From Lepidodermella squamata (Eukaryota; Animalia; Gastrotricha), in NCBI GenBank assembly GCA_047495785.1, contig JBLDXI010000019.1:496001-560000 (forward strand): a stretch of 64,000 bases of DNA. The letters are read 5' to 3'. This document shows, one piece after another, positions 1-64,000 of this stretch; the stretch's first letter is position 1; each line of letters starts with the position of its first letter. The translations under genes and the position numbers were made by a program. The notes below the pieces were generated by a model, which saw nothing but the letters and a program-made list of their open reading frames with translations, was not told the origin of the DNA and searched no databases.

Positions 1-1450
1 ATGTATCGCTTCTGTCATTATATTTCTTAGAAATTCGCCGTCATTTTGAAACTTTGTTCCCATAACCTTCCAGTTGCTTAGTGAATCATTTCCTTGAAAA
101 AAAGAAGTGATTCATGATTCATGTCATTAAGCTGGATATGCATACTCAAGGTAACTAGATATGATTCAATGCGATCCAACCAGAACGCTGCCACGGTAAC
201 CATGTCGTAGCAAACAAGACGCCAATATAGGAAAGGAGATGTCAGCTCTGGTGATTCAATTCGTTCGCTCAGATAAGCATGAAGTCCAGAACCGCTGTTT
301 CCGACAGCGTCATGGTATTCTTCCGAGCTAGTATCAACTTGCGATGAAGTTCCGTAAAACAGCATACTCTGCCTCACCGAGCTCAGCATTTCAGGCGTGC
401 ACCAACTGAATCGAAGAGGGTCATTAGGGAGGAAGTAGTTGAAGTTCAGGACAAGAAATGCGTAACCTGGGCCGTAAAGGTTGAACCGATACAGCATGCA
501 GGCCAGTTTCGAGATGAAGTTCGTATTAACTAAAATGACTCGAGCATTCATATTTCTGATCTCCTCAACGGCTAATCCCATGTCGATTTCATTGGCAACC
601 ACGCCTGGAGCTCTCGGGACTTTCGCTATCCCGATTACTGTTATGTTATTCATTGCCATCTCATGCTGGAGACTCGTTTCTCCCTAAGGGATAACATTTC
701 AACCTTATGAGAAGAATTTTAAGAAATTCATACCGCATTCCACGAGCTTGTTCCTTCTGACAGAAAAGCTATTTTACTCCACCCAAGTTTCTTGCACGTT
801 TCAACAATAAGCCCAGTGGCGTTGAATAGATTTGAGGTTAAAATATAAAGACCTCTGTAGCGCGTTCGTTCAAGGTAGACAGGCCAGCTACTTGCAGTAT
901 ACGTCACCTTGAAATAAATAAAAATAGAAGAGACGAAATTTCAAAATTTAAGTTTAATACCCCGACGTAGTTGTAGTGCTGTAGTGTCATTCCAGTCTGA
1001 ACATGTCCAATACATGGGCTCATCAAAAACATCGGAAATCTGTCGGTCGGCGGATTGGCTATCGCATTCATGTATCGACGGACATGTAGAGGTTGAGAGC
1101 ACTAAATATGTAGCAAGTAAATACCATCAAGTACGGATTCAGAAGCTGATTCTTACTTCATCATCGATGACTTCTATCTCGATGTCATATTTCGGCAGTA
1201 AATCTGCCTTTCTGTTGATGCCATTCAAGGCGAATCTTATCGCCTCGGTGCAAACATGACTGACCGGGAAAAGGGATCCGCCGAGTGTCATCATGAAAGG
1301 AATGCTGAGCTTCGTTTTGTTACCATTGGCTGCATCGGCCCTAACTGTAACTGGCAAAGGACTGGTCAAGTTTAGCTTCCCGTTCGTTACTCCTTCCTGA
1401 AAGCATAAGAAGACTAGGCAGCTTAGTAAAGCGAGGTGAAAAGACATCAT
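1..1450 (-). CDS. Class C GPCR / GABA-B-receptor-like protein, N-terminal Venus-flytrap (ANF_receptor) exons; gene continues past left edge
   Basis: Exon 1 (1450-1157) has a signal peptide and 'EAIRFALNGINRKADLLPKYDIEIEVIDDE'. It splices to 'CSQPLHV...'. Later exons give 'KKLGWSKIAFL' and 'NARVILVN...LACMLYRFNLYGPGYAFL...YD', all typical of the GABA-B-type ligand-binding domain. Short GT-AG introns; internal exon borders approximate. Confidence 0.7.
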
Positions 1451-1856
1451 TTGCGAACTCGGTATAATTTACACCATGGCTACCCCTTATACAACTGATA
1501 TTTCAGCACAAATTAGCAAGGTCGTCTCATCTGCGTTCTCTGACGGATCTCTAATGATGATGTCAGTACATAGCACGTGGATCTAAGATTATGTCTGTAT
1601 TGCGAGAATAAGTTTCATTTTCCGTTAATTTCAGACGTGGTTTTCGTTATTGAATCCGAATTTACTAATTTTATCCCGGTTCAAAGCCATCACCAAAGTT
1701 TGAATATGAAGTAAAGCGTATATGGATTTTTATGCAGACAATTACGTGACTGAGCTCACGCTTTGTGCTGTCTTTGTTTTATCAGCTTACAGATAACTAA
1801 CACCGTTCATTTTCGCAATGCTTTATTCTTTATTCGCAATTTGACTATTTTTTTAA

Positions 1857-3032
1857 ATGAGCAAAACCAGTGAAATGTCTCACCAGCAAGGAAAACTAGC
1901 CTGTCTGTACTTCATACGGTCAAGCCGGGATGACGCGACCGACCTAGCAGCACTGGCTCGACTCGAGCTCGACTGCGCTCAAGGCACGGATTTGAAATTC
2001 TGCTACAAATCAGAAAAGCCTCGAACGGCTAAATTCGACGAATCCATCACAATTGTCGCCGAGACGCGAACTGACCGTCATATTGTAGGCCTCATCGTCG
2101 GCAATATTCGCCGCGTGCAAATCGAACCTGGTCGTTTCGAACTTGTTTCCTGGGTTTGCAGCCTTCGAATCGACCCAAACCACCGCCGCGTTGGTCTTGC
2201 TTTGCATCTAATCAAAGAACTGGAATCACGTCTTGCGAAACGAGGTGTCGCGTTCACTTATTGCGGAACCTGGCATGACAACGAGGCGTCATTCAAGTTA
2301 TTCCTCAAAGCCGGCTATGCTCGCATGTTCAATAGCGAGTTTCAAGGCATTAACATTGCCCATAATTTGGCTCTACTGCCGCCGGAAAATCACTGGGCTC
2401 AGTTTGGAATTACGACGGAAAAACTCGATTTCGATAACTCAGAAAAATTCAGAGCTACACATTTTTCAAACTCATTTTTCTACCCAGACATGGCTAAGAA
2501 TCCTATTAAGAGCAATGTCTATATTGCTAAGATGAATAATGACGAGTTTGTCGCGTTCGATGTGGCTTCAGTAGCCGATGAATGGAGTTTTGTCGAAGTT
2601 TCTCTACGCTACCGACTGATTTGTTTTATTTATACATTTTTAAATTTCCTCTTCCCGCGATGGTTTGAAAAGCCGTTGCCTCTGGGTCACGCTTGGGTGC
2701 TCTACTGGGCCCTTCCATGGGTCGTTGCGGCGAAATCACAAGAGAACAAGCGAAGACTGATGCAAGCTGTTGTCGCATTTGCGACTCGAGATTTAGCTGC
2801 TACAAGAAAAGCCGACGTGATTTCGCTGTCACTGACTCGAATAATGTCTAACCTGAGTGAAGAAGACGCCGCGTTAGCAAAATCTTGCGTAGGATTATCA
2901 AAAACAATTTTCAACGGAGCTGGAACCAGATTTCTTGGACGTAGTCTCAAGCGTGACGAGAAGGAAGCGGCCTTAATGGTAGATTTTATCAAAAATCAAA
3001 ATTTCTGGTTTATTGATGGTAAAGAAATTTAG
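1857..3032 (+). CDS. GNAT-family N-acetyltransferase, HOOKLESS1 (HLS1)-like, single exon
   Basis: 391-aa uninterrupted ORF with acetyl-CoA-binding motif A 'LRIDPNHRRVGLALHLIKELE' and motif B 'DNEASFKLFLKAGY'. 'VAET..IVGLIVGNIRRV' and C-terminal 'FIDGKEI' recall plant HLS1 ('VAE..IVGMIRGCIKTV', 'FVDPREF'). Confidence 0.8.
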   Translation: MSKTSEMSHQQGKLACLYFIRSSRDDATDLAALARLELDCAQGTDLKFCYKSEKPRTAKFDESITIVAETRTDRHIVGLIVGNIRRVQIEPGRFELVSWVCSLRIDPNHRRVGLALHLIKELESRLAKRGVAFTYCGTWHDNEASFKLFLKAGYARMFNSEFQGINIAHNLALLPPENHWAQFGITTEKLDFDNSEKFRATHFSNSFFYPDMAKNPIKSNVYIAKMNNDEFVAFDVASVADEWSFVEVSLRYRLICFIYTFLNFLFPRWFEKPLPLGHAWVLYWALPWVVAAKSQENKRRLMQAVVAFATRDLAATRKADVISLSLTRIMSNLSEEDAALAKSCVGLSKTIFNGAGTRFLGRSLKRDEKEAALMVDFIKNQNFWFIDGKEI

Positions 3033-4677
3033 GATGTTGGTTGAAATAAATTGGAAATATTGGTTATTTTCGCACACTTTTCCAGCCCTTGATGACCTTG
3101 TGTGAATGCCGTAATTAGGGTGTACCTCAATGAATACGTGTGAATAATTCGGATCTGCGCGGTGACTTATTAGGGGGTGGGTGACTTTTGCATCCCCAAC
3201 GTACGTTTATTCCTCGCCTTAAACAAAAGACTCAGCAGCACATGCGCCGAGCAATGTTTACCGTTGTTTTTCTTTGCACATCTCAACAGCGGCACACTTC
3301 CGCTCGTCAAACATGCGCGTGTGTGCTGTCTTTATTAGCTTCGCGCGGCGTGGTATGGTGACACGCACACGACGTGAAAAGGCGCGGTAATTGTTGATGA
3401 AAAGGCGCCGAGATGAAAATAACACCGCCCATCTTATATCGCCGCCAGCAAAAATATATACGTTGGCGCCGCTGTGGCGTGTTGAACAACACACGAGACA
3501 TCACCAAAAAGTCGCGCAGGGTGAGTCAATAAAACAACTCGGCGGCTAATAATTACATGATACCCACTTACTTTGAGGGTACGCTACAAACGCGTTAGAC
3601 ATTGTTCTTGAGTAGAATCGGATGATCCACCTGAAAACTCCAAGTGCTTCCTTAAGCTTTTAGTCGTCAAGTAAAAACCTCAACCTAGGTTTCTACAAAC
3701 TACTCCTGCTATCATTCCTGATGAATTCCCGCGATCATGGGAAACTAAGCATCGATAGTTCTCCATTGCACCGGAAAGAGCTCTTGGAACCTCGAAAAAC
3801 GATTTGAGCAACAAAAGGACAACCTTCAATATTTCCCTCATAATATCTCTAAGGTCAGAAAATTTACGAAAACGCTTTGAATTTAGGTACTTTACGAGAT
3901 TGCAATTCGAATTCCCAAGAAATAATAAGCTTAGTCCTTTTAAAGTTTTATGCCTTGATTTAAAATGTTATCACAGAAAAATTTGGATCCGAAAATTCTG
4001 GGAATTTCCCATAGCCTCAGATTCGGAAAAATAAGCTCAAGATTATTCCTAATTCCTAATTTTCAGTAAAGATTTCCATGGGGTCTAACTTTTTGGGCAA
4101 CCAAGATGTTGCGGAATAAATTTGTCCGAAGGCGAAACTAGATTTTAAATATTTGAACTGAATTTTACTAATTTTCTGGAATTTCATGAATAATTCGAAA
4201 TAATCCAAATAAATTACGATAAAATCCTCCGTGATTTTCTGTATAGGGCCGGATCCTCGCTTTCACTACCCGACACGCTCATGATCAAAATTTACAGTCG
4301 AAAATTGCTTCTCTCATAAGCTCGCCATTTGGTTTCGCTAAGAGATATACCGATTTCCATATTGGCAATTCTGACCGCGAGGGCCTGCACAGTAGAAAAA
4401 TTTCGATTCCATCTTTTTCTGTTCGTTTGTGTGAAACTTTCATCCACAGAACTTCCTGTTGACTATACTGCGAGCTATCTGGTTTTGTCTCAATTCAGGA
4501 TACTGTTTTTTGTTAATGGAAGGAACTGCACCGCCCACACGTGAAACCGCATGATGAACGACGTTACATTTTGGTATAAGTAACCGCACATGTTTTCTTA
4601 TACTAGTACGCATGTCCGCATGTGGGCGCGAGTTATTTGTCATGGCGCTATTCATGCGCAGACTCTTGACTGTTTAT

Positions 4678-4695
4678 CAGCAGCAGCAGCAGCAG
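4678..4695 (+). repeat. (CAG)6 microsatellite
   Basis: cagcagcagcagcagcag read directly. Confidence 0.8.
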
Positions 4696-5642
4696 CCAAC
4701 GCACAGGCATCATGTCTCGTCTACTCATCATACAAGACTCGGCTTGCTGTATGATCAGTAGGCGCGTGGCTAAAACAACCACAACCAGTGTGTTATCATG
4801 AGCCACACCCACTTGAGCTATTAACCAGTCATCCGCCTCGGTCATCTTTCATCTTTCCTCCGCACAAAAAATTTGCATTTTTCTCGATTTTTTTCTATGG
4901 TATTAGGTATTATTTCCCTGGTAAATTTTACGTATTTACCCTGGCAATAAAGTCGATGACAGGAGCGTCACGCTGTTTTCATGTTATTAAGCTATTAAAG
5001 TCTAATTATACACGGTTCGGAGAGTCAACAACCGCACGTGGCCAATATTTATCGGCGCTAGACAAGCTATAATAGGCGGCACGTGAAAACACAGTTGATG
5101 GGCGTATTAGTATATTAATTAGGCGCGCGTTTCGAGATGTTTCTTGACTAGTAGATACTTTTCGCGTGTTCACGTGTGCGTTGAAGCGCGGCGACAAAAA
5201 CAGCGCAGGGTGTCATCATCATTTTGCTAATTAGTGCGCCAGGTTTTTTAACCGCCCACCGCATTGTAATTTTGTGCGCACCCGTGACCCGCCCGAGACG
5301 CACCGGACACGCGCACCGCACGTGTTTGCGCCGCGCATTATTTTGTTCCAAGCGCTTGCGTTTTGTTTACGCCCGAGCCCTCTTCACTGGCTACGCGCAA
5401 GAAGTCGTAAACAGCTTCTCCAGATTCCGATGCTCATTGTTTTTCAAACGCGATATAGACGTTGTGCTTAATCTTTTTTCTGCACCGGAATCGCCGGCGC
5501 CACCGTTTTTCACCGCCGAAAAACATGACAGCCATAATTTACGTGACAAATTCAGGTAGGCCATTCATAACCCGTCGAGCGAGATTCATCATTAACCCTA
5601 GTAATTTATTTTATAGATAATGAATCATTCTCCTGAAAAATT

Positions 5643-8600
5643 ATGGAATTAAACCGAATATTACCGCTAATTTGGTCAATATCGACACTACAGGGCGTGT
5701 ATTCGGATTGCGTGGTCGGGCCGCAGCTGCTGGACAACCCGTTGTCTAATGTCGGGTCTTACCTGCAAATTTTTACAAATATCCGATTTCCTTGTTCTGG
5801 GAAAATCGTAAGGTGGAGCTACTACAGCCGATCAGCTGGCACACCGGTTTATTTCGGAGTCTGGGAGGCAATAAACTCGACCACATTTCGCCTTGTAGAC
5901 TACAATAGGGTGATTCCTAGCGCAACAGGGCTTCAGCATGAGGAAATTTACGATCCGGTAATTATTTTCAATTGTTTCGAAATTCTTTTTTTTAATTTCC
6001 TTCCTTTCAGTCCGAATTTGTGAGTGTCACACCTGGTCTTTACCTTGGCGTGCACTACGACGGGATCGACATTCCGCAGGACAAACAGGTGATACCGTAC
6101 GCCGATGCTGTGAGACCGGAACCTTACCTGGTGACAGACCTAGCTGATGGCTTCCCGGTCGGTGTCGGTCACAACCAAATCGTGGCTAGTAATGGCCAAG
6201 TCACATTCACAGGCATTCTGTTCAAAAACTGGCGATTGCCTGCTTTACAAGCTCAAGTTAAATGTATTATAACCTGAATTATTTCCCGATTTTTATATTG
6301 CTAAATTACCGCCGTGTTTATCCATCAGTTTTGATCGATTGTGGCAAACCGCCAATTATTCCGGCGGCGAAGGTTACTTTCAAAACAACGCTGGCTTTCT
6401 CTACTGCTGTTTATCAAGTGAGATTTTTGGCTAATATTTTCGTGATTTTACTACGCGATACTTTTTCTTCTAGTGCAATAGCGGCTATCGATTAGTTGGC
6501 TCACCGATTTCGACATGCCAGTCCAGCGGCTTCTGGTCGCCTCCGCCAATATGCGATATTAACGGTATGATTTGGCAACTTTTTGTTGGATTTGCAAATA
6601 TTTCTTTAAATTAAACCAACAAAGAGAATAGCTCATCTTTTATCTGCGATTTAATCGAAGAAATTAAAAGTTTACCAGGAAAAACCCGTAAAACCCCGAT
6701 GGTAACTGGTTGGGCAATTTCGGTATTTTCCCGGCTGGGCCACATTTATCCATACTTTTTAAGCCCAATAACATTTTAGAGTTCCTGAACCCTTTCCCGT
6801 GTATTTTTTTGCTCGGATTACTTATGGGACACGCCCTACTGAATAGATGCGCGGAGTAATTATACAGTTAATTTTTGTAATTTTTTTCAGATTTGTGTTT
6901 CGCTGGGCCTGAGTTGTACGAGAGTGCTTTGGAGTCGGCTAGCTCACTACTCCAACTTTTCCCATCACTCCAGTTCCAATGTGGCGGCTTTATCGGTCGA
7001 TGGTGGTTCTACTCGCTGGTAAATTCCCGCTTCGTCTACTTCAGCGTATGGCGGCAAGTCCCAGGATCGAATGCCGTCAAGCTAGTCGGGGCCAATCGCG
7101 TTTTAGCCGCGAACCGAGGCCTCAACTACTACCGCGTGCCAGATGATGACATGATATTCGTAGACCCGGGTGATTTCATCGGCATTTTCTACGACAAGCC
7201 GGACTCAGAGTCGCGGGATGTTGTCGTCCCTTTTGCTGCTGAACATACTCTCGCGCCCTATCAACCGGACGATCTTACTGAAACGCTGCTCTTACCGATG
7301 GGCAGACTTGATATTACTCGAGACAATGGCTATATCGATTTGACGAAACATGTCGATGGAGCGGTTGCGTATTGGCGAATTCCGGCGTTCAGGGCATACG
7401 TTATCAGTAAGTAAATAGGATTCCCCCTGAATTTTCGGTTAAAAATGAATCGAACTGTTTCTGAATGTTATTTCCAGCTCGCGAAGTTGCCAGTGTTGTA
7501 GACAATTCAGGTGATTTTAGGTGTTGGGTATTGGTGTTTTGTTTTTCAATGTCGTCATTATTAATGAAGCAAGTCTCCTTAATACTTTTTTCTTTGTTTT
7601 TCCCAGGCGTTCCTGTTTGCCCTCAGCCACCACTTGTGGCCTACTCAACTCTGGCTTATTCATCGACCAAAGTCGGCTCGACTGCCGTCTACAGCTGCGT
7701 ACAGGGTTACACCTTATACGGCCAGAACCCTATCCAGTGCCTGCCTACTCAAAAGTGGAGCGGAACACCTGAATGCAGATGTGAGTTCGGAATGAAAATC
7801 CTAATTGCTCCCAATTTCTTATTTTTCAGTGATACCTCGTTGTCCTGAGCCGCCGAGTGTTTCAAACGCTTTGTCCTATTTCAACTCAACTTCAGTCGGA
7901 GCAATCGCGACATTTTACTGCAAATCAGGCTATGCTATCGCCGGTCCTAACCCCATCACGTGTCTGGTAACCATTTTCATTGCAAAAAATTCAATTTTTC
8001 TGATTTATCTTTTTTCAGAATAATCTTACCTGGTCTGTACCCTTGCCTCAATGCATTCGTAAGCTAGTTTCATGTGAAATATTGAACTTATTACTATAAT
8101 GTTTTACCTTGTTAAAGTTACGAGTTCCTGTCCACCTCCACCTGTGCTTATGAATGGCCATTTGTCAATGACTGGTACTCTCCAACCTCGTGGCGCCGTC
8201 GCTTTTTACGCCTGTAAACAAGGATTCGTGATGATAGGGGCGAGCTCAGTGTTTTGCACTGACGACAAGAACTGGTCTTCGCCCCCGGTCTGCTCACCAG
8301 CCATTGGCGTCCCCACCCCTGGTAAACCTGGGTCAGGCGGGGTCGGTGGTCCAGGCAGTTGGGGCGAGATAACGCGGCCAACTACTGTCGCCCCACCTCC
8401 AACAGAACGACCGCAAGGCTGCTGTGACAAGCCTGGCAGTAATGGAGACGGCGGCAAGGGTGGGGATGGAGGCAAAGGCGGGGATGGCAATAAACCAACG
8501 ACTGAGGAGACTACGACTGAGTCAACAACAAGTTTCGTGTCGTTTGTCGTCCCGACTGACGAGCCGACTACAACGCCGTCTTCTGAATCGACCGATGCAA

Positions 8601-10112
8601 CTTCGTCGGGAGATCAAGAAACGACCACGCCATCTCCGTCTGAGACTTCCACTGACTCAAATGGAGGGAATGGCGATGGTGGTGATACTACTACATCTAT
8701 GACGGATGGTGGTGCTGGCGGGGATGGTGGTAATGCTGGTACTACTGTGAAAGATGGTAATGGCGGCTCTGCAGTGACAGACGGCAATGGTGGCACGAAC
8801 GGTAATGGCGGTTCTGCTGTTACAAATGGTAATGGCGGCTCTGGTGTGACGGATGGGTCTGGTAAGGCTACGACCACAGTTCGGACTGAGGATGGCAGAA
8901 CGAGGTCGACACCGAGTGGTTCAATCACACCAATTCCGCAACAAGTCTCGACTACGCGGAAGACTAGTGCCACCACCGACGAGGGAACTGTGTTGGTGCT
9001 CACTGATGTTGCGGACCCGGATGTTTTTGGCAAGTTTAATATGGAAACCTGTGGGGTGATCTGTTTAGGGACAACCGTATTTTGAACCTCAAACTGCTCG
9101 AATTGCTACGACCCATCTTGGACAGTTTTGGGTTAATGATATCAGATGAAAGCAGAATCCAACCCATAATCGGAAGCCCCCGCAGGGTGTTTACAATATT
9201 AAGGATACCTGGAGAGGATTTGAATCGCTTTGATTAAAGAACCACACTGCACCGTGAAAATGCTTATGTGCCCATTTTTTCATTCATGAGTCGTCCTAAT
9301 CCCTAATATTGACACCACTTTCCATTCGTGGGATAGTTATCTATCAGGATTCATTGAAGTTGGTCGCAGCCAAAAAATGATCTCTCTTAGTTTGAATTTT
9401 CGTATAACATGTTCTTCTTCCAGGTGTTACTTTGCTACCAGCTATCATTGTACCAGCGATTATCATCGTGATGATAATGCTGTTCGCCCTGTTGTTCGCA
9501 TATTTCCGGTATCAAAAGCAAAAACGTGCTGAAATGGCAGCGGCCGATTACGCGAATCAACCCTACTACGAAAACGTGAAAAACGGCGCACCTGGCACGC
9601 CTGGGTAGGTAAAACGCCGCCCCTCAAACCCCGCTTGATAGTCGCGTATTAGTTGAACATGAATGAATCTCAATTATATTGTTAAAAATCTCCAATTTTG
9701 CAGAAGTGCTGCGACCGGCTACGCAAGAGGATCTCAATCAGGAAGTGGATACAACGACCAGTACGGCGGGCTCAATTTGAGCGCCAAGTCCGAGCTGTCC
9801 GACGACGATCTCATTATGCAGTCATCTATGGCTGACATCGCTCAAGTCAAGCGTCAGCCAAACTTCTTCATCGCACCAAGCGGGGGGTTCGGCCCCTCGA
9901 CTTCGGCCTATCACCATTCAGCTGGAGCCACAGTGCTACCACCGCCTCCTCCGCCCCTCCCTCCACCCCCTGCTTACAGAGCTGGCACCAGCGTCGGCCT
10001 TAACATACCATCTCACACAGGGACCTACTACGCACGAGGGTCAATCAGGGCACCCTATGTTGCTGACCTTACAATGACGAGTGGGGCATCAACGCTGAGG
10101 AGGAATAGATGA
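5643..10112 (+). CDS. Multi-exon type I membrane protein: two copies of an unassigned beta-rich domain, four sushi/CCP domains, Gly/Thr-rich stalk, TM helix, Pro/Tyr-rich tail
   Basis: Signal peptide MELNRILPLIWSISTLQGVYS. Repeated domain 'C..GP.L....F.C.G.I.RW..YS......VYF.VW' at ~5710 and ~6895. CCP motifs such as 'CPQPPLV...STAVYSCVQGYTLYGQNPIQCLPTQKWSGTPEC'. TM exon 9424-9605 encodes 'LLPAIIVPAIIIVMIMLFALLFAYF'. Last exon 9704-10112. Confidence 0.8.
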
Positions 10113-10697
10113 GATGGTTTCACGATTCAGCAGACCTCGCGAATTCTTTCGCTAAACAAATCCGCTCAAATTTGCAAAGAAGCTTTCTGCTATTATTCAT
10201 AAATGAATGTGTTTGAACGTTATTAATACGATTTTACCTTCCTATGACGCGCGAATTTAATACACTCATTTTTCTTGTTTACTTCATTGTGTGTTTGAAA
10301 AAATGACAGCCGCGAGGAATCAATTTTGTACGCAATAATAAAAGAACAAATGACGGTTTTTCATTTTCTTTCATCTATGAAATGGTCAGTGACTTTCAGG
10401 CTGCCTACCTGGCCCTCGGCGAATTGATTTTTAGCAATGGTTTACACAATCCAGGTTCAGATGGAAGATAGAAAATCAAAATATTGTAGCCCTGACATGC
10501 TCCGAGATATTTGAGTTGTGGTATCTGCGAATCCAGATTGAACCAGGAGCGCCTCTGAGATGATTTACTTATCATCAATGAACTTTTTTTATGTTTGAAA
10601 TTAATTATCGCGCAGTCTGGATTCTAGATACATCTTGTTAGCTGAATCAACGCTCCAGGGGTAAATCTTGAGCCAAATTTGAAGGTGAACTTTAAAA

Positions 10698-13600
10698 ATG
10701 GAAACATTTATCGGAGCATTGCTGTGTTACATTGTTGCCACGCGAATAGCCGAGTGCCGTTAGTTCCGGAATCAATCGTGATTTCATATTTTTAGCAAAT
10801 TGTGCTTAGGTATCATTGCATACTGGTCGTTAACTTCGACGACTCGGTTTCAGGATGTGAGCGGAAACAACTATCATGGCAAGCTTTGCCCTCAGAGCAA
10901 GGCGCAGCTAGGTATAGGCCCATGGAATTCATTTCAAGGCTCCTACAAAATTGGCCAGGACAATATGAGCTGCATTCTGCTGCCAAATGTCAACATCAAG
11001 ATGAACGAATCTTGGACTATAATAGCTCTAGTCAAGTTTGAATCGGGCAGTGGCCCTTTGTTTGACTTCGCAGTTTCCCCTCTGGGTTCAGAACCTTTCG
11101 GAGCAAGTCTTTTCCTAACCTCAACTGATGGAAAAGAAGTGTTCAACAGCAATTTGATGTTAAACGGGGATAAGACGCACTTTGCTGAGAATGCTGCAAA
11201 TTTTTCGAACAGATGGTTCATCATGGCGGCAACTTTTGATGCGCAAAACTCGAAATTCAAAACCTATCTAGCCTTAAAGCCAGTTAATGAAATTTCAACA
11301 GCAGGTTACACGTTCAGTGAGCCTAAAAATGGCATTATGATAGGGGCGAGATGGAATTGGTCGGCATTTGCTGGCTCTGTTGCCTGTTTAGCTGTTTTCG
11401 ATTCCAGTTTATCGATTGATCAAATCGTGGTTTACTTTCAGACTTGCAAAATGACTCCTAAAAACAGAGCACTCGAAGCAATTATACCATTTCGAGAGAG
11501 TACCCCGAATCCTCAATGGATCAAAGAGCTATCTCTACCCTATGCTGCTAGTGGTAAGTTTTTATTTGTTCTGAAAAGCATTTGTTATACAAATCAAACT
11601 TTTAACAGTTGTAAATCCGAATTTGCAATGGTTTCTTACGGGATCGGCCGCAGCTTACCAAGTAACAGTCATCCTTGTCGATAAGCCAGGTCAAAAAGGC
11701 GGGGTTTGGTCTTCGGCTGTAAGGAATTCAATTTACAAATATCGCAGTTCTATAGATTCAACAAATGTTTAAGGGCTTGAACTTTCCAAACATCCGCTTT
11801 GAAGTCATGATACGTCTTCAGAATAATACAAATTGCATAGATGAGGATATTTTCGGGATTTGGCTCGTCGATAAATACAAAACTGCAACTTCTGATGGTA
11901 GGTACGTTATAATGTTGGAAACTTGAGTTACTGAGATATTTTACAGGCAGCCAAACATTTGGAATCATTGCAACAAATTTTATCGGTCTTGGGGTTATTT
12001 TCGATCCAAGATCGGGATCAGCTTACGTCATTTACAACAGGGTGGCTAATTCTAAAATAACTGACGCTACTTACTACCGCGATCAGCCGATCAAACTTGC
12101 TGAAGTCACTGGGGTCAACGGCCTAACGTCAAGTGTCCAATACATAGTCGTCGAAGTAGTCGAGGAGATTCTGCGAGTATGGCAGCAAATAGATGGGTAC
12201 AATGCAACCGTTTTACTTGACAAAATCAGGCTCCCAGGGTTTAAAACACTTGCCGATGACTTGAGGCTAGGTGTATCAGCTGTGGCTACTGGTCCTTCGC
12301 CTTGCTCGGTTGGTGTTCTCAGTATGGAAACATACTCAATCCCATTAAAAAGTCGGCTTTGGACGTTTATACCTGAACTATATTTTGACGGCCAAGCTTC
12401 CGGTGAAAACTCCATTTTCCAAGTTTTTTCTATAGTAACTTCGTATAATTGCAGGCAATTGGAGTACGGCAGCGAAGTCTTTAACTAACCTAGCCGCCGC
12501 CATAACAACCTCAACTAATTTCTCCCTAATAAATGGTTACACTTTACTTCCTCAACATGCTATCGGAAGTCAAGCTGCAATCTACTCAATACAAGTAAAA
12601 GTCCATGAGTTCAGGCTACAGATGAACACTTTGTTATTTTGAAGACACTGCCGACGGATGGATCCGATGTTATGGCGATGATTTGCGTTTACGTTGAGAA
12701 CAAACCGGGTAGCGATGGTCTTACTTTGTTTTTTGATCCCGCCTCCAGCTTGGAACCGACGATCGATGGTAAACTAGTGAGAAGAATAATCCTATTTTTT
12801 TATAAAAATTATCACAGCTGGCCCTGGGTTCCTATCAAGGCTTTTTAAGGGCTTTGCGATAATTTTGACTGGCACATCCTCCAAAGTCTCCATTAGGGTT
12901 ATTTACGAGGATTTAGCTGCCGCAGATGCCATGGCGTCTAATATTACGCTGTCAAACATCGATGGTCAGAACTTAACCAATCTAGCATTCGGAAATTCTT
13001 GTTTCGAGGTGACAGTAGCCAGCGATGAAGCGAGTGTGAGTATTCAGTACCCGAGTGATGGTGATAATATTCCAGTAATTCTATCCAGGTTGTCCTATAC
13101 AGTGAAAACGGTGCCGTTACTCAGTTAGCCAGTGGTGTTTGGGTTCCGAAATTCAGCTCTGTTGGCCCGTGGGTTGTGGGAGTTGGGAGCCACAGCACTA
13201 ACGTTGGCCATGAAGCCAAAGTCTACTCAATAAAGGTTTACAAAGCACCGCAAATCATTCCGCCAAGTAGCGTCAACGCCAGCTTCACCACAGATCCGAC
13301 GTTTTCTTTTCCCGATTTCGGTTTCGGTGAGTTGAATGAACTGCGGTAGCTTTTGTTCGTAGCAATTTTTCGTAGACAATTGGAGAGTTGATCAATTTCT
13401 GTCATCTGCATCTCAAATGTTCCCGTCATCTTCTGAAATTGGGAGCAAGGGTTACGTTCTAACTGATACGACTCCGAACAAAAAGACTCGACTTATATCC
13501 AAAAACGTAAAACCTTTCATAATTAAAACAAGTGCATTGAAGAATCATTACAGCCTTATTACCCTACGTCGGGCGGCTTTCGACTGCGAGTTACGATCAA

Positions 13601-14793
13601 CATGGATATAAATGCCACCGGAGATGGATTTGTAATTTTCATGATTCCGGAGGAAGATATCGGCGCTGCTACTAGCGATTATATTCTGCCGGCTGATTTC
13701 AGAGGACTGGCCATCATTGCTTGTCCTGTCGATACTTCATCAGTCCGAATGTCTTTCAACCTAAAACAGACTAAATTGGGAGCGCTGTCTCAGACCCCTA
13801 TTTTCAGGAAGACCCATCTACCCATATATGGTTTCACTATATACGAATTCACCCTGTTGAATGACGTTATTGGCGTGAGTTATTTCTCAGGAGACTGAAC
13901 AAGAAACACTTTTTGAAACAGGCTAAACTGATTACTTCGAATGGCACTTCAATTGACATTGGCCCAGGATATGCTCTTACCGGCTTTAGTTCGTCTGGGC
14001 CTTGGTTAGTCGGCGTATCTGCCAGTAATAAGATGATGGCAGCTGCCCAAGTTCGACTTTATTCTATCCGGTTATCTAAGGGAATAGATAAAGTCACTCC
14101 CACTACGACCAGCCAAGAAGGTAACTTTACGCCAACGACAGTTGCTGCGGTGATCGATTACCCAATGTACTACCAACTAAGTAATTAAGATGAATGATGA
14201 TAGCTAATTATTCTGAAAATTTGTGTGAGTAGGAGTGACCGGATTGATTGAAGTGATTGGAAATATGACTCTGCCAGATGGCACTGTGCTCCCTTGCGAT
14301 CCATGGCCGAGTGAGCTTGATAATCCCGAATCCCAGCTTTTCAAGCGAGTAGCATTTGTGTTTACTGAACAGGTACTTTAAACCTTTTCTACTTCACACT
14401 CTCGAAATTTTTTTTATGCAGATCAAGCTAATCTATTTGGACCTGAAGTTTGCTGATGTTCAAGTGACTATTACTCGAATTTTCAAAGGCAGCATAATTT
14501 CGGACTACATCGTCGCACTCCGAAGCTTGACGCAATTAACGGAGGACGAGATTCGAATTAAGGTCGATGAAGCTGTTAAGAGACTCGCTAGCGTCATATC
14601 CAAAAGCATAACACGCATCATCAAAACGAATATCACCAATGTTAGAACTGTTTCCGAGCCTGTGCAAACGAGAGATACTGGCTCCCCGAAAACTGCTAAG
14701 ATGCCCAAAAGTTCAGGCAACGGCATTACTGCATATTTACCTATAATCCAGTTTTGTTTTCTGATTTGGACGAATTTGATTAGATACGCGTAG
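10698..14793 (+). CDS. Array paralogue A: LamG-like + 3 L-type-lectin-like domains + SEA + probable GPI signal (multi-exon)
   Basis: ATG 10698 starts a signal exon (METFIGALLCYIVATRIAEC). LamG-like 'IIAYWSLT...DVSGNNYHG'. Lectin-like repeats with 'GGVWS', 'SDGLTLFF', 'GDGFVIF', 'FRGLAII', 'GVSA'. SEA 'ITRIFKGSIISDY'. Hydrophobic C-terminus. Confidence 0.75.
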
Positions 14794-15590
14794 TTCACTT
14801 GAACGCAGCCGATGAATTCGTTTTCTACTAGTGACGACGTTCATTCCTTTTTCTTACTGGAGGCTAGCTTCGATGAAACTCATGAAATAACAAGATTTTG
14901 AAAATAATGAGCGAAAAAACCTTGTGTGCTGGAGGATTTAACGAAATACAATTCCCACGCAACATTGCAAGAAAAAAGGGTAGGTTAGTCGAGGGGATTC
15001 TATGCGTGGCACATTGGTTTGATTGGCAATTAATTGCCCGATTCCTAAGAGGAAAATGTAGTTTGGATATCATTAAGTTTAACAAGTATTGGGACGATCC
15101 CTGATGGGAAGCATAATCTGAGCTGCTAAAAACTTGTTGTTAGAGAAGGCACGATTGAGAGACAAAAGGAATTAGCCGGCATGGATAGATTTTGCTTGCA
15201 GCTTGAACCGATATGAAAAATAAGTTGACACGTTTAACAAGTATGCGGTATCGCTTGATTCACACTAACAGCTGTATTTTTTCCAAAGTGAAAGTGTGTG
15301 ATTTTTCCAACCGAACAGGCTCGAAAAGCTTTGGTATTGTTTCGTGTTTCGTATGAAAGAATTGAGAAGAGACAGGAGTTTCAACCCGGTCAAAATAATA
15401 GGCGGCAATAGGCGCCCTTTTGTGTCTTTCAAACTCAATTAAAAACATAGTAGGCGCTTCTTGGGTTTGTTAGACACTTTTTTCATTTCAAACCATAAAT
15501 CTGTCAGTTTATTTACCTTTCATTACCAAGACTCTCCTTGTAGCGTCATTGAATTTTGAAAGCAACATATCTGACCATTTTCTTTCGAAA

Positions 15591-18500
15591 ATGAAGTTTG
15601 AATTCACAATTCTTTTGCTCCCGTTTATCAATCACCTGACATGCTTAGTCTCGGGCCGTGAGTTTGCCAAATAATTTTCAACCGTAATTGATTCCGGGAA
15701 TTTGTAGGCTTGGTAGCATTTTGGCCTTTTACAAGTGTAACGCAAAACACGGGGGTGCACTACGACGTCAGCGGGAACAGCTTTCACGCTCAAGGCTGTA
15801 GTGGTAGCAACTTATGGATTGATACACAGGGTAACGTGAGAGTTGGCGCTAATAACAGAAGCTGCATGGTTCTTCCTCGAAACAACTTCGCTGTCAACGA
15901 ATCATGGACCATTCTCGGCTATGTTTACTACGACTCCAATTTTACGGGTCCTTTCATCGAATTCATGGTTTCATCTCAAGGCAAAAGTCCGTACGGTGCG
16001 AGTGTCTTTTTAACTCCTGGAAACACCCTGAGAAGCAGTCTTAAGTTCAACAACCTGAACAATTTTTCGGCAGAAGACCCTGCGCCGAGTTTCAGCAAAA
16101 CATGGAGTTTGATTGTAGCTTCTTATGATGCAACAAATTCGATGTTTAGAACCTATGTAAATTCGATCTTGGTAAATTCCATATCGACTGCAGGATATTC
16201 TTTCTCTGAGCCGAAATTCGGCATCGCTGTCGGAGTTAGATCCGGAACTAGCATTGCTTTCAATGCAGCAATTAACTGTTTCGGTATTTTCAGCTCGGCC
16301 TTTTCAATCACGGAGATTGAAACTTGCATGCAAATTTGCCGTCTTATTCCAAGATCGAAAGGGCTAGCATCAATCGCTTTAGCGCCTAACTCAAGAAGTG
16401 CTAGTTGGTTGTGGGGTCTGTCCTTGCCAGTTGCTGCACTCTGTAAGAATGCTTTGAAAAGTAGTGTTTCCTAAATCGAGATATATTTTAATCCAAATTA
16501 ATCCAGTGGGGAACGCAGTTGGTACAAAGTGGATTATGACTGGAGCTGCCGAGGCATTAGAAACCTCTGTTGTTTTGATCGAAGAACCTAATGAGTTTGG
16601 TGGCCTGTGGTCTACTGCGGTAAGTAATTCAGAATTTCTGTACCGCGCTGATACAATTTTGAACCACATCAGCCGATTCCATCTGCTAATTTGCGCGTGG
16701 AGTTCATGTTTCGCTTCGAAAACGCGGGTTGTGCTGGCGACAATCTATTCGGCATATTCCTTGTTGACAAATTCTATACAGCCCGAACAGGATGTGAGCT
16801 TTTGAGATTTTGAATGTAACCACTAACCACCCAATTTTCATCAATCTAAAGCATCAAGTTTTTTCGAAATCGAGGCATCGTCGTTTCTTGGGCTTGGAGT
16901 GATCTTTGATGTGAAAGCTGCTGCAGCATACGTTATCAACGCAAGGGTTATAAATTCAAAGGTTTCTGATGCCAAGTTCTATCGCGATCAGCCAATCAAA
17001 TTGAAGGAGTACCCTGGGGTTAAAGGTTTAACCTCTGGAGTTCATATCATAGTGGTGGAGATAGTTTGGAGCTCTCTAACTGTTACGCACCTTATCGGAG
17101 ATGGACCGCCGATAACTCTATTTTCGGGCATTGGGTTACCTAACTTTAGCCTTCTTCTGAGTGATCTCCAACTAGGCGTGTCGGCATTTGCGAACGGGCC
17201 TTCGCCATGCTCAGTCGAAGTGCTCAGCATGGAGGCATACTCAATAAGCATGAGTGGACAAGTTTGGGCGCCCGTTTCTTCGCTGGCCTTTAGTCAGGAG
17301 AATTTAGGTAAGTTTTCAACTGATTGCTTTCTCTTCTTATTTTTTCATATCAGGAAATTGGGTCGCCGCATCCAAGCCCATTGATAACACCGGGATTGCA
17401 GCTATCAAGCCGATCGATATTTCGAAAAATGGTTACACATTGCTGAGCCGTAACGATGCTGGTATTCAATCAGTCCTCTATTCGAACAATGTAAATTCTC
17501 TATAATTATTCGTACATCTTATGAGAATCTGTTACAGACACTGAATGATGGGGATGACTTAATCGCATCGTTCTGCGCATACATTGAAAGCGGAATGGGC
17601 GACGACAATATACTAACTATATTTTTTGTACCAGCTAAAACTTTCACGCCTAATGGCAAAGGTTTGTTTCCAGTTACGAATTTATTTGAATTGATGACAC
17701 CGTTGATTCCATATGCAGCTGGACCGGGATATCTACCACAGCCTTTCGCCGGATTAGCAATTATATTGCGTGGGTCATCTAATAATACATCCATCAGAGT
17801 AGTTTATGACGACGTTGGCTTGGCATCGGATGGGATGCGGCCTGAACTTGCGATGTACTTTGTTGAAGGTCTAAATCTCAAGGCTGTTTTCGGTAACGTC
17901 TGCTTTCAAATGAGAATCACACTTATCGACTTGAGTGTAAACAATTTATGATGCTTATCTGGGTGCGATTTTGAATTCTCTGTTAAATAGGTGAATGTGT
18001 ACAATGAGTCAGGAGATGTCACGAAACTCGCGCAGGGGCCTTGGATTTCAAAATTCCTTAAATCTGGGCCATGGAGGCTAGGCATTGGCGCACAAAGCAA
18101 AACATCTGGGCGTGAAGTCAGGGTGCACTCAATCAGAACTTATGAATCAGATTTCGACAATACCGAAACTCAGAAAAACATACTAGCAGAGCAATCTTCT
18201 CCTTTCGGAAAAGGACTCAGTATGCTTTCATTTTCCTGTTTTCAAGTGGCTATTTTAATGTCATTGCCTCTCTCAGGTGATTGGCGAGTGGATGAATCAT
18301 TATCAGGAGCCCAGCCGATGCAAATTTTTCCTCCGTCAACTGCTATTGGGAACAGGGGCTACCTTTTACTTGACAGCACGCTAAACAAGAAAGCTCGTAT
18401 TTATACGAACAAGGTTACCCTTTCGCAATTATTTTCGATTCTAAATTTTCAATTTCACTGATAGGCTTATTATCCAACTTCGGGAGATTTAACTTTTCGA

Positions 18501-20925
18501 GTCAGACTCAACTTCGAGGTGAAGTCATCTGGTGACGGCTTTGTCATCTTCATGTGTCCGGAGGAGGACTTCGGAAACCCAACTGGTGCTTATCTGTTGC
18601 CAGCCGATTTTCGCGGACTGGCTGTTATTGTGGATCCTAGTGGAACCGTACGAGTGGCTTACAGCGTAACAACAAGGACAGGGGATGTATTAAGCATTAA
18701 GCCTTCGTTTACTTTGAGAAACCAAGAAATATTTGGCTTCACAACGTATCAGATATCGATTACCAAAAGTAGCACAAAAGTAATGCCCCGTCGAGTTCTT
18801 GAATAAACATGAATATATATCAAATTATCTAGGTTTCACTGGGGTCTCCGAGTGGTAAATCGTTAGAGTTGGTTTCTAAGTGGACTATGCCAGCTTTCGG
18901 CGTTGCTGGTCCTTGGCTGCTAGGTGTTGCAGCTAGTAATTCGCTGGCTGGGTCGTCTCAAGTTCGGATACATTCACTGGCATACTGGACCTCAAACACG
19001 ATGACTAATCCAGATATCATCAATGAAACTGGCATGGCTTGCTAAAATTCTACTTTCAAATATCGAACCTTTATTTTTTACACAGAATCGTATCAACCTC
19101 GATATTCGTTTGATAGCTTCAATTTAGGTGAGACTTGAACATGCAAAATGAATCGCTTCTCAATTTGTTTATCCTTAGGAGAGAATTGGATAGTTCGAAG
19201 CAAAGGAACTACGAACGCTGACTTTGACTCGTCACCGCCTTATCTCGAAACCAACCGCAATATTCCCTGCATGATGCTCTTGCCTAATGTGATAGGTCGC
19301 CAAGTGGTTATGTACGCAAGAATGGTTAGGCATTTAGATATTTCAGCATCGAATATATTGATGTCTGCTTCTAGCCATTTGTAATGAGCGGAACCTCTGG
19401 TTACCTCATAAAAGCGAGTTTATCGGTTATTAGCAACGGTGGCGGCGATGGCGTAGATCTTTTTTTAGCTAACGCTGAAAGTTTGAATTCGAAAAATTGG
19501 ACTTGTAAGCATTGTTATCCCTTCCTATCTCTATTTTGGTTATTTTAATTATCAAGTCACAAACGCCGAATTTTACCTGCAATTCCCTACACGTGGTTTG
19601 CATTACGTGCTGAATACTCGGCAGACAAATTCGTTAAAGCTGGTCTACAGCACCTACCCTATAAACTCAATTTTAAAAGAAAGCGCCTTCTCACCACAAG
19701 TCCTGAGCTTGACAAACGATCAGCTTTATAACTCGTCGTTTTCAAATATCGCCTTCAGTCTATACATCGAAAATGACTACGTCTCTGTAAGTCTATTCAC
19801 GTATTAGATGATTTACCGACATTACTAGCTTTTCAATCTGCAAGGCGAACTTCACTGACATGAAAGGCAACGTTTATCAATTAGCGGACAAGATTGTAGC
19901 ACCTTGCCTATCTGCAACAGGCCCGTGGTATCTCGGTATCGCGGCGCGTTCCACTGACAAGACCATCGACGTTTGCGTGAATTCTATTAAAACATATGTC
20001 AACAACGTCACGAGCCCTTATGTTTCGCCGACATGTACGACGACTTCAACTTCAACAAGTTCAAAATCGACAACCTCAACATCGACAACTTCAACAGCCG
20101 AAGTTTCAACAACTACTACGCCCGGAATCTCATCCAAGTCACAAGAATCCTCTTCGACTACGCCTTATATTCCTGAAGCATCGTCTGACTCGCCGTCTAC
20201 TTTAAGGGCGAAAGCGCGTTTGGATTCTACGACTTCATTATTATCGACAGAAACGGATGGGTATTACTCACCATACTATAATATGGGCAAGTCACTTTCC
20301 GGTGAAATACAGCTTTTTCCAACTATGATCTTCAATTTCAGAGGTCAGCGGGAGTCTTGAAACTATTGGAAATATGACCCTTCCCGATCTTACTGTTTTA
20401 CCTGCGGAACCTTGGCCAAAAGAGCTTGATAACTCCAGTCATCCGCTCTTCAAAAGCGTCGCGGCTGTTTTTGCCCGAGAGGTATCAGGTCATGTTCCAT
20501 AAGCTTCTCTTTTATGCCTGTTTATCTTTTTCCAGGTCAACTTGACGTATTTTGAGGCCGGAGCGATAGTTGATAACGTTACAATCACACGAATCTACAA
20601 TGGCAGCGTAATAGCCGACTACATCGTTGTGCTTCGCAGCCTTACGCAGTTAAGCGAGGAGGAAATCCAGGCCAAAGTTAAGATAGCCATACAACGATTG
20701 GCCGAAGCTGCTGTCAAAAGAATCGGGGAGATAATCAAAGCGAATGTTGAAGGCGTTACAGTCCTTTCGAAGCCGCAATATATTAGGACAGCAGCACCAC
20801 TGTCGTATAGCCAACCGACTCGACCGATTATACCTTACGTTAAATCCAGCAATGATTGTTCATCGCTAAACGTCGGAATAATGCAGCTGCTAATCTCTAT
20901 GAATGCTCTAGCGTTCATCTTGTGA
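15591..20925 (+). CDS. Array paralogue B: LamG-like + 4 L-type-lectin-like + Thr/Ser stalk + SEA + probable GPI signal
   Basis: Signal exon MKFEFTILLLPFINHLTCLVSG. Exons collinear with A plus a fourth lectin-like repeat (~19180-20000). SEA 'IYNGSVIADY'. C-terminus 'IMQLLISMNALAFIL'. Confidence 0.78.
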
Positions 20926-21496
20926 CAACAGTCTGGTAATGTATCAATGTTGTTTCGGTTAATAAAATGCATTTAGCTGTTCTTGGTTGAACCTACTTCA
21001 TACAGTTTGTGCGTTCGCTGTCAGACCTGGTTTGACTGAACTGTGACTGGACTGATACCGGTCGAAGCAACGCTTCAAAGCCACGTACCCGGCCTATTTT
21101 GGAAATTGATAAGGATTGGAGTATAAATGCTCCATAAAAATATATCAGGAATAAAATATAAAATAATGATTTTCAGAAATGAAAAAGGCGTACCATAATT
21201 TTTTGTAGCGTCACACATTTGGGTTGACTGCGCAAAAGAATTCCTGATGAACAATTAGTAATCAAATTTAAACTAGCTTGAAAAAGCCGCTCTCATACGT
21301 CATGTCTATTGCGTCGGATTTAATTTCGAATAACTATGAATAACTAGATTTTGAAAAATTGACCCAGCCTTAACCATTAGGCTTTCTTTGTGAGAAATAA
21401 TTAGGGTTTTAAAGGAATACCTTAATTCATTCTCATATGCAGCTATCCCTTTGCGAAGTTCTGGGTCTTTCAAGTTATATGTACATATCCTTAGAC

Positions 21497-21836
21497 CCAT
21501 TGTGTTTCAAGTAGTAAGTGAAGCTTTGACCCGCGCGCTGATTGGTAAATTTATTGTTGCTATGACCCCGGGATGAAAAATTTCTGTCGTGCGATCCACT
21601 AATAAATTATTGTATATTTATGTAAAAATGACCTTGCAACACCCTCTGCACGATATCCATTGACCACGAGCGTAAACCCCATAATAATCGTAGCAATCTG
21701 CTGCGGCAAAAACATTAGTTGCAAAATGTTTCATGGATCGCACTGCCATAATGTTTCATCCGGGAGTCATAGCAACGATCGATCAACCAATCAGAGCGCG
21801 CCCAGAAATGCTACTATTTATCTCAAACACAATGCC
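21497..21836. mobile_element. Palindromic (foldback) MITE-like insertion
   Basis: Nested inverted arms: cattgtgttt/aaacacaatg, gcgcgctgattggt/accaatcagagcgcgc, gttgctatgac..ggatgaaa/tttcatcc..gtcatagcaac, gtgcgatcca/tggatcgcac. It is absent from the paralogous spacer near 47060. Confidence 0.7.
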
Positions 21837-22213
21837 TATAATGTAATAAGTTTTTCAACAATTTTGCTCTATTTTTCTGCAGATTTTCACCTCCTAAGAG
21901 GACACTTGTGAGGCTCTTTTAATTGGGGAGAAATTCTAGAAGAACCTAACCCAGTTTACTTTTGTCATCATTATCTGTTGATAACGAGCGTTGTTGAAGG
22001 AAAATAAACTCGTATTCGGCATTTCAACTGGCAGTGCCGCTCGAATCTTAAGGCGAATTCAGTCCAACTAAAACGTGTGGCTGCAGTTTGAAAATCATTA
22101 TCAGGAGCTTGTTTGTTTACAATCAACGGATTGAGTCAGGGGCTTAAAACCAACTAGGCAGTTTCAAATGCCTTTTCACCTGATTTCTATAAATCTCAAA
22201 GAAAAATCACAAC

Positions 22214-25200
22214 ATGAGAGCTAGATTAACCTTGATTGTTTTACTTGCGTTGGGAAGTCATTGCACGTCAGTATTAGGGCGTAAGTGTTTATCGGCATCA
22301 TTATAAGTGCTTATTAAGATGTCAGCATTTCTTCAGGACTAATTGGATACTGGCCGCTAACATCAAGAACGCAGTTTGATGTCAACTTGTTTGATGTTAG
22401 TGGGAATGACAACAACGCCAGAATCTGCCCCACTAGCAACGTGACGTTGGATCCGATAGGTCCATGGAACTTCGTGAATGCATCTGTGAAAGTTGGATTT
22501 GACGCTAATAGCTGCATCTATTTACCGAAAACAACCATCTCTCTAAGCCAGTCTTGGACGATTATCGGCTACGTCAATGTCCAGTCAGGCAGCGGTCCAT
22601 TCATCGACTTCGCAGTATCAAACTCTCTTGGGCAAGCACCATTCGGGCCTAATATATTTCTTACTGTTTCACCTGGGGGCGACTCAGTTCGAACCGATTT
22701 GATGAAGCCGAATCTGAATGCGCAAAGTGCCGCAACTTTGGCAAATAAGTGGGTAATGATTACCGCAACGTTCGATGCGCCTTCTTCTACATTCAATACC
22801 TACTTGGACACGACTCTTCTAACTTCTATTCCGACTGCCGGCTATTCGTTTCCTATGCCGAAGATTGGCTACGTGGTTGGGACGCGTTGGAACTCGACTG
22901 GTTTTCTTGGATCAGTTGCGTGCTTTGCCATGTTCAATTCAAGCTTCACGGCCTCTCAAATCGACCTGTTTCAATACATCTGTCGTTCGGCACCGAAAGC
23001 TAGAGCAAATGACTTGATACCAACAAACTACATATATTTTCCGCAGTGGGTAAAAGACCTGTCCCTCTCCATAGCAGGCAGTGGTAATGTCACTCAAACC
23101 AAGGGAGTTCTAATTGCCATAAATTCCAATTTCCTTAGTTGTAAACCCAGGTTTTACGCAATGGTTGGTAACTGGAGCAGCTGAGGCTCAAGAGCTTTCT
23201 CTGACTCTCGTCAAACAGCCGAATCAGTTTGGTGGCATATGGTCAACTGCGGTAACGAATTTTGCATGTTTTTTCAATCGAATCACTTTGCATTTAAACA
23301 GCCAATCACTCCGTCACACATACGCTTTGAGGCAACGTTCAGCCTTCAGGGCACTGGTAATCTTTTCGGCATCTTCATTGTCGACAAGTACTGTAATATC
23401 CGGCACGGTACGGATACCACACGGGTTCGATATAGAGAGTAAATAACAGTCAGGCAGAAATGATCCAAAACTCCTCATTTTATTGTTATTGTGTTTCAGT
23501 ATTTATACTGCGGCACGCAGGCCGCTTATTGGTTGGTATGCGGACCAATCGCGCTCGACTTGCGTGTCGCGCGTCCGCATAGCACATTCCCCAGGTGAAA
23601 TAGTGCTTTACTCCTGGAAAGCGGGAAAAGCGAAAGGAGTGTAACGGCAAGAGAAAAGTTCGAAGGTGATATTGTGAGAGAATTTACAATAAATAAGATC
23701 ACTGGTAAATATATATACAAACTTCGTGATTTTGATTTTCAATAGTAGAAGCGCTTTTTGCGCGGCTGTGGTTTTGGTTCCGCTTCATTGGCTTTGTCGA
23801 GCGGAATGGCCGTTGACGGTGTTTCGTATCCTGGCGGTTGTGGGGCGGTTGGGACTTGAAGTGTCGGCATTATTGTCTGGATTTGGAGCGGATTTGAAGG
23901 GCGATTTCTATTGCAGATGAGGTAAATGATTGCGACGGTGTTCAGTGTCAGTATGAGAGAATTCGCTCCGGTTGGGAGAATCGATAGCAGCGCTGAGTGG
24001 GTGTCGTTGGAGGAGCCGATTTGTCCAACGTAGATACTCATCAGCTGCGTGAAGAGACCTAATTGTGCCGAGCTGGCGCTGATATTTTCGACGAGCCGCA
24101 GTGTTGTAGCATCATTCCGGTTGAACTCGTCACGCATGGTTGAATCCTTAAGGCTGGCGACGATTTTATCGATATTTTTGCTGTGTTGGGTCGGGTAGTC
24201 GCTGGTATTGGGGTCAAGTAGCTTTAATCGACCCGACTCGGTGACCGTTAGTATCTCTTGGCGCAGATCCTCGTCGCATTCAAAGGCCGATGGGTGTAAT
24301 TCGAGGTCGCCAATTTTAATGATGTGGTTGCAAGAGAGGTGGAAAATGTGGCCACTTTGCGAATATTTTCGGCTAAAAATTTGTTTTCTGGCGGTGCCAT
24401 TAACGCGCCAGAGTGAGACAGTCGCCGGTTTTTGAAGGAGGAACGAGCTGTGGTTGAGTCGCACAACATCGCTGGCTTGTTCGCACCAGTTGAACTCGGC
24501 TTTCGAGCTGATAACGGGGTCGAGAGCTAAGGCGTGCTCGGAATCAGCGACGAGGCCGGTCTGTTGTAGCCAGTCTGGTGTCGTGGAAATATCGCAGAAT
24601 TCAAGTGGGCAGACGATTTTGTGGGGTGAAATTGTGGTACAGGCGTCGAGACAGCTGGTAGGAAATAAGCGGACGGGCTGGTCTGAGCATTGGATGGCGG
24701 ACATGCCGATGTAGACAGATCGCGGGGCCGTTAAACAGCTGCGGTTGCCAAGCAAGCTGATCGGGGACAACGCGATGATGTTGCAGACCGAGTTTCTTAT
24801 TATCGGAAGTTTCGCTCGAATTGTAACGTCGATGACATCGGGTTGATCGGCGCCGGTGATGGACATCCAGGCCGAGACAAACAATGGGACACCCTGGGTT
24901 AGTAATTTGACCGTTTCGTTGTGCCTGGGTGAGATTTGTAGCTGGCGGATGATTTTTGTCGCCATGGCCTCGGTCATTTCATAGGTACCGAACGAGCCAT
25001 CGTTTATGCCTACTCGGATGCGTTCGACATGCGCGAACTGGTCACGCATCGCTGCCTGCTTTGTGAAGTGAAAAGCAGTCAGTTTATTGAAGTTGTGCCA
25101 CTTCTGCCGATCGCTGGTGTATTCGCTGGTCAAATTTATGAGCACATCTTCCACGGCTTGCAGACGTTGTCCTAGCCGGTGGGTTTGTTTCGCCAGCAGC

Positions 25201-28200
25201 ATTGTGGCGTTGCCAATTTTTCTGATTTGAGTCTCATCCTCTTTTAAAGCAGCCGTCGCTGCGTAGAGGGCTTTCTTCGTATTTTCGTCAGTAGTTGAGC
25301 AACCGTTGTGTGAGAATAGTTCGTTGATGCCACGTAGAACTATCGAGGAGCAGATCCAGTCTAAGTCACGCCTGGCGCGGTATCGTTTCCCAGTCACTGT
25401 CGACGAGGCGGTCAGCTTCGCGGTCGACGGCTGGCACTGAGTGGCCCACTGCGACAAACAGTCGAACTCTGAGAATCCGAACGGCGGTATCGGCGTACAC
25501 CATTTTCCGAGATAGGCGGCACATGATTTCAATTTGTCCCAAGGCGACGGAGCGAGCGATGTCCCAGTTTCCTCCCAAAAATCGAGTACGTGTTGAACTT
25601 CTTCCGGATAAAATTGGCGAATAAATTTCGGCTTCTGAAACTCAACTTGCATATTCAAGGCGGTTAAAATCACGTCGTCGAACATGTAGACCAGCTGTTT
25701 CTTAGTGCCTTTGAGCAATGCTTGCGGGAAAATCACGTGGTCAGAAGTGAAAGCGTCCGTGTTAAGTTCGATTTGCCGTTTTGAACGCGTAGCGCTGGCT
25801 GAAGAAATTAGCGAAGCGGCGAGTGTGGCTACGGCAAGCCACAGGCGAAGGCCAGTAAGCGACATCGAGATTCGTTAATGAGTAAATATCAAGAAGTATT
25901 TACAGTTCGAATAAATGGTTGATTAAATTTTTCGCTCAAATAAAATCTATACAGTAGGAGAAGAATCTGTATTGTTTGACGATTGTTTCTTTCTCGAAAT
26001 TTTGGTGATTTGTGTTCTTCGAGTGTGTGCCTTGCCGGATTTCGGCGATGTTTGAACAACGGGGTTGGCGAAAGTTACTCGCGTGCGAAGGTTATACGGC
26101 TGATGTACGACCGTAGCGTCAAGATCTGACTTATTGAGCGAGTAGTTTCTGTCGGAGGTGACGCTAGTAGAGGACTTTTCAGGCGTCGTCACGCTTGATT
26201 GATTTTTCTCGGGTGACGAGGCTGGACGGTGTTGCGGGGCCACCGATTGCGGTTGGACAGGTGGTACAAGGCTAACCAAGTCCATGCCGAACTGGAATGG
26301 TGTTGGTCGTCGGTGGAATCCTGGCGATGCTGTCAAATGGCCAGTGTTTTGCATTCGAAATTTGTGGGCTGGTGTTGACGTTATTATTGGACTGAAATGG
26401 TCGATGTTTGACGGTGCTGACATGGATGAATGGCGATTATCTTCGTCTGAGGTAGACGGTGCTGGCCCAGTTATTATTGGTGGTGACGGCATTCTGGGCG
26501 GTGTTTCAGGCAATTCTGACGTGCTTGGGGTACGTCGTCGCGGTACCGGTGGCGTTGTTGGCGTCGTAGTCGCCGACGTCGCGGTTGACGGCGTTGTACT
26601 TGCGGTCGTTGTAGTCGGTGTTGTACTTGTAGAAGTCGCCGTTGTAGTACCCGAACTGGCCGAGGTCGGCCTTTTCGAACTACGGAGTATGTACCCACCC
26701 GTCGTGAAATTGTTGTCACGGGTTGGCTCATGAACAATCTGGCGGCTAAGTGTCTGGCGAAGATCAGGTAACGGCGACGCAGCGGCGGCGGGCGGTCGCG
26801 GCGCAGTCGACGCAGGCGCCGCAGCGCCGGGCGGCGCAGCCAACTTTGTAGCGCTCTTCGCCGACGAACGGGCCGACTGTTGCGCTTGCGAATAGCGATC
26901 AGCCGTGGGGAAGTCGCGCAACCAGGCCAACTTGAGGCGGTTGCGATGGGCAAGGATATCACGACCGGACAGGTCAAAGAAGCGAATAGCGTAAGTAACG
27001 GGCGAAACTCGAGCCACGACGGAATACGGGCCCTTGTAGCGAGATGCGAATTTCGGTATCACATCGGGCCGGTTACTTGGCACGTGGAGGTAGACAAGAT
27101 CGCCGATATCGAACGGCTCGCAATTTCCTGAACTGCGATCATAGCGCTCTTTCTCACGAGCACGCGCGAGTTGGAAACGAGTTCGAACGTCGTCGAAAGC
27201 GCGACGGAGTTTGACATACAAGCCGTAAGCATGATTTTCACGCAACTCGTTCTGAGTCTTGGGCTGGGACGCAGGCTTCTCGGCGGAGCACTGCCAGTCC
27301 ATAGCCAACTTGGGCATGTGACCTAGCATAATATACGCTGGTGGGTGGCGATGAGTCGAATGGTGAGACGAATTGTAGCCAGAGCAGCAGGCCTTGACGA
27401 AGCGGCACCAGTCGAGGTGCTGGCCGGGCACGACGTATTTCGCGATGCAGTTATTCATGACTAAATTCAAGTGTTCGCAATGGCCATTAGTCTGCTGGTG
27501 ATAGGCGGAGCTTTTAATACGACGAATCGCAAACGCATCAGTCACGTCCTCGATGAGCTTGGAGATGAAGTAGCGGGCGTTGTCATTGAGCAACGCACGC
27601 GGGCTACCGAAAATGTAGATCCAGTCGAGCAATTTCTCAATCACGGTTTCGGACTTAATATCCGGAATGGGCTCCCACAGCGTGAAGCCACTGAAATGAT
27701 CGGAAATGATGAGAATATAGCGCATGCCACGACGAGACGTAGGGTAGGGACCGGCTACGTCCCAGGTGAGAAGCTCATTCACGTCATGCGAGAGGATGGG
27801 CTCCATCGGAGCACGTGGATGTTTTACAGGGTGATCACGAATTTGGCACACCGCGCATGATTTGACGTATTCAGCAGTAATTTCCTCGTAATTGCGGAAA
27901 TAGAATCGATCTTTTAAGGTGGATAGGGTGCGTTCAACGCCGAAATGACATTTCTCGTCGTGCATAGCGTGAAGCACGGTGACGATGAGATTCTCAGGTA
28001 CGACGATTTGGTAACCCGATTCAGAGGCAGGGTAGTAGCGACACAACAAGCCGTCAGGCGCTATGAAATACTTGCTACGCTGCTTCTGATTGTGACGAAG
28101 GCGGCGTTTCTTGGAGCGACAACGACGATCGGCGGCTTGCGCCGAAATCAAAACATCGCGAGTCAAGTTAACGCCACACGGCGTGAGGGAGCGGAACGGG

Positions 28201-31200
28201 TCGCCCTCGTGGTACGCGTTCTCGTCGACAACAACGTCGTCATCGAAAGTAAGATCGGACGTCATAGCGTTGATGCTGGCCGGGAGTGGCGTAGCTCGAT
28301 CAGGCATACGCGACATCGCATCGGCATTCGCATGAGTTGAACCTCGGCGCGTTATTATATTCAGCGGATATTGTTGTAGGATCATCAGGTAGTTGGACAA
28401 CCGACCTCCGGTGTCCTTCCAGGTGTTCAAAGTACGAAGAGCAGCGGCGTCAGTAATTACGTCGGTGGTAATCGAATTCAAACCCGGCGAGATGTAAGGC
28501 TTAATCTGCTTCAGCCCGTACAGGACGGCAAGAACCTCACGTTCACAACTAGAATAATTGCGCTCGGCCTTAGTCAGATTTCGAGAACCGAAAGCGACTG
28601 GGCGCCGGGTACCGTCGTCCTGGTCTTGTTCGAGAACGTAGCCGAGACCGGACCCCGACGCATCAGTCGATAAAATAAATTTCTTGTCAAACTGAGGGAA
28701 GGCCAAACAAGGCGGCGAGATCAACGCCTTTTTGAGCTCATTAAAAGCGTTCTCGGCATCCTTATTCCAGTGAAAGTTGTTCTTACGTTGTAGCTCGTAC
28801 AACGGAGCTGCGATCATCGCAAAATTCTTGATAAATCGCCGATAATATCCGGCTAACGAGGTAAAAGCTCGAAGTTCGCTAACCGTCGTAGGGACGGGAA
28901 AATTCTGGACCTTCGAAACTCGGTCCCGAAAGATAGATAAACCATCCTGGCTAATAGTGTGGCCAAGATAGGTGATGGAGCGACGAAAAAGTTGGCATTT
29001 CGAACCCTTAATTTTCAAGTTCATTTTACGCATGCGCTCAAGCACGACGCGGAGATCATGAAAATGTTGTTCTTTATTCGGGCTGAAAACTAGAATATCG
29101 TCGAAATAAGTGGCGACGATGCGGCCCAGTAAACCAGTCATGCAGAACGTGAGCAGACGGTTCCAATAGGCCGGGGCGGTTTGAGCACCGAAAGGCATTC
29201 TATTCATGGTCCAGGACCCTTGGGATGATCTGAACCCTAAATATTGCTTTGAATCTTCGGACACTTTCATGTGAAAATAAGCCTGATTTATATCAATAGC
29301 TGAGAAAATGCGGGCTTTCGACAATAAATCAAACTGGCTCCAAATTTGCGGTATTGGGTGTGAGCCGTCATTCACAGTCATGCTATTTAGGCGGCGAAAA
29401 TCATGGGCTAGGCGCAGTGAACCATCCTTTTTCCTCAGGGCAAGGAGGCAGCTACTATACGGCGTAGCAGCCGGCTCAGCAATGCCGTGTTTAACCCAGT
29501 CTTGTATTTCTTTCTCAACCATTTCCCTCTCATGATGTGACTGACGCCGAAGCGGCTGAATGAACGGCGGGCCTTCGACCTTGACCTTGAACTCAAGGGC
29601 ATCGCACAGGCCGATGTCCAGCCTATGGCGCGCGAAACAATCCTTGAATTCGCTCAACAAACTACGCATTCTACGGCGTTCATCAGTGGATAGTTCCGAC
29701 TTTTCCAAGTCGACATCGGGCTCCCAGTCATCGCGGGCGTCGGCCGGCGGCGGCGACGGCCGTTTGGATGACTGGCGGTTACGATCAGCGCCTATTATGT
29801 CTATGTGGACACCCTCGACGAGAAAGGCGGCGACTTTTTGGCCTCTATAGATTTTCACAGGTGATCGCCCGGGGTTGAGTAACACGACCCAAATACGACC
29901 CTCATCATCTACCTTGGAAATTGAGCGTGAGACGACAAATTCGCGCTCATGATTTTGCGTGTCGCTAGGCTCGTCATGTAAATTATCACTAACGACGGTT
30001 TTTCCCGTAAGACCATGACCCGTAATGCGTGCACGGACGCGGATGGGCTTACCCGGCGGAAGAACTACATCATCCAAAGACGCTGCACGCAAATCCGGAT
30101 GCGTGACTGCGTTTATGGCGTACGGTGAATACGGCGCGGCGTGTAACGGAATAGAACCCGCGTCATCACGCAGAAAAATAACATTACGAGAATTGCTTAT
30201 ACTGTCGGCGAACTTGTACGTAAAATCGTGACCTAACAAGCCGTCGGCATGCAAATTCCGAATGAAATAAAACTGGTGTAAAAATTCGTGTCTACCGAAG
30301 CGTATCGGGATAGTCGCCTTGCCCAAAACTTGCAAGGGCTGGTTATCAGGCCCGTTGGCTTTAGCGGGCTCAAGGCGAATACCAGGGTAAAGAAAGCGGG
30401 CATCGATGCAACTATGAGTCGCACCGGAATCGAGAAGCATGGCAACATGCCGAAGTGAGCAACTATCATTTTCAGCAACGTCAACTAAATCCATGTGAGC
30501 GACGAGGCCGCTCGGAGCGTGTGAACAAGAAGAAGACGGTAAAGTAGTGACAGATGAAATAATAGCGGGACAGGTGGCATCGGCGGAGGCGTGTCCGGTC
30601 CCATCGGACGGCCTCCTTAATAGTTTAAATGATCGCCACGCTGTTCACGCGCGTCATAAGACAAACGCGGCTGATAATCACGATCGCGCGACGGAGTACG
30701 GCGCATGCCGCGCTGATGATAGGGCGAGTGACTAGAACGGTAGTCATCGCGAGAGCGACACCGATCGGCGTAATGACCAGGGCGGCGGCATTTATCGCAA
30801 ACAGGGGTGCGAGGACGGCGGTCGTCCCGCTGTTGTAGCAAGTCGCGCATCTTGGAACGGCACTCGGCCTCGACATGGCCGGGCTTCGAGCAATAATAGC
30901 AGGACGGGCGCGAACCACCACGCCGATTATCATTATTAGAAGTGTTGTTATTATTATTACCGTTATCGCGGCTGCGGTAGGCGGACCGGTTGTTGTAACT
31001 ACCACGGCCCTTGTCGCTGTAGCTCGGCTTGTTGCGACCAAGCTCCTGAACCTGCGCGGTCAGCGCGTTGACAGCTTGAATCAGCGCCGTTTCGGTCGGC
31101 TCAGCCTTAACGACGGCGGCAGCAGCAGGCGGCGCCGCAGCGGCGGGCGCAGGCGCAGGCGGTGCCAACGAGGCGGCCGCGCCTGGCGCGTAGTGCGGGG

Positions 31201-34200
31201 CGAGCGCGACCGGGGCCGGCGGCACATATAGAGGCGTACCTAACGAAGTCGCCGTCACGTGGGTGACCGGCGGCGGCGCGGCGCCAGGCAGGCCAATGGG
31301 AAAACCGGCATGGTTAAGGCCGAACGACGGCTGAGCATAAGGCTGGGGATACGAGGGAGTGTAAGAGACATGGCCGAATCCGGCTGGAAGCAGGGCCTGG
31401 GCGCCGGCAGGGCCGACGCGGATCGAGGTATCCGCGACCTCGGCGAGGCGCAATAACTCCTCGCACGTTTGAGGTACGCCAAGCATAGCCATACGCTCAC
31501 GAATAGCAGGCAAAATGCCGAAATAGACCCGATTAACAAGGTCCTTGCTAGTGTTTTCGGGTTCGCCACGCCCGGAATCAATCCACAAACGGCGAATAAC
31601 GTCATAATACTGGCGAACGGTCTCGCCAGGGTATTGAGGGCGAGAATAAAACTGCATCGAGGCTAACACGGTGTCCGGCGCGAGGCCAGACGCGGCGAGA
31701 AGCGCCTTCCGCGCCTCATCAAAAGTAGTAAAACCAGAATAGTCAATAGTCGCCCACACCCGCTCAAGTTTGTTCGACAGAAACAAGGGCAGCATGTGGA
31801 GGACATGTTGTAACGGGTGTAAGTGATTATCAGTGTCGCAAATGTAAGGCGCGACTTTAGCAAAACGACCCCAGGACGAAACGAACTCGTCGTAGGAATC
31901 GCCAGAAATCTGGCCGACACGCACGAGCGCCAGCTCGATAGGCATGGCGAAGGCGGCGGCCGCAGTAGTAGGCGCCGGCGGCGCGGGACGGCCAGGCGCA
32001 GCGCTCGTGGCCACGCCAAAACCGGGAACACCACCAGACAGAGCAGACCCAGCAGGGCCGGAGGAGCCGGATGCCATTAGACCGTAAAAAACGAGAAAAT
32101 GAGTGTGATGTGGCGGTAAAAGCAACGAAAAACCACTTCTGACACCAAAATAGTGTAATATCCGGCACGGTACGGATACCACACGGGTTCGATATAGAGA
32201 GTAAATAACAGTCAGGCAGAAATGATCCAAAACTCCTCATTTTATTGTTATTGTGTTTCAGTATTTATACTGCGGCACGCAGGCCGCTTATTGGTTGGTA
32301 TGCGGACCAATCGCGCTCGACTTGCGTGTCGCGCGTCCGCATAGCACTTGGACACGACTCTTCTAACTTCTATTCCGACTGCCGGCTATTCGTTTCCTAT
32401 GCCGAAGATTGGCTACGTGGTTGGGACGCGTTGGAACTCGACTGGTTTTCTTGGATCAGTTGCGTGCTTTGCCATGTTCAATTCAAGCTTCACGGCCTCT
32501 CAAATCGACCTGTTTCAATACATCTGTCGTTCGGCACCGAAAGCTAGAGCAAATGACTTGATACCAACAAACTACATATATTTTCCGCAGTGGGTAAAAG
32601 ACCTGTCCCTCTCCATAGCAGGCAGTGGTAATGTCACTCAAACCAAGGGAGTTCTAATTGCCATAAATTCCAATTTCCTTAGTTGTAAACCCAGGTTTTA
32701 CGCAATGGTTGGTAACTGGAGCAGCTGAGGCTCAAGAGCTTTCTCTGACTCTCGTCAAACAGCCGAATCAGTTTGGTGGCATATGGTCAACTGCGGTAAC
32801 GAATTTTGCATGTTTTTTCAATCGAATCACTTTGCATTTAAACAGCCAATCACTCCGTCACACATACGCTTTGAGGCAACGTTCAGCCTTCAGGGCACTG
32901 GTAATCTTTTCGGCATCTTCATTGTCGACAAGTACAAAACCGCCCGACCAGGAAGTAAGTTGCGATATACCCATATTTTTCGGAACGCAATTGTCTTCCT
33001 TACACCAGCAACACGGTATTTCGAAGTGGAGGCTTCCTCTTTCATAGGACTCGGCGTTATTTTCGACGCGAGCAAAGGATTGGCCTACTTCATTTACAAT
33101 AGAGTGGCCAATCCGCGGATAACAGATGCCAACTATTATCGCGATCAACCGATAAAGCAGCGTGAAACAACCGCTGTCGGAGACCTCAAGTCGGGAAGGC
33201 AAACAATTGTGCTGGAAATCGTTAACGAGGGTTTGACAGTATACCAGCTTCTGGACGGAGGCTCAGTGAGGAAGCTTTTCGACAATTTCAATATTCGAGG
33301 AATCATCTCCCTCATGCCAGACCTTATGGTTGGTGTCTCCGCTTTATCGAATGGCCCATCGCCTTGCTCAGTGGAGTTACTGAGTTTTCAGAGCTATTAC
33401 ATTTTATTAAGCGACGGACCTAAATGTTTCATGCCTTATTTATCGCTTATCGACAATTCTAACAAAGGTATGTATCGCCGGCCAATGTAATTTTTAAAAT
33501 GCAATTTGGCAAACAGGAAACTGGACTGTTGTAACGAAGCCTATTGATAACAGCGGTGAAGTTACCTCGAAGCTGATCGATTTTTCAACAACAACAGGAT
33601 TTCTTCTCTCGAGTCGAGAAGACGTCGGAATGCAGTCCGCGATCTATTCCGTGCAGGTTAGAATCTTAATCTAAGCAACACTGAATAAGTTGTTTTTCTT
33701 TTTATTCAAGAATTGGCCGATAGATTCTTCGGATATATTGGCCGTTTTCTGTGTCAACGTCGAAAATCAGCCCCAAGGCGATGGCTTGACCATCTTTTTC
33801 GTACCACCTGGTAGCTTCAATAATGGCATCAAATGTAAAGAAATTCATCTTACGAATCTGGAAAGTTTTATATATTGTAATATCTTAGCGGGACCTGGCT
33901 ATCTACCTCAACCGTTCAAGGGCTTTGCAGTCATAGTAAACGGGCCGAATTCGTTCCTTCGAGTTGTCTACGAAGACGCGGGGGCGGCTAATGCTTTGAG
34001 ACCAGAAATCATACTTTCCAACTTTGATAAGGCAAACCCTCAGATTGCGTTTGGCAACACATGCTACGAGATTTCTATGAACAACAACGAAGCTTTTGTT
34101 AGATGATCGAAATAAGTAATTAATGCCCTTGTTTTCTGAAGAGTTTTTCTTTATCAGGTTGGCGTATACAATGAGTCTGGTGCTTATATCCCTCTCGCAA

Positions 34201-37200
34201 GAAACGTTTGGCTACCGAATTTCAAAAAGCTGTCACCTTGGGTTATCGGCATTGGGACGCAGAACACAGTAGTCGGCCATGAAGTTCGCATTTATTCCAT
34301 AAAATTTTTCAAGCTGTTGCCTGATAACAGCCGGGGACAGCAAGAACTCGCTGTTGATGTGTCTAATCCGCTTGGAAACGGAGGATTTGGTTTGCAAGCG
34401 TTGCGTGTGAATGCTTTTTATGTTGATATTTTCAGGTGACTGGCGAGTTGAGGAGTCCTTGTCAGCGTCGTTTCAACCTTACCAAATCTTTCCACCCCCA
34501 ACTGCAATAACCAATCGTGGCTACGCATTTCTCGATAAGACAATGAATAAAAAAGTTCGATTTATTTATGCAAAGGTGGGCTACGCAGTCCCAGAGGGAT
34601 CATTGTAACTTTCTCATTTGGATAGCCCTACTATCCGTCTTCTGGAGGATTGAATCTAATGTTCAGGTTCAACATGGAGTTGAATGCGACTGGGGATGGT
34701 TTCGCTATATTCGTAATCCCTGAAGAAGACGTCAACAGCAAAACTGGTGCATATCTACTCCCGGCAGATTTCCGAGGCTTCGCTCTCATAGTCAATCCTA
34801 TAAATAATACCGTCACTATAGTTACGAATGTACTGCCTATGAAAAAGAGCGTGACAGACTTCAAGGCTTACACGGGAAAATCGTGGCAACCCATTTATGG
34901 ATTTACCTCTTACGAAGTGAAATTGGGATCGGACTCCTTATCCGTAAGTCATTCATCTCTATAATAATTGGTTCTGCTGACGCCCTTGTACAAGTGTAAA
35001 TTGCGAGCAGCCAATGGCGATGTTATTGACTTTGGCCCAATATCGTACGGTATACTTGCAGTCGGTGGACCTTGGGTCGTTGGTGTTGCGGCAACCAATA
35101 GCGAAAGTGGCGTCTCTCGAATTCAAGCAAATTCATTGAAAGTGAGCCTCGGAGGAGATTCGCAGAACCCTGATTCGTCTCCTGAGCAAGGTAAGTAAAC
35201 CCTTCGAATTATTTTCGCTCGTTTGTTTTTATTTCTCACAATGCCCTGTTGTATTCTAACATTGATAAACATTGATATGCCATTCCAGGAATTTATCAGC
35301 CCCAGTTCTCCTTCGATGGTTACAATTTGGGTAGAATTTTTTCCGTCCTGACACAACCCTTTTGATTGATTTTTTTATTTCAGGCGAAAATTGGATAGTT
35401 CGAACAAAAGACAGCGATAACTTGAACTTGGCATCCAACTTTGCGAACCTTCAAACAAAGAACGTAGCTATGCTAAAGCTGCACCCCTACTCTAAATCAC
35501 GTCAAGCGGTTATATACACCAGAAAGGTCCGCTCATTTTGTCGCTCAGTGTTTATTTCAAACCTGATGTTTTAGCCCTTGGCGCTGACGACAACATCTGG
35601 CTATGTTATAACCCTTAACCTCTGGCTAGTAGGTTATGGCGCTGGCGCTGAAGGATTTGATATTTTCCTGGCCAATGCAGAGAGTCTAAACGTGTCTAAT
35701 TGGCAGTGTAAGTTTCTTTTGCAATTTATTTATCATTATTGATTCTAAAAATATGCTGGCCACCAGATGGCAATGCCGAGTTCTTCTTACAACTCCCAGT
35801 TCGTGGGCTACATTTCCTTGTCAACCCGAAGCAAAAGAATGCTGTGAAAATGGTCTATAGCTACCTGCCGATGACATCTCTGATTAACGGACCTCAGTTC
35901 TCCAATGAGAATGTGTATTTGAACAATAGCCAATTATGGTTTACAAACGGATCATATACTTACTCGAACATTACCGTTCGCCTTACTGTGGAGAGTGATT
36001 ACGTTTCGGTAAGATATCCTGTATACAATATAATCCCTCGTTCATCCCTTGGGCGAATAGGGCTCTCTTCGCGATATACAAGATAACGTGTACAACATTG
36101 CCGAGAAGCAAATGGCTCCTTGGCTGTCGATTGCGGGGCCTTGGCATCTCGGAATCGGAACCAAAGCACCCACCAACACCCTAGAACTTGGCGTTCTTTC
36201 CATTCGAACCTACTCGTTGCTTAAGCCAATGACGGTAACCACGTCAACAACCTCGACCACGACCACAAGTACGTCCCCACCTTCTACAACATCTGCCACG
36301 ACCACAACCACGTTGCCTTCTTCTACATCGCCGACCACAATTCAAAGCACGTCCCTTTCTTCTACAACATCGACCGCAGCCACAAGCACGTCATCTACAT
36401 ATACGACGTTGACCACTACCATAAGAACGCCATCTTCTTCGACCAGGATTTCAAGCACTTCACCTGGTTCAAGTAATTCTTCAAATAGCACCCGGCTTTC
36501 CACAAGATCAGCAGCAACTACTAAACGAAAAGTCGAGCCAAGCTTTTACAAGATCAGTGAGTTTTCCGATGAAGGGTTTGACAAAGATATTTCGAGATAT
36601 GTTAATGCAGGTGTCACTGGTATGATTGAGGTTGAGGGTAACATGACGCTGCCGGATGGAACAGTTCTGCCGTGTGAGCCTTGGCCTGAAGAGCTCGACA
36701 ACTCCAGTTCCCTCTTGTTCAAGAGCGTAGCAGCTGTCATGGCTAACGAGGTATCGATCTGAAAGCTAAAACTTTCTTCATCTGCATCTTTATTGGTTTA
36801 TTTTCACAGATTGTGTTGACTTATTTGGCGTCAGGCGCAGCTAATGTGTCAGTGAACATCACTCGAATCTTCAAAGGAAGTGTCATCGCTGACTACATTG
36901 TGGTACTTCGGAGCCTTACGCAATTAAGCGAAGAAGAAATCAGTGCCAAAGTAGAGATTGCCATTAAGGCACTAGCCGCAGCTGCTGCCGCGAGAATTGG
37001 CCAGATTGTCTCAGCGAAAGTGCGAGGTGCTCAGATCATCTCAAGACCCCCGACCACCACCCCAGATCAGATTGAGTTCACTTACGATCAAGAGGGTGAT
37101 GCAGGATCGGGAATAACGCAGGAAGCTGATAGCGGCCCTACTAAACAAGTCACTATCCTCGGGTTACGAAACATCTCCGATTTTACTTACGATCGTGGAT

Positions 37201-37355
37201 TGGGAATAACGCTGGGCCGCATTGGTGGATTTCCAAGCACTTTGAAGACTCCAAGCGCATTTGGCCGATCCGCTGCATCCAATATTAGAACAGACATTAT
37301 TTTCAAGCTTCTGAATTTGTTTAGTCTTTTCTATTATAATGATTTTCAAGCATGA
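22214..37355 (+). CDS. Array paralogue C, interrupted in exon 4 by the LTR retroelement (possible pseudogene or splice-rescued gene)
   Basis: Signal exon MRARLTLIVLLALGSHCTSVLG at 22214. Exons 2-4 run to 23391, then the element. The gene resumes at 32348 with duplicated sequence and continues, apparently intact, to the SEA exon 'IFKGSVIADY' and TGA at 37355. Confidence 0.75.
22804..23391 (+). repeat. Left copy of ~588 bp host direct repeat flanking the retroelement
   Basis: Identical by eye to 32348-32935 (offset 9544), including two introns. Confidence 0.92.
23392..23586 (-). repeat. 3' LTR (195 bp, TG...CA)
   Basis: Minus strand TGTGCTATG...GATATTACA. Contains CCAAT, TATAAATA and AATAAA on the minus strand. 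Matches 32154-32347. Confidence 0.95.
23587..23595 (-). promoter_or_regulatory. Polypurine tract (short)
   Basis: Minus-strand ...CCTGGGGAA immediately precedes the 3' LTR TG. Confidence 0.65.
23739..25865 (-). CDS. env: Envelope glycoprotein, class I fusion-protein-like, 708 aa
   Basis: Third ORF between pol and the 3' LTR. Signal peptide; furin-type sites RSKR and RYRARR; a hydrophobic putative fusion peptide followed by a heptad-repeat region; Cys-rich ectodomain with N-glycosylation sequons; TM 'SLILTLNTVAIIYLI'; short tail. Confidence 0.85.
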   Translation of the reverse strand: MSLTGLRLWLAVATLAASLISSASATRSKRQIELNTDAFTSDHVIFPQALLKGTKKQLVYMFDDVILTALNMQVEFQKPKFIRQFYPEEVQHVLDFWEETGTSLAPSPWDKLKSCAAYLGKWCTPIPPFGFSEFDCLSQWATQCQPSTAKLTASSTVTGKRYRARRDLDWICSSIVLRGINELFSHNGCSTTDENTKKALYAATAALKEDETQIRKIGNATMLLAKQTHRLGQRLQAVEDVLINLTSEYTSDRQKWHNFNKLTAFHFTKQAAMRDQFAHVERIRVGINDGSFGTYEMTEAMATKIIRQLQISPRHNETVKLLTQGVPLFVSAWMSITGADQPDVIDVTIRAKLPIIRNSVCNIIALSPISLLGNRSCLTAPRSVYIGMSAIQCSDQPVRLFPTSCLDACTTISPHKIVCPLEFCDISTTPDWLQQTGLVADSEHALALDPVISSKAEFNWCEQASDVVRLNHSSFLLQKPATVSLWRVNGTARKQIFSRKYSQSGHIFHLSCNHIIKIGDLELHPSAFECDEDLRQEILTVTESGRLKLLDPNTSDYPTQHSKNIDKIVASLKDSTMRDEFNRNDATTLRLVENISASSAQLGLFTQLMSIYVGQIGSSNDTHSALLSILPTGANSLILTLNTVAIIYLICNRNRPSNPLQIQTIMPTLQVPTAPQPPGYETPSTAIPLDKANEAEPKPQPRKKRFYY
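25947..30622 (-). CDS. pol: Pol polyprotein (protease, RT, RNase H, integrase), entered by -1 frameshift from gag
   Basis: PR 'LLDSGATHSCI'; RT 'YFDDILVFS'; RH 'STDASG...NADAMSR'; IN HHCC 'HDEKCH...CAVC', D-D-E 'WDVAGP/DNARYF/GHCEHLN', GPY 'YKGPYSV'. The frame is open from the slippery site to the first ATG at 30494. Confidence 0.95.
30567..30629 (-). promoter_or_regulatory. -1 programmed ribosomal frameshift signal (U UUA AAC + stem-loop/pseudoknot)
   Basis: Heptamer at 30629-30623 is in the gag frame, with one codon between it and the gag stop. After a 6-nt spacer come stems GGAGGC/GCCTCC and GTCCG/CGGAC, whose loop GGGAC is complementary to a downstream GTCCC. Pol is in the -1 frame. Confidence 0.85.
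30617..32077 (-). CDS. gag: Gag (486 aa) with two CCHC zinc knuckles
   Basis: First ATG downstream of the PBS (MASGSS). Capsid-like 'QYPGETVRQYYDVIRRL'. Knuckles CYYCSKPGHVEAEC and CDKCRRPGHYADRC. Confidence 0.92.
   Translation of the reverse strand: MASGSSGPAGSALSGGVPGFGVATSAAPGRPAPPAPTTAAAAFAMPIELALVRVGQISGDSYDEFVSSWGRFAKVAPYICDTDNHLHPLQHVLHMLPLFLSNKLERVWATIDYSGFTTFDEARKALLAASGLAPDTVLASMQFYSRPQYPGETVRQYYDVIRRLWIDSGRGEPENTSKDLVNRVYFGILPAIRERMAMLGVPQTCEELLRLAEVADTSIRVGPAGAQALLPAGFGHVSYTPSYPQPYAQPSFGLNHAGFPIGLPGAAPPPVTHVTATSLGTPLYVPPAPVALAPHYAPGAAASLAPPAPAPAAAAPPAAAAVVKAEPTETALIQAVNALTAQVQELGRNKPSYSDKGRGSYNNRSAYRSRDNGNNNNNTSNNDNRRGGSRPSCYYCSKPGHVEAECRSKMRDLLQQRDDRRPRTPVCDKCRRPGHYADRCRSRDDYRSSHSPYHQRGMRRTPSRDRDYQPRLSYDAREQRGDHLNY
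32133..32147 (-). promoter_or_regulatory. Primer binding site, tRNA-Leu type
   Basis: Minus strand TGGTGTCAGAAGTGG is complementary to the metazoan tRNA-Leu 3' end (...CCACTTCTGACACCA). It lies 6 nt inside the 5' LTR. Confidence 0.85.
32154..32347 (-). repeat. 5' LTR (194 bp; outermost base missing)
   Basis: Identical to 23392-23585, but ends ...atagcac instead of ...atagcaca on the plus strand. Confidence 0.95.
32348..32935 (+). repeat. Right copy of ~588 bp host direct repeat
   Basis: Identical by eye to 22804-23391 and followed by the continuation of exon 4 (aaaaccgcccgacc). Confidence 0.92.
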
Positions 37356-37569
37356 ATAACCGGTTACCACTACTTCTTTGTACACTGAATTATAACATGT
37401 TTGATGTATGTCTCTATATTATAATAATATAATAAACTTGCGAGTGATGCAAACAAATCCCTGGTTCACTAATTGCTCTGGTTGGAATTTACATCTAGGC
37501 AGACCGCTGATTTGATGGATTGACAGCAAGAGTGTCCTCATCATCCAGAATTATTCTTTTAAATGGTGA

Positions 37570-37700
37570 TCATAGGACACTAGATAGCAATAAAAGAACT
37601 AGCTGCCGCCTGTGCAGGGAAAATCGGTTCGATTGCCTCGGCGAAAGTGTAAGGCTTTCCGATCAATTCAAGATCCCCGGTTACAACGCCGGATCCAACA
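37570..37700 (+). pseudogene. Degenerate remnant of the SEA-domain terminal exon
   Basis: ctagctgccgcc...aaaatcgg...gcgaaagtgtaaggc...gccggatccaa aligns to 58870-58970 and has an in-frame stop. No upstream exons. Confidence 0.6.
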
Positions 37701-38362
37701 TGAAGATCAAGGCAGTGATCAAGGCCAACGAGCAACCATTATACGAAAATGGTAGCGCAAAATTAACACAAATACGGTAGTGCTACGGCAGGACTACGGC
37801 GAGTACTATTTCAGTGCTACGGCGAGCTTGACATGTTCCAGGGTATGCAACTAACAGCTGGTATCCCCGGGAACTCACTGACAACGTGAGTCGGGAAAGG
37901 AAAGCTCCGGAAACCGTCAAATCAGGCTCTGATTTTCTGGCCTGAAATCAGCCAATAGCCGGTTTGACATCGCAGGTAACGACTACAAGGGGGCATTGGT
38001 CAGTAGTCAGTAGGGACGTTGGTCAGTCCCTATTCATCATACCCGGCTCCGCCTTGTTACTGTAGACCTCCTGGTAGTATGTGAATACATTATTTGATGG
38101 TTTGACATGAACTAACACGTGTTCTACAAAGAGACTCTACAGGTGATCAGGTGATTGGTTAATGCGAGTCTATAATTGGTGCTATGCTATTTTGTTTAAT
38201 TTCAAAAATTTCAAGTCAGGGCGAATTTTTAAAAATGCTTCGGCGCCGAAATGACTGGCCGTACCGGCACCGTAGCAGTGCCGTAGTTTGCGGTGGTAGT
38301 AGTAACGGTGCGAGGGCTATAAAGTTCGACATTCGCGGATTTCCACTCCACTGCTGCTAATA

Positions 38363-38809
38363 CCGTATTTCATCAAATAATAGCCATGGCTACTATTTTT
38401 TCTGAAACTCCGAAAATGGTCCAAAAAAAGAGGCAATTATTCGAGGGGGCTATTATTCGAGGGGGGCTATTATTTATCGGTAATTGGCAAATTTCATCAT
38501 CGCAAGTCGTTTGCGCTGTTGAATTCTCTGTTTTTTGACCCATGCTGCTAATTAATCCTCGGCATAAACAAACAACGGCTTACGTCCACCACCTTTAATC
38601 CGCCTAGCAGTATAAAGCGACGCAATTAGGACAGCTTTTTCCCTCCTCCTCTCTCCTCCAGCGCGCCACCTGCTTCGGACAAGGCATGGCGTGGCTATTA
38701 TTCGAGGGGGGCTATTATTTACTTTTAAATGCTCAAAATAGCCTAAAATTTCGGGCTATTATTCGAGGGGGCTTTTATTCGAGGGAGGCTATTAATCGAT
38801 GAAATACGG
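38363..38809. mobile_element. Tc2/pogo-type (Tc1/mariner superfamily) MITE, 447 bp
   Basis: 23-bp TIRs ccgtatttcatcaaataatagcc / ggctattaatcgatgaaatacgg (21/23 match), TA on both flanks, and internal repeats of ggctattattcgagggg. Confidence 0.85.
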
Positions 38810-40645
38810 TATATTAGAATAGGGTTCTATGATAATTGAGCAAACAAAAAGAGAGCAAGGGCTTTAGAGCAAATCGACAAAAGAGCAAATTATAATCAGC
38901 GCAAAAAGTTGTGGTAGTCTGTTAAATTGTGCGCGTTAGCCATCCAAATTGCAAAACAATTAGGTTCCCACTTATTAGATTCATTAAAAATGCCCTATGA
39001 GTTAATGCTAATAGAGTCAAATCTCGTGTGTGTTATTGATGCGCATTTTGCATTGAATCTTCTCACAACTTGTTTCTTCTTCGAGTGACGAATAGTCATG
39101 ATTACGCAACACAGGTTTGCAGGGTGCAAATAATCGATTTTTCGTTATCGATTTTCTCCGCAGCGAAATCTAATCGCACAATGGGACTTGGTTCATTATT
39201 ACCGTAATATTGATATTTTTTCAAGAATTCAGGAGTTGGACAAGTTTGCGGCCGGATATATAATGGCTGATCCACGGTACAAAGTTCGTAATTAGTGTTC
39301 TTTAGCATCATTGTCTGTGCCCATAGGGATGTGCCCGCGTGGCTGAAAATTTCAGGGTTCTAAATTCCCCCATTTTCCGATCTGCAGTAAATAATTCAAC
39401 GTGTTATCTCAAAAATGTTACACATGGCAACGGTGGTTCAATTTTTTGCTAAAAATATATCGTTAGCGTCGTTAAAAAACTCGGATGCCTCAGTCGATTT
39501 TCTCCAGTCGATAAATCTAGTTTGGGTTGAACTTTGGCTTTCTCAAATTTCCGTTAGAATGGGGTTCGAGAGAAAAATTGTATGACGAAAATGCTGTCCG
39601 CGGCTTTTATTAAAAATTCTCATTTTTGAAAAATGGCATTTCACATGAATTGAGGTTGGATCACCATCCTGCGAAAGCTTTATTGGAAATTTTGGAAAGT
39701 CTGGCAAGGGAGAAAATCAACTAAGGCCACATCGGATGCAAACATTTCATTTTTCCAAATTTCAAACGGATTATTTGATGTTCTTGCGATATATTCATTC
39801 TGATGGACCAGAAGCATTTTTCAAAAATGAAAAACGTATGAGAAATAGCAAAACGCATTTCTTGCACAACTTTTCGAAGGTACATCTTTTTGATACACGT
39901 TCTTAGGTAATATTCTTAGGTAATCAGATCACACCTGCTCTTCAATTTGCTGAAAACCGCGTCTTCATATCCCTTATGGTTGAAAAGTTATAAAAAAAAG
40001 CGAGGCAAAAAGGTTCGCGCACACTTTATGTTTACTGAGATTGGCGAATTCGAGTAGATTCGCGTAGTTGCGTTTCGCAGCGGACGAAGTACACTTTGAT
40101 TTTCTGACAGTAACGATGTTCCATCTGTTTGCCTACAGTTGACTAGTTTCGGTGCAACACATAAAAGGACAAGATTTTGAAAATAATGAGCAAAAGTTGT
40201 GTTTATAAATTCTTTTTGGGAGGATCTAATAAAATGCAATTCCCACAACATGGCAAATAGGAAGAAGCTCAGAATAGCCTAGTTGATTATAATTCTAGGC
40301 GACGCAAATTAGTTAGGTAGCCAATCAATTGTATGATTTAAACGAGGTGTTTGAATATCATTTATTTTCAAGTGCCTAAGATCTTAGGAGAGTTTTGAAA
40401 TGGCAGGAAATTAAATCTGTTGAAAATACCTAGTTACGTAGCTTAGTGGCTTAGTTTAGTAGTCCTTTGTGTAATTCGAACTCAATTAAAATTCAGGTGT
40501 TCCTTCGTTAGAAACTTTCTTCACGGCCAAACATATATTTTTCCTGTTTATTTATCATCATCAGGACTATATAACGGTGTTGAAATTTGAAATTTAAAAA
40601 ATCAAAAGTCACTCTGGAATCGTTTTAAAAGAGAACTTTTTTTAA

Positions 40646-43600
40646 ATGAAGTTTGAACTCACAATTCTGTTGCTCCCGATTATAAATCACCTGTCATGTT
40701 TGGTCTCAGGCCGTAGGTTTGCCGAATGAAAGTCGACTGTTTTGATTCCGTATCTATGTAGGTTTGGTAGCATTTTGGCCTTTCACTAATGTAACGCAAA
40801 ACCAGGGATCGCACTACGACGTCACCGGGAACAGCTTTCACGCTCAAGGCTGCAGTGGTGGCAACATATGGATGGATCCACAGGGTAACGTGAGAGTTGG
40901 CTCTGGTACCAGAGGTTGTATGGCTCTTCCTCGAACCAACTTCGTGGTCAACGAATCATGGACCATTCTCGGCTATGTTTACTACGACTCAACCGTTTCT
41001 GGTCCTTTCATCGAATTCATGATTTCACCACAAGGCAATCGCCCCTACGGTGCGAGTGTCTTTTTGACTCCTAATAACACCCTTAAGAGCAGTCTGATGT
41101 TCAAAAACCTGAACAATTTTACGGCGGAAGATCCTGCGCCGAGTTACAGCAAAACATGGAGCATGATGGTAGCTTCTTACGATGCAACGAATTCGATGTT
41201 CAGAACCTACGTAAACTCGACCTTAGTAAATTCCTTATCAACTGCTGGTTATTACTTCTCCGAGCCGAAATTCGGCATCTCTGTCGGAGCGAGATCCGCA
41301 ACTAATATAGGTTTCAATGCAGCAATCAACTGTTTCGCTATTTTCAGCTCGGTCATGTCAATCACTGAGATTGAAACTTACATGCAAATATGCCGTCTCA
41401 TTCCAAGGCCGAATGGGTTAGATTCAATTGCTTTAGCGTCGGGTTCAAGAATTGCTAGTTGGTCTTGGAGTCTGTCCTTACCAGCTGCTGCCCTCCGTAA
41501 GAATGCTCTGAAATATTGTAACGCGTAATCAATTAATATTAATTGAAATATAGTGGGGAACTCAGCTAGTACACAGTGGGTTATGACTGGAGCAGCCAAG
41601 GCCTTAGAAACCTCTGTTGTTTTGATCGACGAAGCTAATGAATCCGGCGGCCTGTGGTCGACTGCGGTAAGATGATTCAGAATCTCGGTACCGTGCGTGC
41701 TAATACAATTTCACCCTGCAACAGCCGATTCCAGCGCCTCATTTCCGCGTGGAGGTCATGTTCCGCTTTCAAAACACGGGCTGCGCCGGCGACAACCTAT
41801 TCGGCATATTACTTGTCGACAAATTCTATACAGCCCGAACAGGATGTGAGCTTTTGAATTTTTGAATATAATTACTTCATTTTCATCAATTTAAAGCATC
41901 AAGATTTTTCGAAATCGAGGCCTCGTCGTTTCTTGGACTTGGAGTGATCTTCGATGTGAAAGCTGCTGCTGCATATATTATCAACGCAAGAGTCATCAAT
42001 TCAATGGTTTCAGATGCAAAGTTCTACCGCGATCAACCCATCAAACTGAAGGAGTACCCTGGGGTTAGAGGTTTAACCTCTGGAGTTCATGTCATAGTTT
42101 TGGAGATAGTTTCGAACGCCCTGACTGTTACACAGCTAATCGAAAATGGACCGCCGAGAACTCTATTTTCGGGCATTGGATTACCTAACTTTGGTTTTCT
42201 TCAGAGTGATCTTCAACTAGGCGTGTCGGCATTTGCAAATGGGCCTTCGCCATGCTCAGTCGAAGTGCTCAGCATAGAGGCATACGCAATAATCGCCCGA
42301 GCAGGGCAAACATGGTCGCCCGTTTCTTCGTTGGCCTTTAATCAGGAGAATTTGGGTAAGCTTTTACCTCATTTCCATCTCTTCCTATTATGTCCCGTCA
42401 GGAAATTGGGTCGCCGCATCCAAGCCCATTGATAACACCGGGGTTGCAGCTATCAAGCCGATCGATATTTCGAAAAATGGTTACACATTGCTGAGCCGTA
42501 ACGATGCTGGTATTCAATCAGTCCTCTATTCGAACAATGTAAAATCTCCGTAGTTTTTCGTACATATTATGAACATCTGTTACAGACACTGACTGATGGG
42601 TCTGACTTCAACGCATGGTTCTGCGCATATATTGAAAGCGGAATGGGCAACGACGAACTTACTGTATTTTTTGTTCCAGCTAAAACTTTCTCGCCTTATG
42701 TAAAAGGTTTGTTTCAAACGTCAAATTTACTCGAATAGATTACACACCGTTTATTGTTAATGCAGCGGGGCCGGGATATCTACCGCAACCTTTCGAAGGA
42801 TTAGCAGTTATATTGCGCGGCTCATCTAATAATGCATATATCAGAGTAGTTCATGACGATGTTGGCTCGGCTTCAGATGGGATGCGGCCTGAAATCGCGA
42901 TTTACTATGTCGAAGGTCCTAATATTAACAAGGCTGCTTTCGGTAACGTCTGCTTTCAGATGAGAATCACACCTATCGATTTGAGTGTAAGCAATTTATG
43001 ATGCTTATCTGGGTGCAACTTTGAATTCTCTGTTAAATAGGTGAATCTGTACAACGAGTCAGGAGATGTAACGAAACTAGCACAGGGGCCTTGGATTTCA
43101 AAATTTCTGTCATCTGGGCCGTGGATGTTCGGCATTGGTGCGCAAAGCAGAACATCAGGGCGTGAAGTCAGAGTGCATTCCATCAGGATTTCGAATAGAA
43201 CCTTCGATTATAACCAAAGTCAGAATGACACAATAGCAGAGCAATCTTCACCTTTTGGACGCGGATTCGGTATGCTTTCATTTGCCTGTGCAGGGTGCGA
43301 TCTTAGGTCCCGGAGCTGCCGGGGATGGAAAACAATTTTTTGCTGTATTTTGTATTTGCCTAAATGACTAGGCATTTTGACTAAAATGCGAGCGAAGCGG
43401 GAGCATTTTGAAGGTTTTGAAATTTTAAAGATGACCTGAAAGTAGCACACTGCGCCTGATTCTTTTCTGATTCTGATTTTATTATGCATTTTGTTTCACA
43501 ACAGTTAGCAATAGGTTAGTTCTCGGCGCCTCACCTCAGAGGTCGTAAAATCCACTAGTTCATCTGACTTAGATTTAAGATATCGCAGAAACACAGTATG

Positions 43601-46484
43601 AGAATTATTGACAATATTTGAGGGCAGCCGGTTTCACGCTGCGCACACATGCCTTGTAAAGCTGAACTGAGAGCCTGTTTTTCAACTCGTTATTTTAATG
43701 ACATTACCTCTCTCAGATGATTGGCGGGTGGATGAATCGTTATCTAGTGTTCAGCCCTCGCAATTTTTTCCGCCGTCAACTGCAATAGGGAATAGGGGAT
43801 ACCTTTTACTTGACGGCACTTCAAACAAGAAAGCTCGTATTTACACGAAAAAGGTAATTCGTTTGCCATGTTTACAATCGGTAAAATTCATTTTCCCTTA
43901 TAGGCTTATTATCCAACTTCGGGAGATCTCACATTTAGAGTTAGGCTCAACTTCGAGCTAAAGTCATCTGGTGACGGCTTTGTCATCTTCATGTGTCCGG
44001 AGGAGGACTTCAAATACCCAACGGGTGCGTATCTGTTGCCAGCCGATTTTCGTGGATTTGCTGTTATTGTCGATCCAAGTGGTACCGCTCGATTGTCTTA
44101 TAACGTAACAACAAGAACAGGAGATGTATTAAGCATCAAACCTTCGTTCACTCCGAGAAACCTGGAAATATTTGGCTTCACCACTTATCAGATAACTATT
44201 ACAAGAAATAGCACACAGGTAATGTCTCTATCGAGTTCCTGCAAGTAGAATAACCAATAATCAAGGTTTCACTGTGGTCTCCGAGTGGTAAATCGCAAGA
44301 TTTGGTCACCAAATGGATTTTGCCAGCTTTTGGCGTTGCCGGCCCGTGGCTGCTAGGTGTTGCAGCTAGTAATTCGCTGGCTGGGTCGTCTCAAGTTCGG
44401 ATACATTCACTCACTTACTGGACTTCAAACACCATGTCCAATCCAGATATCATCCATGAAACTGGCAAGAATTGAAAAAATAATACCTTCAAACTTCCAA
44501 CATTTATTTTTGGTGTACAGAATCTTACCAACCTCAATATTCTTTCGATAGCTTCAACTTAGGTGGGACTTGAACATGAAAAATGAATCGCGTCTCTATT
44601 TATTCATTCTCAGGAGAGAATTGGATAGTTCGAAGCAAAGGAACTACGAACGCTGACTTTGACGCGTCACCGCCTTACATCGAAACCAATCGCAATATTC
44701 CCTGCATGATGCTCTTGCCTAATGTAAAAGGTCGCCAAGTCATCATGTACTCGAGAATGGTGAGATATTCATCTATATCCCAACGCCAAGTATATTAATA
44801 TTCACGCCTGCTTCTAGCCATTATTCGTAAGCGGAAACTCTGGTTACCTCATAACAGCGAAGTTATCAGTTAATGGCACCGGTGGTGGCGATGGCGTGGA
44901 TCTTTTTTTAGCTAACGCTGAGAGTTTGAATTCAACAAATTGGAATTGTAAGCTTTGGAACCCTATCTATCGCAGCTTTGTATATTTTGATTATCAAGTT
45001 ACGAACGCCGAATTTTACTTGCAATTCCCTACACGTGGTTTGCATTACGTGCTGAATACTCGGCAGACAAATTCGTTAAAGCTGGTCTACAGCTCTTACC
45101 CTATAAACTCAATTTTAAAAGAAAGTGCCTTTTCACCGCAAGTCCTAAGCTTGACAAGCGATCAGCTTTATAACTCGTCATTCTCGAATATTGCCTTCAG
45201 TCTATACATCGAAAATGACTACGTCTCAGTAAGTACATTCACGTAGATTATTTACCGACATTACTAGCTTCTTAATTGGTAAGGCGAACTTTACTGACAT
45301 GAAAGGCAACGTTTATCAGTTAGCGGACAAGTTGGTCACACCTTGCCTATCTGCGACAGGTCCGTGGTATTTGGGAATCGCGGCGCGTTCCACTGACAAG
45401 ACCATCGACGTTTGCGTTAATTCCATCAAAACGTATGTCAAAAACGCCACTAACCCTAATGTTTCGCCGCAATGTACGATAACCTCAACTTCAACATCAA
45501 CAACTTCAACGTCGACAACCTCAACTCCAACGTTAACAACGTCAACGTCAACGTCAACAAGTTCAACATCGACAACTTCAACAGCCGAAGTTTCAGCAAC
45601 TACTACGCCCGGAATCTCATCCAAGTCACAAGAATCCTCTTCGACTACGCCTTATATTCCTGAAGCATCGTCTGACTCGCCGTCCACCTTGAGGGCGATA
45701 ACTCGTTTGGATTCTACTACTTTGGAAACGGATGGGTACTACTCACCGTACTATAATATGGGCAAGTTACTTTCCGGTGAAATACAGCTTTTTCCAACTA
45801 TTATCTTCAATTTCAGAGGTCAGCGGGAGTCTTGAAACTATTGGAAATATGACCCTTCCGGATCTTACTGTTTTACCTGCGGAACCTTGGCCAAAAGAGC
45901 TTGATAATTCTAGCCATCCGCTCTTCAAAAGCGTCGCGGCTGTTTTTGCCAGAGAGGTATTATGCCATTTTCCAGTACCATCTTTTTTATGCCTGTTTAT
46001 CTTCGTCCAGGTCAACTTGACGTATTTCGAAGCCGGAGCGATAGTTGATAACGTTACAATCACACGAATCTACAATGGCAGCGTAATAGCCGACTACATT
46101 GTGGCGCTGCGCAGCCTTACGCAGTTTACCGAGGAGGAAATCCAGGCCAAAGTTAAGATAGCCATACAACGATTGGCCGAAGCTGCTGTCAAAAGAATCG
46201 GGGAGATAATCAAAGCGAATGTTCAAGGCGTCACAGTCCTCTCGAAGCCGCAATATAGGATAGCAGCACCAGCTACGATTGATGAACCGATTAAAAATGA
46301 ATCCATGCTACCTGCGTTGCCAACAGCATCGGCAGTATTGGGTTCAACAGTATCAACGATTTCCTACAGTCAACCATCTCGACCGATCAAACCTAACGTA
46401 AAATCGAGCAATGACTGTCCAACACGGACCATCGGGAAAATACAGCTTCTAATCTTGATGAATGCTTTAGCGTTCATCTTGTGA
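40646..46484 (+). CDS. Array paralogue D (closest to B)
   Basis: Signal exon MKFELTILLLPIINHLSCLVSG. Exon-by-exon near identity to B. SEA 'IYNGSVIADY'; ends 'LILMNALAFIL'. Confidence 0.78.
43290..43672. mobile_element. ~385 bp non-autonomous insertion in an intron of paralogue D
   Basis: The equivalent intron in B (~18220-18277) is short. The extra DNA here is bracketed by gcctgt direct repeats (43284-43289 and 43673-43678), with cagg...cctg near the ends. Confidence 0.65.
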
Positions 46485-47456
46485 AAACGGTCGGAAATAG
46501 GACAAGCATAGTATAGATAGATTTGATCAAGCTTGTTTCCGTTGATAAAATGTATTAGCTTCTCATGGGTGGACCGTGGAGCGACTTCAACTAGTCACTG
46601 TGACTCGTAAAACTTCACAGCCATGAAATTGAACTATTTTTGAAATAAATAAGGATTGGGTTAACTATTAATAACATAAGGGATAAAATTATGCATGTCA
46701 GACACGCCACATGAAATAAAAGGTATCGCAGTCATGGTTTCTGTAGCGTCACACATTTAGGGGGAATGCATGGTAATAAAAGTGTCCTCGTCAGCAATTC
46801 ATAAAAACTGTTGAAACGAAATATTATCTAGCTTGAAAGGGCCCTTTTCAGACGGCATGTCTCATTTATTGAGTAAGGCTTAACTCGAACGAATAACTAG
46901 AACAACACGTTAATCCAGCTATAGGTAAGCTCCCTTCTTGTATGCTAACGAGCATCATAAACACGTCACCACACGTGGGTAATAAGAAATGATTCAGTTG
47001 TCTTGGGAAAAGAATATATTTCATTCACATCTGCAGATTTACACATCAGTTACACATCCTTGGACTTGGAAATTAACAGGTTCCTCTACAATTTCGCTCG
47101 ATTTTTCGGCTGTGTTTCAACTATTTTGAGGACTCTTGTGAGACTGGTGCAAGTTTTACTTCAGAATAAATTCCAGTAAAGCCTAACCCAGTTTACCCCT
47201 GTCATCGTTATTGTATGTTGATAACGAGCGTAGTAGAAGCGAAATCAAGCTCGTATTCGGCATCAGCAGGCGCTGCGGCTCGAATCATTATCGTGCATTC
47301 AGTCTGAAAACATGTGGCTGGAATGCTTCAGTTTGGAAATCATTATCAAGTGTTTGTGTGTTTTCAATCAACGGATTGAATCAGGGGCTTGAAACCAGCC
47401 AGACAGTTGCTAATGCATTTTCAGCCGATTTCTATAAATCTCAAAAAAGTGAGAAC

Positions 47457-50400
47457 ATGAGGACTAGATTAACCTTGATTGTTTTACTCGCGTTGGGAAG
47501 TCAATACACGTCAGCATTAGGGCGTAAGTATCAATCTGCAACATCTTAAGTTCTTATTCACATTCCCCCATTACTTCAGGACTCATTGGATATTGGCCGC
47601 TTACATCAACCGTGCAGTCTAATGCCAACTTGTGGGACGTTAGTGGGAATGACAATACATGCAGAATGTGCCCCACCGGCAACGTGTCAGTGAATCCAAT
47701 AGGTCCATGGAACTTCGCGTATGCATCTACGAAAGTTGGCTTTGACGCTAACAGCTGCATCTATTTGCCGAAAACAAACATGTCTCTAAGCCAATCTTGG
47801 ACGATCATCGGCTACGTCTATGTCCAATCTGGCAGCGGTCCTTTTATTGATTTCGCTGTTTCGTCTCTTGGGCAAACACCATTCGGCCCTAATATATTTT
47901 TAACTGTTGCACCTGGCGGTGATTCCGTTCGAACCGATTTGATGCAACCAAATCTGAATGCGCAAAGTGCCGCAACTTTGGCAAATAAGTGGGTAATGAT
48001 TACCGCAACGTTCGATGCGCCTTCTTCTACATTCAATACCTACTTGGACACGACTCTTCTAACTTCTATTCCGACTGCCGGCTATTCGTTTCCTATGCCG
48101 AAGATTGGCTACGTGGTTGGGACGCGTTGGAACTCGACTGGTTTTCTTGGATCTGTTGCGTGCTTTGCCATGTTCAATTCGACCTTCACGGCCTCTCAAA
48201 TCGACCTGTTTCAATACATCTGTCGTTCGGCACCGAAAGCTAGAGCAAATGACTTGATACCAACAAACGACAGATATAATACACAGTGGTCGAAATCCCT
48301 GTCTCTTCCCATAGCTGGCAGTGGTAATGTTACATGAGAGGAAGATGTACTTACCATAAACTTCTATTTTCCTAGTTGTAAACCCAGGTTTTACGCAATG
48401 GTTGGTAACTGGAGCAGCCGAGGCTCAAGAGCTTTCTCTGACTCTCGTCAAACAGCCGAATCAGTTTGGTGGCATTTGGTCGACTGCGGTAAGGAATATA
48501 ACATGTTTTGTTAATCGAATCACTTTCAATAAAATATGATGAAACAGCCAATCACTGTTTCTCATATACGCTTTGAGGCAACGTTCAGCCTTCAGGGCAC
48601 TGGGAATCTTTTCGGCATTTTCATTGTCGATAAGTACAAAACCGCCCGACCAGGAAGTAAGTTATAATATTCCCATTTTTTTCGGAGCGCAATTGTCTTC
48701 TTTACGCCAGCAACACGGTATTTCGAAGTGGAGGCATCCTCTTTCATAGGACTCGGCGTTATTTTCGACACGAGCAAAGGATTGGCCTACTACATTTACA
48801 ATAGAGTGGCCAATCCGCGGATAACAGATGCCAACTATTATCGCGATCAACCGATAAAGCAGCGTGAAACAACCGCTGTCGGAGACCTCAAGTCGGGAAG
48901 GCAAACAATTGTACTGGAAATCGTTTACGATAGTTTGACAGTTTATCAGCTTCAGGACGGAGGCTCAGTGAGGAAGATTTTCGACAATGTCAATATCCGA
49001 GGATTCCTCTACCTCATGCCAGACCTTATGGTTGGCGTCTCGGCTTTATCTAGTGGCCCGTCGCCTTGCTCAGTGGATTTACTGAGTTTTCAGACCTATT
49101 ACATTTATTTGAACGAGGGGCCTAAATCTTTCATGCCCTATTTATCGCTGATCGACAATTCTAACAAAGGTATTTATGACGAATGCGACCGGTTAATATT
49201 GTAAATTAATTAAAATTGCATTTGGCTATAATAGGAAACTGGACTATTGTAACCAAGCCTATTGATAACAGCGGTGAAGTCACCTCGAAGCTGATCGATT
49301 TTTCAACAACGACAGGATTTCTTCTCTCGAGTCGAGAAGACGTCGGCATGCAGTCCGCGGTCTATTCGGTGCAGGTTAGAATCTCAATCTAAGCAACCCT
49401 GATTATGTCGTTTTTCTCTGTTTCAAGAATTGGCCCATAGATTCATCGGATATATTAGCCGTATTTTGCGTCAACGTCGAAAATCAGCCCCAGGGCGACG
49501 GTTTGACCATCTTTTTCGTACCACCAGGTAGCTTCAATAATGGCATCAAATGTAAGGAAATTCATCTTACAAATCTGGAAAGTTTATATATTGTAATATC
49601 TTAGCGGGGCCTGGCTATCTACCTCAACCGTTCAAGGGCTTTGCAGTTATAGTAAACGGGCCGAATTCGTTCCTTCGAGTTGTCTACGAAGACGTGGGGG
49701 CGGCTGATGCCATGAGACCAGAAATCATACTTTCCAACTTTGATAAAATAGACCCTAAGATTGCGTTTGGCAACACTTGCTACGAGATTTCTATGAATAA
49801 CAACGAAGCTTTTGTAAGATTATCCATATAGCTGATCAAATTTCCTGCTATTTTAACAAGAGTTTTTCTTTATCAGGTTGGCGTATACAATGAGTCTGGC
49901 AGTTATATTCCTCTCGCATCGAATGTTTGGATACCAAAATTCAAAAAGCTTTCACCTTGGGTAATTGGCATTGGGACGCAGAACACAGTAGTCGGCCATG
50001 AAGTTCGCATTTATTCAATTAAATTTTTCAAGCTGCCGGCTGACAACAGCCGGGAGCAGCAAGCACTTTCTGTTGATGTATCTAACCCGCTTGGAAACGC
50101 AGGATTTGGTATGCAAGTATTGCGTGCTATCTCTTTTTATGTTGATATTTTCAGATGCCTGGAGAGTGGAAGAGTCCTTATCGGCAGGTTCTCAACCTTA
50201 CCAAATCTTCCCACCTCCAACAGCTATCACCAACCGGGGTTATGCATTGCTCGATAAGACACTGAATAGAAAAATTCGATTTATTTACGCAAAGGTAAGC
50301 TACGCAGTCCCAGTGATGTGATTTAAACTATTTGCCTGTGAATAGCCCTACTATCCGTCATCGGGAGGATTGAATTTGATGTTCAGGTTCAACATGGAGT

Positions 50401-52983
50401 TGAATGCGACTGGGGATGGTTTCGCTATCTTCGTAATCCCTGAAGAAGACGTGAACAGCAAAACTGGGGCATATCTACTCCCGGCAGATTTTCGAGGCTT
50501 CGCACTCATAGTCAGTCCAATAAATAATACCGTCACTGTGGTTACGAATGTGCTGCCTACGAAAACAAGCGTGATCGACTTGAAGCCATTCTTGAGAAAA
50601 TCGTGGCAACCCATATATGGGTTTACCACTTACGAAGTTAGGGTGGGATCGGACTCCTTATTCGTAAGTCTTTTTCTTTTTATGATTATTCCAACATCTA
50701 ATGACACCCCTGTAAAAGTGTAAATTGCGAGCATCAAATGGCGATGTTAGTAACTTTGGCCAAATATCGTACGGTATACTCGCTGTCGGTGGACCTTGGG
50801 TCGTTGGTGTTGTGGCAACCAATAGCGAAAGTGGCGTCTCTCGAATTCAAGCGAATTCATTGAAAGTTTCTACAGGTGGAGATTCGCAGAACCCTGATTC
50901 GTCTCCTGAGCAAGGTAAATCGATCTTTTGAATCGTGTTCTTGTTGTAATTGTTCACAATTCATTTTGGTCTTCGTAAAATTTTACGCATTAAAATGTCA
51001 TTACAGGCATTTATCAACCCCAGTTCTCCTTCGATGGTTACAATTTGGGTAGAATTGTGTTCCTTCCTGGCGCAACCGTTCTGATTGTTTTTTATTTCAG
51101 GCGAAAATTGGATAGTTCGAACAAAAGACAGCGATAACCTAAACTTGGCATCTAACTTTGCGAACCTTCAGACAATGAACGTAGCTATGCTAAAGCTGCA
51201 CCCCTACTCTAAACCACGTCAAGCGATTATGTACACGAGAAAGGTCCGCTAATTTAGCCATGTAATTATCATTTGTATCCAGATTTTTTAGCCCTTGGCT
51301 CTGAATACAACATCTGGCTATGTTATAAACATCAACGTATACGTAGTAAGTTCTGGCGGTGAGGGATTCGATATTTTCCTGGCCAACCCAGAGAGCATAA
51401 ATGCTTCTAATTGGCAGTGTAAGTTTCTTTGCAATTTATTCTGATTGCTTTCTAAAGAACATGTTGCCTTCCAGATAGCAATGCTGAGTACTACCTGCAA
51501 TTCCCCGTTCGAGGGCTACATTTCATCGTCAACACACGGCAAAAAAATGCTGTCAAAATGGTTTACAGCTACTCACCGATGACATCCCTAATCAATGGAC
51601 CGCAGTTCTCCAACGAAACTTTATACTTGAACAACAGCCAATTATGGTTTACCAACGGATCATATATCTATTCGAACGTTACCGTTCGCCTCACTGTGGA
51701 GAGTGACTACGTTTCGGTAAGGCATCCTATATACAATTTAATCCCTCATTCAGCACTTGGGTAAATAGGCCTCTCTTCGCGATATGCAAGATAACGTGTA
51801 CAAAATCTCCGAGAAGCAACTAGCTCCTTGGCTGTCGATTGCAGGGCCGTGGTATCTGGGAATCGGAACTAAAGCATCCAACTACGTCCTCGACTTCGGC
51901 GTTATTTCCATTCGAACATACTCGCTGCTTAAACCAATGACAGTGACCACATCAACAACCTCGACCACGACTACAAGCACGTCCCCACCTTCCACAACAT
52001 CGATAACAACCACAAGCACGTCATCTTCATCTACGACGTTGACCACAACTACAAGCACATCCTCTCCTTCGACCAGAATTTCAAGTACGTTTCCGACTTC
52101 AAGCAATTCGATAACTTCCTCGAATAGCACCCGGCCTTCGACAAAATCAGCGAAAACAGCTAAACGAATAGTCGAACCAAGTTATTACCACATAAGTGAG
52201 TTTGTTAATAAAGATTTTTTGAAATATATGTCAAGACATTTTCATGCAGGTGTCAGTGGTATGATTGAGGTTGAGGGTAACATGACGCTGCCGGATGGAA
52301 CAGTTCTTCCGTGTGAACCTTGGCCTGAAGAGCTCGACAACTCCAGTTCATACCTGTACAAGAGCGTTGCATCTGTGATGGCTAACGAGGTATCGATCTG
52401 AAAACTATAACTTCTTCATCTTGGTTGGTTTTCCCCACAGATTGTGTTGACCTATTTGCAGTCGGGCGCAGCTAATGTGTCTGTGAACATCACTCGAATC
52501 TTCAGAGGGAGTATCATCGCTGATTACATTGTTGTACTTCGGAGCCTTACTCAATTAAGCGAAGAGGAGATCAGTGCTAGGGTAGAAATAGCGATAAAGG
52601 CACTAGCCGCCGCTGCTGCTGCTAGGATTGGTCAGATTGTCTCAGCGAAAGTGCGTGGTATTCAGATCATTTCAAGACCCCCGACCACCACCCCAGATCA
52701 GATCGAGTTCACTTACGATCAAGGCAGTGATGCAGGATCTGGATTGACGCAGGAACCGGACAGCTCTCCTAATAAACAAGTAACAGGTTTAAGATTACCA
52801 AACATCTCCGGCTTCACTAACAATCATGGACTGGGTATAACGCTGGGCCGCATTGGTGGATTTCCAAGCACTTTGAAGACTCCAAGCGCTTTTGGCCGAT
52901 CCGCTGCATCCCAAATTAGAATGGACATTATTTTCAAGTTTCTGAATTTCTTTATTCTTTTCTATTTTGATTTTCAAGCATAA
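47457..52983 (+). CDS. Array paralogue E (closest to C)
   Basis: Signal exon MRTRLTLIVLLALGSQYTSALG. Collinear with C but has no retroelement. SEA 'IFRGSIIADY'. Confidence 0.78.
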
Positions 52984-53159
52984 ATAACCTGTTATTACCA
53001 CTTCTTTGTACGCTGTACGCTGAATTATAACATTGTTGTCTCTACGTTGTAAAAATAAACTTGCGAGTGATGTACAGAAATCACCGTTTCCCCAATGGAT
53101 AGGTTTTTATGGATTGAAAACAGTGTACTCATCATCCAGATATATTTATGTCAACTGAT

Positions 53160-53285
53160 GCTCATAGGACTTTAGATAGCGATGGAGGCACTAGTCGCCG
53201 CCGCTGCAGCGAGAATCGGTCCGATAGTCTCAGCGAAAGTGCGAGGCGTTCAAATCAATCGCAACCACCGCCTACCACGCAACTA
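53160..53285 (+). pseudogene. Second degenerate SEA-exon remnant
   Basis: ggcactagtcgccgccgctgcagcgagaatcggt...tctcagcgaaagtgcgaggcgttcaaatc closely matches 58865-58940. Confidence 0.65.
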
Positions 53286-53577
53286 CCTATGATTTCTCCA
53301 CAGAAGTTTTCCAGATCGATGTTTTTCGTCAAATTTATATGTAACGATCTCATGAAGTAAGTATGATATTCGCTGCAAACAGTTGTCGCTGTGCGCTGCG
53401 TTAAAACCAAATATCGCAAAACGCCCACGTCGTTAGATTTTGTTAAGCCTGCTGAGGGGAATTCTCTACTAGGAATTGCAAGGTTTGTAAATCGTTACCT
53501 TGTCTGTTTATTTTTAATCAAAATATTCAGTCGAACTGTTTTCGTCCAATATGGATAATTGCTGAGAAAATGCTAGG

Positions 53578-56500
53578 ATGAGAACCAAATCGGCCTTGAT
53601 CGCTGTTCTCACGCTAACAGCTGTTTTCTCAAAAGCGTCTGGCCGTAAGTTCAAAAGAATTTGAGTCACTTTGCTTGTATACTGAGTCAACGACTGCAGG
53701 AGTGATTGGTTATTGGCCGCTTACATCAAACATGCAGTCTTATGCCAACTTGTTGGATGTTAGTGGGAATGACAATACGGGCAGAATGTGCCCCACCGGC
53801 AACGTGTCAGTAGATCCGATAGGTCCATGGAACTTCGCCTCAGCATCATTGAAAGTTGGATTTGACGCTAACAGCTGCATCTATTTGCCGAAAACAAACA
53901 TGTCTCTAAGCCAATCTTGGACGATCATGGGCTACGTCTATGTCCAATCTGGCAGCGGTCCTTTTATCGATTTCGCTTTATCAAACTCTCTTGGGCAACA
54001 ACCCTTCGGGCCTAACATATTTCTATCTGTTGCACCTGGTGGCGACTCAGTTCGAACCGATTTGATGCAACCAAATCTGAATGCGCAAAGAGCCGCAACT
54101 TTGGCCAATAAGTGGGTAATGATTACCGCAACGTTTGATGCGCCTTCTTCTACATTCAATACCTACTTGGACACGACTCTTCTCACTTCTATTCCGACTG
54201 CTGGTTACTCGTTTCCTACGCCGAAGATTGGCTACGTGGTTGGGACGCGTTGGAACTCGACTGGTTTCCTCGGATCGGTTACGTGCTTTGCAATGTTCAA
54301 TTCGAGTTTTACGACCTCTCAAATCGACCTGTTTCAATATATCTGCCGTTCGGCACCGAAAGCTAGAGGAAATGAATTGTTACCAGTCGCATCGTTTTAT
54401 GACCCGAAATGGAATAGGGAGTTGTCTCTTCCGATAGCAGGAGGCGGTAATAAGACAAAGCTGAAAGCTGATTGCTTTAAAAGTTTCTACTTTTTAGTAT
54501 TGAATCCTGCTTTCACTCAGTGGTATTTAACTGGAGCGGCTGAAGTACAAGAGCTCTCCATTGCCTTGGTCAAACAGCCTAACCAGTTTGGTGGCATTTG
54601 GTCTTCTGCGGTAAGAAAAATCGAGTTTCTATAAGAATGCCCAGGACCGAATTAGATTTATGGAGATTTTTCTCGCAATTAGCCACACTTAACCCAAGTG
54701 TTTGAAAAATTCGACTGCTGTCAACGGTTTTCTTCCCTTTCTTTCCATAAGTCTTCGCCTAATGATGATTTCCAATTTTTACTAGTCAATCACTGCTTGG
54801 CACTATCGCGTAGAGGTAATGGTCTCTTTGCAAGGCACTGGTAATCTCTTCGGTATATTCATGATCGACAAGTACAAAACCGCTCGCCAGGGATGTGAGT
54901 GTTTCATCCTTAATCCGTAACACAGCTCGAAAATATGAAGTCATCTATCCCATTTAGCATCGAAGTACTTCGAAGTGGAGTCGTCGTCATTCATAGGACT
55001 CGGCGTGATCTTCGATTCCAGCAACAAAGTCGCTTACGTTATTTACAACAGAGTTGTCAATCCGCGAGTGATAGATGCGAAATACTATCGTGATCAGCCT
55101 ATAAACATAGCTGAGAAAACAGCAGTTGTAGGCCTCACATCCGGCAGACAAACAATAGCACTTGACATTGTTAGAGATTCTTTAACCGTATACCAACTAA
55201 TTGACGGAGGTTCAGCAACAACTCTTTTCAGCAATGTCAATCTACCGGGGATTTATACCCTCATACCCGATCTAATATTAGGTGTTTCGGCTATTTCGAA
55301 TGGTCCTTCGCCTTGTGCTGTCGAGATGCTGAGTTTGCAGACCTATAACATCAGAGTAAATGAAGGATACAGAGTTCTTAATCCGCCTTTGTCGCTCATG
55401 GATTACTCCAACACAGGTTTAGCATTAATTGATTGTTTGATTGATCGAAAGTTTTCCTTTCAGCGAATTGGACTGCCCAGAAGAAATCAATTGACAACAG
55501 CGGTCAGGCTACCTCGATGCCCGTCGACTTTTCAACGATAAGCGGTTTCCAGCTACCATCTGGCGTTGGGGAACAGTCGGTATTGTATTCCATTCAGGTC
55601 AGTATTAATCCCTAATTATAAGATGAGGTATGTGTCTTCCATCCCAACGATCCCAACAGAGTTTGCCAGTGGACACTGTCGATATCACAGCTGTATTTTG
55701 CGTCTACATGGAGAATAGACCCTTGGGTGATGGCCTGACAATATTTTTTGTTCCGCCCGGTAGCTTCGATCCAAATGTGAAATGTAGGTCATTTCCTAAC
55801 TAGCGTGGTTAAGAGATCTAATAGTTTATGTCAAAAGCTGGTCCTGGATTTCTGCCTCAGCCTTTCAAAGGATTTGCTGTCGTAATAAATGGACCGAATT
55901 CTTTTCTTCGTATTGTTTACGAAGATGCCGGGGCGGCTGACTTCATGAAATCAGAAATGATACTTCAGCACATGGACAGAACAGATCCCTCGATAGCGTT
56001 TGGCAATGTATGCTACGAGATTATAATCAATAGCAACGAAGCTTTTGTAAGATGATAACTAGCAGGCAATGAGTAGTCTTGATATTTGAGGATAATTAGG
56101 TTGGCGTATACAATGAGTCTGGTAATTATACCGCTCTAGCGAAGAACGTCTGGGTTCCAAAATTCAAAGATCTTGCCCCGTGGGTTGTGGGCATTGGAAC
56201 GCAAAATACTGTTATTGGCCACGAAGTTCGCGTCCACTCCATCAAGCTGTTCACGGTTGGAACAGCAGATGCTAGGAACGCAGTGCAGGCATCGCTGGCC
56301 ATTGATTTGGCCTATCCTTTAACATATGCTGGGTTCGGTATGCTCATATTTTCTATAAAATATGCTTCAATCACCGCTTTCTAGATGCTTGGAGAGTCGA
56401 TGAGTCGTTGTTAGGCTCTCAGCCAGTTCGGATCTTCCCACCTCCGACTGCAATTACTAACCGGGGTTACACGCTTCTTGATAGGACTCCTAATAGAAAA

Positions 56501-59103
56501 GTTCGCATTCTATCAACGAAGGTAGGCGCTATTGGCTCCCTGAAGATTGCTAATAATTTGTTCGTGGAATAGCCCTACTATCCGTCTTCTGGAGGATTAA
56601 ATATAGTGTTCAGGCTGAATTTGGAGCTGAACTCCACTGGGGACGGTTTCGTGATTTTCATTATTCCAGAGGAGGACGTTGACAGCAAAGCTGGTGCATT
56701 TCTACTCCCTGCAGATTTTCGAGGAATGGCTCTCATTGTCAGTCCTATGAATAATTCTGTAACCCCAGTTACGAATGTGCTCAGGAGCAAACAGGCCGTA
56801 AACGAAATAAAGCCAGTTAGCAAAGTTGGGCAGCCTATATATGGATTCACCAGTTACGAGTTGCGGCTAAGTGGGGAATACGTATATGTGTGTTTCTGCA
56901 ATGCATGCTATAACTGTTTGAAAGATGTTATTAAATCTTTGCAGTTCAAGCTAAGAGCTGCCAGCGGGGACTTAATCGACTATGGCACAGTAATTTATGC
57001 TGGACTTGCAGTCAATGGACCTTGGATTCTTGGCGTTGCCGCCAGCAACAGCGAAAAGGGTGCTAGTCGAATCCAAATTCATTCTCTGAAATTTACTCCG
57101 GGAGGGGATGTGCAAAACCCTGATTCGTCTCCCGAGCAAGGTAAATTGAAATGCTAAATGATTGTTTAATCTTCTTTACTGTCTATGTTTACAGGAGTCT
57201 ATCAGTCTCAATACTCGTTTGACGGATATAATTTGGGTATGTTATTGCATGAATTCATTTCTATACTGAGTTTTGTGTATAAGGCGAAAATTGGGTGATT
57301 CGAACCAAAAGCGATGCCAATTTAGACTTGGGAAGCAACGTGGCAAACCTGCAAACAAGAAATCTGGTCGCGCTTAGATTGCATCCCAACTCAAACAAGC
57401 GACAGACGGTCATGTACACCAGAAAAGTAAGTTATATAAACTTTTGAAAGTGCGATAGCCTTTACTGGAATCAAATTCCAGCCTTTAGCCCTGAGCACAA
57501 CATCTGGATACGTCATAACCCTTAATCTCGGGGTAATTAGTGGCGGCGGTGACGGATTCGATATTTTCCTAGCTAATGCAGAGAGTCTAAACGTGTCGAA
57601 TTGGCAGTGTAAGTTTCTTTTGCAACTCATCCTGAATGATTCTAACAAATGTTGGCGATCAGATAGCAATGCTGAGTTCTTCTTGCAATTCCCAGTTCGA
57701 GGATTGCATTTTCTCGTTAACACCCGGCAAAACAACGCTATGAAAATGGTTTACAGCTACTTACCGATGAAATCTCTAATCAATGGACCGCAGTTCTCTA
57801 ACGACACTGTTTATCTGAATAATAGTCAATTATGGTTTCCTAATGGAACGAATTCTTACTCGAACATTACTGTTCGCCTAACTGTGGAGAGTGACTACGT
57901 CTCGGTAAGACCCATAGAGTAATTAGTAATTAGGGAAGTGGGTTTATGAATTTATTATTGGAAAAGGCTTCTTTTCGAGATCAAAATTCCAACGTGTATA
58001 AAATTGCTGAGAAACAAATGGCCCCTTGGCTGTCGATTGCGGGGCCGTGGCATCTCGGAATTGGAACGAAAGCATCCACCTACAACTTCGACTTCTACGT
58101 CTATTCTATTCGTACTTACTCGCTACTCAAGCCAATGACAGTAACCACATCAACAACATCGACCACGACTACAAGCACGTCGCCACCTCCTACAACATCG
58201 ACAACAGTCGCAACCCCGCGTCCTTCTTCTACATCACCTACCACAATCAAAAGTATGCCCCTTTCTTCCAATACGTGGACTAAGACTACTTTGCCTTTGC
58301 CTACTTTTATAGCATCGACCACAGTCGACAGCAAGTCACACTCTTCAGCAAGCACTTCAACTGCTTCACCACCTTCGAAGGCCTTCTCCAGCATTTCCCA
58401 GCCAGCGACAAGTTCGGCGACAACAACCAAGAGATTTGTTGAGCCAAGCTATTACAAGATCGGTGAATTTAAATAAGGATAATTATTCGGAAATATTTAA
58501 AAAAAAATTACTCAGGTGTCACTGGTATGATTGAGGTTGAGGGTAACATGACGCTGCCGGACGGAACAGTTTTGCCGTGTGAGCCTTGGCCTGAAGAGCT
58601 CGACAACTCAAGTTCATTCTTGTACCAGAGCGTAGCAGCTGTTATGGCTAAGGAGGTATCGATCTGACAGCTATAATTTCTGCATCTTTATTGGCTTTTT
58701 TGAACAGATTGTGCTAACATATTTGGAGTCAGGCGCAGCTAATGTGTCAGTGAACATCACTCGAATTTACAAGGGCAGTGTCATTGCTGACTACATTGTT
58801 GTACTTCGGAGCCTTACGCAATTAAGCGAAGAGGAAATCAGTGCTAGGGTTGAGATAGCCATAAAGGCACTAGCCGCCGCCGCTGCTGCCAGAATCGGTC
58901 AGATTGTCTCAGCGAAAGTGCGAGGCGTTCAAATCATTTCGAGACCACCAACTACCACGCCGGATCCAATGGAGCATACTCCAGGCACTGGACCGAAAAT
59001 AACGCTTAGAACTCCAATGGGCCGATCCCCTGCAACCAGTATTAGAATGGACATCATTTTCAAGTTCCTCGATTTTTTAATCTTTTTCTATTGTGCATTT
59101 TAA
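53578..59103 (+). CDS. Array paralogue F (C/E-like, more diverged)
   Basis: Signal exon MRTKSALIAVLTLTAVFSKASG. LamG-like domain, four lectin-like repeats, Thr/Ser stalk, SEA 'IYKGSVIADY', hydrophobic C-terminus. Confidence 0.78.
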
Positions 59104-59519
59104 TTGAATAATCCGTTTCTTCTTGGTACGCTGAACTATTCCTGTCTTCTTATTGTAATGTAATAAACCAGCTATTGATGAAAAGTAATCACTAGATTTC
59201 CCATTGACTCTGACTGGTTGGAATCTACTTCCGGACAGGCCCTAGAACATTAAATGAAACGAAAAATTATATTTTGGTAATTTTGTGCTGAACAGATTTT
59301 TTGTCTTCACTTGTGTGTGCCATGGAAAAAAAATTTCAATTATTGAGCAAATAATGAAGGAGTTCCAATTAAACGGCAACCACCATTCTCTAAATCAAAT
59401 GTTTCCCAGGTTCAGTTCCACTTGATTGTCAATACTGCCAGCTCCTTTTGTCTGATTGAAAGTAAACTTGCTAGCCTACATTAGAAATTATACATTAAAA
59501 TAAGCATGAAATAAAATAA

Positions 59520-62500
59520 ATGTTTTACGTAATCTTGCTGATCACGTCTAGCCTTGCTGTTACCAATAGCCGTGAGACTAATTTCCCCTAGTTTAACCTT
59601 CGAAAAGCGGCTGTATTTCAGGACTATTAGGCTATTGGCCGCTAACTAGCTTAACCGGTTTAGATGATATGAGTGGCGAGGGAAATCACGGCGAATTATG
59701 CACTTCGAGCTTGGCATCAGTTGATGCAGAAATGACCGGCCCGTATGGCGAAAAATCTTCGTCATTTCAAGTGGGCCAAACAAATTACAGCTGCATTACA
59801 TTTCCATCGCTGGACTTGTCGAACTTGAATGAATCGTGGAGTGTCTTCGGATTTGTTAACTTGAAGTCAGGGCAAGGGCCGTTCTTTCAATTTCAACCCG
59901 GCGGTCAGTTGCCGCCTGGTCCGAATTCTTATTATAGTGATTTAGAGGGCGGCACTCTCATTATAAACCCAATGTTCGAAGGTCAAAGTGATGTTTCTGG
60001 TAAGGGGCAATGTGGGCCTATCAATCAGTGGCGATTAATCCAAGTTAGCTATGATAATGCGATGTCGAATCTTATTAGCTACTGTAACGGTCTACAAGCT
60101 GCTCAGATTGACACACTTGGACGGCGAATAGGGATGAGTTCTTACGGCATGACGATAGGAGCAAGGTAATCAGGTTGATTCATTCGAACGTGGGTAAAAC
60201 TTTGATTTTCCGAAAGATGGGGCTACGACAGCTTTGTTGGAAATGTTGCTTGTTACGCCGTTTTCAATGAAAATGTTACTCCGGATTCGGCGAGCACTTT
60301 TAAATCGATTTGCAAGCACAGTGAGTTCACATATTATTGGCTTGAATCATGGCTGATACTTTATATGTTTCCGAATCCAGGCCCAAAGAATGGAATCTAT
60401 TCCGCAATACCTCTATCGCCCAGAGCTACCCAGCCAACTTATAATAGCGATATGTCCCTTTCTATCGGTTTATTAGGTTTGGAATTTTATCCACCTGCCA
60501 CATTTTGCTACAATTTTAATTACAGTTGCCGCTAATAAAACTTCATGGACGACGAGTGGATCTGCCGGAGTTGAGCGCGGGTCGATAATTGCTCGGCTCG
60601 TCAAGGATGAAATCAGCTATCAGAACGGTGGAATATGGTGCTCTGCGGTAAATTTGGATATTCAGTTAATTGCATAACGATGTCAACATTTCGTGGCTTA
60701 GAACATCACATCACCCAACTTACGAATTGAAGTTCAGCTTAAAATTGGCATTTCAACAGGGAAAGGTAGCTATTTCGCGATTATGCTCGTCGACCGATAT
60801 AGAACAGCTAAAAGTGAGACATTGCTTGAAATAATTTCCGGTTTTATAATTTTCTTCCATAAGGCGCTACAAATCTTGGAGTAAAACGGGATTCTTTCGT
60901 TGGTCTAGCCTTCGTGTTTTCTCCTGAGAAAAAATCTGCTTTTATCCTATATGCCCGAGTCGCGTACGATAGCCTCGATGATGGAGCTTTCTTCCGAAAT
61001 CAGCCGATCAAATTAGCAGAGAATCCATTGAATGACCTGAAAAATGGCAGTCACTTGATAGTCCTTGAAATTCTAGATAATGAATTGACAGTCTGGCTAG
61101 AAATCGAGGGATCGGCGCCGCAGAAAGTCTTCGACAAAATCAATCTAAATGGCTTTGATTCGATGATTTATGACCTACAACTAGCCATCACAGCTACAGC
61201 TACAACTGGATCCTACGGAAGTGTTGAAGTTATGACTATCAACTCGTTTAATCTCACGTCGATTACAGGTAATAAAGACTGATTTCCGCTCTGCTTCAAA
61301 AATCAATAATGTTTGATTGCAGGTAAAGTTTGGCAGCCCATAAATGGCATGACCTTCGCTGGAGGTGATGGAAGTGAGTTCAGAAAATCTAAAATTCAAA
61401 TTTCTCATAATATCGCATGATTGAATTATTTCCAGCCTTTTACAATACTGCTGCTAAAAGGGCTTCTGACGCTGTTCCGCTCAATCCATCAACTGTGTTT
61501 TCCGAGTCGAAAGGCTACAATTTGCTTCCGTCTAATGCCACCCAGCGCCACGTAGCTTTCTTCACGAAAGACGTAAAAGATAAAACCATCAATTAGCTAA
61601 TTATTTGGTTTCTTTTTCAAGACCTTGCCTCAAGATGGATCGCACATTCGAATTATTTTTACGTTGAACGTAAAACGGGTTGAAATGGGAAACGGTTTCA
61701 CGTTGTTTCTGATGCCAGCTAACACAATTTCATCTGGATTTAATTGTAGGCTATAAATGATCAATTTCTAATAAATTGCCACCTAATTTCTTCTATTCTT
61801 CTATTCAAAGCGACTTTTAGTTTTCTACCCGACCCATTCCGTGGTTTAGCTCTAGTTGCTGGAGGACCTGTTAAGAATCACATGATTCGTCTGATTCACG
61901 GTGACTTAGGTGGATATTGGGCGCCCGATACAGTGCTAGCCCTCGTAAACTTGGAATCTAATGTAGCCGAGCAGCTTTCCTACAACAACACCGCTTTTGA
62001 ATTCATCATTACTGGCGATTACATCTCAGTAAAAAACGAAATTCATAAATGTTTCGTAATTTTTGTAAATCCTTCAGGTGAATGGATACTCGCCTGGTAG
62101 TAGCGCGACTGTTTTAGCGAAAAATGTCCTCGTTCCGAAATTATGGTCGATCCAGCCATTTGTTGTCGGCGTGGGGGCGCATAGCCTTAACACGCCCCAT
62201 GAAGTTAACATCATCTCCATCCGGGTTTTTCAATCACCACCTTCGATAATCGACGTCAATTCCCTGCCACTTGGAATGTCGCAGGTGCCTGAATTCAATT
62301 TCAATGGCTCTAATTTTGGTTTGAATTTAAAATAATCAGTAAATTTTGATTGATCAATTTTACCAACAGAAAACTGGATCGTTCAGTATCGATACAAGAC
62401 TAATAAAACAGCTATAAATCCAAATTTTGTTAAACGAACTACTGGCTATATTTTGCTGCCAAAAGAAAGCGATAGGCAAGTGAGAATGTACAGCAAATTC

Positions 62501-64000
62501 GTAAGAATTAATTCGATTTTTCGCAACATTTTCAATAAATTTTTCTCATCCAATCAGAATCTTACCGCCGGGGGTAGTGAATTGGTCACGCTACGCGTTG
62601 CTGCTAACGTTGAAGCATCTGTGGTTTGTGATAGTTTTGTCGTTTTTCTCTGCCCAGATGAAGATTTCATCAACGGATCTCGTATGATTTCGAATCAAGA
62701 TTTCGTTGCCAAATTTTCTGCTTTTCTTTTAATTCAGCGAACGAATATTATCTCCCACATTCATTTCGCGGTATCGCCGTCGCGGTCAATACGGCCAACT
62801 CTTCGTCGAGGGGAGCGGCTTTCTATCATCAGTACAGATCTTACGTAGGCTCAATCACCACGGGGATCAAGCGAGGTAACATATTGAACGACCGCGTTCA
62901 AGGATATGCTGTTTACGAGATAACTATCACGCCATCAAATGCTTCGGTAACTTAATGAAAGGCTCACGCATCAGGATTCAATTTTAACGCTTTTAAGGCT
63001 TCGATTTTGTTTTCCGATGGCAACAAAATCTACTTCGAGCCAACACCGGCCAACTTCCGAGGCATGTATACAGCCGGGCCGTGGGTTGTTGGAGCTTCAG
63101 CTGGCAACAGTCCAGCCAACAAATGCCAGATTCGGATCTACTCTATTGAAGTCCACCGCTCTCCGCCGGTAGCAAACCCAACAATATCTACTGAAAACGG
63201 TAAATTATGTAAATTACCCCAATAATTGGCTTATATTTTGCGTCAATTCAGCTTTTCTGGGAACTCGCATGCCCGCCTTCACTTATGACGGCTTCAACTT
63301 GGGTATATCCAAAATCGCTCATTTTTTATTTTTAACAAGTGTGGTGATAGATGATTGGTCGGCAAGAGGAAAGGACCCAGATGGAAGAGACAACCAATTC
63401 ACGCAAATGATTCAAACGCAGACGAAAGGCCTTACTCTTGTTACAAAAACCACCGACAGGCAAGCTGCGATCTTCTCTAGAAAGGTAATTTTTCGAAGAA
63501 GTTCAAGAATTTCATTGATTTTTTTTAAATTACTAGCCGCTACCAATGAATCAAACATTCAGTTACAACTTCGTCGTCAATTTGACTCTGACGCAATATT
63601 TCAACCTTGGATCTTTCGATTTTTTCCTCGCGCCGAGTGAATGTCTTAACAAACAAAGCTGGAATTGTTCGTCTTTTCATTATTTCGAAGCAATCGAAAT
63701 GTTTTTACCCCATAAACGCAGACTTGGCGTCCGAGTTTTACGCCCAAGCTCCAATGAAAGGATTCCATTTCATAGTTAACTTGAACAATGACGGGCTTCT
63801 TAAAACTGTCTATAGCTTGGAACCAACACTTGGCAACAATCTGACAATGGAAAACTCATTCGCGCCAGATTTGAACGTCAGCCCGTCGAAATTCACTGGG
63901 GATACATCGTACCGAATCCTGGTTCAGGGTGACTACATTTCAGTAGGGAAGAACTTTGTAAGATTATTTTATTGTAATAATCCTATTCCTAAGATTTACG
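59520..64000 (+). CDS. Array paralogue G (most divergent; truncated by window edge)
   Basis: Signal exon MFYVILLITSSLAVTNS. 'LLGYWPLT...DMSGEGNHGELC', 'NGGIWCSA', 'FFRNQPIKL' and 'AGPWVVGASA' match the family. It has reached the fourth lectin-like repeat at the edge. Confidence 0.7.

Follow-up and report, generated by a model that had tools for sequence, protein, structure and literature searches.

Seven tandem genes in Lepidodermella squamata encode candidate surface proteins with a LamG domain, L-type-lectin-like repeats, a Ser/Thr-rich stalk and a SEA-like domain

Introduction

The stretch of DNA analyzed here (64,000 nucleotides of contig JBLDXI010000019.1 of the gastrotrich Lepidodermella squamata, positions 496,001 to 560,000; hereafter, the window) carries, from position 10698 onward, a run of similar genes on one strand. 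A first-pass annotation had read them as paralogues combining lectin-like repeats with a stalk and a SEA domain in an unfamiliar architecture. This locus thus raises three questions: whether these are working genes, what fold their repeated domains adopt, and whether the combination of domains belongs to any described family. For this purpose, we examined the gene structures, the individual domains and the relatives of the family, with the Pfam, folding and similarity searches being run per exon or on natural stop-free stretches.

Results

Structure of the array

An all-vs-all BLASTP comparison of the + strand reading-frame segments from 10698 to the window end revealed seven paralogues (A–G), all on the same strand and with collinear homologous exon sets. 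Together with the exon models, this confirms the tandem array of seven genes that had been proposed. The features are as follows, where R1–R4 denote the repeats and a–d their exons.

10698–14793, + strand: gene A (14 exons; CDS 3438 nt, 1145 aa); signal peptide, LamG, R1, R2, R3, short Thr-rich stalk, SEA-like domain, hydrophobic tail
15591–20925, + strand: gene B; signal peptide, LamG, R1–R4, Ser/Thr stalk, SEA-like domain, tail
22214–37355, + strand: gene C; plan as in E, with about 85% nucleotide identity to E (tblastn of the E exon peptides on C)
40646–46484, + strand: gene D; domain order as in B, its close paralogue (85% nucleotide identity)
47457–52983, + strand: gene E (19 exons; CDS 4515 nt, 1504 aa); the reference model
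47580–48323, + strand: LamG exon of E (Laminin_G_3, Pfam E 1.6e-9), with phase 1 introns on both sides
48376–49169, + strand: R1 of E (exons a, b, c+d); L-type-lectin-like beta-sandwich as judged from a model of the C paralogue
49235–50108, + strand: R2 of E (exons a, b, c, d); GDG..IF motif, aligned to R1 by hhalign
50155–50914, + strand: R3 of E (exons a, b+c, d)
51007–51930, + strand: 42-nt mini-exon and R4 of E (exons a, b and c plus the start of d)
51931–52195, + strand: mucin-like Ser/Thr-rich stalk of E, from the translation
52250–52983, + strand: SEA-like domain of E (two exons; G|SIIADY), linker and C-terminal hydrophobic tail, a candidate GPI signal
53578–59103, + strand: gene F; plan as in E
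59520–64000, continuing past the window end, + strand: gene G; the most divergent copy, with the window ending inside R4

The exon plan is common to A–G, with GT-AG introns of about 50 bp, and three elements of it deserve mention. One is a short hydrophobic exon starting with ATG, taken as the signal-peptide exon, which opens seven of the seven genes. Another is exon 2 (about 744 nt), which matches Pfam Laminin_G_3 (PF13385) above the gathering score in A–F (33–46 bits against a cut-off of 27.6; E values from 5.7e-8 in gene A to 6.5e-12 in gene B); in gene G, where an extra 51-bp intron splits the LamG exon, Pfam gave no Laminin_G_3 match. The last is the series of related repeats, which number three in A, four in B–F, and at least four in G. 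This N-terminal half is just as the first reading had described it. So is the C-terminal part of A–F, in which the translations run through a Ser/Thr-rich stretch (short in A) and a G|S motif to a hydrophobic tail; the domain order in these six genes is signal peptide, Laminin_G_3, repeats, Ser/Thr stalk, SEA-like domain and terminal hydrophobic tail.

For genes A, B, D, E and F, the models begin with ATG and reach a natural stop with no stop codon in between; their splice sites are canonical and their phases conserved. The introns of A are 47–55 bp long and GT-AG throughout. Gene B has a single GC-AG intron, directly after the last R3 exon; D likewise has a GC-AG intron after R3, and the intron separating its R2 from R3 is enlarged. 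Gene G retains the intron between exons b and c in R3. Small relic fragments of the SEA exon lie 3′ of genes C and E. An Rfam scan of the window gave no match.

A retroelement in gene C and selection on the array

An LTR retroelement, which the first-pass annotation had not mentioned, sits inside gene C; its components are as follows.

23392–32347, − strand: Ty3/gypsy-type LTR retroelement of about 8.96 kb (Pfam, repeats, BLASTN)
30617–32230, within the − strand retroelement: open gag-like ORF with a CCHC knuckle
25947–30494, within the − strand retroelement: open pol ORF (RT, RNase H, integrase)
23739–25865, within the − strand retroelement: open env-like ORF
32346–32935, + strand: 590-bp copy, 100% identical to 22802–23391

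The two LTRs (23392–23585 and 32154–32347) differ by 2 mismatches in 200, and the element looks intact; its env-like ORF had no match in Pfam or PDB. The insertion splits exon b of R1 at 23391/23392, and the exons of gene C 3′ of the element are all intact from 32685 on. The 590-bp copy is host sequence from the left of the insertion, repeated to the right of the retroelement.

This perfect flanking duplication is odd and could reflect misassembly, and together with the relic SEA-exon fragments it is what speaks for regarding the array as decaying pseudogenes or an assembly artefact. We consider this very improbable, and indeed largely refuted. The five complete models noted above have no internal stops and keep canonical splicing and the shared phases, and the copies differ by 15–30% or more and are therefore not collapsed or duplicated reads. 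Furthermore, dN/dS was found to be far below 1: overall values were 0.18–0.24, and values per domain were 0.06–0.31 (pairs B/D, C/E, E/F and C/F). The overall values indicate constrained, working genes; on these values and on the intact exon models and phases, a pseudogene array was rejected.

The low dN/dS also argues against broad diversifying selection. This bears on another interpretation, namely, that the genes encode immune, symbiont-recognition or allorecognition receptors diversifying by tandem duplication. The array is indeed tandem, lineage-restricted and expanded, the head of the proteins is multivalent and lectin-like, and the paralogues have strongly diverged (the R1 of A and of G is only about 35–50% identical to that of the other paralogues). 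Nevertheless, purifying selection in every domain of the gene pairs above weakens the immunity and allorecognition reading, the proteins have no immune signalling domains, and the gene ends appear to have been homogenized by gene conversion. We therefore regard such a role as improbable. The divergence between E and F is a mosaic, both ends being about 84% identical and the middle about 69%. The array probably grew by tandem duplication, including that of a two-gene unit (B–C and D–E), with gene conversion homogenizing the gene ends, and the repeats themselves were probably made by duplicating a four-exon cassette between phase 1 introns.

Fold of the repeats

The motifs that had been listed for the repeats (W..TG.A, Q.GG.WS, GDG..IF, F.G.A and G.SA) are all seen in their translations. 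With hmmscan, however, neither Lectin_leg-like (PF03388) nor Lectin_legB (PF00139) matched the exon and read-through pieces of R1–R4, even at E 10; Pfam found nothing besides Laminin_G_3 on all exon and stop-free read-through pieces, and the R1 and R2–R4 profiles found no lectin among the PDB sequences. It was also considered that the repeats are further copies of the N-terminal LamG domain; this was rejected, since the repeat profiles aligned to the LamG exon only with hhalign E ≥ 0.1.

An AlphaFold2 model of exons b–d of the C paralogue (32846–33466) was obtained with a pLDDT of 73.8 and a pTM of 0.75; it is a partial domain that covers 84% of R1, without exon a and with 19 intron-encoded residues. 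Its approximately 30 best Foldseek matches in PDB were all L-type lectins: VIP36, ERGIC-53, the Entamoeba legume-lectin-like domain (5zbt), Emp46p and legume lectins. The E values of these matches ranged from 5e-5 to 1e-3, with TM scores of 0.45–0.55 and rmsd values of 6–7 Å (VIP36 2e6v, E 4.8e-5, TM 0.55; ERGIC-53, E 5e-5, TM about 0.55). Galectins and other ConA-like folds also matched, at about E 1e-3. We assign R1, over the modelled 84% of the domain, to the L-type-lectin-like beta-sandwiches with moderate confidence.

For R2–R4, a partial AlphaFold model of R3 (the F copy) had a pLDDT of 51 and no significant Foldseek matches, and MAFFT did not cleanly place this fragment in the alignment. 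Because this direct model was too poor, the lectin fold of R2–R4 is assigned by homology to R1. In hhalign, the C-terminal part of R2–R4 matches R1 with a probability of 90% and E 1.5e-6, and the middle part matches collinearly with E 2.5e-4; between the first exons (exon a of R1 and exon a of R2–R4), hhalign detected no similarity. All repeats have their introns in the phases (1)a(0)b(1)c(0)d(1). The predicted lectin fold of R2–R4 is supported by these alignments and the identical intron phases. Within the R2–R4 alignment, P, G and S positions are invariant and a W is near-invariant. In summary, the proposal that the repeats are of the L-type lectin kind stands, at moderate strength, for the fold of R1 and, through homology, for R2–R4, while no family HMM recognizes them.

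Whether these domains bind sugars is a separate matter. Inspection by eye showed that R2–R4 retain a GDG..[IF]F motif, which we take to sit where the sugar-binding Asp of legume lectins lies; R1 is without the Asp of the GDG loop, and what we take to be the D.F.N metal loop is not evident by eye in any repeat. Many LamG, pentraxin and ConA-like domains bind proteins or serve structural roles. The domains could thus be ConA-like without being lectins and form a structural or adhesive part of an apical matrix, cuticle or glycocalyx, the family binding proteins or forming a hydrated mucin-like barrier. Such a role is in line with the lack of a lectin HMM match, the state of the GDG and metal-loop motifs, the galectin and other ConA-like matches to R1, and a uniform purifying selection as expected of a housekeeping surface component. 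We nevertheless consider it rather unlikely: R1 finds its approximately 30 best structural matches exclusively among L-type lectins, which bind carbohydrates, and R2–R4 retain the GDG..[IF]F motif where, as we read it, legume lectins have their sugar-binding Asp.

Stalk, SEA-like domain and tail

The stalks are rich in Ser and Thr but carry no long tandem repeats; the shortest, in A, has about 20 residues and the longest, in D, about 110. A true membrane-tethered mucin has a long tandem-repeat Pro/Thr/Ser domain; that class was rejected, and the stalks are called mucin-like.

Downstream of the stalk, A–F carry the motif G-S-[IV]-I-[AS]-D-Y. In SEA domains, the autoproteolysis motif G|S[VI][VI] occupies the turn that joins strands 2 and 3. 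The exon pieces of the window itself gave no match to Pfam SEA (PF01390), even at E 10. However, the SEA exons of the window are 36–40% identical to those of the metagenomic relatives P0001, P0004 and P0006 (see below), of which P0001 scores 26.6 bits against Pfam SEA (cut-off 26.4) and P0004 and P0006 have precomputed PF01390 assignments. A joint SEA profile of the window and the relatives (A9) had as its best PDB sequence match the SEA region of ADGRF1 (E 1.3e-3), whose G-S-I-V-A-G-Y aligns with the G|S motif of A–F. Thus, a SEA domain with a G|S motif in A–F, as had been claimed, is supported indirectly, through the motif, the relatives and the profile match; a direct Pfam match in the window did not emerge.

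The C-terminus of A–F consists of 14–17 hydrophobic residues after a spacer rich in S, G, N, A and C, with no cytoplasmic tail, and a similar tail is found in the relatives. Judged by inspection of the hydrophobic first exon and this bare hydrophobic tail, a GPI anchor on A–F is plausible.

Relatives of the family

Among about 15 billion proteins, approximately six relatives were found, all of them unnamed metagenome ORFs. When 1.84 billion representatives were searched exhaustively with HMMER and the R1 profile, three marginal matches were obtained: two were real relatives, and the third, a bacterial repeat protein, was rejected as spurious. Word searches with the LamG exon of F and with the R2–R4 alignment gave no matches, nor did scans of JGI metagenomes with R3 and SEA patterns. 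This near absence of relatives from the word, HMMER and JGI searches supports the view that the family is lineage-specific.

The relatives P0001 and P0003–P0006 (ENA ERZ27332993 and ERZ27333047) share with the window genes the LamG exon motif YWP.T..D.SGN, an R1-type domain, a tandem arrangement and introns of about 50 bp; like A–F, they have a Ser/Thr stalk, a SEA domain (36–40% identical) and a hydrophobic tail. Their plan is simpler (LamG, R1, stalk, SEA, tail): unlike the window genes, they lack R2–R4 and have fewer introns. In one case (L003), the LamG-R1-stalk unit is duplicated. A literature search found no paper combining LamG, L-type lectin-like repeats, a mucin stalk and SEA. The architecture was thus rightly called unfamiliar, no named protein or searched paper having this domain combination. 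The family is real and lineage-restricted, with a new architecture assembled from known domains.

Discussion

The comparison with known systems clarifies what is new in this combination. L-type lectins (ERGIC-53/LMAN1, VIP36/LMAN2, Emp46p/Emp47p and legume lectins) are the closest structural matches of the R1 model, and the repeats share the motifs W..G.A, GDG..IF, F.G.A.. and G.SA with legume lectins. ERGIC-53, VIP36, Emp46p and Emp47p, however, are type I membrane proteins that serve as cargo receptors in the ER and Golgi and have one lectin domain each, known to Pfam, whereas the window family has three to four tandem divergent copies without an HMM match, which follow a LamG domain, stand on a module of stalk, SEA and candidate GPI signal, and are presumably at the cell surface. 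In MUC1, MUC13, MUC16, enteropeptidase and ADGRF1/GPR110, too, a SEA domain with a motif of the G|S[VI][VI] type stands close to the membrane, after a stalk rich in Ser and Thr. These are transmembrane proteins, whereas the window family ends with a hydrophobic stretch and nothing beyond it, as is typical of GPI signals. Unlike membrane-tethered mucins, with their long tandem-repeat mucin domain, it has short stalks (20–110 residues) and a head of lectin-like domains. Plant L-type lectin receptor kinases and Lactococcus YwfG also expose an L-type lectin fold at the surface for ligand binding, as is proposed here; their anchoring or partner domains (a kinase and a cell-wall anchor, respectively) are unrelated to those of the window family, and no sequence relationship to either was detected.

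Taken together, A–G are probably lineage-restricted surface glycoproteins of the secretory pathway, with a lectin-like head, a stalk, a SEA domain and a candidate GPI tail. The head would be built solely of ConA-like beta-sandwiches, that is, one Laminin_G_3 domain and three to four divergent L-type lectin folds, and may bind extracellular ligands, most likely glycans, in a multivalent manner. The Ser/Thr stalk would be O-glycosylatable, and the membrane-proximal SEA domain next to it, with its autoproteolysis motif G|S[IV]I, may let the ectodomain separate under force. If the hydrophobic tail without a cytoplasmic part is a GPI-attachment signal, the proteins would reside on the outer leaflet and form a mucin-like coat. 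More tentatively, and at somewhat less than even odds, this may be the first animal family of multivalent L-type lectins to be described at the cell surface. Three or four divergent domains of the ERGIC-53/VIP36 type, multiplied as a four-exon cassette, would then have joined an older module of LamG and lectin domain, all of it carried on a self-cleaving SEA stalk with a GPI anchor, so that the fold of an intracellular cargo receptor was recruited as a sheddable glycan-binding coat.

The window family presents neither a new mechanism nor a new fold: LamG, the L-type lectin fold, the mucin stalk, SEA and the candidate GPI signal are each familiar, and it is their combination that occurs in no named protein. 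If the repeats bind sugars, L-type lectins of animals would extend beyond the single-domain cargo receptors in the ER and Golgi, and the window genes would offer a clean case of exon-cassette duplication yielding a multivalent receptor. The family points to a lineage with an essentially unsampled surface proteome.

Structures of the genes in the array

An all-against-all BLASTP comparison of the plus-strand reading-frame segments gave seven collinear homologous exon series, which correspond to the tandem genes A–G. By BLASTN, B and D are 85% identical, as are C and E (85%); F is 70–74% identical to C and E, and A and G are divergent copies. The exon models were built by a dynamic-programming script in which cross-subfamily protein similarity rewarded the reading frames and the splice sites were scored; inspection by eye then led to corrections in the first exon of A, in that of G, and at a GC-AG intron that B and D share.

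The reference gene E consists of 19 exons and 1504 codons. The exons are arranged in the following order: signal peptide, LamG (the Laminin_G_3 domain exon), the lectin-like repeats R1 (sub-exons a, b, c+d), R2 (a, b, c, d) and R3 (a, b+c, d), a 42-nt mini-exon, R4 (a, b, c, and d plus the stalk), and two SEA exons with the tail. In gene A (14 exons, 1145 codons), R4 is absent and the stalk very short, and the window end falls inside R4 of gene G. The introns are of the GT-AG type and about 50 bp long, and these multi-exon genes are densely packed in the window. The BLASTP series and the exon models agree in every point with the coordinates, the gene count, the domain order and the repeat motifs that the first-pass annotation had listed.

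Several local deviations were also found. The intron that follows the final exon of R3 has a GC-AG donor in B (about 19028–19085) and D (about 44437–44506); it is GT-AG in C, E and F. Gene G deviates at 60166–60216, 61323–61373 and 62682–62737: the LamG exon is split by an additional 51-bp intron, an additional 51-nt exon lies between R1 and R2, and R3 retains its b|c intron.

The window is eukaryotic, non-human DNA with a G+C content of about 43%, and an Rfam scan of it gave no match. The genes that precede the array suggest an animal. The neighbor upstream of the array is a different secreted gene (5643–10112, plus strand), which carries two copies of an unrecognised domain of about 120 aa (5643–6277 and 6893–7414), three Sushi domains (7465–8300) and a mucin-like Gly/Thr/Ser-rich region with raised G+C. 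Farther upstream, a single-exon GNAT acetyltransferase ORF (1857–3032, plus strand, 391 aa) has no record in the protein collection, and the minus-strand exons at 78–1450, which encode a signal peptide and a weak match to the ligand-binding region ANF_receptor (E 0.003), possibly belong to a class C receptor.

Fold and origin of the repeats

The searches and fold predictions were made exon by exon, or with natural stop-free stretches that read through an in-frame intron. The repeat pieces gave no Pfam match up to E 10, and PDB sequence-profile searches with the repeat profiles gave no lectin. The R1 fold was predicted from exons b to d of gene C (32846–33466), which cover 84% of the domain and bring in 19 residues encoded by intron sequence, with an alignment of 16 rows including the metagenomic relatives. 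The model has a pLDDT of 73.8 and a pTM of 0.75, and its segments of low confidence coincide exactly with the linker between domains and the insert that the intron encodes. In the Foldseek comparison with the PDB, almost all of the top 30 or so matches were L-type lectins: VIP36 (2e6v; E 4.8e-5, TM 0.55), ERGIC-53, an Entamoeba legume-lectin-like domain, Emp46p and legume lectins. Galectins ranked lower, near E 1e-3. We thus assign, with moderate confidence, an L-type-lectin-like fold to R1. The equivalent model of R3, from the gene F copy, reached a pLDDT of 51 and had no significant matches, and its exon fragments were not cleanly placed by MAFFT; the assignment of a like fold to R2–R4 would therefore rest on their homology to R1 and on motif resemblance. 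For the earlier proposal of an ERGIC-53/VIP36-like character of the repeats, the R1 model is moderate and not strong support; the structural part of the first-pass annotation largely holds.

The homology among R2, R3 and R4 is plain: P, G and S are invariant and a W nearly so in the aligned last exons, and the middle parts have the motifs GDG..[IF]F and F.G.A in common. R1 is the outlier, and its link to R2–R4 was provided by hhalign. The last-exon profile of R2–R4 matched the R1 profile at the equivalent position (probability 90%, E 1.5e-6), and the middle-part profile matched it collinearly (E 2.5e-4), while the same profiles gave E of 0.1 or more against the LamG exon, used as a negative control. 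Between the first exon of R1 and those of R2–R4, no similarity was found. The intron phases (1)a(0)b(1)c(0)d(1) are common to all four repeats; R1 has lost its c|d intron, and R3 has lost its b|c intron in A–F and retained it in G. The simplest reading is that the repeats were made by serial duplication of a four-exon cassette with flanking phase 1 introns.

LamG, SEA and the C-terminal tail

The large exon 2 of A–F matches Pfam Laminin_G_3 over the gathering score (E 6e-8 to 6e-12). The intron-split SEA region of the window gave no Pfam match. In the metagenomic relatives, this region is a single ORF and matches Pfam SEA: the relative protein P0001 reaches 26.6 bits (cut-off 26.4), and a SEA annotation is precomputed for P0004 and P0006. 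The window SEA exons are 36–40% identical to these relatives, and a PDB search with the joint profile matched the ADGRF1 SEA region (E 1.3e-3), with G-S-I-I/V of the family aligned to G-S-I-V of ADGRF1. The C-termini of A–F have 14–17 hydrophobic residues after small residues and are without a cytoplasmic tail, as in the relatives, which fits a candidate GPI signal.

A retroelement in gene C

Exon R1b of gene C contains an antisense insertion of 8.96 kb:

23392–32347, minus strand, Ty3/gypsy-type LTR retroelement

All of its ORFs are open: gag-like (537 aa), pol (1515 aa) and env-like (708 aa). The env-like ORF has a signal peptide and a C-terminal hydrophobic segment, and gave no match in Pfam or the PDB. 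The LTRs differ at 2 of 200 positions (99% identical), and the element looks young. The same 590 bp of host sequence stand on both sides of the element as a perfect direct duplication (22802–23391 = 32346–32935). This far exceeds the size of a normal target-site duplication and might have arisen through recombination of two inserted elements, or it could be an assembly artefact. Since the duplicated stretch takes in R1a, a portion of the LamG exon and the first part of R1b, each gene C exon is present intact to the left or the right of the insertion, and we infer that splicing over the element could still yield a normal gene C mRNA.

Selection and probable gene conversion

dN/dS of gene pairs (Nei-Gojobori, summed exon by exon)
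B/D: 0.24
C/E: 0.18
E/F: 0.19
C/F: 0.19

In every domain dN/dS is 0.31 or less; therefore, the copies are functional genes under constraint, and diversifying selection is unlikely to act broadly on them. The immune or allorecognition role suggested in the first-pass annotation is weakened by these values, with which a few selected sites would still be compatible.

The divergence between E and F is a mosaic. At the two ends, formed by the LamG exon and the SEA region, dS is 0.34–0.51 and nucleotide identity about 84%; across R1–R4, dS is 1.3–1.8 and identity about 69%. The stretches of E that are more similar to F are as follows:

47573–48499, plus strand, at the LamG exon
52130–52707, plus strand, at the SEA region

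This pattern suggests gene conversion at the gene ends. In addition, B-C and D-E look like one two-gene unit that was duplicated. Short relic fragments that resemble a part of the SEA exon lie directly downstream of C (37511–37777) and of E (53118–53357), which fits C and E as copies of one such unit.

Relatives of the family and its possible function

No relatives came from word searches with the LamG exon and for R2–R4-type sequences, nor from two pattern scans of JGI metagenomes. When the R1 profile was run exhaustively with HMMER against 1.84 billion representative proteins, there were two real matches (E about 1e-4 to 1e-3); a third, a bacterial repeat protein, was spurious. With P0001 as the query, four further relatives were found, all unnamed ORFs of ENA metagenome assemblies. 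On their contigs, the genes are also in tandem with introns of about 50 bp, and their plan is simpler: signal peptide, LamG, R1, stalk, SEA and tail. One relative gene (L003, 769–4679 of ENA ERZ27332993 contig k141_1134265) has the LamG-R1-stalk unit twice; a single ORF at 1930–3213 spans R1, a Ser/Thr stalk and the second LamG, and the gene order seems to be LamG, R1, stalk, LamG, R1, stalk, SEA, tail. Here, LamG and R1 together act like a module that can be duplicated. Since the relatives have R1 without R2–R4, LamG plus R1 looks like the older module and R2–R4 like a later addition in the lineage of the window. Another contig (L004, ENA ERZ23486787, 8169–9760) carries a SEA-like tail module with 44% identity to the P0001 module; there it is fused to SRCR domains in place of the LamG and lectin-like domains of the array family, and the septin, Tim17 and forkhead genes on this contig point to an animal-type organism.

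The architecture, which had been flagged as unfamiliar, remains so: the relatives are few and simpler, and no paper in the library searched combines an L-type lectin with SEA in such a protein. The gene family is real and lineage-restricted, with a domain combination not described before that is made from known parts. Beyond this architecture, we infer that the products would be mucin-like, probably GPI-anchored surface glycoproteins, whose ConA-like head may provide multivalent binding of extracellular ligands, most likely glycans, and whose SEA domain would permit shedding.

What the first reader, a model, noticed from the sequence alone, without database searches (positions are those of the whole stretch)
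23084..32845. The duplication may let paralogue C splice the whole retroelement out as a ~9.6 kb intron
Seen: the insertion falls in exon 4, 19 nt before its donor. The duplicated block contains complete introns 2 (23084-23138) and 3 (23252-23301), and these recur at 32628-32682 and 32796-32845. Splicing donor 23084 to acceptor 32682, or donor 23252 to acceptor 32845, would give an exactly wild-type mRNA. The element is antisense, so its poly(A) signal is on the other strand, and the downstream exons appear undecayed. Inference: a self-neutralising exonic insertion. Caveats: this genome uses tiny introns, and including the 113-nt exon 3 twice would frameshift.
Basis: inference. Interest (0 to 1): 0.8.

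Follow-up and report, generated by a model that had tools for sequence, protein, structure and literature searches.

The report
Retrotransposon with 590-base host duplication
A complete retrotransposon sits inside an exon of a lectin-like gene between two identical 590-base copies of that gene's DNA, likely the scar of a botched one-ended integration; it could in principle be spliced out to give normal messenger RNA, but in a gene family whose introns are nearly all about 54 bases long it more likely truncates the gene.

Summary
The geometry is confirmed. An intact, antisense, env-carrying Ty3/gypsy element (23392-32347) lies in exon 4, flanked by an exact 590-nt host duplication holding introns 2 and 3. 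Either long splice (9599 or 9594 nt) would restore wild-type mRNA. The structure matches one-ended aberrant integration known from retroviruses: one canonical end, one end clipped by 1-3 nt at a 2-nt microhomology. Long flanking duplications are known for HERV-K. Efficient rescue is unlikely. 53 of 54 paralogue introns are 100 nt or shorter; 94% of 590-nt blocks in this gene hold a whole intron, so that is no sign of design; the best-scoring acceptor on the gene's strand lies in the LTR, and local routes stop at 355-402 aa ahead of an AATAAA at 23688. Zero divergence between copies makes undecayed exons uninformative. The one DNA run laid, a different haplotype, showed only the empty site. No RNA run was listed, so splicing is untested, and the junctions rest on the assembly alone. 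The scan noted similar logic on other DNA (a LINE duplicating an acceptor), also unproven. Verdict: a real, probably young knock-out allele of a known kind; trace rescue possible.

The parts
22214..23391 (+). Host gene paralogue C, 5' part: exons 1-3 and first 90 nt of exon 4 (N-terminal hydrophobic stretch, LamG-like domain, start of a lectin-like repeat)
   Evidence: (PF13385, E 4e-09)
22802..23391 (+). Duplicated host block, copy 1 (590 nt, including the 2-nt microhomology at its start)
   Evidence: 0 mismatches
23084..23138 (+). Intron 2, copy 1 (55 nt)
23252..23301 (+). Intron 3, copy 1 (50 nt)
23392..23586 (-). 3' LTR of the element, full length (195 nt, TG..CA); its outer end is the canonical junction
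23408..23499 (+). Predicted cryptic short intron on the antisense strand of the LTR (donors 23408 and 23439, acceptor 23499; 92 or 61 nt); repeated at 32170/32201-32261
   Evidence: best pair 14.9 bits; 8 of 500 shuffles reach it
23587..23595 (-). Polypurine-tract-like stretch next to the 3' LTR
   Evidence: sequence
23688..23693 (+). First AATAAA on the host gene's strand inside the element; candidate premature poly(A) signal
   Evidence: use untested
23739..25874 (-). env-like ORF (708 aa from first Met; RSKR and RARR motifs, hydrophobic stretch near residue 636); look-alike of F-type fusion proteins
   Evidence: no Pfam hit
25947..30644 (-). pol ORF, open: protease motif, RT, RNase H, integrase
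   Evidence: (Ty3 Gag-Pol best, E 3.3e-72)
30617..32236 (-). gag ORF (stop to stop), open, two CCHC knuckles
32136..32147 (-). Primer-binding site, 12 of 12 match to a tRNA-Leu 3' end, 6 nt from the LTR
32154..32347 (-). 5' LTR, identical to the other over 194 nt but lacking the terminal base; last 2 nt shared with the host block
32346..32935 (+). Duplicated host block, copy 2, with introns 2' (32628-32682) and 3' (32796-32845)
32936..37355 (+). Rest of paralogue C: last 19 nt of exon 4, introns 4-18, lectin-like repeats, Thr/Ser-rich stalk, C-terminal region

Best explanation
An intact env-carrying Ty3/gypsy element lies antisense in exon 4 of paralogue C between two identical 590-nt host copies, likely made by a recent one-ended integration, and the allele likely yields truncated RNA or none rather than repaired mRNA. 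Shown: the left LTR end is canonical, the right end lacks 1-3 nt and shares 2 nt with the host, and the copies are identical. Inferred step 1: integrase joined only the left end; the free 3' end of the right LTR primed on host DNA about 590 nt upstream, was extended by a host polymerase and was resolved by recombination, which duplicated the block. Inferred step 2: introns 2 and 3 of copy 1 are removed locally as in the empty allele, which uses up the two donors long before copy 2 is transcribed. Inferred step 3: the RNA reads into the LTR, may lose a 61- or 92-nt cryptic intron there, stops at 355-402 aa and is likely polyadenylated near 23688 or degraded. At most a trace of transcripts would make a 9-10 kb splice (I put any detectable rescue at about 0.25). 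The direct repeats would also allow scarless loss of the element by DNA recombination.
For: Junction anatomy. Contigs of run X1 show an A after position 32347, both in the joint 32347 to 23587 and at the start of loose ends, so other copies keep the base that this end lacks. PMC5041404 (passages and Discussion read) describes the same anatomy for HIV and ASLV: one normal end, the other often truncated, usually with a short homology, and host duplications of hundreds to thousands of bp. Youth: 0 of 590 and 0 of 194 differences, three open ORFs, while X1 differs from the window at 3 places inside the block. Splicing: 53 of 54 introns are 100 nt or shorter, median 54; LTR acceptor 9.1 bits against 3.7 and 7.8 for the two rescue acceptors; all three local routes stop at 355, 371 or 402 aa; AATAAA follows the stop within 250 nt in 5 of 6 paralogues examined, so the signal is probably the one this species uses. 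PMC8624252 (passages) states that under intron definition efficiency depends on intron length.
Against: A 2-nt microhomology arises by chance about 1 time in 16. The missing base could be an assembly error. Internal sense AATAAA occurs in paralogues with intact frames (4 in D, 2 in E), so the hexamer at 23688 need not be used. The weight matrices rest on 48 related introns of three paralogues and are rough. The intron-2 pair itself scores low (7.1 bits), so its donor might stay free longer than others. A 447-nt intron exists in paralogue B', so longer introns are tolerated to some extent, and I saw only 64 kb of this genome. The mechanism is borrowed from vertebrate retroviruses in culture.
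Confidence: 0.7

Rival explanations
1. One reading: the element plus one host copy is removed efficiently as a 9.6-kb intron (donor 23084 to acceptor 32682, or 23252 to 32845), so the insertion is close to neutral.
For: Both splices restore the mRNA exactly. The principle has precedent: duplicated splice signals create precise introns (PMC3443670 and PMC4974935, passages), and short-tailed merle SINE alleles, whose 15-bp duplication holds the original acceptor, are proposed to be spliced out fully (PMC7349775, passages). Exon 4 has no donor of its own in copy 1, so no clean local solution exists.
Against: Needs an intron about 175 times the local median and 21 times the longest seen, must beat acceptors 50-55 nt away and the stronger LTR acceptor, and must transcribe through 9 kb of antisense element with 8 AATAAA. 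The merle insert is a few hundred bases and sits at the edge of an existing intron. Captured introns are expected by chance.
Confidence: 0.07
2. Partial rescue through the LTR's own donor: after normal removal of introns 2 and 3, the donor 16 nt inside the LTR (23408) replaces the displaced exon-4 donor and joins acceptor 33008 (1530 aa, six residues replaced by five) or 32459 or 32682 (in-frame proteins of 1660 or 1604 aa with an internal repeat).
For: 23408 scores 5.8 bits, above both host donors, and has the same phase as the natural donor; these products are open to the end. It needs no short intron of copy 1 to be skipped.
Against: The same donor has a 9.1-bit acceptor 92 nt away, which leads to a stop at 371 aa; the long route is still 9.0-9.6 kb.
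Confidence: 0.06
3. The duplication or the whole allele is an assembly artefact, or a somatic event that is not inherited.
For: No read set of the same individual was laid. In X1 no joint from the LTR end to 22804 was listed and no listed piece bridged 23391|23392 (8 of 49 pieces shown). Perfect identity of the copies is also what a mis-join gives.
Against: No N in the window. Both breakpoints fall at LTR termini. Both copies carry the same letters at the 3 places where X1 differs, so two haplotypes were not obviously stitched. The clipped end with microhomology is a known biological signature.
Confidence: 0.1
4. Pseudo-TSD: two independent insertions of this family 590 nt apart (or one in C and one in the near-identical tract of paralogue D) recombined unequally through the element.
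For: The family is multi-copy with several other flanks in X1. The right breakpoint lies in a 203-nt tract where C and D are identical. PMC5488345 (Discussion read) raises such a model for HERV-K.
Against: Needs two rare hits in one gene; predicts two canonical ends, but the right end is clipped; copy 2 carries C-type letters at 22914, 22941 and 22943 equivalents and beyond; identical LTRs.
Confidence: 0.07

Closest known systems
Aberrant one-ended proviral integrations of HIV-1 and ASLV (PMC5041404; passages and Discussion read)
   Same: One integrase-made end, one truncated end with short homology, host duplication of hundreds of bp.
   Different: Those were induced by drugs or mutations in cultured cells; this is an apparently natural event by a Ty3/gypsy element in an animal genome, and it falls in an intron-dense gene.
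HERV-K (HML-2) loci with long target-site duplications of 111, 250 and putatively 450 bp (PMC5488345; abstract, first of four parts and Discussion read)
   Same: LTR element flanked by long direct repeats of host DNA, with empty alleles in other individuals; scarless loss by recombination between the repeats is discussed there.
   Different: Retroviridae, older, not reported there to duplicate whole introns; here 590 nt with zero divergence.
Env-carrying Ty3/gypsy elements (errantiviruses in the wide sense) of metazoans (PMC13524379; passages and two supplement look-ups)
   Same: gag-pol-env order, near-identical LTRs, tRNA-Leu primer site, F-type-like env.
   Different: Placement in their RT tree not tested; flanks are a 590-nt duplication instead of a short one.
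Intron gain by transposon insertion or tandem duplication (AGGT model, ATP2A1, potato RdRp; PMC3443670 and PMC4974935, passages)
   Same: Duplicated splice signals allow precise removal of the inserted DNA.
   Different: Those cases have transcript support and short spans; here whole pre-existing introns are duplicated, each keeps its own partner site, the span is 9.6 kb and no transcript is known. PMC4974935 treats duplication of an entire intron as multiplication of that intron, not as a new intron.
Canine merle allele, SINE-Cf in PMEL (PMC7349775; passages)
   Same: Antisense retroelement whose target duplication includes a host acceptor; competition between the original and an element-borne cryptic acceptor.
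   Different: 15-bp duplication, insert of a few hundred bp at an intron-exon boundary, mammalian splicing; even there the element's cryptic acceptor often wins.

Membership tests
Env-carrying Ty3/gypsy element (errantivirus, wide sense) | gag-pol-env order with protease, RT, RNase H, integrase in that order | tested here: met
   best solved relative of pol is Ty3 Gag-Pol, E 3.3e-72
Env-carrying Ty3/gypsy element (errantivirus, wide sense) | Two LTRs over 99% alike, 5-14 kb apart, and a tRNA primer-binding site | tested here: met
   194 of 194 nt identical, 8762 nt apart; 12 of 12 match to the tRNA-Leu end listed in the supplement of PMC13524379
Env-carrying Ty3/gypsy element (errantivirus, wide sense) | Third ORF is an F-type or gB-type fusion glycoprotein | tested here: inconclusive
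   Atlas look-alikes at 0.95 carry Baculo_F on 19-65% of members, but recognition is low (1615); no Pfam or useful PDB hit; furin-like motifs and one hydrophobic stretch. No structure predicted.
Env-carrying Ty3/gypsy element (errantivirus, wide sense) | RT falls in the errantivirus clade | not tested
   No reference set was fetched
Normal integrase-made insertion | Short (4-6 bp) target duplication and two intact TG..CA ends | tested here: not met
   590-nt duplication, right end clipped
One-ended aberrant integration | One canonical end, other end truncated | tested here: met
One-ended aberrant integration | Short homology at the aberrant junction | tested here: inconclusive
   2 nt only; chance about 1 in 16
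One-ended aberrant integration | Large duplication of adjacent host DNA, confirmed in primary reads of the carrier | tested here: inconclusive
   Present in the assembly; no reads of the carrier were available; X1 shows the empty site
Insertion spliced out as a new intron | Donor and acceptor placed so that removal restores the reading frame | tested here: met
   the one exonic AG|GT in the block (23149-23152) has a weak donor, -1.0 bits
Insertion spliced out as a new intron | Spliced transcript from the insertion allele observed | not testable with these tools
   No RNA holder listed; short reads could not tell the alleles apart, since about 485 nt of mRNA are identical in both routes

The most novel reading that the evidence does not exclude
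A botched integration gave a whole 9-kb env-carrying retroelement its own exit: because the long host duplication carries complete introns, the spliceosome pairs a donor of copy 1 (or the LTR donor 16 nt past the junction) with an acceptor of copy 2 and makes functional mRNA in useful amounts. In intron-dense genomes, where 94% of such duplications would capture an intron, aberrant integration would then be a general route to neutral exonic insertions and to giant new introns.
Probability: 0.1. Interest if true: 0.7.

Novelty: new member of a known kind. Interest (0 to 1): 0.3.

Why it matters
As it stands it is a clean natural example, in a Ty3/gypsy element, of the one-ended integration worked out for HIV and ASLV, and a ready-made test allele: it asks whether an animal with 54-nt introns can splice across 9.6 kb when an exact solution is on offer. 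If rescue were real it would link aberrant integration to precise intron gain. If not, it is a young knock-out in a redundant seven-gene array, revertible without a scar by recombination. My four searches on these points returned no paper on a Ty3/gypsy element with such a duplication being spliced out, but the library lacks most subscription papers and three of the four returned nothing at all, so this is weak evidence of novelty.

Tried and rejected
No whole genome is held, so other copies of the element and genome-wide intron sizes could not be examined. No RNA holder listed; this is no evidence on expression. Run X2 gave no laid contigs. The joint 32566-32754 in X1 is not a splice: its ends are not GT..AG and it most likely comes from paralogue D. 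A naive gene-model script read through intron 2 and chose other introns; paralogue comparison rejected that model. A SEA-like domain and a GPI-like tail at the C-terminus of the host protein are by-eye resemblances from memory; Pfam gave no support and the hydropathy scan showed no strong C-terminal peak. Legume-lectin likeness of exon 4-5 rests on Atlas features only (0.93, 161 of 256 features). Paper searches with no result; one search listed 9 papers, none read and none evidently on point. Drosophila vermilion/412 and C. elegans Tc1 splice-out are recalled, not read. No tRNA gene in the window. Summed contig depth was not used as a copy number beyond a hint.
Full report
Observation. The block 22802-23391 is repeated without a mismatch at 32346-32935. 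Between the copies lies an 8956-nt element with LTRs at 23392-23586 and 32154-32347, identical over 194 nt, and three open ORFs on the minus strand. The empty allele reads 1531 aa over 18 introns. Splicing 23084 to 32682 (9599 nt) or 23252 to 32845 (9594 nt) gives a sequence identical to the empty-allele mRNA, and the crossed splices frameshift. The coordinates and logic of the finding are right.

The element. pol carries RT, RNase H and integrase domains and is closest to Ty3 Gag-Pol among solved structures (E 3.3e-72). gag has two CCHC knuckles. The third ORF has no Pfam hit but resembles F-type fusion proteins by Atlas features (0.95, low recognition). The primer site matches a tRNA-Leu end listed in the supplement of PMC13524379 in 12 of 12 bases. 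It works like, and is probably, an env-carrying Ty3/gypsy element of the kind that paper finds across metazoans; I did not test its place in an RT tree.

How the duplication arose. The left junction is canonical. At the right junction the LTR lacks its last base and shares two bases with the host, so the clip is 1-3 nt. Contigs of run X1 show that other copies keep that base. PMC5041404 (passages and Discussion) describes this anatomy for HIV and ASLV: integrase inserts one end, the other primes on nearby host DNA through a short homology, is often truncated, and is joined by recombination, most commonly duplicating host DNA over hundreds or thousands of bp. The strand direction here fits that model: the free 3' end on the + strand would copy rightwards from 22804. 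PMC5488345 reports 111-, 250- and putatively 450-bp duplications at HERV-K loci and discusses pseudo-TSD and recombination alternatives. Against this reading, two shared bases are weak evidence and the missing base could be a sequencing error.

Age and population state. The copies and the LTRs show no substitution. One public run holds the locus (X1, 0.59 of words). Its contigs cover introns and intergenic DNA, so it behaves as DNA, and it differs from the window at 22474, 22591 and three places in the block, so it is another haplotype. On 22400-23750 it showed host sequence running on past 23391 as in the empty allele, no joint from the LTR to the block start, one 194-nt contig crossing the block start unbroken, and similar depth outside (107.2) and inside (105.5, 137.3) the block; the LTR had other flanks. 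Only 8 of 49 pieces and 6 of 7 loose ends were shown, contigs drop rare variants and depth is no copy number, so this is a hint that X1 lacks the insertion, not proof. It also means that nothing outside the assembly confirms the two junctions.

Would it be spliced out? In C, D and E, 53 of 54 introns are 100 nt or shorter (46-175, median 54); the longest seen in the array is 447 nt. Such genes are expected to splice by intron definition, whose efficiency depends on intron length (PMC8624252, passages). Donors 23084 and 23252 each have their own acceptor 50-55 nt away. With matrices trained on the other 48 introns, 41 of 546 AG sites in the element score at least as well as acceptor 32682, 2 of 546 at least as well as 32845, and those two are the LTR acceptor (23499, 32261); 93 and 39 of 595 GT sites match the two donors. 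The LTR's best antisense pair scores like a median real intron and is reached by 8 of 500 shuffles. Read-through and both LTR splices stop at 355, 371 or 402 aa, ahead of an AATAAA at 23688. The element has 8 such hexamers on the gene's strand against 1.5 expected (0 of 300 shuffles), and 5 of 6 paralogues examined have one after their stop. On the other side, internal AATAAA is tolerated in intact paralogues D and E, the intron-2 pair is weak (7.1 bits), the matrices are rough, and 36 of 204 long-range pairs tested keep the frame open, among them the LTR donor 23408 to acceptor 33008, which gives 1530 aa. All of these need 9.0-9.9 kb introns.

Is the arrangement special? No: 4716 of 5008 possible 590-nt blocks of this gene contain a whole intron. 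Given a long duplication, the splice option comes almost free. Open downstream exons are expected at zero age, and intact D and E provide redundancy, so no selection for rescue need be invoked.

Comparison and novelty. I found no paper on this exact combination, within a library that lacks most subscription papers; supplements other than those of PMC13524379 were not consulted. Shown here: anatomy, reading frames, intron sizes, junction asymmetry. Inferred: the integration mechanism, youth in absolute terms, and every statement about transcripts. No RNA holder was listed, so the question is open experimentally.

Verdict. Real feature, new member of a known kind, interest 0.3. Best reading (0.7): one-ended aberrant integration giving a young truncating allele with at most trace rescue. 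Substantial rescue by either long route has about 0.1 probability and would deserve 0.7.

Noticed in passing
window 10700-64000: Tandem array of seven paralogues (about 10700-14800, 15590-20930, 22214-37355, 40640-46500, 47457-52983, 53578-59103, 59600 to the window end) encoding LamG-like domain, lectin-like repeats and a Thr/Ser-rich stalk; D (1504 aa) and E (1477 aa) have intact frames; no homologue found for the LamG exon.
   Followed up: partly
window 22711-22913 and 22944-23028, against D near 47950-48270: C and D are identical over 203 and 85 nt amid frequent differences; in run X1 the three separating positions carry D-type letters, giving one 318-nt tract. Looks like ongoing, polymorphic gene conversion.
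   Followed up: partly
window 23408-23499 and 32170-32261: The antisense strand of the LTR carries a strong short-intron-like signal; its pyrimidine tract is the reverse complement of the LTR's own poly(A) region. Any antisense insertion of this family in a gene would bring this acceptor.
   Followed up: partly
window 30623-30629, minus strand: gag and pol overlap by 28 nt in the -1 relation, with a TTTAAAC heptamer just before the gag stop; it fits the recalled slippery-site pattern.
   Followed up: no
window 25947-26900, minus strand: pol ends in a long low-complexity Ser/Thr/Pro-rich tail of about 300 aa after the integrase; X1 contigs show several length variants around 26560-27000.
   Followed up: no
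window 32148-32153: Six nucleotides lie between LTR and primer-binding site, more than the 1-3 recalled as usual.
   Followed up: no
window 23387-23391: Other flanks of the LTR in X1 begin to match 3-5 nt before the LTR start (3 contigs), hinting at a target preference like the GTAC at this site.
   Followed up: no
window 43270-43716: Paralogue B' has a 447-nt intron where B has 57 nt: an insert of about 390 nt, the longest intron seen in the array.
   Followed up: partly
window 37582-37698 and 53171-53290: Partial copies of the last exon lie just downstream of C and of D.
   Followed up: no
window 38300-39500: High summed contig depth and many variant joints in X1: a high-copy repeat between C and B'.
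   Followed up: no
window 1857-3032 and about 5600-10100: Single-ORF GNAT acetyltransferase, and a multi-exon gene with Sushi repeats, a Gly/Thr-rich stalk and an apparent membrane segment.
   Followed up: no
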